A stretch of 35,776 bases of DNA, taken from the NCBI GenBank assembly GCA_018303265.1, contig JAGVYN010000013.1:1-35776 (forward strand), written 5' to 3'. Every line of letters starts with the position of its first letter. Position 1 is the stretch's first letter. The translations under genes were made by a program, and so were the position numbers. Below are positions 1 to 35,776 of this stretch, piece after piece. This DNA comes from Candidatus Woesearchaeota archaeon. Its GTDB lineage: Archaea; Nanobdellota; Nanobdellia; Woesearchaeales; GW2011-AR9. The notes beneath the pieces were generated by a model. That model had not been told where the DNA came from. It was given only the letters and a program-made list of their open reading frames with translations, and made no database searches.

Positions 1-339
1 TATCTGCTCTCCACAAATGAAGCAATTGTGCTACCTCCTGCCTTTGCCGGCGAACTTGCGCAATTTGACCCACGAGTAGGGCATATTACTTCCCACTATG
101 CCGGTTTTTTTGACCCGGGATTTGGCTATTTCCCTGGCAAGGAAGAACAAGGCAACACCGCGACATTAGAAGTTCGTGTTCATAACAAACCAGAGATCAT
201 CCGTGATGGTCAACCGATTGCTGTCCTCCGTGTGGAGCGGATGGCCAATGATCCTTTGTTCTATTATGGTTGTCCGGAACGAAGTTCAAACTATTCTCGA
301 CAAACTGGTGTGCGTTATGGAAAACATTTCAAAGAATAA
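1..339 (+). CDS. dcd: dCTP deaminase, C-terminal part (5' truncated by window edge)
   Basis: Frame is open from base 1 (YLLSTNEAIVLPPAFAGE...). Contains HYAGFFDPGFG and LEVR motifs and a C-terminal Y..Q.G, typical of the long 2'-deoxycytidine 5'-triphosphate deaminase family. Confidence 0.85.
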   Translation, partial: YLLSTNEAIVLPPAFAGELAQFDPRVGHITSHYAGFFDPGFGYFPGKEEQGNTATLEVRVHNKPEIIRDGQPIAVLRVERMANDPLFYYGCPERSSNYSRQTGVRYGKHFKE

Positions 340-364
340 AAAAAGAAAAATAAAATAAAAAAAA
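340..364 (-). terminator. Oligo-T tract downstream of radA (archaeal intrinsic terminator-like)
   Basis: A-rich run on + (T-rich on -) between the convergent dcd and radA stop codons. Confidence 0.45.
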
Positions 365-371
365 TTCAAAC

Positions 372-1355
372 TTAATTTACATCCTGCAACCCAATATCCA
401 ATACTTCAAAACAGCATTCGCCATCTGGAAGTGCGGGAGCGTCAATCAACTTGGCAACTCTGCTGCCTTTCTTCCCTTTCCGCAAATAAATTCGGAATGT
501 TGACGCATGCGCAACAATATGCCCGCCAATTGCCACCGTGGGATCGCCAAAGAACTGGTCTGGTTTAGCCATGACTTGGTTTGTCACATATACACAGATA
601 TTATGGCTGCTGCCAATTTTAGCGAGTGTATGCATGTGCCGGTTCAATTTCTGTTGTCTCTCTGATAAAGTTCCTCGTCCAATAAACTCGGCCCGGAAAT
701 GTGAGGTCAATGAGTCAACAACGACAAGGCGAACATTTTTCCCTTGTTCCGTGATTAAACTTTCAACTTTCTCTGCCAGCAGCATCTGATGATCAGAGTT
801 GTAGGCACGAGCGACCATGATCCTGTTCAGCGCATCTTCCGGATTGAGTCCAGCCCCTTCCGCTAATCTCTGGATACGTTCCGGACGGAAGGTATTTTCT
901 GTGTCAATGTACACGGCAACCGCATCAGGGTCTTCCTTCAAAGTATTCACGCAAAGGATATGCCCTATTTGTGTTTTCCCAGAACCAAACTCGCCGAAAC
1001 ATTCCGTGATCGCACCGGTTTCAAACCCACCGCCCATCAAGGCATCAAAAGTGGCGGATCCCGTCGAAATTTTAGCGACAATTTCTCTTCTCTTCAGGAC
1101 GTCGGTGCCCGTTTCAAAGCCCATTTTCATACCATCGCGGGCGGCATTGATCATTTTTCGAGCGACCGCTTCCGAAACGCCTGCCGTTTCACAGAGTTCG
1201 CCGATCGTCGCGACGGCAATAGCCATCAAATCACGATATCCTGCCAATTCCAATTTTTCTGCAGTGGCAGCTCCTACGCCAGGTAAATCCTGGATACTGG
1301 GCTGTTTTGCTTTCGTATTGTTTTTTTCCATTTTCAATTCTAATTTTGCTTCCAT
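372..1355 (-). CDS. radA: DNA repair and recombination protein RadA
   Basis: N-terminal HhH (DLPGVGAATAEKL), Walker A GEFGSGKTQ, YIDTENTFRPERI, Walker B LVVVDS, GRGTLSERQQKL; no intein. Confidence 0.97.
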   Translation of the reverse strand: MEAKLELKMEKNNTKAKQPSIQDLPGVGAATAEKLELAGYRDLMAIAVATIGELCETAGVSEAVARKMINAARDGMKMGFETGTDVLKRREIVAKISTGSATFDALMGGGFETGAITECFGEFGSGKTQIGHILCVNTLKEDPDAVAVYIDTENTFRPERIQRLAEGAGLNPEDALNRIMVARAYNSDHQMLLAEKVESLITEQGKNVRLVVVDSLTSHFRAEFIGRGTLSERQQKLNRHMHTLAKIGSSHNICVYVTNQVMAKPDQFFGDPTVAIGGHIVAHASTFRIYLRKGKKGSRVAKLIDAPALPDGECCFEVLDIGLQDVN

Positions 1356-1382
1356 TGTATAATACCTCTTTTATTTTAATAT

Positions 1383-1700
1383 TTATGCACTTGCGAATAA
1401 ATCCTGTTCTTTGAAAACAAGGAATTCGTAGGCCTTCTGCAGGACCACATTCGCCTTGGGCAGATCATTCACCCGTAAAGAATTCGTGGACTGCCATCTG
1501 CCATCTTTATCGGTATAACTTCGTTCGATGGAGATGGTTCGATACTCTGCCGCTGCTCCATTGATACCCTGGCCTTTATTCAGCCAAACTGTGGCAGAAA
1601 TGGCGCCGGCACGAAACTTTTTTTCCGGCAAGTTCCCGCTTCCGGTATTTCCATTGTGCGCTTGTGGCGCTAGTTGTGGTGTTTTTTGTTGTGTTTGCAT
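1383..1700 (-). CDS. Small conserved hypothetical protein, possible ssDNA-binding beta-fold
   Basis: Start refined to ATG at 1700 (MQTQQK), preceded by a GAGGTG SD. Motif GAISATVWxN...SIERSYTDKDGRWQSTNSL..NDLPK. Immediately upstream of radA. Function is inferred. Confidence 0.7.
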   Translation of the reverse strand: MQTQQKTPQLAPQAHNGNTGSGNLPEKKFRAGAISATVWLNKGQGINGAAAEYRTISIERSYTDKDGRWQSTNSLRVNDLPKANVVLQKAYEFLVFKEQDLFASA

Positions 1701-1720
1701 TGTATGCACCTCTTTCCTTT

Positions 1721-1784
1721 CGGTTTTTATTTCAAACCGCTTGCAATTATACAAGCGGCGAGGGGCAACTTGGTTTCAAGCTGC
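1721..1784 (-). promoter_or_regulatory. Structured 5' leader or palindromic operator set upstream of the ssb-like/radA unit
   Basis: Three inverted repeats at 1765-1784, 1737-1758 and 1721-1739; TTTAAAT TATA-like box at about 1808-1814. Confidence 0.45.
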
Positions 1785-1908
1785 AGTAAGCATTATACCA
1801 GAACTCATTTAAATATCTTGACTGAACCTGACCAGTTGACCAGTGGGACAAAAAAGTCATTTGTGAATGGAACATTTAAGCTTATTTTTATTCACTTTAA
1901 CCAAAGCG

Positions 1909-1941
1909 TTTATATGTTATAGCAACTTATATACTTGCTAT
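1909..1941 (+). promoter_or_regulatory. TATA box plus palindromic operator of the TA operon
   Basis: TTTATAT at 1909-1915, about 25 nt before ATG 1940 (leaderless spacing). ATAGCAA-N9-TTGCTAT inverted repeat at 1919-1941. Confidence 0.6.
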
Positions 1942-2158
1942 GGTAACAACAATCCAAGTAAGTGAACAACTGATGGATACCTTGAAAAAGAGGAAACAAT
2001 ATGACAAAGAAAGCTACGAAGAAGTTATTTGGGATTTGGTAGAGGATACGATGGAAGTAAACGAAGAAACAAAAAAAGAAATTGAACAAGCAAGAACAGC
2101 TATCAAATCAGGAAAATTCTATACGCATGAACAGGTCAAAAAGAAACTGGGGTTGTAA
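1940..2158 (+). CDS. Antitoxin (RHH-like N-terminus) of a RelE-family TA pair
   Basis: 72 aa, TTIQVS...ESYEEVIWDL, acidic middle; stop codon directly abuts the relE start. Confidence 0.75.
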   Translation: MVTTIQVSEQLMDTLKKRKQYDKESYEEVIWDLVEDTMEVNEETKKEIEQARTAIKSGKFYTHEQVKKKLGL

Positions 2159-2410
2159 ATGTACGAGTTGATTTATTCCCCATCTGCATTAAAGCAGTTA
2201 GAGAAACTCGAACACAACATAAAAGAAAGAATTGTTATTGCCCTTGAAAGATTAAGAATCAGACCGGAATCCTGCGATATCAAGAAACTGGTTGGAATGC
2301 AAGGGTACCGATTCAGAGTTGGGGATTATAAGGTTATTTTTGATATGGAAAAAAATAAACTGATTATTCTTGTTCTTCAAATCGGCCATAGAAAGAATAT
2401 TTATGATTAG
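2159..2410 (+). CDS. relE: RelE/StbE-family mRNA interferase toxin
   Basis: 83 aa; ALKQLEKL, IKKLVG, YRFRVGDYKVIF, IGHRKNIY. Confidence 0.9.
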   Translation: MYELIYSPSALKQLEKLEHNIKERIVIALERLRIRPESCDIKKLVGMQGYRFRVGDYKVIFDMEKNKLIILVLQIGHRKNIYD

Positions 2411-2471
2411 GGACAAAGCAAAACTCCGCCGCGTCAAGTGATAGAAACATAACATCGGAAGTATCGAGGAA

Positions 2472-2927
2472 TCACCAAAATTGTTTGATAATGACGATAA
2501 TTAACACGATCATAATTATTCCTTCCCAAAAACCGCCTGTTTTAATGGGGCCTCTTATTTTAAATTGGGAGAATGGGTAGAAGAGTTGGACTCCCATGGG
2601 AGTAATCCCATCACCGACAATATGTGCAGTATATCCCAATAGCAAAGCCCAGGCATAATACGTGTTGAAAAAATAACTAATTGCAAAAAAGATGATACCA
2701 TGGAACAACAACGAATGAAAAAATCCTCTGTGCTTGGCAAAAAAGGCAACAATTGAGCCAACAATACCAAACCATTTGTTGATTCTACTATGTTTTTCAT
2801 CGATATCAGGGAGAATGCTGCCGAGCAGAATGAGAAGGAAAAAAAGAATAGTGCTTCCTTCGGAAAAATAATTTCTTAAAAGTAAAAAGAAAAGAATGCC
2901 TAGGAGGATGTGAGTTTTGAAGAGCAT
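2472..2927 (-). CDS. Membrane-bound metal-dependent hydrolase (YdjM/DUF457-like)
   Basis: Start refined to ATG 2927 (MLFKTH). Motifs TH, GSILPDID, HRGFFHS, HIVGDGITPMG, LFYP; multiple TM segments. Confidence 0.85.
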   Translation of the reverse strand: MLFKTHILLGILFFLLLRNYFSEGSTILFFLLILLGSILPDIDEKHSRINKWFGIVGSIVAFFAKHRGFFHSLLFHGIIFFAISYFFNTYYAWALLLGYTAHIVGDGITPMGVQLFYPFSQFKIRGPIKTGGFWEGIIMIVLIIVIIKQFW

Positions 2928-3003
2928 AGAAAAGAGAAGAACAAGAATTGAATTATTAATGTTTTGATGTTTTTCAATCAATAAAGTAGTTTTCAGAAAA
3001 AGA

Positions 3004-3987
3004 TCACTGAACTTTCTCCAATCGTGCCAATTCCTCTTGAGGATTAGCATTCTCTACTATTTGAACATTTAATTCCAAACGCTGGAACATGTCGTTCTTT
3101 TGAACACGGCCTTTCAATTTAAATTGCTCTCCCAACAGATCAGTTTTCACATCCTCAAACAGATTCATGTGATCTTTATACTGCGCTATGGAAGCTTCAT
3201 CTTTTCTCAAAAGGTGATGCGTTTGATTCTTCCAGAAGATGCTGCGGATCGTCCCCGTGCCATCATCAATAACGACGTTGACTACGTATGATAATTCTGG
3301 TTTAATTGTTCCGTGCTCAGCGCAGGTGAACGCCCCTTCATTTTGCTGTGCCCGTTTACGGCATTCTGAACAAAGATAAAAGAACCTCGGATCAAAAACC
3401 TGCACGACTGTTCCCATAATCTCGGCGTTTTCTTCTCCTTGCAATTCCTGAATTGACTTGCGAATGTAACTCATTTCTTTACGTACCGTCTCGATGACCT
3501 CGCCTTGCGGATTAACCTGAAGACTGCCGCGATCGCCAAGATGGATTTCTTTATTGTCTCGATTCTCACGAACATACGCTTCTTTTATCAAAACAATGTC
3601 ATTCTCATTCACAGTTGAAAGTTGTTCAACCTGGTCATTCCACAGCACCACCCGAATTGTTCCTGTTTCATCGCCAAGAATGAATGAGCATACTTTGCCC
3701 AGAGATTCTCCTTTTTGGAAGGTGCGTATGTCAAATTTGCGGACAACTTTTCCTGCCGTGGAAATATTTCTCATCCCGCTGTATAATTCCTTGATCTTGA
3801 GTTTTTGTTGTTGAGAAAATACTTCGATGCCTAACTCATTGGCAATGATGTGGGATGCTCCTTCCTCGCTTATCAGCCCAGAAAGTTCGTTAATTTTATT
3901 CTTAATGCTCCTTTCAAGCTGCTCTGCTGTCACTTTCCCGCTGCAGATAATTTTTTCTTTTAAATCAGATAATGGAATTTTAAACAT
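3004..3987 (-). CDS. rpa: Replication protein A (OB-folds plus Zn ribbon)
   Basis: LSGLISEEGASHIIANELG N-domain; OB-fold GDETGTIRVVLW; second OB-fold with CSEC...CAEHG zinc finger and DDGTGTIR. ATG 3987 has a GGTGAG SD. Confidence 0.9.
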   Translation of the reverse strand: MFKIPLSDLKEKIICSGKVTAEQLERSIKNKINELSGLISEEGASHIIANELGIEVFSQQQKLKIKELYSGMRNISTAGKVVRKFDIRTFQKGESLGKVCSFILGDETGTIRVVLWNDQVEQLSTVNENDIVLIKEAYVRENRDNKEIHLGDRGSLQVNPQGEVIETVRKEMSYIRKSIQELQGEENAEIMGTVVQVFDPRFFYLCSECRKRAQQNEGAFTCAEHGTIKPELSYVVNVVIDDGTGTIRSIFWKNQTHHLLRKDEASIAQYKDHMNLFEDVKTDLLGEQFKLKGRVQKNDMFQRLELNVQIVENANPQEELARLEKVQ

Positions 3988-4085
3988 GAGGCTCACCTTT
4001 TATTTGTTTAAGAAAAGGATATTGGAAGAATATTTATAAGGATTTAGGTAATTAAACATAACAAAAGATGGTAACGGAACAAAGA

Positions 4086-5234
4086 CTACGAATTGAGGAC
4101 AAATTGGCCGATGGATGATTCCTTTCCCTTCTTTATTGCTGTCGCGGAGAAAGCATAATCACCCCCTTCTTCTAAATAAACACTTTCCAGAAGATAAAAT
4201 ATTCGACCATCACAAAGATAGGCTTTTCCCTTTTCTTTCTGTGAACATTGCTCCACAGCCGTACGAATTTCATCCCGCAGGAACGAAACTTTCTCCAAAA
4301 AGCTGCCTGCCGCTTCGAAAATAATAATATCCTCCGCTGAACCGGTGTAGTCCAGCAAACGCAAGTCATTGGTAAAATAAATAGTGTAGCTTTCAGCAGA
4401 CAGGTCATCAGGAAAAGAGATCTCAAAGAGGTTCGTATTGACAACTCCTTTTGCTTCAATATCTTCGATGGGAAACGGTTCCGTGGGAGTGAAGTCAAGA
4501 GTAAATAGGTATAATGCGGGAGAAGACAGTTGGGTTGCAGAACTCACAACGCAAAATGGTATCTGCCGTCCTTCCGAAGGGAATTCTTCCTCATCACAGG
4601 ATGCATATTTCCAACCAGCGTTTCTTGCGCCATCCACGCATTCTTGAAGATTTCTTTTGTTTCGGCACGCTTTAATAAGGCGCTGGGCTTCGGCTGTAAG
4701 TTGATCATACTCAGCAAAAGAATAACCTACGTCAACGCTAAAACCATTTTCAAATGTATACGTGCCGTGGTTCGTTTTTATTGTTTCTGCGCTTCCCTTG
4801 CCGAAAAAGAAGGTGCTGCTGTAGCCGATGTCAGTGAACGTCTTGCCTGCAAGGCGTAAAGCAAGTTTTTCCTGGGCTTGGGTAATGACTGCATTCTTTA
4901 CGTCCGGCAAACACCACTGTTCTTCTTTGTTCCAGAAATTTCGGCCCTTGCTCCTTCCGCACCCTGATGATGTTTCGGGAGGAAAACCGCCATTCGCAGC
5001 CAATTCCACGGCAATTTCCTGACCAATATTTTTGGCTATGATGTCGTTTTTCAACAATACTTTCTGCGCTTCAAAATAACCTTCCTTGAGAAAGGTAACC
5101 ACCCATTCCCCCTTCACGCCCGGAGTTACGCTGCTTTTGATGCTTAACCCTAAAAAGACAATAAGTCCTGCCATGATGAGGAGAACACCCCAATGCAAAA
5201 TTCCCCCGTGCCGATTCATCTTTTGCTTCTTCAT
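4086..5234 (-). CDS. Pilin-like surface protein with N-terminal anchor and C-terminal Fn3-like region
   Basis: MNRHG|GILHWGVLLIMAGLIVFL (variant class III leader); Cys-rich middle; YTIYF...YAFSATAIKKGKES resembles an Fn3 end. Confidence 0.6.
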   Translation of the reverse strand: MKKQKMNRHGGILHWGVLLIMAGLIVFLGLSIKSSVTPGVKGEWVVTFLKEGYFEAQKVLLKNDIIAKNIGQEIAVELAANGGFPPETSSGCGRSKGRNFWNKEEQWCLPDVKNAVITQAQEKLALRLAGKTFTDIGYSSTFFFGKGSAETIKTNHGTYTFENGFSVDVGYSFAEYDQLTAEAQRLIKACRNKRNLQECVDGARNAGWKYASCDEEEFPSEGRQIPFCVVSSATQLSSPALYLFTLDFTPTEPFPIEDIEAKGVVNTNLFEISFPDDLSAESYTIYFTNDLRLLDYTGSAEDIIIFEAAGSFLEKVSFLRDEIRTAVEQCSQKEKGKAYLCDGRIFYLLESVYLEEGGDYAFSATAIKKGKESSIGQFVLNS

Positions 5235-5240
5235 TTTGGA

Positions 5241-5666
5241 CTACCGCAATACTTTTTCCACACACCCTTTCTGTTCTTCCAACCAGACACACCTGTTACC
5301 GGCGATTTTCACTGTATCAGTGAGGCAGTCATTGCTGTCAATGTAATCATGACAAGAAGTGATAACCTTTCCTCCCAATACTTTGCTGTTCTTAATTTTC
5401 TCATTCAAGTCGACTCCTTCCAGGTTCTCTCCTGCCTGCATCTCCATGCGAAGATTGAGCAAGGCTGATTCTATTTGCTTAAAACTTTCAAAATTTTCAG
5501 TGGCCCCTTTTAAAGACCCTTTTGACGCTATGAATAAGAGGATGCCAACAAAGAAGATAAATACAATCGATAAGAGAAGAATCAAAAAGAGATCCTGTTC
5601 ATTGATGCTGGCAGCCTGCGCCTTCTTATTGAAATGAAGCGGTTTCAGGCTTTGTCCTATTTTCAT
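5241..5666 (-). CDS. Class III signal peptide (pilin-like) protein
   Basis: KKA|QAASINEQDLFLILLLSIVFIFFVG; C-terminal 4-Cys module. Confidence 0.7.
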   Translation of the reverse strand: MKIGQSLKPLHFNKKAQAASINEQDLFLILLLSIVFIFFVGILLFIASKGSLKGATENFESFKQIESALLNLRMEMQAGENLEGVDLNEKIKNSKVLGGKVITSCHDYIDSNDCLTDTVKIAGNRCVWLEEQKGCVEKVLR

Positions 5667-6130
5667 CTGCTCACCTTTTGAACATAGATCACGAGAAGAT
5701 CTTTTTCTACCATACCTTCTCTCTTAACAAGCACTTCTTTGAAAATGGCAAAATCATCTTTGTAAGCATACTTATCGGTAATCGCTTCCTGGCCGCTTTT
5801 TTCCAGTTTCAATCTGAAATTCAACGATTGTATCCCTTGAAGCGCCTCACTCTTGTAGCACGTGCTAAATCCCTCGTTGGTAAACTTGTCAAGGTCAATA
5901 ACACCGGGAACGACCTTTCCCGTAGTTTCATCTTGAAAAGCAAAACATTCAGGGATGGTGGTAAAACGCAAGGAGATGAGTTCTGCTTCCAATCGGGGAG
6001 GAACTTCAATGACGGTATTGATGAACGCCTGAATTGTAAAGCCCAGAATAAACAGCAATACGGTAAAAATCCCTGTAACCACGGTCCAAATGATGATTTC
6101 TGACGTTGCCGTTTGCCCCTTACGATTCAT
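5663..6130 (-). CDS. Class III signal peptide (pilin-like) protein
   Basis: MNRKG|QTATSEIIIWTVVTGIFTVLLFIL; overlaps both neighbours. Confidence 0.75.
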   Translation of the reverse strand: MNRKGQTATSEIIIWTVVTGIFTVLLFILGFTIQAFINTVIEVPPRLEAELISLRFTTIPECFAFQDETTGKVVPGVIDLDKFTNEGFSTCYKSEALQGIQSLNFRLKLEKSGQEAITDKYAYKDDFAIFKEVLVKREGMVEKDLLVIYVQKVSR

Positions 6131-6530
6131 TCTCTGCACATCCTCGTAAAATTACTCTCTTTTTTTTCTTTTCTAAACACACGGCTGATTCTTTCTCCGC
6201 GACACCTTCCCCCGTATATCCCTCAGGTAAAAAAAAGGAACGGCGCAGCCATTCCTGTTCCGGCTCTCCTGGCTTAAATAGAATAACACTTGTTGAATCA
6301 AGAACCAAAGAATATTCCGATAAATTACGCGGATACGTGACAACCGCATCACCAGGCAAGGCAGCCAACGTATTGACCATCATCGAAACGTCATCAATGG
6401 ATGTTTGCTTGAAAATAGTATCTTTCTTCGCAAAAGCCATCCCTTTACTGATGGCCAGAAACCCCACCAACAGAACAAACAGTACTTTGATGACAAAAAC
6501 AGGGCTGATGAAAAATCCTTTTCGGTTCAT
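6120..6530 (-). CDS. Class III signal peptide (pilin-like) protein
   Basis: MNRKG|FFISPVFVIKVLFVLLVGFL. Confidence 0.7.
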   Translation of the reverse strand: MNRKGFFISPVFVIKVLFVLLVGFLAISKGMAFAKKDTIFKQTSIDDVSMMVNTLAALPGDAVVTYPRNLSEYSLVLDSTSVILFKPGEPEQEWLRRSFFLPEGYTGEGVAEKESAVCLEKKKKRVILRGCAENES

Positions 6531-7183
6531 TGTTGTGGTTTTGGTGATTTAACTGGATGTAATATTGGTTTCTCAGGAATGGTGCAGGGTGGATTTTGAC
6601 AGACGTAAATAACCTTCCCTTTCTTGATCATCTGTACTTCAAAGCGTTTTGTTCTCGTTTCATAGTTTAACCACGTATTAAAATCTATACCATAAATATA
6701 ATAGTTGGGGGAAATTTCAATACATCTCATTTTCGTGGGAGTGACTGTCTTGATCTCTCTCTCTTCACCGCAGAATGTTCCTTCTGTATCTGTTTCTTCA
6801 AGAGTATATTCTTGAACCAAGCAGATACAATCATTACCCCCGCATTTGTCTTGCGGGCCGAGCCAATGTTCTTCAACATCATCAGTAGTACAAAAAATTG
6901 CCTCATTTATATACGAGCTCCAGAAATTTAACACTCGTGTGCCAGGATCAAGAATCAATAAAGATGTTTTTGGCTCTCCTTCCCTTCCTGTTTCCCCTAA
7001 CGTCTGGATATCACTGACAAACTTGTCGAAACTATCTTGGCCTTTTGAGAGTAAACCGACATACTTGACAGAGCAGGAAATAAAGGTAACGAGAATGATA
7101 ATAGCCAAGGCTAAACCAACCAATTCCTGAGCTGATAGAATGAACGCTCTTTTTGTTTTTTTGATTTTTTTTATTGGTTTCAT
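6527..7183 (-). CDS. Class III signal peptide (pilin-like) protein, Cys-rich
   Basis: KKTKRA|FILSAQELVGLALAIIILV; CGGNDCICL motif. Confidence 0.7.
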   Translation of the reverse strand: MKPIKKIKKTKRAFILSAQELVGLALAIIILVTFISCSVKYVGLLSKGQDSFDKFVSDIQTLGETGREGEPKTSLLILDPGTRVLNFWSSYINEAIFCTTDDVEEHWLGPQDKCGGNDCICLVQEYTLEETDTEGTFCGEEREIKTVTPTKMRCIEISPNYYIYGIDFNTWLNYETRTKRFEVQMIKKGKVIYVCQNPPCTIPEKPILHPVKSPKPQQ

Positions 7184-7259
7184 GTTCCATTGTTTTTATT
7201 ATGTATTTTCATTTTGTCTGAGCCTCTGGGAATTAAACATGCAATACAGAAAATCATTT

Positions 7260-8741
7260 CTAGGACCATTCCCTATTTTTACAGACATATCGTTTATTGT
7301 CAATAACGAGCGGCGCAAGATCATTGGCAACATCACAGCGATGCCAGAAATTCTCTTTGCAAATTAACGAGCCTGATGTTTTTGCTTTCCATTTGTAATC
7401 TTCGTTAGTAAAAACTTCCAGCGCGTCTGCATCTGAATCAGCAAATGTAGATGTAGGAGTTAATTGTTTTTCTGTCCTATAATCAATGACTTCTCCTTGC
7501 TTAAACGCTCCAGCCCCAATATCACTGCGCCCTCCTCCTGTTCCTTCATGTTGTGCAACAAAAATCCAACATTGGCCTTCGGCAGCTACGGTCTGTGGCA
7601 AACTACCACTTACTCCATAATATTTATACTTTTTAGAACGATCCTGCACACATTCTTCAAAACTCCCTTTACCACTTTTCGCGAAAATTTCACATTCCCA
7701 ATCAATAGATCCCCCATCCGTTCCGTCATCATAGACCGCTTCAATTTGAAATTTTTGGAATGATTCGAATGTTCCTTGATTCACCACATCAAGCAGGATA
7801 AAATACTCATTATTATCTTCCTGCGGTTCTGCAAGTTTCTCGGTGGAATCAACATGAATTTTAAGATAGCATTCGCTGTGGCCAGGGTTATCACAAAGAT
7901 CTGCTTCACTGCCCAACTGCAGATATACTTTAGGCGTTATTTCTTCATCGATGCCCAATCCCGTTGTGTATTCAATATTAATTTTAAACTTCGAAAGATC
8001 AATGAAAGCAGAAGGATCTTTCCATATGTTCTCTAAATCTGAACTGGAAACGTCGGAGGGGTCGATTTCATACAACTTCTTTTTAACACAATTTTTTTGA
8101 AGGATATCGCAGACAGAGACTGTTGTGGTAAATGAATGTGAGATGGCCTTTGGCCCTTTATTTTTAATGGTGGGAGCCACTTCAATCCATTGAAATACCT
8201 TGCCGTTAAAATCAAAAAAATATTTTTCTAACCCTTTTGATGCTCCTTCGGCTTGAAGATTGGCGTCAAGAACAGCGAGATCGCTTTCGACTTCAATTCC
8301 CTCTGGTTTAGCTTGCACGGGCGCGAGGGTTTCTTTTGCTTCCTGGCATTTTGTTTTATATTTCACATCGCAATCTTCCTTCTTCTTGGCATCGCATTTC
8401 TCAACAAACGTTCCCGGATTTTTCTCGGAAGGATATTGCAAACACGTCTTGCGGTCATTTTCCGCTTCATTGGGATCGGTAAGTGTTTTGGGACAGCCTA
8501 AGAATGCCGTGGAGGTATGTCCTTCCCCCTTGGTTGAGATGCATGGGCACTTATCCAATTTATTAAAAACGCCGTCAGAATCGCAATCTTCACTGTATGC
8601 TTTTGCTTCCGCACCGATACCTTCTATCCCTAACTTAATTTTTGAAAGAGCGGGACCGCCATATGCTAGTAAAAGAAGAACGCCGAGGATAAGGGAGATA
8701 ATTATTGAAATCATCTTGCCACTGACCCCTTTTTTGTTCAT
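7260..8741 (-). CDS. Pilin-like adhesin with TSP3-like Ca-binding motif, CARDB-like domain and Cys-rich C-terminal domain
   Basis: MNKKG|VSGKMISIIISLILGVLLLL; DCDSDGVFNKLDKCP; SDLAVLD...IKNKG...VDSTEKLAEPQEDNN (CARDB-like). Confidence 0.65.
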   Translation of the reverse strand: MNKKGVSGKMISIIISLILGVLLLLAYGGPALSKIKLGIEGIGAEAKAYSEDCDSDGVFNKLDKCPCISTKGEGHTSTAFLGCPKTLTDPNEAENDRKTCLQYPSEKNPGTFVEKCDAKKKEDCDVKYKTKCQEAKETLAPVQAKPEGIEVESDLAVLDANLQAEGASKGLEKYFFDFNGKVFQWIEVAPTIKNKGPKAISHSFTTTVSVCDILQKNCVKKKLYEIDPSDVSSSDLENIWKDPSAFIDLSKFKINIEYTTGLGIDEEITPKVYLQLGSEADLCDNPGHSECYLKIHVDSTEKLAEPQEDNNEYFILLDVVNQGTFESFQKFQIEAVYDDGTDGGSIDWECEIFAKSGKGSFEECVQDRSKKYKYYGVSGSLPQTVAAEGQCWIFVAQHEGTGGGRSDIGAGAFKQGEVIDYRTEKQLTPTSTFADSDADALEVFTNEDYKWKAKTSGSLICKENFWHRCDVANDLAPLVIDNKRYVCKNREWS

Positions 8742-8830
8742 CGTAATAACACCTATCTTTTTTTCTCCGTTTTCTTGTTATCCAGACTTATTATTTCTTG
8801 TACCTATAAACTTTCTTGTATGTATAAACC

Positions 8831-9634
8831 TTACGATTCGAGGCCTTGCGTAAAACAACCGCCGGCTTCAGCAGAGGCTAAGTTGTCAATTCCGATGGTG
8901 CTCACGGGACGTTCTTTATCATTGTAAAAATCGGTTTTGCTGAAAGCCGTATTTACTCCCCATATAATTCCCACAGGCGGGAGCAGCACTCTCACTGCCG
9001 TCTTCCCTGCCGTCACCCATGTCGAATCCTCTTTCTGTCTGGACAAATAAGTTACGGCATAAATATGTCCTGGCTCAAGAGTGTCTAAGATGGCAAGGTA
9101 TCCCTGTCCGCCATAACCTTGGATATAATCGAGATATTTCATCCCTTTTATCTTATGATGATCCTTTTCAACCATGTAATCAAACATTTCTTTGGCAGGA
9201 ATCTCTCCTTCTTCGATCGCCCGCGGTAAGGTTACAGTATAGCAAAGGAAACATTTGTTTGGACCAAGACCAAATAAAGTAGAAACCCTTTCTGGAGGAA
9301 GTACATCATCGTGCCGGCCTTCATTAAACATTGCCCAGCAGTTGGCCATCAAATGTGCAAGCTGGCCTTTAATCTCTTCACGGCTCCCACCGATTTCCTC
9401 ATCCTGCGTCTGGCAGAGGAGCGGGCCCCAGTTTAAATCCGTAACCCCTATATCTATAGCCGTAGATGTGCGCGCAATAACACTGGCGCGGCAGATACTT
9501 TCCACAGATTTATCTTCCGCCTCGGCAAAAAAAACATATAAGAACCCTCCGACGGCTAAAAAGCTCATAACCACACCTATCAGTAAGACGAGTTGGCTGA
9601 CAATCCCTTTTTTATCTTTCTTTCGGAGGAACAT
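8831..9634 (-). CDS. Class III signal peptide (pilin-like) protein
   Basis: KKDKKG|IVSQLVLLIGVVMSFL; ICRASV...PLLC...MANCWAMFNEG...CFLCY. Confidence 0.75.
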   Translation of the reverse strand: MFLRKKDKKGIVSQLVLLIGVVMSFLAVGGFLYVFFAEAEDKSVESICRASVIARTSTAIDIGVTDLNWGPLLCQTQDEEIGGSREEIKGQLAHLMANCWAMFNEGRHDDVLPPERVSTLFGLGPNKCFLCYTVTLPRAIEEGEIPAKEMFDYMVEKDHHKIKGMKYLDYIQGYGGQGYLAILDTLEPGHIYAVTYLSRQKEDSTWVTAGKTAVRVLLPPVGIIWGVNTAFSKTDFYNDKERPVSTIGIDNLASAEAGGCFTQGLES

Positions 9635-9644
9635 GGTTTGTCTC

Positions 9645-10445
9645 TTAGGAACACCGTTGCAGTTTTCCTTCCGCTACTTGTCGGGGAATGGATGTTTCCC
9701 CTTGCGGATCTTCTCCTAAATAATCATCGTCAAGCCCATCAGCATCACTCCCACCATCGACCGTAGGAAAAAAACAGATGTGCTTGTTATCAGGGGTATA
9801 AAGATAACCGGCATCTTCAAAATCTTTAAAGCCGGTACCAAAATCAATCCTGTTCTCAGACAATCCTCCGTACCCTCCATCGTCATGCCTGATGGTAATC
9901 GAATTCACTGGGTTGTAATGCTCTTCTTCAATTATTTTTATTTTTTCTTCCCAACTTTTTTCATTAAGGAAACTTTGTTCAAAATTGCTCGTAACTTCTG
10001 AACTTCCGGCAATGACGCAGGGAGCCATGTTCTCAACAGAAAAATGAAGATTGGGATCGGTAACAAGCTGTTTTCCCCCTGCGCTGCCATACACGGAAAA
10101 CGACGTTGTGCCGGCATTGCCATCGTACTCCATAATTAATGATGTGCCGCCCTCTTCACCAAGCTCTGAAAAGCCCCCGTACGATGCAAAACAGCGGCCG
10201 TTGCTGGCCAGCATTGTCTTGATCGTCTCTTGCAATTTCAGAATCTCCAGCCGATGTGTTTCTGGAATGGAAGCTGCGCCAGCGGAAACTTCTTCCCCTT
10301 TTTCAGGAAGAAGGGATTTTAATGCCGACGTAAACGATTCTTTGATTTCTTCTGTAAGCCCTGTCTCAGGACCAAAGAGAAAAAATACCAAAACGCCGAT
10401 TAACAGCCCAACCAGAACTATTTCGATCAAGAATTTGATTTCCAT
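9645..10445 (-). CDS. Pilin-like membrane-anchored protein lacking the basic leader
   Basis: Starts MEIKFLIEIVLVGLLIGVLVFFLFG 1 nt after the upstream stop; the rest is a soluble domain with Cys residues. Confidence 0.6.
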   Translation of the reverse strand: MEIKFLIEIVLVGLLIGVLVFFLFGPETGLTEEIKESFTSALKSLLPEKGEEVSAGAASIPETHRLEILKLQETIKTMLASNGRCFASYGGFSELGEEGGTSLIMEYDGNAGTTSFSVYGSAGGKQLVTDPNLHFSVENMAPCVIAGSSEVTSNFEQSFLNEKSWEEKIKIIEEEHYNPVNSITIRHDDGGYGGLSENRIDFGTGFKDFEDAGYLYTPDNKHICFFPTVDGGSDADGLDDDYLGEDPQGETSIPRQVAEGKLQRCS

Positions 10446-10446
10446 A

Positions 10447-10650
10447 TTACAACCCTAAAATATTTTTTCCCAATTCGATCATCTTCTCGCGAAAAAAAAG
10501 AAAAATGAGCGCGGCAATAACCAGCAGAAAAATAGCTGCTAACACTATTTTACCTAGATCTTCCACGACAATAGCTTTTTTCTGCCATGTTTTTTTATTT
10601 TCCCCTATTTTGAGAGCTTTCTTCACCGCCATGCTTTTCATCTCTTTCAT
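10447..10650 (-). CDS. Small class III signal peptide protein
   Basis: QKKA|IVVEDLGKIVLAAIFLLVIAALIFLFF; mature part about 40 aa. Confidence 0.7.
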   Translation of the reverse strand: MKEMKSMAVKKALKIGENKKTWQKKAIVVEDLGKIVLAAIFLLVIAALIFLFFREKMIELGKNILGL

Positions 10651-10664
10651 CGGCTCCTACCCCT

Positions 10665-10784
10665 TTACGGTCCCCCGGCCGTGCCTGCTCTCCACAAGAT
10701 ATACCCCACAATGAGAGCGCCAAGAATGAGGAGGAGCAATACCACGAGCTGCTCGACTTGGACGAGACCTTTTTTTTTGTTCAT
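10665..10784 (-). CDS. 39-aa micro-pilin (not in the ORF track)
   Basis: Hand-translated as MNKKKG|LVQVEQLVVLLLLILGALIVGYILWRAGTAGGP*. Fills the gap between two pilin genes on the same strand; class III leader with E at +5. Confidence 0.75.
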   Translation of the reverse strand: MNKKKGLVQVEQLVVLLLLILGALIVGYILWRAGTAGGP

Positions 10785-10852
10785 AGTATTTTGTCCATAG
10801 CATCCTGCTTTTTCATTGCCGATGTTTCTCTTTTTGTAATGTCACTCTTAGT

Positions 10853-11116
10853 TTATTCTTCGGCAAAACAACAGATTTCTTTAGCTGCTCCTGCGCCTTG
10901 GTTTTCTTCCGCGGGACATTGAAACGTCAGTGATCTTCTGTATCCATCAGGACATTCCGGGTCACATGAGCCCCCTTTACTTTCGCAATCAAACAAGCCA
11001 AGTTCCGCTTTTCCTTTCTGTTCCCTGAACATAATCAATAATAGAATCATGACCAGCAAGGCCATCGCCATGCCAATAATAATCCACCACATGTTCGCAT
11101 CTGCTTTTCTGTTCAT
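10853..11116 (-). CDS. Small Cys-rich pilin-like protein
   Basis: MNRKA|DANMWWIIIGMAMALLVMILLL; CESKGGSC...C...C...CC. Confidence 0.8.
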   Translation of the reverse strand: MNRKADANMWWIIIGMAMALLVMILLLIMFREQKGKAELGLFDCESKGGSCDPECPDGYRRSLTFQCPAEENQGAGAAKEICCFAEE

Positions 11117-11133
11117 GTTCTCTTGTTCATCTT

Positions 11134-11463
11134 TCAGCTGAAACAGTATCTTTTCCCATTAAATATGTCAGTTGAACATTGCTCACCAGCATCACAGGCT
11201 TTGTCAATGTCGTTGCATTCTTTTGGTGAACCAAAACAACACGTCTGCTCTTTTGCACAATCGAATGCCGGTGATGAAAACGTCCTTGCGGGACAGGCAC
11301 TTTTTTCACCAACACAAACGCCGCCCTTGCTTTCGCATCCTGAAACGCCCACACCAAACTTCCCGGTTTTGCCGGTAAATAATACCATCAGCACGATCAA
11401 GACAATTAAAGCGAGGACTGCACCGATAATGATCCACCACATGTTAGCGTCAGCTTTTTTCAT
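11134..11463 (-). CDS. Small Cys-rich pilin-like protein (paralog of 10853-11116)
   Basis: MKKA|DANMWWIIIGAVLALIVLIVL (ATG 11463); CESKGGVC...C...C...CC plus an extra 4-Cys module. Confidence 0.8.
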   Translation of the reverse strand: MKKADANMWWIIIGAVLALIVLIVLMVLFTGKTGKFGVGVSGCESKGGVCVGEKSACPARTFSSPAFDCAKEQTCCFGSPKECNDIDKACDAGEQCSTDIFNGKRYCFS

Positions 11464-11504
11464 GATTTTATAGACCACCGGATCCCTTTAAACACAGAGT
11501 GCAT

Positions 11505-11924
11505 TTAACTCCAGTCGCATAATCCATCAGCTTCACAGGAAGTTTTATCTACAAAGTTATTGCATCTTCCTATTTCATCCTGCAATTTATTCCTTGCTTC
11601 TGCTTTGGCCGTATTTACTTCCTGGATGTTTTCTAACTTAGAGGCTGCACTGTACTCAGAACGAAAGGTACTTTCAACACTTGCACCTGGATGGCATGGC
11701 CCATACGCAACTTTTATTGTTGAAAGTTCTGTTTTTGCTTCGCCTGTACCTTCTTGAAAGATAGCAATTTTTCCTGTAAAAATCAATGCTAAAACAACTA
11801 AGATAATCAATGCCAAAACAGCAACAATAATAACATTTAAAGAAAAACCTTGTCCTTTATTGTTGTGGTTAAAAAAAAGACCTAAAAATCGATTAGAGAT
11901 AGCTTTACTATTCTTTTTGTTCAT
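11505..11924 (-). CDS. Class III signal peptide (pilin-like) protein
   Basis: NNKG|QGFSLNVIIVAVLALIILVVLALIFTG; C-terminal C..C..C; GAGGTG SD. Confidence 0.8.
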   Translation of the reverse strand: MNKKNSKAISNRFLGLFFNHNNKGQGFSLNVIIVAVLALIILVVLALIFTGKIAIFQEGTGEAKTELSTIKVAYGPCHPGASVESTFRSEYSAASKLENIQEVNTAKAEARNKLQDEIGRCNNFVDKTSCEADGLCDWS

Positions 11925-12024
11925 GTTCTACACCTCGTTTTTATCCAGACTATTATAATAGGCTGTTTATAATCTTATAACCTTATTTAAAAAGAAATTC
12001 CATATATAAATGTTACGCGGAAAT

Positions 12025-12555
12025 TCAGGAACAAACATAAAGCCAGCTATACACCACGCCACTGTCTGTTTGCAGAGGGAAACGGTCAGAACTGGATCTC
12101 TTGCCCGTACAGCCGCCATTCTTTTTTATCGGGGGAATAATTTCAATCGGTTTTTCTCCCAGAAGAGGAACCAGCTCGGAATGGAATTCATACTTCTGGT
12201 TCCAGTTTCCCAGTGTTCTTTCTAACATTTCAGGGAGAAACTCGCTCAGAAAATCACAGCTGTGCCTGCCCCGGCAGGTATATAATGACGTCGTATCTTT
12301 GTTTATCGCGCAATCTTCAAGGAGATCTTTCTCAATTTCTGGAAAGGCTCCCCTGGCAACCTCTTCCACGCAGTTTGGCTCATCAACCGTCATTTTCATC
12401 AGCGCCCCCATCGTGCTGTAGGCAAGCCTTTCGGGAGTGAACGTCCTTCCTGTTGGTTCTGCGCGCAAGGCAAAGGTGACCATAAAGATCATCCCCAGAG
12501 TAAGTAAAATCACAATCACGACTAATCCCATGATCTCCATCTGCGCGCGTTTCAT
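12025..12555 (-). CDS. Class III signal peptide (pilin-like) protein
   Basis: MKRA|QMEIMGLVVIVILLTLG. Confidence 0.8.
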   Translation of the reverse strand: MKRAQMEIMGLVVIVILLTLGMIFMVTFALRAEPTGRTFTPERLAYSTMGALMKMTVDEPNCVEEVARGAFPEIEKDLLEDCAINKDTTSLYTCRGRHSCDFLSEFLPEMLERTLGNWNQKYEFHSELVPLLGEKPIEIIPPIKKNGGCTGKRSSSDRFPLQTDSGVVYSWLYVCS

Positions 12556-13079
12556 GAATACACCGTCACATTGAGATACCCTAGATCATACACTGATCTT
12601 CCTTCAATGGCGAGATCATCCCGTAACGTGATCACGGTAAACGTCGACAGTTTTGTTGTCCAGTCAGGAACGACCGTGCCATTTTCCAACGTTTTTACTT
12701 TTTTCTTATCGTAAATAGTCCATGTTTGATTTTCAGGATAGGTTTGATGGATCATAATGGTAGAAAACGAAAAAAGATCAAAGTAATAATCATCGAGATG
12801 TTTCAAAAATGTATTATTTGCATGGTGCAATTTCACCAAATCCACGCAGTTATCTTCCGACTCTGCTTCACCTTTGCTGCATTCCAATTCCGGAAGAAAG
12901 AGCGTGTAGAGCACAGTTTCTATCGCCCGATTCGCCAGAATTTCCTGTTGTTTTTCCTTAAAAGCGACCTGGGAGTATTTATAGTAAAAAACAATACCTA
13001 AACTCACGAGGATAAAAAATATAAAAAGGACGGCGATCGTCTCCGTCATGTGAATCTGCGCTCTTTTTTTTCTATTCAT
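12552..13079 (-). CDS. Class III signal peptide (pilin-like) protein
   Basis: RKKRA|QIHMTETIAVLFIFFIL; LPELECS...CVD motif. Confidence 0.8.
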   Translation of the reverse strand: MNRKKRAQIHMTETIAVLFIFFILVSLGIVFYYKYSQVAFKEKQQEILANRAIETVLYTLFLPELECSKGEAESEDNCVDLVKLHHANNTFLKHLDDYYFDLFSFSTIMIHQTYPENQTWTIYDKKKVKTLENGTVVPDWTTKLSTFTVITLRDDLAIEGRSVYDLGYLNVTVYS

Positions 13080-13153
13080 TTTTAGCTGCTATTCTTGTTT
13101 CTCTTTTATTTTTCATTAGTTCTTATTTATCGTTTTTAAATCATTTTAAAATA

Positions 13154-14329
13154 TTAATACAGAGTCGCGCAATTGCGCGCCAACTCCTGGTTTAATTCCT
13201 GGATCGTCAATGCCAGCGGCCGTAACTCAGTGCAGGAAGCTGTCGCTTCAGGATAAGTCGCAGCACAGGCGGCTATTTTGTTCTGAAACAGTTCCAACCT
13301 TTCTACCAAGTTAGTTGGAAACAATTTAATATTCCCTATACAATCAGGATAATTTACCTGGCGCAATGGAGTATCATAATAGGCTTCCATTTCCTGCAGT
13401 TTCTCAAGATAGACCTCACTTACGTACTGCAATCGCCGGAAGGCTTTCTTCATATTACAAGTATATAACTCTTCATTTTCTGCAAAGATGGCCGCATATT
13501 TTGCCGCATCGCGTTCCCCGCCCAAGGAAATGAGATAAATGGGTTGTTTGTTACGTTTCATCCAGGTATCTCCCGCTTTCTGGAAAAAATCAGCAGTATT
13601 TCCAGCGGTAAACGAAACGGCCGTTACTTGCCCGTCTTCCAACGACCGTAACTTTTGCGGAACAGAATCCCCGGCTTTTATCGTATTCCCGCCAACGTCC
13701 ACAATGCGGATATGGAAATACTTCTCTGGATCAATAACATCAACAGAAGTCACAAAATCCCGCTTGATTTCAAAAAGAACTTCTTTTTTGCCTGACAGTT
13801 CTTTTTCCGTCTGGGAAAAGAATTCGTTGACAAAGTTCTCATCCTGGCCGACAAAAAAATATTTGGTCGTTGAGGATGTAACAAACAAAAAATCGATTGT
13901 TTTATATGGGAGTTTATACGGTATGCTCCACAGATTAAGGCGCGGCGCTTTAATTCTGGTTGGTGAAAAAACCGGTTGAACCACATCTTCTACCTGCGCA
14001 GAAGTCCCTTCAAGCCCGTATTTACTGACACCTTCCTCGCAAGAAAAATAGAGCGTATAATCTTTCAGTCCGCTGATATCAATCGAGTTTTTGGTCTTCT
14101 CAGAAATGCTCGCGCCTTTAATGATCGATTCTAAAATTCGAACAACATCAAAAGAAAGCTGCGTCTCCGATCGGGCCTGCTGCTTCACGACAATCCCCAC
14201 GAAAAACAGTAAAATCAACCCGCCGGCGATCAGGATATAAAGCCAGTTAAATGTAATTTCAGTCTGTCCTCTTTTTTGCCACTTTTTTTGGCCTGCTTTT
14301 GTTCCGTTTTTGCCCCATTGTTGTCCCAT
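13154..14329 (-). CDS. Large class III signal peptide protein
   Basis: KRG|QTEITFNWLYILIAGGLILLFFV; C-terminal AAIFA...YTCNMKKAF helical region. Confidence 0.8.
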   Translation of the reverse strand: MGQQWGKNGTKAGQKKWQKRGQTEITFNWLYILIAGGLILLFFVGIVVKQQARSETQLSFDVVRILESIIKGASISEKTKNSIDISGLKDYTLYFSCEEGVSKYGLEGTSAQVEDVVQPVFSPTRIKAPRLNLWSIPYKLPYKTIDFLFVTSSTTKYFFVGQDENFVNEFFSQTEKELSGKKEVLFEIKRDFVTSVDVIDPEKYFHIRIVDVGGNTIKAGDSVPQKLRSLEDGQVTAVSFTAGNTADFFQKAGDTWMKRNKQPIYLISLGGERDAAKYAAIFAENEELYTCNMKKAFRRLQYVSEVYLEKLQEMEAYYDTPLRQVNYPDCIGNIKLFPTNLVERLELFQNKIAACAATYPEATASCTELRPLALTIQELNQELARNCATLY

Positions 14330-14372
14330 TTTTTTAGTTATAATACGATACCAAAAAGGTAAGGTAAATAGG

Positions 14373-14939
14373 TTATGATAGATATGCCGAGAGTTCCGTA
14401 TGGTCGCCCTTTCCCTCTAACTGCAATGAGAATGATCCTTTCACAATCGGCAGGCAGAGGTAATTTTTCCCTTCTGAAGAAGCGATACTGATCTTATGGA
14501 TTTTTATTTCTGGTATCCCTTCATGGGAAGGCTGCAAGAAAACATTCTTACTGACGCTGGCATATTCTTGGGAATCTTTCCAGACGCTGCAGGCGATGGG
14601 ATCTTCCTGGCAGAGAGCAGCATCATACGGCGCATCCATGTCCACAAAGCAAACTTGTGTGTAGCGGGCAGGAGTCTTGAATTTCTCGATGTTCACCGAT
14701 CCAAACTGTGTATAGATTCTCTCCACGGAACGTTCAATATCTGTTTTGAATTGGACCAATTCGATGGTCTCGGCTCGTTGCAAAAATTGAATAATAGCTT
14801 TGTAGCCAAAGATCATGATCAGAGCAAACGTCAGGGCAACAACAATAAAAATAAACACCTGGCCGATCCCCAGCCCTTTTTTCCCTGGGATTATTCCCGG
14901 TGGTGTTTTTGGTTTTATTCTGGATTTCATGATCCCCAT
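14373..14939 (-). CDS. Class III signal peptide (pilin-like) protein
   Basis: KKG|LGIGQVFIFIVVALTFALIMIFGYKAI; QVCFVD...KNVFL...YLCL...LEGKG. Confidence 0.8.
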   Translation of the reverse strand: MGIMKSRIKPKTPPGIIPGKKGLGIGQVFIFIVVALTFALIMIFGYKAIIQFLQRAETIELVQFKTDIERSVERIYTQFGSVNIEKFKTPARYTQVCFVDMDAPYDAALCQEDPIACSVWKDSQEYASVSKNVFLQPSHEGIPEIKIHKISIASSEGKNYLCLPIVKGSFSLQLEGKGDHTELSAYLS

Positions 14940-14945
14940 CTCCCT

Positions 14946-17900
14946 CTAGGAGGCTCCTTCCTTCCGCTTCTTGCTTATTTCTTTCAATTTGGTGAAAATA
15001 TCTTTTGCTTCGTCTTTGCTGACCACTTCTTCAATCTTCTTTTGTTCCGTCTGCCTGGCAATATTTTCCAGCTTGGAAAAAATATCTTTTTCTTCAGGGC
15101 GCAGGCCGGGACTTATTTTCGCTTTGTCCTGCTGATAACGATGCGCTAATTCATCCAGCCGCGGCAAGTGGGGCGCTTTTTTCTGCAAGATTTCCGCAAC
15201 ATGGGGGATCTGTGCTGATTGTTTGCCAAATGCAGCAAAAAGTTCCTGGCGCTTCTTCTCTTTCCGCTTCTCTTCACGCATTTTTTGCAATTGGGTGAAT
15301 TGATCTCTCCATGTTTTCTTGACGAGCGATGGCTGGCCTGGAACCTGAACACCAGGAAGACCACGAACCACGGGACGTGCAGGGACCTTTGCCTGCGGCG
15401 AATACAAGTAATAATAAATTAAGTATCCACTTCCGCCCAGAAGCAGAAGAAGCCCCAGAAGTAAAAAGACCCAGGCGAGAAGCATCGTTAAGGTGAGGGC
15501 TTGTTCTTCAGTAACAAGCGGTACTTCAAGGGTTGGTGCATCGGCCAAGCAAGGATTTAAACCTGAACTATATTCTCGCAGATTTGTATATCCGTCCCCA
15601 TCATAGTCTTCCTCCGCATCAGATTTTCCATTGCCATCAGTGTCTTTGTTCTGAGAATCTAATTGGCAATTAAGAGCATTAAAATCGCCTTCCCATACAT
15701 TGGGAAGCCCATCGCCATCATTGTCCAAGAATTTCTGATTCGCTGGAACCTGGCCATCCGCACAGCCGATCTCGTTGGCAATTTTGCCTGCATCAGTAGA
15801 GGGGCATTCATCACAGGAATCGGAAATATGGTCCCCATCAGCATCATTAAACGGAGTTTCTTTCACACCGCTCCAGTTCTTCCCGGCATTATCAACGACA
15901 TAATAACACACTGCCCCATCATTGGTAAACGATATTTTTTGGCCGTTATACTCCTGAGCAGGCAAACACAATTCTGCCGAAGAATGAGTTCCATACTTCC
16001 ACTCATTGCAACCAACACTGCTATCACAGCTCATTTGAAGAGAAACATCCGTACAGGTTTCTGCATCAGTAGTAAAAGTGACAACAGGAACTTCATCAAC
16101 TGCGCAGCGGGAATCATTTTTAGAAATGATCGTAAACCCGTCGCTGTCTTTAAACACCCCGACATTTCCTGCTTCATCTTGCGCCAAAACTTTTACTTTA
16201 TACGTCCTGCCGGCATCTAAATCGCCAACAAAAATAGTAAAAGAAGAGTTCTTGCCAATGGTTCCATTACGCACAAGAATTTCCCCAGCTTCATCGCCAA
16301 CAAAAATAGGAGATGAAGAGTTCTTGCCAGAGATGTTTAAGCTGGTTGATAATGATGATGTAAAGGGCGATGTTGTGGGTGATGTTGTAAAAGGCGAGAT
16401 CGTAAACGCCGGCGCAGCGCTGCTGAGAGTGCTGCCAATATCATATAATTCATAATAATAACCAGCAATGCTTTTTTCTTGGGAATTGGCAATAATTTTA
16501 AGGTTATTATTGCCGCAGGTAAAAGTGCCGTCATCAACAGCAGTGATAACTGGAGGGGTAAGATCAACAGTAAAAACTATTTGTTCAGAAAGAGGCTCGG
16601 GCTGATCGCCAACCTGGCACTTGACGGGAATCACATGTTCTTTCTCTTCTAAGACGGGAAGCGGAGCGGTGTGAACCGTAGTTCCAGCGCCTGTCGCAAA
16701 AGGCAGGTATGATGGCGTAGACGATTTGTTGGAAAACGATTTATTATTAGAGAACGATTTATCGGAAAATTTGTATTCACAAACAGCATTTTTGGACGTT
16801 TGCACGGACAACGTCACATTCTTTGTTCCAATGAAACCGCTGGGGTTAAGGGAACGAATAAACCCAGCTTTGGTGTAATCAACGTGAACTTGTATCTCTT
16901 CAACTTCTGAAAGAACACCAGCGCCATTTTTACACTGAACATTCAACAGATAATCTTTTATCCCTGTATCACCAACGTAATTTAACGTGTAGGTATCTTT
17001 ATGTTCTTTATTCAAGATTTTTTCATCCGCGCCCGGGAAGGAAAAAGACATCGTTTCATACGTGGTATGGCCGGTATCACTGTAACGGCAGATGGTTTTA
17101 TCATCCGTTGTAACAAACAAAGTTGTGGTAACTCCTTCAAATACTTCGTCCGGTTCGGCATGGGCATCGGTAACTTTTGGGGATGTGGGGTCATATTCTA
17201 AAATAATCTTTTGTTCCGGACCTAGCTCGTCTTCATTATTCTTGCATTGGACGTAGACGGTTTTGATTTCATCCTCTTTAAATGAAGTGAAAACGCTTTC
17301 CGGAAAGTTTTGGAATAAATACTTTTTTTCTTCATTCGCAGTTCGGGTACGATGCGGAGGAGTTGCGTCGTAGTTAAAACCGGGAACAAAATCAAACCGG
17401 CATTCTTTTGTGGGAATTTTGGTGAAAAACTGCCAGTCAAAGACGGGCTTGTCGCTGACGCCCCACAACGTATTCTGATAATAATGCTGCGGTGGTTTCT
17501 CCATAACGAGACCGTATCCATCAATGAGAACCTTGCCGCAAACAACCTGCAAGGGAAGATTACCGGCGCTGTCGGTGGAATAATAACACAAACGGGTAGA
17601 ATTTGTCAGGAGAACCGTCTCTACATATTGCGTATATCTCTGAGGGATGAAAAATTCACACTCTGCGCTGTTTTCTTCCAAGCAATAATACGTCTCCTCG
17701 CACCCGAAGCCGGTTTCTTCCGCGCATTCGAAATCCACAGCGACGGTATTGACAAAGAATTCCTCCCATTCCAAACTTGTCGGCTGTTCTTCCCGTTGTT
17801 CTTCGCGCAGAAGGACTTGAGTTTTCGGAGCAGTGCGGTCAACAAAAAAGTGAAAATAATCAGGGTTGTAGGTTTCTCCTGTAAGTAACTCTTTACAAAG

Positions 17901-20900
17901 TACTTCTTGTTCAGCTACATACTCTCTTTCTTCTGGAAGCGGCAATGGTTCTGTTTCGTGTTCTTTTCCAACATCATCCGTGATCGTGAAATCGCGTAAT
18001 TTTTGCTTGGTGGCTGCATCGTATAACGCGCAGGACGCAGGAGCGAGGGTATGGATTTTGAAGACTACTTCCTGCTCGGCGACCGCCCCTTGTAATGGAG
18101 GATAGACGATATCGATGCGTTTTTCTACATCAAAAGTATAGCTTTTCTTTTTTGTATTTTTGTTGCCCTGATCATCAGTACAGGCTGCTTCAAGAGTGTA
18201 GACAATGCCGTCCAAGTTTTCAAAAATCGCCTGTTTTTCTTTCTCCTCTCTGGAGATGGAACGTATTTGAGATGAGCCGGAAGGAAGAACCGGTGTTAAC
18301 GTAAACGTGCAGCTCATTAATTCGGTGGTCCCTTCCAAATATGCGGTTAACGTGGTGATTTCCCCAACCGTGTCAATCGTTTCCTGAATATTAAACTCAG
18401 GAGGGACATTATCAATCAAAACAAAGGCTTCCTGAAGCGCTTCCTGATTCAAAAATTTGTCTGTGGAATAAAATTGCAAGCGGTACGTATCCCCCGCAGC
18501 TTTTGTTTTTTCTTCCAGGGAACCAACAATATTAACGGTGACAGATTCTTTCTGAAGTTTTCCCGGATAAAGAACTTCTTTGAATTGGGAACAAATGCTT
18601 GGAGCATTGGCTTCTTCTTTTGTCAAACAGAACCATAACGAGCCCAATGGATTTCGCTGTCCAGCGTGTTCGTGGAAACTGTCATCGCCAGTGAACGTGA
18701 GATTAGAAAAGGCAAGGGAAAGAGTTGGCTGCGAGCTTAGTTCCGTTCTCGGGGGAGAAACATCATTGCGGCACGCCGCAAGTTCACTTCCGATGAATCC
18801 GGCGCAATCATCAAGAGCATCACCATTGCCATCTTTTACACAGCTTGCTCCCGCACCATTGGAACTTCCCTGCCATAAACAGCGCTGCCAGCCGCACTGA
18901 TCTGAGGAAAATGTAAACTGGTTATCAGCGCCTTTCTGCACACTTTGGCCGCCGGTACATTCTAATTCCGTTTCATACGTATAACAATTTCGTTCTGCGG
19001 TGGGTGTTTCTCCGCAGTTCTGGCAGGAAGTAAGGCCTGGTGCAGAGAAACATCGCCCTAAACTTGAACATACTTCTGCCGTGCAATAAAAATTTTCAAA
19101 CAATGTGGATGGGGGAGAGTCTGGGCCGCATAAAGAACACTTGTCATCTTTTTCATAATTTTCTTCCACGCAATACCCAGCGCCGGTTTCTTGCGTCACC
19201 AGTCCAGGAAGATTGAGGTTGATTAAAGAGTAATCCACGAGCAGGGATTCTTCCGCGCTATCAACCCATTGGCAATTTTTGGTTAAACAGCTGTTAATCT
19301 CACACGCATCCTTACTCTGGTAATCAAAACAACTTTCTATTTGCGTACAGCTCTTGCATTGGTTGATAATTGAAGTGGTGGAATCATAATAACAATAATT
19401 GGCTGCTTTGCCGCCGCTGGGATCATTCGTGCCATAGCACATCTCTTCCACATAATAAAGACCAAAAGGATCTCCTCCCAGACTGCACACGGCAGCATTC
19501 TTACATGAAGCTTGGCGAGGGGAAATTTTCGCGCAATAAGAATACTCCCCTTCGCATAACCACGCCGTTAATAGATTTTGATCGTTGCAGGTCCAGACTT
19601 GTTTCCTTTCTTCTTCCGTTCCTACAAGACAAAATGTTTCCCACCCTGAATTATCATGATACTTCCCTTCGCAGGCCTGATTGCCAACATTAATGGTATT
19701 TGACGAGACGGGGTTTGATTTCCTTCCTTTATCATACAATGCAGCAATTTGGTAAGTGTACTCTTCTCCCCATGAAACAGTGGTATCGATAAAAGAATTG
19801 GTGAAAGGAGATATTTCAAATGATTTCTCGACAGTAGCTCCTTTGACACGTTGGAGAGTGTAACCGATAACTTCCGGGCACGGTTTCACCCATTCAACCT
19901 TGAGTTGTTCTTTCCCTGGAACAGGAGAAACGACCAGTGATCCTACATCTTTCTCCGTCCCCGGCTCCGTACACTCTCCGACAAGCCGGATTAAGAGCAC
20001 GTTTTGCGAAACAGTTTGATCCGCAAGAACAGTTATGGTCTTTTTTTCAGAAACATAATCCTGATACGTGGCAGCAATGGTGTGTTCCCCTGTTGTTGCG
20101 ATTTCCAAGTTAAAATCTCCATCAGGAAATTGGGAATAGCCTTTAAACACGCCATCAACATATAATTTGACGCCGTACGTAGTTTCACCATCATCAGGCT
20201 GGTTATTTCCATTAACATCAACATAGGCCGTCCCCTGCACGCCCTGAGGGATTGTTGCGGTTAAGACCAAATCAAGAGTAAGAGCATCTTTGGCAGCGAC
20301 AGAAATTGTTTTTTTGTCTGCGCTGTAGCCAATTTTACTTGCCGTTATTTGATATTCTCCGGGAGAAACTTCAATGCTGTACGAGCCATCCGTGCTGGTC
20401 ACAAAACCGCTTTCAGGACCAGTCCAGGAAAGAGTTGATCCGGCCAGCAAATTGCTTTTCACATCCTTGATCACTCCAGAAATTGTTGCTGTTCCTTTCA
20501 CCACCAAGGTAAATTTCTGTTCTGCAGACTGGCCAGGGTTTAACGAAAGAGTCAGCATTTCGGAAACGTAGCCCGCGGCACTTGCCGTAATCGCTTCCGT
20601 TTTGGGACTTAAACCTGTAAAAGTAACAACACCAAGGGAATCTGTTTTCTTCTCAAGACCAGCGCTTTTTAACATGACAGAAGCACCCGCAATAGGTTGC
20701 CCTTCTTCTGTATTGACAGAAACAGTGAGCGTCGCGGTTTGAATTTCAACCTTGCAATATTGAGAAGCGCACTGTTCTTTCGTTAAGCCAGTAGGGTTAT
20801 AAAAATCATAATTTGCGATACCTGATTGGTCTGCTTTTTGATCACAGAGATATTTATTACTCAGAAAACTGCAATAGGACGTGGGAGTAGTAGGAATTTT

Positions 20901-21269
20901 ACAGCATCCTGCTGTACACCATAACTCGTATTCTTCATCAGAAACAGCCTGCCCTCCCACTTCCTTGGACGTACAGAATCCGGCGGGATGAGTTAGGCAA
21001 TCAATGTTGCAGGTTACGGGAACGCACTCGCTTAACGCGGAACAGCTTTGGGAAATAACATACGTTTTTTCGTCACATTCAGGATCATCCGCGCACTGGG
21101 CTTGAGCATCTTCATCATATTCTACACAATACAAATCATCGAGAAAGGTGCCAGCAATGTCGGTTCGGGGATAAAGTATACAAGAAGCTTGGGAAACCAC
21201 GAAAGAAGACAGCAATAGTAAAAATACACTTAAAACTACTACAATCATCCCTCTTTTTTTTACTACCAT
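14946..21269 (-). CDS. Giant (2107 aa) single-pass cell-surface adhesin-like protein
   Basis: N-terminal KKRG plus hydrophobic signal; Cys-rich N-domain; three carboxypeptidase-regulatory/CnaB-like beta repeats (ITASAAGY, YQITASKIGY, HTIAATYQDY); Fn3-like segment; long Cys-rich block; Ig-like repeats ending D..PP/AP; DxDxDG Ca-binding repeats; C-terminal TM followed by a basic tail of about 150 aa. Confidence 0.85.
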   Translation of the reverse strand: MVVKKRGMIVVVLSVFLLLLSSFVVSQASCILYPRTDIAGTFLDDLYCVEYDEDAQAQCADDPECDEKTYVISQSCSALSECVPVTCNIDCLTHPAGFCTSKEVGGQAVSDEEYELWCTAGCCKIPTTPTSYCSFLSNKYLCDQKADQSGIANYDFYNPTGLTKEQCASQYCKVEIQTATLTVSVNTEEGQPIAGASVMLKSAGLEKKTDSLGVVTFTGLSPKTEAITASAAGYVSEMLTLSLNPGQSAEQKFTLVVKGTATISGVIKDVKSNLLAGSTLSWTGPESGFVTSTDGSYSIEVSPGEYQITASKIGYSADKKTISVAAKDALTLDLVLTATIPQGVQGTAYVDVNGNNQPDDGETTYGVKLYVDGVFKGYSQFPDGDFNLEIATTGEHTIAATYQDYVSEKKTITVLADQTVSQNVLLIRLVGECTEPGTEKDVGSLVVSPVPGKEQLKVEWVKPCPEVIGYTLQRVKGATVEKSFEISPFTNSFIDTTVSWGEEYTYQIAALYDKGRKSNPVSSNTINVGNQACEGKYHDNSGWETFCLVGTEEERKQVWTCNDQNLLTAWLCEGEYSYCAKISPRQASCKNAAVCSLGGDPFGLYYVEEMCYGTNDPSGGKAANYCYYDSTTSIINQCKSCTQIESCFDYQSKDACEINSCLTKNCQWVDSAEESLLVDYSLINLNLPGLVTQETGAGYCVEENYEKDDKCSLCGPDSPPSTLFENFYCTAEVCSSLGRCFSAPGLTSCQNCGETPTAERNCYTYETELECTGGQSVQKGADNQFTFSSDQCGWQRCLWQGSSNGAGASCVKDGNGDALDDCAGFIGSELAACRNDVSPPRTELSSQPTLSLAFSNLTFTGDDSFHEHAGQRNPLGSLWFCLTKEEANAPSICSQFKEVLYPGKLQKESVTVNIVGSLEEKTKAAGDTYRLQFYSTDKFLNQEALQEAFVLIDNVPPEFNIQETIDTVGEITTLTAYLEGTTELMSCTFTLTPVLPSGSSQIRSISREEKEKQAIFENLDGIVYTLEAACTDDQGNKNTKKKSYTFDVEKRIDIVYPPLQGAVAEQEVVFKIHTLAPASCALYDAATKQKLRDFTITDDVGKEHETEPLPLPEEREYVAEQEVLCKELLTGETYNPDYFHFFVDRTAPKTQVLLREEQREEQPTSLEWEEFFVNTVAVDFECAEETGFGCEETYYCLEENSAECEFFIPQRYTQYVETVLLTNSTRLCYYSTDSAGNLPLQVVCGKVLIDGYGLVMEKPPQHYYQNTLWGVSDKPVFDWQFFTKIPTKECRFDFVPGFNYDATPPHRTRTANEEKKYLFQNFPESVFTSFKEDEIKTVYVQCKNNEDELGPEQKIILEYDPTSPKVTDAHAEPDEVFEGVTTTLFVTTDDKTICRYSDTGHTTYETMSFSFPGADEKILNKEHKDTYTLNYVGDTGIKDYLLNVQCKNGAGVLSEVEEIQVHVDYTKAGFIRSLNPSGFIGTKNVTLSVQTSKNAVCEYKFSDKSFSNNKSFSNKSSTPSYLPFATGAGTTVHTAPLPVLEEKEHVIPVKCQVGDQPEPLSEQIVFTVDLTPPVITAVDDGTFTCGNNNLKIIANSQEKSIAGYYYELYDIGSTLSSAAPAFTISPFTTSPTTSPFTSSLSTSLNISGKNSSSPIFVGDEAGEILVRNGTIGKNSSFTIFVGDLDAGRTYKVKVLAQDEAGNVGVFKDSDGFTIISKNDSRCAVDEVPVVTFTTDAETCTDVSLQMSCDSSVGCNEWKYGTHSSAELCLPAQEYNGQKISFTNDGAVCYYVVDNAGKNWSGVKETPFNDADGDHISDSCDECPSTDAGKIANEIGCADGQVPANQKFLDNDGDGLPNVWEGDFNALNCQLDSQNKDTDGNGKSDAEEDYDGDGYTNLREYSSGLNPCLADAPTLEVPLVTEEQALTLTMLLAWVFLLLGLLLLLGGSGYLIYYYLYSPQAKVPARPVVRGLPGVQVPGQPSLVKKTWRDQFTQLQKMREEKRKEKKRQELFAAFGKQSAQIPHVAEILQKKAPHLPRLDELAHRYQQDKAKISPGLRPEEKDIFSKLENIARQTEQKKIEEVVSKDEAKDIFTKLKEISKKRKEGAS
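16720..16772. repeat. Degenerate tandem repeat encoding KFSDKSFSNNKSFSNKSS
   Basis: ACGATTT core recurs three times at 15-18 nt spacing inside the giant gene. Confidence 0.55.
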
Positions 21270-21296
21270 CTCTTAACGTATAGAAGTGGGTTCTCG

Positions 21297-21304
21297 TTTA
21301 TAAA
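21297..21304 (-). promoter_or_regulatory. TATA box of the giant adhesin gene
   Basis: TTTATAAA about 28 nt upstream of ATG 21269, with purine-rich BRE-like GGAAGC upstream. Confidence 0.55.
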
Positions 21305-21382
21305 GCTTCCGAGATTAAAATAGACAGTAAAACCCTTATTTTTGTTGAATTTTTTAAAGGTGAGTGAAAAAAGAATTACCTA

Positions 21383-23917
21383 TTATCGGCATAAGCCATC
21401 AGGTTGGCATGTTCCTTCAAAAATGCCATCAAAATTATTATCGCATACGTTTCCTGCCGTACGATCTTGTTCTGTACATTCACAATGAACTTGAAGTGCT
21501 TCATCATTCGTGAAAAAATTTGTTTCCGCTCGAAGATTCATGTTATACAAAGTATCTTTGGCGACAGGGGCTCCAATCTCGGCCACGACTGGACCAGCAC
21601 ACACGCTAGAGCAACCCATTTTTCCATGACACCAGAGGTCATTCTGGCCATCATTATTAGAATCAGAAAAACCCCAAGCGAGTTGATCGTAACATTCTTC
21701 AACCACTTTATCACAGCTAAGGGATGTATCTTTGTTTCCGCAGCGCAATTCGTCATTCCATAACTGGGATTTTCGAAGAGTAGGATTCCCACAGATGTTC
21801 CCCCTTTGCCCGTCACAGTAATCTAATTTTTGTTCAAGAAGATACCCCTCATTGCCGGAGAGTGCGGTATATTCAGGAATGTTCCCTTCACAATCAGGAA
21901 GAGGACTCTCGAAACAGGATGTTCCTGCAGGGGCAACATCCCATTTGCCAGGAATTTCAGGAGTTCCCACACAACAAGTATGAGTCGCTTGAAATGGATT
22001 GGCAGTTTTTTCTATCTCTTTAAAATGAGTATTCCCTTCTTCATCAAATTCATACGTATACTCGTGATATGGATACGCCCACGGATTTGTGGGGTTTTTA
22101 TGTGGAACACAAGCGGTGACAGAAACAATGGCCTCTGCGCTTTGTGATTGGGCAAACGCACCACAATAATTTAGGTTATAATCAAGAACAAGTTTCCCTA
22201 AAACAAGCTCCCTGAATGGATGAGTGGTGAAATATGCCCGATCAAGAAAGTTTTTGAGATCCTCACCTGTTTCCGGCTGACCACCGCCTATTTTTTGTGG
22301 AATGTTCAGTGTTGTTAACTTCGTGCCAAGTTCGTCAAGGGGTGGTTCTGTCGTGGATGTTTCTATCGGAAAAGTAAACTCCTGGCCAGCAGCGATGTAC
22401 TGTAAAGATATTTCTTCAAGATCCTCAGTAAGGGAACTCTGCGGAAAGGTGACCTCAAGCGTGATGGGATCTTCCCGGGAAACAAAATAGACGCCCGAAT
22501 CAAACAGGTTTACATCTTGATAAATTGATTTTAAATCAAGATTCATGGTGATCGGTCGATCAACTAAAACGCGAACGGTTTGGGTATCTTCAAGATCTTC
22601 ATCCGCTGCTTTAGCGATGATCTTATACCACCCAGGGTTTCCAACTTCACGGGTGAAAAAAACATTGCCAAGAACATTGTCAGGATAAGTGCTGTCTTTA
22701 GTAAAATCCTCAGAGACAAAATCATACTCTACTGCATCTTCATCCGGATCTGAGGCATTTGCTACGATATTAATTTGGCCAAATTTCTCATCACCCGGAA
22801 TAACTAAATAATCATAACTTTTTTCTGGATTCCCGCCAAGAAGACACTGCGAACGGTGCACATAATCTAAAGCCGGAGGACGATTTTGACGCGCAATGCG
22901 AAATGTATACGGCTTATCTTTGACAATGTGAGGGACATCGCTGAAGATGAAGAAATCATCGCCTTGTTCCAAAGGAAGAATCTTTAAATTAAGATTCAGG
23001 TTTTTGTATTTTTCAAATGGCAAACTTCGCTTGCAAAGGTAATAGCCTTCCTGCGGCTCGCATCCTATAAATTGCTGTGTATTTCCATATTCAAAAAAAG
23101 GGCTTCGGAGGATCGCATCCGTATACTGAAAGTCGACAAATTTCTGATCATGCTCTAAAGGGAAGAGGATAGCGCTGTCCAATAATTGTTTAAATTTTGT
23201 GGGATGAAAGAAATCAAATTCGGAGAGTTGAAAAAATTCTTGATCGGCAAGCCGGAATTTCAAAGGATATGACACCTGGACGCTGATTCCTTCATCCAAG
23301 ATCGCCAGCTTCAGATCAATATCGGTTTCTTCAACTTTAGCTGTCGCAGAGATGTTGATGGCGACAAAATCTGTAACACAACTTACAGTTTGCTCGATAA
23401 GATATCGTTGCAAATCACTCTGGATTGAACCAGCGCGCAGCTCCAGTCCGCCAAATCCGACCGTGATATCAGGATATGTATATTGGCAAAATTCAGGAGC
23501 ATTTTCATCAGTAGCGCAGGGATACGCTTCCGGATACTGAAACGGTTCTTCTCCGCGTGTAATCCCATAAGCGATCTTCTCCTCATCCGGCCCGTAGGTG
23601 ATGCCCGTGATCCCCTCAGAGAAAGAAGTTAAGCCGCCTTGATCTTTCCAGATACGTCCTTGCTTTCCCAGCAAAATAAGCCCTTTTTCAATGCCATCAG
23701 CGAGGCAATCTTCAACGAAAATACGAAGAGCTTCTTTCTGGAACACCTTTGACAGAACTTTCTCCTGCTCGGTTTGCAGCTGTCCTTTTCGAAGCTGATT
23801 TGTCAGCATCAGAATAGAGAGAAAAATGAATAAAATGAGGATCCCGACAATTATGAATATAGTTATTTGAGCCCTTTTGGAGGAAACCCTATTTCTATCG
23901 CGCTTCTTTTTCCCCAT
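21383..23917 (-). CDS. Large class III signal peptide adhesin with Ig/PKD-like and Cys-rich domains
   Basis: KRA|QITIFIIVGILILFIF; FVEDCL...GKQG; NRPPAL...ANASDPDEDAVEY (Ig-like); Cys-rich C-terminus. Confidence 0.8.
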   Translation of the reverse strand: MGKKKRDRNRVSSKRAQITIFIIVGILILFIFLSILMLTNQLRKGQLQTEQEKVLSKVFQKEALRIFVEDCLADGIEKGLILLGKQGRIWKDQGGLTSFSEGITGITYGPDEEKIAYGITRGEEPFQYPEAYPCATDENAPEFCQYTYPDITVGFGGLELRAGSIQSDLQRYLIEQTVSCVTDFVAINISATAKVEETDIDLKLAILDEGISVQVSYPLKFRLADQEFFQLSEFDFFHPTKFKQLLDSAILFPLEHDQKFVDFQYTDAILRSPFFEYGNTQQFIGCEPQEGYYLCKRSLPFEKYKNLNLNLKILPLEQGDDFFIFSDVPHIVKDKPYTFRIARQNRPPALDYVHRSQCLLGGNPEKSYDYLVIPGDEKFGQINIVANASDPDEDAVEYDFVSEDFTKDSTYPDNVLGNVFFTREVGNPGWYKIIAKAADEDLEDTQTVRVLVDRPITMNLDLKSIYQDVNLFDSGVYFVSREDPITLEVTFPQSSLTEDLEEISLQYIAAGQEFTFPIETSTTEPPLDELGTKLTTLNIPQKIGGGQPETGEDLKNFLDRAYFTTHPFRELVLGKLVLDYNLNYCGAFAQSQSAEAIVSVTACVPHKNPTNPWAYPYHEYTYEFDEEGNTHFKEIEKTANPFQATHTCCVGTPEIPGKWDVAPAGTSCFESPLPDCEGNIPEYTALSGNEGYLLEQKLDYCDGQRGNICGNPTLRKSQLWNDELRCGNKDTSLSCDKVVEECYDQLAWGFSDSNNDGQNDLWCHGKMGCSSVCAGPVVAEIGAPVAKDTLYNMNLRAETNFFTNDEALQVHCECTEQDRTAGNVCDNNFDGIFEGTCQPDGLCR

Positions 23918-23939
23918 ACTAAAGGTAAAATTTAGCAGC

Positions 23940-23947
23940 TTATAAAA
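23940..23947 (-). promoter_or_regulatory. TATA box
   Basis: TTTTATAA on the minus strand, about 23 nt upstream of ATG 23917. Confidence 0.45.
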
Positions 23948-23969
23948 TTTGTTGATAATCTTCCCTAAT

Positions 23970-26900
23970 CTAACTTACCCTTACCTTTCCCGTCAGCTGC
24001 GGCCACAGGAGATCGAGATTAGAAATGGCTTCCACGTGCTGGATTGCCTCTTGTTGTATGCAGCTAAGTTGCTGCTGGCCGGCAGCTTCTTCTAACAGTT
24101 CGAGATCTTCAGGAAGATTAACATGAGTTACATATTCACAGACGGGCGTTTCAAAATTTTCATATTCCGCGATGAGGGTTTGTTTTTGAGGGGAAAATAC
24201 CTCGCGCACGGCACGAATGAATTTTTCGTCTTTTTTCAACAAGTAGACATCACGGAAATTTTGTACTTCTGCTACAAAGATTGATTCTTGTGAAAGTTCA
24301 CTTTCGACACCAAATAAATTCTTGATTTTTTCCCATACTTTTTCTACCAAACCAGGTTCCAGCGAAAAGCCTTCTTTTCCGTAGATAACAGCATTTAATT
24401 TTTGAGAGTACCACAAGTCGCCTTTGACGGCCGTTCCTGTTACATCGCATTTTACAAACTCATTTTCTCCGGATGGAGGGCATAACACTTTAATCTTGCC
24501 TTGAGGAATGCCTAAAGCCAGGAAAAAAGAATCCGGGTCGGTAATGTCCCTGTTTAACGTCGTGGCAAAGGACGTCTTTCCTTTGTGCTGCAAGACACAG
24601 AAATTGTTGACGCAGGTGTTTTCTTTTTCTGGAACGAGCCTCGCCCCTTCTTTGTCGAGAAGGGCATCAAAACAGACCGTCGTTACTTCCTGGCCGCCTG
24701 GGCTTCCTAACGTTTCGGCTAATCCGACTTTTCCCGCAGCGGCAACTTGCTTGATCCCTTCAAGATAATTTTCTTTTCCTGCTGTTTCCAGCTCAGCCTC
24801 ACGAAGGGAGGTGCAATACAGAACAAAATCATCATCACCGGCAACATTCACAAGCTCTTCAGCGACAAATTTTGTCCGTGACGTCCAGTTCCCTGCCTGA
24901 CAATAATTATCAAAAACATACTCGCCGGAATTAATACAAGAAGGATATTCTCCTTGATAAAAATCAGCCGTCGCCGCGTCAACGCTGGCGCTTTCCGTGC
25001 TGAGGACGAAACATTGATCTTCGCTATTGCAGAAACCGCTTTTTTCACGATTCCAGTCCTGTTTCAAAGGCTGGTATTTCCAGATGCCTTGGACACAGCG
25101 ATAATTGCGGTCATCGGGGAGATGTTCCACCAGCGCGGAGGCGCTCATGTCTTCAACACAAGCGTAGCCGTTCCAACAGGAATTTTGAGAACAGCAAGCT
25201 GCCCCGGAACGGGCATCAAAACCTGTGAGAGAAGGCTGGGACTTGTAATGATAAGGGGATTTTCCTTGGTTATCAACATATTGAAGCAGGGGTTGGAAGA
25301 TAGTGCAGGAATTAGATGTCCCTTTAAATTCAACGACAAGATATGAAGCATCGGCTGTACTAAATTCTGGCGGCGAAGCAATATTCCTGTTGCCATCTTT
25401 GTCAACAAGTGTTATTTGAATGTCAGAGCAGCTTCCGTTGTGGGAAAAGGATACATTCGTATTTTTTCCGATGGCAATTCGTTCAGACCGCAGTATCTCG
25501 CCATTATTAAGAGTTACTTTATTTTGAACAATTTTTTCTTTCTCATTCTGGACGGCAATTCCATCCGCTGCAAGAATATCCCAATGGGGAAGGATCTTCC
25601 CATCCAATCTAAATTCAGCATTGGGGAGAAAGTTTTGCCCGGGAAAGGCAAACGTGGAATAATTGCGCTCGCCGGCAGCAACGGATTGGTCTTTCAATGG
25701 GAATGGCAAGTTGGAAAAAAATGTGGTGAGATCGGACGTATCAATTTCTCCAACAGCATAACCAACTTTGGTTATCTCTTCAGCACTCCACGAATTGATG
25801 GTTGTAAAACGTTCTTTGTTTATTTCATGATCAACACTGTAGGAACAAAATGCTCCCCCCTTCACAGAACAATACGGAAGGTTGTTTTCTGGGTTTATTT
25901 TATTAATCCCTTCCAGAAAACTTGCGGCTTGGCAGCCATAAAAACCTTGATCGACATTCCCCTCAGCATCTTCTTCATTGACAAAAATGACTTGCTGGGC
26001 AGCTTTTTTCACTTTCACGTTCGCATCTTTATCGTACGTATTTGATGAGCCTACAGGGATCTCTCCTTCATTCGTAACAAAATAGAGTTCATACAAATCA
26101 GGGTTGGGATTGGTTACAGTGTAGAACGGTTCTCCAGGAAGTGGATACACACATTCTACATTCCCGCTGCAGGAATATTCCGGTTCCCAGGTTTTGCCTT
26201 GACTATTTACACTAAACTTAACATTCATTGTCGTCTCGCCAGGCGCGATTGGCTGTGAGTTCCAGCAGCCGTAATTATCCCTGGAATCATCTGCATAATA
26301 TTCTTTATCATCATTGCCGCAGCAGCGGCGGGCGGGAGCAACTACTTCTTCATCTCCCAGCCAGGCTATTCCTTGATATGCTGGATCGTCCTTAAAAAAA
26401 GGATCGTATAGAGCATTGCATAATTTTTCGCCGCTGATTTTATCTCCTTTCTGCCAATAATCCAAATCCGTCAGCCAAGAGCTTTTGCCCTCATCACTGC
26501 TATATTCGCCGGAACATATTTGCGGCTTTTCTCCCGAAGTAAGATAAGCATTCCTCACTTCAATCTCATTCTTTTCAGGAGAAGCGTCAATCCTCATGAA
26601 TTTAACATTGACCATCTCTGAAATTGGCACTTTAACATGAATCCAGCGATTCTCTTCGAGGACAGGATTGTTAGCAGCATAGCCTAGAACGCTGTCGTCA
26701 AAATAAACAACATTTTTGCCGTCATCCTGTTTTGGACCAAAGATGCTTAGCCGCACATTGGTGGGAACATCTTCTTCGAGATGAGTAAAACGAACATAAA
26801 ATTCAAGATAGGTCTCACCAATGAAGTCTGTTGGAGAATCTTCATAATAATCGGAATATACTTTGTCTAAATCAATCAGAACTTTGTTTGCGGGCATTGC

Positions 26901-28469
26901 ACTTATAATGGGAAGAGAGAACAAACCATCCCCTGGTTTTCGTTCTTTTATCCCATTGAATGAAAGCTGGATTGGTTCATTAGGATCGCGGCAATCTGCC
27001 CAGCTCCAACGGTTTCCTTCTTTGTAGCAATAAAATCTGTTAGCATTCGTGATATCATCTGGAAAAATTAAACCCGTGGAAATTTCTTTCGTTCCTTCTT
27101 CATTCTTACATTCCACCCACTGCTGGCCGTTGGCAACAATGTCATATGCTTCTTGCTCTGGTTTTTTTATGGTGAAGATATGGAACTTGGCATCTCCGTC
27201 ACTTTTTACCCAGCACCATTCACCAGCGCAGCGGTCGGGAGAACCGTCAGGCTTTTCACTGGGCCAATCTGGAATGTCTCCAACTCGACCAACCAACTCC
27301 GGCTTTTCATTATTCAAACAAATAAAATTACCTGGAAGATTGCCTGCTGTGCCGGAAGCGATGTTTCCGAAGTCAGTCAGTGGATCAGTTTCATTATCAT
27401 CACCGCAGCAATTGTTGTTGCCTGTGTTGGAGTTTATCCACGAAAATGATTTATCAAATAAATTTTGATCAGCATTAACACAGGTTTCCTCATTTTCATC
27501 CGGATCATCAATGCTGATGCCATCGCAATTGTTATCAATCCCATCACCGGCGAATTCTTTCACTCTGGGGTTGATGCAAATAGCACATTGCGAATGTTCA
27601 GGATAGTCGCAATCTTCAGGCCCTTCTACATCTTTACAAAAAGAAGGATCAACGGAGGGATCATCTTTGCAATCAACAGCTTCCAGAAAGAAATCACGAT
27701 CACGATCAACACCCGCTGGTTTCCAGAGAGGGATGTCAAATTCATCAAGAGTGCAGTTGTACATCTGGCCATTGGCCCAGGTGATGGTGTTTAATGAGCC
27801 GCTTTTTCCATCCTCGCCATCCACACCTGCTTCACATTTATGCCAGAATTTGTCATAGGCGCAGATGTGAGGGTAATCTGTCTTAAACAAAGAGTAAGTG
27901 AAAGATAAAAATGCGTCACCTCCAGCTTCATCACATTGGAAAAGAATGTTAGAAATCTCGCTAGTATGATCTAAGAGTTTTCGTTCAGAATTAAAAATAA
28001 CCCCCTCTTTTACTATGCCAGCTGCACCATCACTAGTATCGCTGGTATCCCGCTCTTCAATCAAAACCCAACATCCACTTCCTTCAGTTATCTGGTCCTG
28101 GGGCGGTTTAACTAATTTCGAACCAAAATTACATTCTTTTATATTTGATTTCCCTTCATTTAATGTAATAAGTCCTCGATGCCCTTTGCCTTCGTCTATA
28201 ACATCCATAGAAGTATAATCATAAAGTCCGGATGTGGCTAAATCAGTGTCTTTAAAACAATCCAACACATCAGAACCATAATCACATCCGCCATGCGCAG
28301 CAGGAGCTTCCACACTTTTTCCTAAAGCGGCGAATTTGTCTGTATTAGCAACCAAGCCTTGTGAAATACTTGGTTCTGGTTCTCCGCCTTCTTCTTGAGA
28401 AAAAGAAATTAATGCGAAGAGTGAAAAACAGACTACAATGAGTAAAAACATCCCTCTTTTTGTGTTCAT
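23970..28469 (-). CDS. Large (1499 aa) secreted Cys-rich surface protein
   Basis: MNTKRG|MFLLIVVCFSLFAL; DCKDD...CINP...E..GDGIDNNCDG (putative metal-binding, MopE-like motif); two CCG(D/N)D motifs. Confidence 0.8.
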   Translation of the reverse strand: MNTKRGMFLLIVVCFSLFALISFSQEEGGEPEPSISQGLVANTDKFAALGKSVEAPAAHGGCDYGSDVLDCFKDTDLATSGLYDYTSMDVIDEGKGHRGLITLNEGKSNIKECNFGSKLVKPPQDQITEGSGCWVLIEERDTSDTSDGAAGIVKEGVIFNSERKLLDHTSEISNILFQCDEAGGDAFLSFTYSLFKTDYPHICAYDKFWHKCEAGVDGEDGKSGSLNTITWANGQMYNCTLDEFDIPLWKPAGVDRDRDFFLEAVDCKDDPSVDPSFCKDVEGPEDCDYPEHSQCAICINPRVKEFAGDGIDNNCDGISIDDPDENEETCVNADQNLFDKSFSWINSNTGNNNCCGDDNETDPLTDFGNIASGTAGNLPGNFICLNNEKPELVGRVGDIPDWPSEKPDGSPDRCAGEWCWVKSDGDAKFHIFTIKKPEQEAYDIVANGQQWVECKNEEGTKEISTGLIFPDDITNANRFYCYKEGNRWSWADCRDPNEPIQLSFNGIKERKPGDGLFSLPIISAMPANKVLIDLDKVYSDYYEDSPTDFIGETYLEFYVRFTHLEEDVPTNVRLSIFGPKQDDGKNVVYFDDSVLGYAANNPVLEENRWIHVKVPISEMVNVKFMRIDASPEKNEIEVRNAYLTSGEKPQICSGEYSSDEGKSSWLTDLDYWQKGDKISGEKLCNALYDPFFKDDPAYQGIAWLGDEEVVAPARRCCGNDDKEYYADDSRDNYGCWNSQPIAPGETTMNVKFSVNSQGKTWEPEYSCSGNVECVYPLPGEPFYTVTNPNPDLYELYFVTNEGEIPVGSSNTYDKDANVKVKKAAQQVIFVNEEDAEGNVDQGFYGCQAASFLEGINKINPENNLPYCSVKGGAFCSYSVDHEINKERFTTINSWSAEEITKVGYAVGEIDTSDLTTFFSNLPFPLKDQSVAAGERNYSTFAFPGQNFLPNAEFRLDGKILPHWDILAADGIAVQNEKEKIVQNKVTLNNGEILRSERIAIGKNTNVSFSHNGSCSDIQITLVDKDGNRNIASPPEFSTADASYLVVEFKGTSNSCTIFQPLLQYVDNQGKSPYHYKSQPSLTGFDARSGAACCSQNSCWNGYACVEDMSASALVEHLPDDRNYRCVQGIWKYQPLKQDWNREKSGFCNSEDQCFVLSTESASVDAATADFYQGEYPSCINSGEYVFDNYCQAGNWTSRTKFVAEELVNVAGDDDFVLYCTSLREAELETAGKENYLEGIKQVAAAGKVGLAETLGSPGGQEVTTVCFDALLDKEGARLVPEKENTCVNNFCVLQHKGKTSFATTLNRDITDPDSFFLALGIPQGKIKVLCPPSGENEFVKCDVTGTAVKGDLWYSQKLNAVIYGKEGFSLEPGLVEKVWEKIKNLFGVESELSQESIFVAEVQNFRDVYLLKKDEKFIRAVREVFSPQKQTLIAEYENFETPVCEYVTHVNLPEDLELLEEAAGQQQLSCIQQEAIQHVEAISNLDLLWPQLTGKVRVS

Positions 28470-28499
28470 GGTATTATAGAATAAAACAATCCTTTTTTA

Positions 28500-28507
28500 T
28501 TTATAAA
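28500..28507 (-). promoter_or_regulatory. TATA box
   Basis: TTTATAAA about 30 nt upstream of ATG 28469. Confidence 0.45.
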
Positions 28508-28538
28508 TATTCCGAACACTAAAGAGAAAAAAGTAGTT

Positions 28539-29621
28539 TTACTCCCACTGCAAGAGAAGGGGATAGACTTTATTGGTGCAATGAACCTTGTCAGTGGAGA
28601 AAGTTTTCACACACAGACCTTCTTCAGTGGATAGAAACGCAATCTTTGAATCATCCGGAGAAGGAGCAAAAGGAATGGATACTCCTTGCGCGATGAGAGA
28701 ATAATAGCCGTTGAGAGAAATGCTGTTCAATGTTTTATTTGAACCATCAAAATAGAGAGCATTTCCTTTTGGGGACCAGTGGACGAAATTTATGGGCTTC
28801 GCAACTTGATTTTCAGTGACAGCACTTGTTTCTTTAGTGTCCATATCATAGACTACGGCTTCTCTTTTCCCACCGCAGTCTTGAATGAAGGCGACAAGAT
28901 CCTCGTGCACCGCAGGCTGATATTCATCACAACCAGGATCAAAACTCGTTGGAAGAAGGCGCTGTAATTGTGAACCGTCTTGCTGTATTGAAAGAATCTT
29001 GAAATTACCATTATCTTCAGAAGTGCAATAGGATTGGCCACCGCAGGTTCCTGAAAAAAGAATCGTGGAAGAACCGTGCCATGTAGGAATGAATTGAATA
29101 CCATAAGGCTCCTCGGAGGCTCCCTTTGGCAAAAGTAATTGAGGCGTGGAACCATAAACATAGAGTTTGTCATTAAATGTTACAACAGCAATTTTTCCAC
29201 TGCCAGCAACGGAGAACCACCCTATTTGGGAGATATCTTTTTGATTAAGAATTATTTCATCAAGCCCCGAATTAAGAGAAAACTTGTTAATAGTATTAGT
29301 GTTATCGCCAAAGTCATGTTTAAGGTAATGCCAGTTTCCACAACCCAAATCATCTACTACACCATTACACGTATTATCCACACCATCGCATAAGTCAAAC
29401 TCTTCCGGCTGGCATGTTGGCTCAGGGGTTGAGGGTTGGGAAGAGGATGATTCCTTTTGTGGAGGATTTTGACATTCTCCTTTAACGCAAATACGGTCTC
29501 CTTTACAATCATAATCTGCGGTGCAGTAAGGGGAAGATGTGCTTCCAGAATCACACGAAGGAAAACTTACGGCAAGAGCTGCACCCAATGCTAATTTCCT
29601 AACCAGATCAGTAAGTGTCAT
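28539..29621 (-). CDS. Secreted or lipoprotein-like protein: Cys module, metal-binding motif and TolB/WD40-like beta-propeller
   Basis: Signal LALGAALAVSFPSC; CTADYDCKGDRICVKGEC; LCDGVDNTCNGVVDD; WSPKG, PSPDDSKIAF and DGSQLQRL propeller motifs. Confidence 0.7.
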   Translation of the reverse strand: MTLTDLVRKLALGAALAVSFPSCDSGSTSSPYCTADYDCKGDRICVKGECQNPPQKESSSSQPSTPEPTCQPEEFDLCDGVDNTCNGVVDDLGCGNWHYLKHDFGDNTNTINKFSLNSGLDEIILNQKDISQIGWFSVAGSGKIAVVTFNDKLYVYGSTPQLLLPKGASEEPYGIQFIPTWHGSSTILFSGTCGGQSYCTSEDNGNFKILSIQQDGSQLQRLLPTSFDPGCDEYQPAVHEDLVAFIQDCGGKREAVVYDMDTKETSAVTENQVAKPINFVHWSPKGNALYFDGSNKTLNSISLNGYYSLIAQGVSIPFAPSPDDSKIAFLSTEEGLCVKTFSTDKVHCTNKVYPLLLQWE

Positions 29622-29658
29622 TTTTACTACTAAAAAGGGAAATGATTATATTTAAATG

Positions 29659-30174
29659 TTATGATTGTTTTTGAATTTCTAAACACCCTTTACCAGCACC
29701 ACCTAACACATTCCAGAAAGATAACAAATCTCGGGCCGATCTCATTTCCATTTGTTCCATGGAAAAATTGCTGAAAAACACTTTCACCTTATACTTCTTA
29801 CACAGTTTGATGTTAAACATCATGCGGGCAAGTAGTTTTGATCTCTGCGGAGAGTTTAAGATGTCAGAGAACGAAAAAGCAATGATTTTGTCTTTCTCTG
29901 CTGCAATTTTGCAAAGAATTTGATCCAATCCTCCCCGAACAAAATGAGTGCTCTCCTTAGGATGAATATGTTCTATGCCCAAAACCATGCTTATTGGTGT
30001 TTATGTAAGAAGTTTTTTGGAAACAGCACGATTTGTTTTTAATAAAAGTTCTTTTTTGGTCTTGGCTTCAATGATGACCGCATCCGTTTCCAGAAACAAT
30101 GTTCTGGAAAATCCCAGCTTTGCACTCAGTTCCTCGAATTCTTGATTTTTTGGAAGTAATATAAGATTGTCCAT
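29659..30174 (-). pseudogene. rnp3: RNase P protein subunit p30 (Rpp30) with in-frame stop and probable internal deletion
   Basis: ATG 30174 gives MDNLILL...AKLGFSRTLFL...KKLLT, then TAA (30001-30003), then in the same frame TPISMVLGIEHIHPKESTHFVRGGLDQILCKIAAEK...NIKLCKKYKV...EMRSARDL, which is Rpp30-like. Confidence 0.7.
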
Positions 30175-30284
30175 CTTTTCTTAAATGGAATACTGCTTTA
30201 TATATTTTCAGGAAATATTTATAAAAAAGGAATCAAAAATTACATTACGCTAAACCGGGCCTTACTTAGAGACTTGGGGAGGAA

Positions 30285-30491
30285 ATGATGGAACTGAGAA
30301 TTATTAACGAACGAGATCAGACTACACAAGATATTGCCTTTGCAGGAAAAACAGTTTTTGAACTTCTTACTTCGCTGAATATTAATCCGGAAACAGTGCT
30401 TGTAGTACGAAACAAAGAAGTAATAACAGAAGACGAAGCAGTAAGAGACCAAGACGTTCTGGAAATTCTGAGCGTTATTTCTGGAGGATAG
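30285..30491 (+). CDS. Ubiquitin-like sulfur carrier (ThiS/MoaD/SAMP/TtuB family)
   Basis: 68 aa beta-grasp-like, ends VISGG; GGAGG SD; directly upstream of ttuA. Confidence 0.9.
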   Translation: MMELRIINERDQTTQDIAFAGKTVFELLTSLNINPETVLVVRNKEVITEDEAVRDQDVLEILSVISGG

Positions 30492-30494
30492 GTT

Positions 30495-31427
30495 ATGCAA
30501 TGCGGCAAATGCGATCTTAAAGCAGTCATGGAGCTCCAGCACGGTGCTCTCTGTAAAAGCCATTTCATCTCTTATTTTGAAGATAAAGTATTCAGGACAA
30601 TCAACCGCTATCAGCTTATCCAGAGAAAGGACAGAATTTGTGTGGCAACATCAGGTGGTAAGGATTCGTTGACGGTTCTCTATCTTACCAAAAAATATTG
30701 TGAGAAATACCAAATCCCCACTAATAATTTATTTGCCCTTGTGATTGATGAAGGCATTGCTGAATATAGAGAAAAAACGGTGATTGATTTAGAACTGTTT
30801 TGTCGTAAACACAACATCCCTCTGAAAATAGCATATTTCAAGGAAGAATTGGGAAAGACTCTTGACGACGCATATCCTATCATCAATCAAGGAACAAGTA
30901 AAAAACCATGCAATGTCTGCGGCGTGTGGCGCCGGTATTTGTTAAACAAACACGCCAAAAAAATAGGGGCAACGAAAGTTGTGACCGGCCATAACCTCGA
31001 TGATGAAGCGCAGGCGATTATCATGAACCTCTTTAAAGCAAATGTGGACCTCGCCGGAAGATTGGGCCCTCTCTCTGGAGGAAGTGAGCATGATCTGTTT
31101 GTGCAGCGTGTAAAGCCCCTTTATCTATGCGGCGAGAAAGAAGTGAGGTTATACACAGTATTAAAAGGCTTCCAGGTTCAATTTGCGGAATGCCCGTATT
31201 CCAAAGAAGGGTACAGGCATCACATCCAGGAAATGCTTAATGAATTTGAGCACAAATATAAAGGAACAAAGCAGGGGATCATAAAATCATTTCTCGCAAT
31301 GCTGCCCCGCCTGCAGGAAAAAGAGGAGAAGCAACAGATAACACCCTGCAGAAAGTGCCATGAGGCGGCAAATAATGACATCTGCAATGCCTGCCAGATG
31401 AAGGAGGTTCTGGAAATTGCCCGATGA
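30495..31427 (+). CDS. ttuA: tRNA 2-thiouridine synthase TtuA/NcsA (Ctu1 family)
   Basis: N-terminal CxxC..CxxH zinc finger, PP-loop SGGKDS, PCNVCG, GHNLDDEAQ, CPY, C-terminal CxxC..CxxC. Confidence 0.92.
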   Translation: MQCGKCDLKAVMELQHGALCKSHFISYFEDKVFRTINRYQLIQRKDRICVATSGGKDSLTVLYLTKKYCEKYQIPTNNLFALVIDEGIAEYREKTVIDLELFCRKHNIPLKIAYFKEELGKTLDDAYPIINQGTSKKPCNVCGVWRRYLLNKHAKKIGATKVVTGHNLDDEAQAIIMNLFKANVDLAGRLGPLSGGSEHDLFVQRVKPLYLCGEKEVRLYTVLKGFQVQFAECPYSKEGYRHHIQEMLNEFEHKYKGTKQGIIKSFLAMLPRLQEKEEKQQITPCRKCHEAANNDICNACQMKEVLEIAR

Positions 31428-32379
31428 AAGATATTCCCGGCAAATACTGCTGCAGGAGATAGGGACAGAAGGGCAGGAAAAGCTGCGGCAGAACAACGTG
31501 GCCATCGTCGGAGTTGGGGCTCTGGGCACCGCCGCTGCGGAACTGCTGGTACGGGCTGGAGTAGAGAAGATAATCCTTATTGATAGAGATGTTGTAGAGA
31601 GAAGCAACTTGCAGCGGCAACTCCTGTTCACAGAGGAAGATGTGGGGAGGAGCAAGGCTGTTGTCGCCAAAGAAAAATTACACAAAATAAACAGCAATGC
31701 GGCAATTCACGCAGAAGCGATCCATCTTAACAGCGAGAATGTTCAGCTCTTGCAAAATGCCGATCTCATTTTGGATTGCACGGATAACATCCAGACGCGG
31801 TTGCTTGTAAATGATTATTGTAAAAAGAACAAAAAAAGATGGATCTATGCGGCCGCAATTAAAACCTCCGGGTATGTCATGCCTATCCTTCCGGAGGGAC
31901 CTTGCCTGCAATGTTTTATGCACGAAAGCGGCGTTGACACCTGTGATACGGTTGGTGTTTTAAATACGATTACTTCTTCTATTGCCGGTATGCAGGTGAC
32001 GCTGGCGCTGAAAATGATGGTGAAAGAGAATGTTGAACCTTCATTGTTTTATTATGATATCTGGCAGGGAGCAAGTAAAAGAATAACAGTGAAAAAAAAT
32101 AAGAAATGCCAGGCCTGCCAAGGGAATTTTACCTACTTAGAAAAAAAAGAGAATGTAAAAGTTATTCCTTTTTGTTCTTCGGGACGATACCAAATACAAG
32201 GAAAACCACGGAATGTGCAGGAAATGAAAAAAAAGTGGCAGAGATTAGGGAAAGTTGTCGATGACGGCATCACTCTTCAATTTAAAGATATTCTTCTGTT
32301 CCGGGATGGCCGGGCGCTGATTAAAGCAAAATCTGAACATGAAGCGCTCGCTACGTATTCAAAATTTGTTGGAAATTGA
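31417..32379 (+). CDS. E1-like adenylyltransferase (ThiF/MoeB/UbaA family)
   Basis: RYSRQ, GVGALG, DRDVVERSNLQRQ, DCTDN, PCLQC, catalytic-position TCDTVG, CQAC; C-terminal extension with LFRDGRALIK. Confidence 0.9.
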   Translation: MPDERYSRQILLQEIGTEGQEKLRQNNVAIVGVGALGTAAAELLVRAGVEKIILIDRDVVERSNLQRQLLFTEEDVGRSKAVVAKEKLHKINSNAAIHAEAIHLNSENVQLLQNADLILDCTDNIQTRLLVNDYCKKNKKRWIYAAAIKTSGYVMPILPEGPCLQCFMHESGVDTCDTVGVLNTITSSIAGMQVTLALKMMVKENVEPSLFYYDIWQGASKRITVKKNKKCQACQGNFTYLEKKENVKVIPFCSSGRYQIQGKPRNVQEMKKKWQRLGKVVDDGITLQFKDILLFRDGRALIKAKSEHEALATYSKFVGN

Positions 32380-32400
32380 CAGGGCCTCCCTTCTTTTTTT

Positions 32401-32639
32401 CTATTTTTTAAGATTTGTTTGTCCGCCGTGAATCGTCCTGATGCGAATATGCTTTTCTTCAACGATGATTAACGAGTTTTCAACCTGTGCTAAAGAAATG
32501 CTTTTAAGCAGATATTCAACAGTTCTTTATCTTTAATGCCTGAAATTTTTTCTGAAAAAACACTGCTGATAGAATGATGGCGGTTTTTTAACAACCTTCC
32601 CAGCTGCAAAGGAACGTTTTCATCAAGTTTAAAGTGCAT
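32401..32639 (-). pseudogene. DUF5615 (PIN-like) toxin, internally deleted and frameshifted; not in the ORF track
   Basis: ATG 32639 gives MHFKLDENVPLQLGRLLKNRHHSISSVFSEKISGIKDKELLNICLKAFL* (stop 32490-32492). Another frame continues SISLAQVENSLIIVEEKHIRIRTIHGGQTNLKK* (stop 32401-32403), matching the family's C-terminal end; the central LITxDxDF segment is absent. Confidence 0.75.
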
Positions 32640-32640
32640 C

Positions 32641-32895
<255 letters not shown>

Positions 32896-32985
32896 TCATT
32901 TTAAATAAGTTGTTGTAAGATTTCGTGATTTGTTCCTGGGGGGGGGTGAGAAAGTATTAAATATTCTTTTTTGAATGAAAAACGG

Positions 32986-33573
32986 ATGAGGTTCAAACAG
33001 CTCTCGTTCGTGGTCTTGCTTATTCTGGCGGCGCTACTGGTTGTGGGTTGTACGCAGTATGTTTCTGACGTGCCGCCGGAGCTTCGGCCGACCGCCCTCG
33101 CCGGGCAGGCTACATACTACGACCAGACCAAAGTGGAGGCGTGCAAGAAAGATCCATCCTGCTGGACGAAGTTCTTGAGTTGTTACAAGCCAAAGTGCGT
33201 TGACATCAAAGCTACCGGCACGCCCGCGGAATGGGGCGAGTGTGTGAACGGGTGTCTGCCTAGTGGATCAGGCGAATCAAAGCTGGACTGCAAGCAGTTT
33301 GGCAACCCTACTCTCTCATCAACAATGAACGGCGATTCATTCTGTACCAATCAGGGTTATGATGCTTGCATAGATGGAACCTTCATCGCCCGCATACAAT
33401 ATAACGACGGTCACTATAGCTTGTTCACGATGCCATTCTTCTGTGAATACCCGTCAGTTTTCTTTGGACCGGATCTTGTCCATGAAAATCTACCAGTTAC
33501 AAAAAACATGCCCGATACAAACTACACGATCAATGATCCAGACCTGGTAGTGACCTGTTGCAAAATTTATTGA
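32986..33573 (+). CDS. Cys-rich putative lipoprotein
   Basis: MRFKQLSFVVLLILAALLVVGC lipobox (ATG 32986); numerous Cys residues; ends TCCKIY; visibly GC-richer than its flanks. Confidence 0.7.
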   Translation: MRFKQLSFVVLLILAALLVVGCTQYVSDVPPELRPTALAGQATYYDQTKVEACKKDPSCWTKFLSCYKPKCVDIKATGTPAEWGECVNGCLPSGSGESKLDCKQFGNPTLSSTMNGDSFCTNQGYDACIDGTFIARIQYNDGHYSLFTMPFFCEYPSVFFGPDLVHENLPVTKNMPDTNYTINDPDLVVTCCKIY

Positions 33574-33646
33574 CAACGGTGGAACAGCGACTAGCCGTAA
33601 TAATCTAGCAAGCATCGAAATGACGTTTGCTAGAAGCCAGCACAGA

Positions 33647-34474
33647 TTATATTCCTTTAAACTTCTCCAAACCAGCTTCAATCTCTTCTTCCCTCCACGT
33701 GAGCAAAGGACGAAACACTGTTAATGAAGTTGGAAGGGAAGAGAATGCGGCAAAGCGCTGATCGACAACAAGAACAGAACTATTTTTCACTTTTGCATAA
33801 CTCTCAATCTCCGGCCACGTTTTTACCTCCTCCAACCTTAATGGAAGCGGACTATATCTTTGGAGCAGAGAAATATCTTTGTCCTCAAAAGCAATAGGGA
33901 AAAGAGTGCAGCCCCTCCGCAGCATAGACAATCCTGCAAGAATGCTCGCCTTGGTTTCCACGAGGAGGAGAACTTTTCCGCCGGTTCCCACCGGCAAGCC
34001 GCCAAAACAGGGGATTGTTTCCAAAAACAAATAAGCCCCATCATTATTTATTTCGATATTGAAGATGGTGCGAGGATCCTTCGCGCTAAACACCAGATTG
34101 CTCTTTTCTTCGATAGACATGCCTATCTTTCGATTTAACTCCATGGAAGACAGAGGAAATTGTTTATCGGCTCGTTTGGTGATGATTTTAAATGTACCTT
34201 TCTTCCCTTGAAGAAGATCCAAGGCCTGTTTTTCAATTTCAGCTATATCTTTTTCAACTCGCACGGCCGGAGAATAAGAAACAATGCCAAATATTGCCCG
34301 CAATTGTTCATGAGGCACAAAGTAAGGGAGGATGAGCCTCTTTTGCGTTCTGGTCACGAATAAAGTCTTGCTCTGTTTTTTTATATTTTGGACAAGAATT
34401 TTTTCAAAAAAAGGGCGGTTTTTGCCTTTTAAGAAGATTTCCCCATAGCGCAGGAGTAAATGGGAGTAGTTCAT
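33647..34474 (-). CDS. thiI: ThiI-like THUMP-domain protein with degenerate PP-loop
   Basis: RYGEIFLKGKNRPFFE, FGIVSYS, TFKIITKRADKQFP, GGLPVGTGGK, RRGC and VFRPL present; the SGGxDS position reads VETKAS; only 275 aa. Confidence 0.8.
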   Translation of the reverse strand: MNYSHLLLRYGEIFLKGKNRPFFEKILVQNIKKQSKTLFVTRTQKRLILPYFVPHEQLRAIFGIVSYSPAVRVEKDIAEIEKQALDLLQGKKGTFKIITKRADKQFPLSSMELNRKIGMSIEEKSNLVFSAKDPRTIFNIEINNDGAYLFLETIPCFGGLPVGTGGKVLLLVETKASILAGLSMLRRGCTLFPIAFEDKDISLLQRYSPLPLRLEEVKTWPEIESYAKVKNSSVLVVDQRFAAFSSLPTSLTVFRPLLTWREEEIEAGLEKFKGI

Positions 34475-34624
34475 GAAGAAGGTGCAAGTACTTCATTTAA
34501 AAACTTTTCTTGAAAAAAAACAAAATTGGTGTGATGCTGCATTTATAAAGGGAATATTTAAATAGGGTGCGTCTATTTATAAACTAGATTATCACTTAAA
34601 AACTGTCTGCGGGAGGGGTTGTTC

Positions 34625-35154
34625 ATGGTAAAAAAAGACACCAAAAAGAAAATTAGGATTGTCAATATTGTTGTTTCAACCGGCTTGGAAAAAGATATTC
34701 CTTTAGAAAAGATGGCGGCACGGCTGCCGAACACTGAGTACAATCCGGAACAGTTTCCAGGGCTGGTGCTGCGGATAAAAGAGCCCAAGACCTCTGCTCT
34801 TATTTTTTCCAGTGGCAAAGTAGTCTGCACGGGAGCCAGAACTTTAGAGGAAGTAGATCGAAGCATCCAAAGTATAATCAAGAGTTTAAAGAAATTAAAC
34901 ATCAATGTGACCATTAAACCAGAAATCACCGTGCAGAATATCGTTGCTTCTGGAAGCATATTAAATTACCTAATACTGAATATGAACCTGAACAGTTTCC
35001 AGGACTGGTGCATAAATTAAAAGGGACCAATGCTACTTTTCTCTTGTTCAGCAATGGCAAGATTGTTTGTACAGGAACAAAGACCGAAGATCAAGTGAAC
35101 GAGGCGACGGATAAATTGATTGAAAACCTTAAAAAAGTGTTGAATAAGGAATAG
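34625..35154 (+). pseudogene. tbp: TATA-box binding protein, frameshifted by a deletion of about 31 nt at about 34961 (probable assembly error)
   Basis: First repeat NIVVS...EYNPEQFPGLV..LIFSSGKVVCTG is intact. The second repeat breaks after NIVASGSI and resumes in another frame at 34963: KLPNTEYEPEQFPGLVHKL...LLFSNGKIVCTGTK...KE*. Confidence 0.9.
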
Positions 35155-35162
35155 TTTGTTTA

Positions 35163-35576
35163 TTACCTTTTAATTTTTTTTATAAAAATCAGAGAAATTA
35201 TCCCTATCAAAGCTAATTGAATCAAAGGGCTTATTCCGATTCCAAAAAGAGTTGGCATTGCTGCAGTATATTCCCATCTTCCTAAGCTTAAATTTATTAT
35301 CTCTATATAAATTGCGATAATAAGACCTAAAAAAATAACCACCAAATAATCAAACTTACTTGGATTTTTTATCCAATTAAGATTTTTGTGTTTTAGTGAG
35401 ATAATTGCAAAAATACTGAAGAGGATAAACGTATCAGCAAAGGAAGCAATAATTAAATGAAAGTATTTTGGAATCCCAGATAAATCAACATATAAAAAAT
35501 GATGAGAAAATTCCCAGATGATATTTAAAATTAAGATGACAAATCCGGCAATAAAAAATCTTTTTTTAATGGCCAT
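35163..35576 (-). CDS. 4-TM membrane protein of unknown function
   Basis: Likely start MAIKKRF (35576); NIIWEFSH, D in TM2, IEII, WEYTAAMPTLFGIGISPLIQ; AT-rich. Confidence 0.65.
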   Translation of the reverse strand: MAIKKRFFIAGFVILILNIIWEFSHHFLYVDLSGIPKYFHLIIASFADTFILFSIFAIISLKHKNLNWIKNPSKFDYLVVIFLGLIIAIYIEIINLSLGRWEYTAAMPTLFGIGISPLIQLALIGIISLIFIKKIKR

Positions 35577-35776
35577 AATGGGGAGTAATCTATTTTTGTT
35601 TAAATATTTATATTTAAGCACTGGCTTCGAATGAGGGCTAGATATACCATTCATTATTGCTGATAACGAAAAATATCTACAAAAAGTGACCAATAAAACA
35701 ATTCATAACATAAATCTTTAAATATTCTCTTTTCCGTTTTTATTTATCATATAAGCTATATTATTATAAAATTAAG

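Follow-up and report, generated by a model that had tools for sequence, protein, structure and literature searches.

The question raised by this locus is what is encoded by a row of genes of about 24 kb in the 866-kb genome (83% complete) of a tiny groundwater archaeon. The window analysed here was the whole stretch of 35,776 nucleotides, and its positions 4086-28469 contained, as stated in a preliminary description made from the same DNA, exactly 20 consecutive ORFs on the minus strand, coding for 39 to 2107 aa and tightly packed; intergenic gaps are at most 113 bp and four gene pairs overlap (Table 1). That description had read the genes as coding for pilin-like proteins and adhesins. The locus is real, conserved and very divergent type IV filament-like. 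With moderate confidence, we regard the cluster as chromosomal and vertically inherited, its genes coding for the subunits of a surface apparatus that resembles, at great divergence, type IV filaments (T4F). Its bearer is a Woesearchaeota-type DPANN archaeon, to judge from the names of homologs and from the genome size; filament formation and host attachment by the cluster proteins are what we infer.

Table 1. Genes of the cluster and the adjacent 360-aa gene; occurrence refers to the 10 relatives compared at the locus unless stated otherwise, and the bar in a motif stands between positions -1 and +1.
Product	Coordinates	Strand	N-terminus and other features	Occurrence
382-aa pilin-like protein	4086..5234	-	MNRHG|GILHW, then hydrophobic stretch; orthologs NKKG|AxxHW; no Pfam or NCBIfam family matched	7/10 (tblastn), all same family; family-level conservation
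141-aa pilin-like protein	5241..5666	-	KKA|QAA; variable cluster member	1/10 (G022 only)
158-aa pilin-like protein	5663..6139	-	RKG|QTATSE, then hydrophobic stretch; overlaps next gene	8/10
136-aa pilin-like protein	6120..6530	-	RKG|FFI	7/10 (tblastn), 8/10 (blastp)
218-aa pilin-like protein	6527..7183	-	KRA|FIL; 9 Cys; ortholog motifs KKG|IML, KKG|FMW	4/10
493-aa pilin-like protein	7260..8741	-	KKG|VSG; acidic head with 18 Cys; variable member; weak TSP_3 and CARDB matches under Pfam cut-offs	G022 only
267-aa pilin-like protein	8831..9634	-	KKG|IVS	8/10
266-aa acidic protein	9645..10445	-	N-terminal transmembrane anchor without [KR][GA], likewise in orthologs; not class III	7/10
Tiny pilin-like protein, 67 aa (longest ORF)	10447..10650	-	QKKA|IVVEDLG, transmembrane segment, short tail; no globular head	
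Tiny pilin-like protein, 39 aa	10665..10784	-	KKKG|LVQVEQ, transmembrane segment; no globular head	
87-aa small Cys-rich pilin-like protein	10853..11116	-	RKA|DANMWWIIIG; alignment A2; paralog of the 114-aa gene	9/10
114-aa small Cys-rich pilin-like protein	11134..11478	-	KKA|DANMWWIIIG; 10 Cys; candidate abundant subunit	9/10
139-aa small pilin-like protein	11505..11924	-	NKG|QGFSLNVIIVA; N-terminal segment highly conserved; candidate major subunit	10/10
176-aa core pilin-like protein	12025..12555	-	KRA|QMEIMG; Q+1, E+3, G+6 invariant (alignment A8, 54 sequences); overlaps next gene by 4 bp	10/10; 44/47 further loci
175-aa core pilin-like protein	12552..13079	-	KRA|QIHMTE; Q+1, E+6 invariant (alignment A7, 55 sequences)	10/10; 47/47 further loci
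391-aa core pilin-like protein	13154..14329	-	KRG|QTEITFNW	39/41 relatives; 252/301 genomes sampled across phylum
188-aa core pilin-like protein	14373..14939	-	KKG|LGIGQVF; alignment A6	10/10; 43/47 further loci
2107-aa giant surface protein	14946..21269	-	Sec-type signal; 78 Cys; predicted not to be a pilin	Homolog upstream of core in 42/47 loci
844-aa large pilin-like protein	21383..23917	-	KRA|QITIFIIVGIL; acidic head with 26 Cys	10/10
1499-aa giant secreted Cys-rich protein	23970..28469	-	Sec-type signal; 53 Cys	9/10
360-aa Cys-rich protein	28539..29621	-	Lipobox-like N-terminus (…FPSC); just outside 4086-28469; weak MopE-type match under cut-off; possible accessory gene	G022 only

Gene order proved to be conserved. 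The 10 relatives compared at the locus comprised eight from the same family and two from other families: order was collinear, between the same housekeeping flanks, in all eight members of the family, and the core of the cluster was kept in the two other families. The core order held in 47 further loci or genomes, bringing the comparison to 57 loci, to which one further order of the class, with a reduced version of the cluster, can be added. The 67-aa and 39-aa ORFs are real genes, because two tiny ORFs with [KR]G and a transmembrane segment held the equivalent position in 8/8 same-family relatives. The 844-aa protein belongs to a multi-copy family, paralogs with an identical N-terminus being found on contigs C15, C43 and C45 of the genome.

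About 17 of the 20 proteins begin with a short basic leader followed by K/R, G/A and a hydrophobic stretch of some 20 residues, and all 17 N-terminal motifs quoted in the preliminary description were present as written. The class III signal pattern that they had suggested was conserved in ortholog alignments, which held 66 sequences for the 391-aa family, 50 for the 188-aa, 55 for the 175-aa and 54 for the 176-aa family, and 20 for the small pilins. Position -1 was G/A in 66/66 sequences of the 391-aa family, in 46/50 of the 188-aa family (S in two more) and in 20/20 small pilins, and G/A/S in 55/55 and 54/54 sequences of the 175-aa and 176-aa families; position -2 was mostly K/R. Q at +1 was invariant in three families (391-aa, in 66/66, 175-aa and 176-aa), with the hydrophobic stretch directly after it. 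The leader before the motif varied in length and sequence among orthologs, whereas the motif itself was conserved. Judged from these columns, the small -1 residue and the invariant Q+1 are a class III (prepilin) signature, and conserved signals of this type are predicted on about 17 of the 20 cluster proteins. In the MWWIIIG family D or S stands at +1, which is unusual and counts against the T4F-like reading.

It could be argued that the membrane proteins of the cluster are unrelated and resemble one another at the N-terminus only through the positive-inside rule. A crude rule, which asked for a hydrophobic N-terminal window preceded by [KR][GA] at a distance of at most 12 residues, was indeed satisfied by 38 of 189 N-terminal-transmembrane ORFs elsewhere in the genome, so that the motif alone is not specific. 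However, 14 of the 16 scorable cluster ORFs satisfied it, a strong enrichment (Fisher p = 8e-8). Enrichment, column-by-column conservation of the motif and synteny refute such an artefact, against which the confident structure models given below also speak, and we grant it virtually no credence. Comparison by hhalign of the 175-aa and 176-aa families aligned 34 N-terminal columns only (probability 91.7%), and that of the 188-aa and 391-aa families gave a probability of 8%, suggesting an N-terminal module common to otherwise unrelated heads.

The AlphaFold2 models of the 188-aa protein (pLDDT 91.0; helix 20-76, then a beta-sheet head) and of the 391-aa protein (pLDDT 91.1; helix 25-75 leading into a beta-rich domain, with a helical bundle at the C-terminus) both placed an N-terminal helix of about 50 residues on a beta-rich head. 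The 21 proteins searched (the 20 of the cluster and the 360-aa protein) matched none of the pilin, archaellin or class III families in Pfam or NCBIfam, nor did the 54 and 20 members of two alignments, which weighs against a T4F-like reading; sequence and fold searches recovered no known pilin and no solved pilin structure.

The exceptions to the pilin-like pattern are the 266-aa protein at 9645-10445, with its plain anchor, and the two largest proteins, which had been counted among the pilin-like and adhesin genes and are predicted to be Sec-secreted, not pilins. KRG|MFL of the 1499-aa protein was rejected as a class III site, the motif being part of a Sec-type signal; this protein has no other transmembrane segment and matched no Pfam family. 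Orthologs of the 2107-aa protein carry AxA-type signal peptides and do not conserve KRG. Its acidic ectodomain of about 1900 aa is followed by a transmembrane segment at residues 1922-1940 and, on the cytoplasmic side, by a basic tail of about 167 aa, both retained in 8/8 family relatives, and CarboxypepD_reg domains were recognised in the protein (Pfam, E = 2.5e-26). It is thus a predicted type I membrane protein, C-terminally anchored and not a pilin, and owing to this segment and tail it could not ride on an extended filament. The label Cys-rich, applied beforehand to the C-domains, suits the giants (78, 53 and 26 Cys) and several small proteins (10 and 18 Cys), and does not suit all: six of the 20 proteins have 0-2 Cys.

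The cluster may also be read as a cell-envelope layer and not a filament, the N-terminally anchored surface proteins and the 2107-aa giant forming an outer coat or scaffold; the proteins would stay uncleaved, or be cleaved without polymerising into long fibres, like the Sulfolobus bindosome. The topology of the giant, constant in the family, is that of an archaeal surface-layer protein (Sec signal, huge ectodomain, C-terminal transmembrane segment, tail), and its partial match to an NCBIfam S-layer glycoprotein model (E = 1.2e-11, far under the cut-off) points the same way, as do the large size of many class III proteins (382-844 aa), their unrelated heads and the missing match to any solved pilin. 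The strict small -1 residue and invariant Q+1 point, however, to selection for peptidase cleavage and not to a plain anchor, and tiny head-less and small conserved subunits are typical of filament cores. We consider an envelope layer fairly unlikely. The bindosome (Bas system) itself combines class III signals on large, diverse surface proteins with a few small pilin-like proteins and is served by a dedicated ATPase/platform pair. The present cluster is comparable in its class III signals on large surface proteins, its small pilin-like proteins and its ATPase/platform pair; unlike in the bindosome, no substrate-binding domains were detected among the cluster proteins by the Pfam search, and the sole link is the N-terminus of the 175-aa protein, whose match to NCBIfam BasB is sub-threshold (E = 0.048, 13.6 bits, cut-off 230).

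Within the window no ATPase or platform gene was found, in agreement with the preliminary description. The assembly machinery that it had placed elsewhere was located in part: a peptidase and an ATPase are encoded in the genome, but no platform gene turned up in this sequence, which is 83% complete. The A24 prepilin peptidase gene (G000:C47:30061-30912; 62 and 59 bits, above cut-off; D and GGGD motifs) has two further pilin-like genes directly downstream, and the peptidase occurs in 37 of 41 relatives. The single, divergent T2SSE-family match of the genome lies on contig C24, its gene being cut by the contig end; an ortholog matched A. fulgidus GspE2 (2OAP) with E = 1e-31, FlaI with 1e-18 and CpaF with 2e-18. 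In relatives, this ATPase is adjoined by a divergent T2SSF-like membrane protein of about 730 aa, a putative platform, which aligned with canonical TadC-like proteins (probability 92.9%, E = 3.6e-7) and occurred in 39/41 relatives and, in a phylum-wide sample of 301 genomes, in 298. Because the ATPase was the sole T2SSE match in 18/24 same-family genomes and a canonical T2SSF occurred in only 4/24, the ATPase beside the ~730-aa protein is the only candidate motor for the cluster proteins. The preliminary description had named type I signal peptides or plain anchors without a pilin fold, a genome without peptidase or ATPase, and missing synteny as arguments against itself; none of these arguments applied here.

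Identity levels of 50-74% within the order and presence in nearly all genomes sampled suggest that the ATPase/platform pair is conserved in a housekeeping-like manner, beyond expectation for an accessory adhesion pilus. This counts against a filament and, together with the similar conservation of the core, favours an envelope layer, against which the retention of a dedicated ATPase/platform pair has to be set. The cluster could also encode a secretion pseudopilus: like that of bacterial type II secretion, it would work as a short piston and drive the Cys-rich giants, among other proteins, across the envelope. In its favour, the conserved operon-like row has multiple small pilin-like genes in among genes for large, Sec-dependent proteins that are secreted, the ATPase is nearest to an archaeal GspE-type protein, and one ATPase only was found, with no retraction paralog. 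However, class III proteins with large heads outnumber the needs of a piston and, to our knowledge, these archaea have no outer membrane to be crossed and archaeal systems of this kind are not known; a pseudopilus seems quite improbable to us.

A T4F-like surface apparatus can be compared with several known systems. The Epd pilus of Methanococcus maripaludis (archaeal T4F 'system 1') is described as having many pilin genes in an 11-gene cluster that includes the ATPase and two platform genes, and a census assigned system-1-type pilins to 1990 DPANN genomes (PMC13705601, PMC4858521). As the system is portrayed in these sources, likenesses are the many different pilin genes in one cluster, the adhesin-like partners, the processing by an A24 peptidase and a main pilin without globular head, whose counterparts here would be the 39- and 67-aa genes; the motor of the present system lies on another contig and not inside the cluster. 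Other differences from Epd are the platform, here one ~730-aa protein with a weakly recognisable T2SSF domain, the lack of any Pfam pilin model match, and the presence of about 17 class III genes along with Sec-type giants. In bacteria, the type IVa minor-pilin/PilY1 priming module and GspH-K of the T2SS comprise at least four distinct minor pilins per operon, with only the N-terminal helix in common, and the same type of operon includes the gene of a large adhesin, which is secreted by the Sec route and is not class III. The four core genes (12025-14939) and the neighbouring Sec-type giants may be likened to that arrangement by gene layout alone, as the proteins resemble the bacterial ones neither in sequence nor in fold, the envelope is archaeal and one giant is membrane-anchored. 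Accounts of this module and of the pseudopilins GspH-K are available (PMC7541494, PMC7248040).

Makarova, Wolf and Koonin (2019) inferred diverse pilins, without similarity to known ones, from unannotated runs of DPANN signal-peptide genes, and noted a DPANN-specific secreted family, cls.004306, beside S-layer-like proteins (PMC6393860). The present cluster resembles these 'dark-matter' type IV pili islands in its run of unannotated pilin-like genes, and differs from the example island shown there in that the FlaI-type ATPase and TadC of that island are absent (PMC6393860). In the available part of that report, no mention was found of a conserved order, a four-gene core, -1/+1 conservation, Cys-rich giants or phylum-wide spread.

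Under the T4F-like reading, the A24 peptidase would cut off the short basic leader after G/A at -1, and the ATPase/platform pair would pull out of the membrane, and polymerise, the hydrophobic helices at the N-termini. Bulk subunits would be the products of 10447-11924, both small and tiny, and the four order-wide core proteins could constitute an initiating or tip complex. The 844-aa class III protein and the Sec-secreted Cys-rich giants may be binding modules presented by, or docking to, this core complex, the 2107-aa giant remaining anchored in the cell membrane. A likely use would be adhesion to a host cell or surface. In Saccharibacteria (CPR), type IV pili are described as serving episymbiosis, T4P genes mediating host binding by ultrasmall, host-dependent cells (PMC9894109, PMC11623550); as reported, those pili are bacterial and of canonical PilB/PilC/PilA families; they have no homology with the families studied here and offer a functional analogy only. 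Since the same gene row has been kept in relatives, these 24 kb probably encode a cell-surface filament apparatus that is central to the life of these organisms.

The preliminary description had placed 20 consecutive minus-strand genes in this window, and the ORF calls agreed: frames of 39 to 2107 aa follow one another with gaps of at most 113 bp and with overlaps in four gene pairs (genes are named below by the length of their products). ORFs were called mechanically, and some leaders may therefore be shorter than listed. The source genome, G000, comprises 866 kb in 50 contigs and is estimated to be 83% complete; the whole of its contig C35 (35,776 bp) is the window. The cluster is flanked on one side by genes for RadA, an OB-fold ssDNA-binding protein, a YdjM-family membrane protein and a ParE-type toxin-antitoxin pair, and on the other by an RNase P p30-like gene, a PP-loop ATPase and a ThiF-family protein. 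A mobile element or a provirus was ruled out because the GC content is even across the window (0.40-0.45) and synteny of the housekeeping flanks is shared across the family. Near-identical DNA occurred in at least 20 DNA runs, from 12 studies and labelled groundwater or soil metagenomes, and no RNA run with near-identical sequence was among the runs listed.

Coordinates of the cluster genes, of flanking features and of related genes elsewhere
Feature	Contig and positions	Strand	Remarks
Cluster of 20 genes	C35:4086-28469	-	
141-aa gene (w5241)	C35:5241-5666	-	
266-aa gene	C35:9645-10445	-	
176-aa gene	C35:12025-12555	-	four-gene core
175-aa gene	C35:12552-13079	-	four-gene core
391-aa gene	C35:13154-14329	-	four-gene core
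188-aa gene	C35:14373-14939	-	four-gene core
2107-aa gene	C35:14946-21269	-	giant
844-aa gene	C35:21383-23917	-	class III-type
1499-aa gene	C35:23970-28469	-	giant
Antitoxin-like small ORF	C35:1940-2158	+	weak DUF7557 and VapB matches
ParE-family toxin gene	C35:2159-2410	+	E = 1.3e-11; directly after antitoxin-like ORF
RNase P p30-like gene, pieces	C35:29659-29988; C35:30001-30174	-	apparently split
A24 peptidase	C47:30061-30912		
T2SSE-family ATPase	C24:1-1816	-	at contig start
ATPase neighbourhood	C24:1-8024		
Class III-type ORFs outside the cluster	C15:10933-12267; C15:15882-16913; C31:28309-29502; C43:18100-20082; C45:1-2344; C47:28598-29994		
Unrelated small genes in reduced cluster of a relative (L114/L115)	G145:C1, joined 23978-24915		

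The toxin and antitoxin-like genes lie between housekeeping genes flanking the cluster. On the opposite flank, the 109-aa ORF of the RNase P p30-like gene covers only positions 123-201 of the PF01876 profile (E = 1.3e-5, below the cut-off) and is preceded by a 57-aa ORF; both pieces are separately conserved in three other genomes (G010, G018 and G022).

Gene order was compared by tblastn of the window proteins against 40-kb regions of ten relatives, eight from the same family and two from other families. In the eight same-family genomes the entire row was collinear and its flanks were the same, and the two others kept the part that runs from the small pilins up to and including the 1499-aa gene. 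A few members were variable, namely the 141-aa, 493-aa and 360-aa genes (each in one of the ten relatives) and the 218-aa gene (in four of ten). The order giant, 188-aa, 391-aa, 175-aa, 176-aa was kept in 47 further loci (27 from the same family, 20 from others), where the respective members were present 42, 43, 47, 47 and 44 times, these relatives not being independent samples. A reduced cluster was found in a complete 737-kb genome from another order of the class: an 844-aa-like class III protein is followed by a 1143-aa Cys-rich Sec protein, the 188-aa and 391-aa homologs, a 1019-aa Cys-rich protein, two inserted genes, and the 175-aa and 176-aa homologs. The insertion, between the second giant and the 175-aa homolog, consists of two small, unrelated genes. 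Conserved gene order, which the preliminary description had named as a point to be checked, is hereby demonstrated. In a phylum-wide sample of 301 genomes, the 391-aa profile matched 252 (250 of 299 without the unpublished G261 and G262), the weakest matches perhaps reflecting the N-terminal helix alone. Homologs of the 391-aa protein numbered 274 at E <= 1e-3; the best 120 of these 274 were all 'hypothetical proteins', in records titled Candidatus Woesearchaeota, Nanoarchaeota or Nanoarchaeia archaeon.

All 17 N-terminal motifs quoted in the preliminary description were present in the translations. A crude rule, requiring an N-terminal hydrophobic window with [KR][GA] at most 12 residues upstream, was applied to greedy ORF calls over the whole genome (1186 ORFs, 205 of them with such a window). 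It was satisfied by 14 of the 16 scorable cluster ORFs, both Sec-type giants being among the 14, versus 38 of 189 elsewhere in the genome (Fisher p = 8e-8); the 382-aa protein failed only because its motif reads RHG. Column-wise conservation among orthologs is more telling than this enrichment, and indicates from sequence that the N-terminal pattern is real and conserved.

Residues around the putative cleavage site in ortholog alignments
Family	Sequences	Position -1	Position +1	Other
391-aa	66	G 36, A 30	Q 66/66	
188-aa	50	G 23, A 23, S 2	mixed	
175-aa	55	A 27, G 22, S 6	Q 55/55	+6: E 55/55
176-aa	54	G 27, A 19, S 8	Q 54/54	+3: E 54/54
Small pilins	20	G 15, A 5	Q 13/20	

Position -2 was mostly K or R in these alignments and the hydrophobic stretch came immediately after the site, while the leader upstream varied freely in length and sequence among orthologs. 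Within the cluster, class III leaders are positively charged and 4-26 residues long, and the hydrophobic stretch covers about 20 residues starting at or just after +1, except in the atypical 141-aa protein, where it begins about 10 residues after the site. Interchangeable small residues at -1 next to an invariant +1 look like a peptidase recognition site and not like a plain membrane anchor. Chance resemblance to class III (prepilin-type) signals, set beside these columns and the gene order, is given next to no credence. The assignment of such signals to almost all genes of the row stood for conserved sites in ortholog alignments but not for three proteins. Orthologs of the 2107-aa and 1499-aa proteins carry ordinary Sec signals with AxA-type ends, and the KRG motif is not conserved among them (it is missing in G006, G023 and G031). 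In the third exception, the 266-aa protein, and likewise in its orthologs, the N-terminal anchor lacks the motif. Just past the 20 genes, the 360-aa gene has a lipobox-like start. Several of the class III-type ORFs outside the cluster share the N-terminus of the 844-aa protein, KRGQ[IV]T[IV]F.

Alignments between families point to a common N-terminal module carried by unrelated heads. The 175-aa and 176-aa family profiles aligned over only 34 N-terminal columns (probability 91.7%), and those of the 188-aa and 391-aa families gave a probability of 8%. The 139-aa and 114/87-aa proteins are paralogs, and in two other families of the order one hybrid gene stands in for them. The tiny genes encoding 67-aa and 39-aa proteins, which have no globular head, are real: their counterparts in all eight same-family relatives are two ORFs of 37-73 aa between the 266-aa and 114-aa orthologs, each combining [KR]G with a single hydrophobic helix and a short tail.

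Confident AlphaFold2 models from alignments built here were obtained for the 391-aa protein (pLDDT 91.1, pTM 0.84), with a disordered leader, a helix at residues 25-75, a domain rich in beta structure and, at the C-terminus, a helical bundle, and for the 188-aa protein (pLDDT 91.0, pTM 0.76), with a helix at residues 20-76 followed by seven strands and two short helices. The predicted layout of both is that of the pilin 'lollipop', a long N-terminal helix with a beta head. Foldseek gave no match at E <= 1e-3 for the 391-aa model against the PDB or for the 188-aa model. The wide VIA search returned only generic helix bundles for residues 288-391 of the former (Z <= 9.3) and a PAS-like domain for the latter (best Z 4.0), with a best Z of 2.9 in a second look at the 188-aa model; no pilin or archaellin was recovered in these VIA searches, a failure which, for the 188-aa protein, does not show that its fold differs from those of solved pilins. 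Pilin and archaellin families of Pfam and NCBIfam had no match at cut-off among 21 proteins, and Pfam searches with 54 members of the 176-aa family and 20 small pilins gave transmembrane noise only, with no pilin family at E <= 1. For the 844-aa protein, the ESM Atlas returned only 'hypothetical protein' clusters of Woesearchaeota (score 0.85). Complex prediction in which the 391-aa protein was the partner of the globular portions of the 176-, 175- and 188-aa proteins gave scores of 0.77, 0.76 and 0.78; two partner-replaced controls scored 0.00, and the mark was not reached because the chain-1-replaced control scored 0.65, so that the result neither supports nor opposes binding.

A second hydrophobic segment spans residues 1922-1940 of the larger giant and precedes a basic tail of about 167 residues; the protein also carries CarboxypepD_reg-type domains. 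Its layout of ectodomain, transmembrane segment and tail (156-180 residues) recurred in all eight same-family relatives, the number of cysteines being 78-80 across the protein of the window and these eight. The C-terminal tail (within residues 1922-2107) is predicted to be cytoplasmic and has two similar K/E-rich repeats. By these features the 2107-aa protein is a membrane-anchored surface protein, not a pilin. Its topology fits that of an archaeal S-layer protein, and the cluster could be read as directing a bindosome- or S-layer-like assembly of the envelope, without a fibre; the sole match to a curated S-layer family is partial (42.7 bits versus a cut-off of 1400, residues 258-437), and we regard this reading as rather unlikely.

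No ATPase or platform gene lies in the window, as had been noted before, and no T2SSE or T2SSF match was obtained there. Assembly in trans had been proposed: the genome search yielded an A24 peptidase and a T2SSE-family ATPase in G000, but not the platform. The single A24 peptidase (62 and 59 bits versus a cut-off of 26.5) has a D-containing first motif and a GGGD motif, is directly followed by two more pilin-like genes, and was present in 37 of 41 genomes. The single ATPase gene (56.6 bits, above cut-off) lies at the very start of its contig, C24, whose end cuts off the C-terminus of the protein. An ortholog of about 765 aa was found in all 41 genomes (40 relatives and G000), was the only T2SSE match in 18 of 24 same-family genomes, and matched A. 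fulgidus GspE2 (2OAP, E = 1e-31), FlaI and CpaF. Its neighbourhood is conserved in G000 and at loci L039-L043 of relatives, with two small coiled-coil proteins, SepF, three tandem paralogous membrane proteins of about 190 aa and a DUF11-like secreted protein of about 475 aa; these neighbours may be further parts of the machine.

PF00482 (T2SSF) had no match in G000, a genome 83% complete, and canonical T2SSF was present in four of 24 same-family genomes versus 14 of 16 from other families of the order. In relatives, a polytopic protein of about 730 aa is encoded beside or near the ATPase. It was present in 39 of 41 genomes, being not found in G000 (83% complete) or G038, and in 298 members of a phylum-wide sample of 301 genomes (E <= 1e-10; 296 of 299 without the unpublished G261 and G262). 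Its identity within the order was 50-74%, versus 25-50% for the pilin-like genes; at loci L044-L073 of relatives it is conserved like a housekeeping gene. Residues 459-583 aligned with the T2SSF domain of canonical TadC-like proteins of relatives (probability 92.9%, E = 3.6e-7), the Pfam T2SSF match itself being weak (two of four members, best E = 2.6e-4, below cut-off), and no PDB entry was recovered when the platform alignment was used for a profile search. On this similarity, it is read as a divergent platform protein, whose gene in G000 would lie just past the end of contig C24. The peptidase and the ATPase are thus demonstrated in this genome, and the putative divergent platform in its relatives. 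Because the platform is nearly universal, its joint occurrence with the core family carried no information.

In the Epd pilus (T4F system 1, T4F denoting type IV filaments), the ATPase and two platform genes share a locus with the pilins. The present cluster differs in that T2SSE and T2SSF are absent from the window, the motor pair of relatives being encoded at a separate locus with a single platform gene of about 730 aa. In Makarova et al. 2016 (PMC4858521), nanoarchaeal ATPases were left without identified cognate pilins. Makarova, Wolf and Koonin 2019 (PMC6393860) inferred diverse pilins from 'dark matter' genes with signal peptides adjoining FlaI/TadC in some DPANN, and described a DPANN-specific secreted family adjoining S-layer-like proteins. 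A 2026 census of archaeal T4F (PMC13705601) reported components in 2942 DPANN genomes, with ATPase and platform adjacent, pilins scattered and T4F genes rarely in one ordered locus, and left open whether these genes build any structure. The conserved supercluster, the four-gene core, the site conservation and the Cys-rich giants were not found in full-text searches of the literature, although supplementary tables or figures of these three articles may list some of the families.

T4F-like assembly, from subunits of the cluster and a single ATPase/platform pair, is considered the probable mechanism. The A24 peptidase would trim the leaders and the single motor pair would polymerise the subunits. 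The shaft may be made from the small and tiny proteins, with the four core proteins priming or tipping it. The 844-aa class III protein would provide binding surfaces, and so would the Cys-rich giants exported via Sec, with the 2107-aa giant presumably staying in the membrane. The same subunits and motor pair could instead form a pseudopilus serving secretion, an explanation we find improbable. Under T4F-like assembly, attachment to a host, as envisaged in the preliminary description, or to a surface would be a use suggested only by analogy, from the DPANN lifestyle and from the pili of CPR bacteria.

Groundwater harbours DPANN archaea of this group in abundance, and they are presumed to be host-attached; to our knowledge, none has been cultured. 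The locus provides a concrete, conserved parts list for the questions of how they contact hosts and whether a structure is built: class III proteins, numbering about 17 and arranged in a fixed order; giant partners rich in Cys; one motor pair that is strongly conserved; and a four-gene core present in most sampled genomes of the phylum. Existing family libraries entirely miss these pilins, for which the locus supplies candidate proteins for metaproteomes and tomograms, along with a predicted cleavage site. It is conceivable, albeit doubtful, that the supercluster and the near-universal divergent ATPase/platform pair constitute a surface organelle, derived from T4F, that defines the Woesearchaeota/Nanoarchaeota lineage and may be essential to it. 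In such an organelle, giant disulfide-rich proteins, one with a tail reaching the cytoplasm, would be docked to or presented by the four-protein core and the many class III subunits, which are modular. If so, it would represent a new functional class of T4F machine, a host-contact or feeding device, and not an ordinary adhesive pilus.
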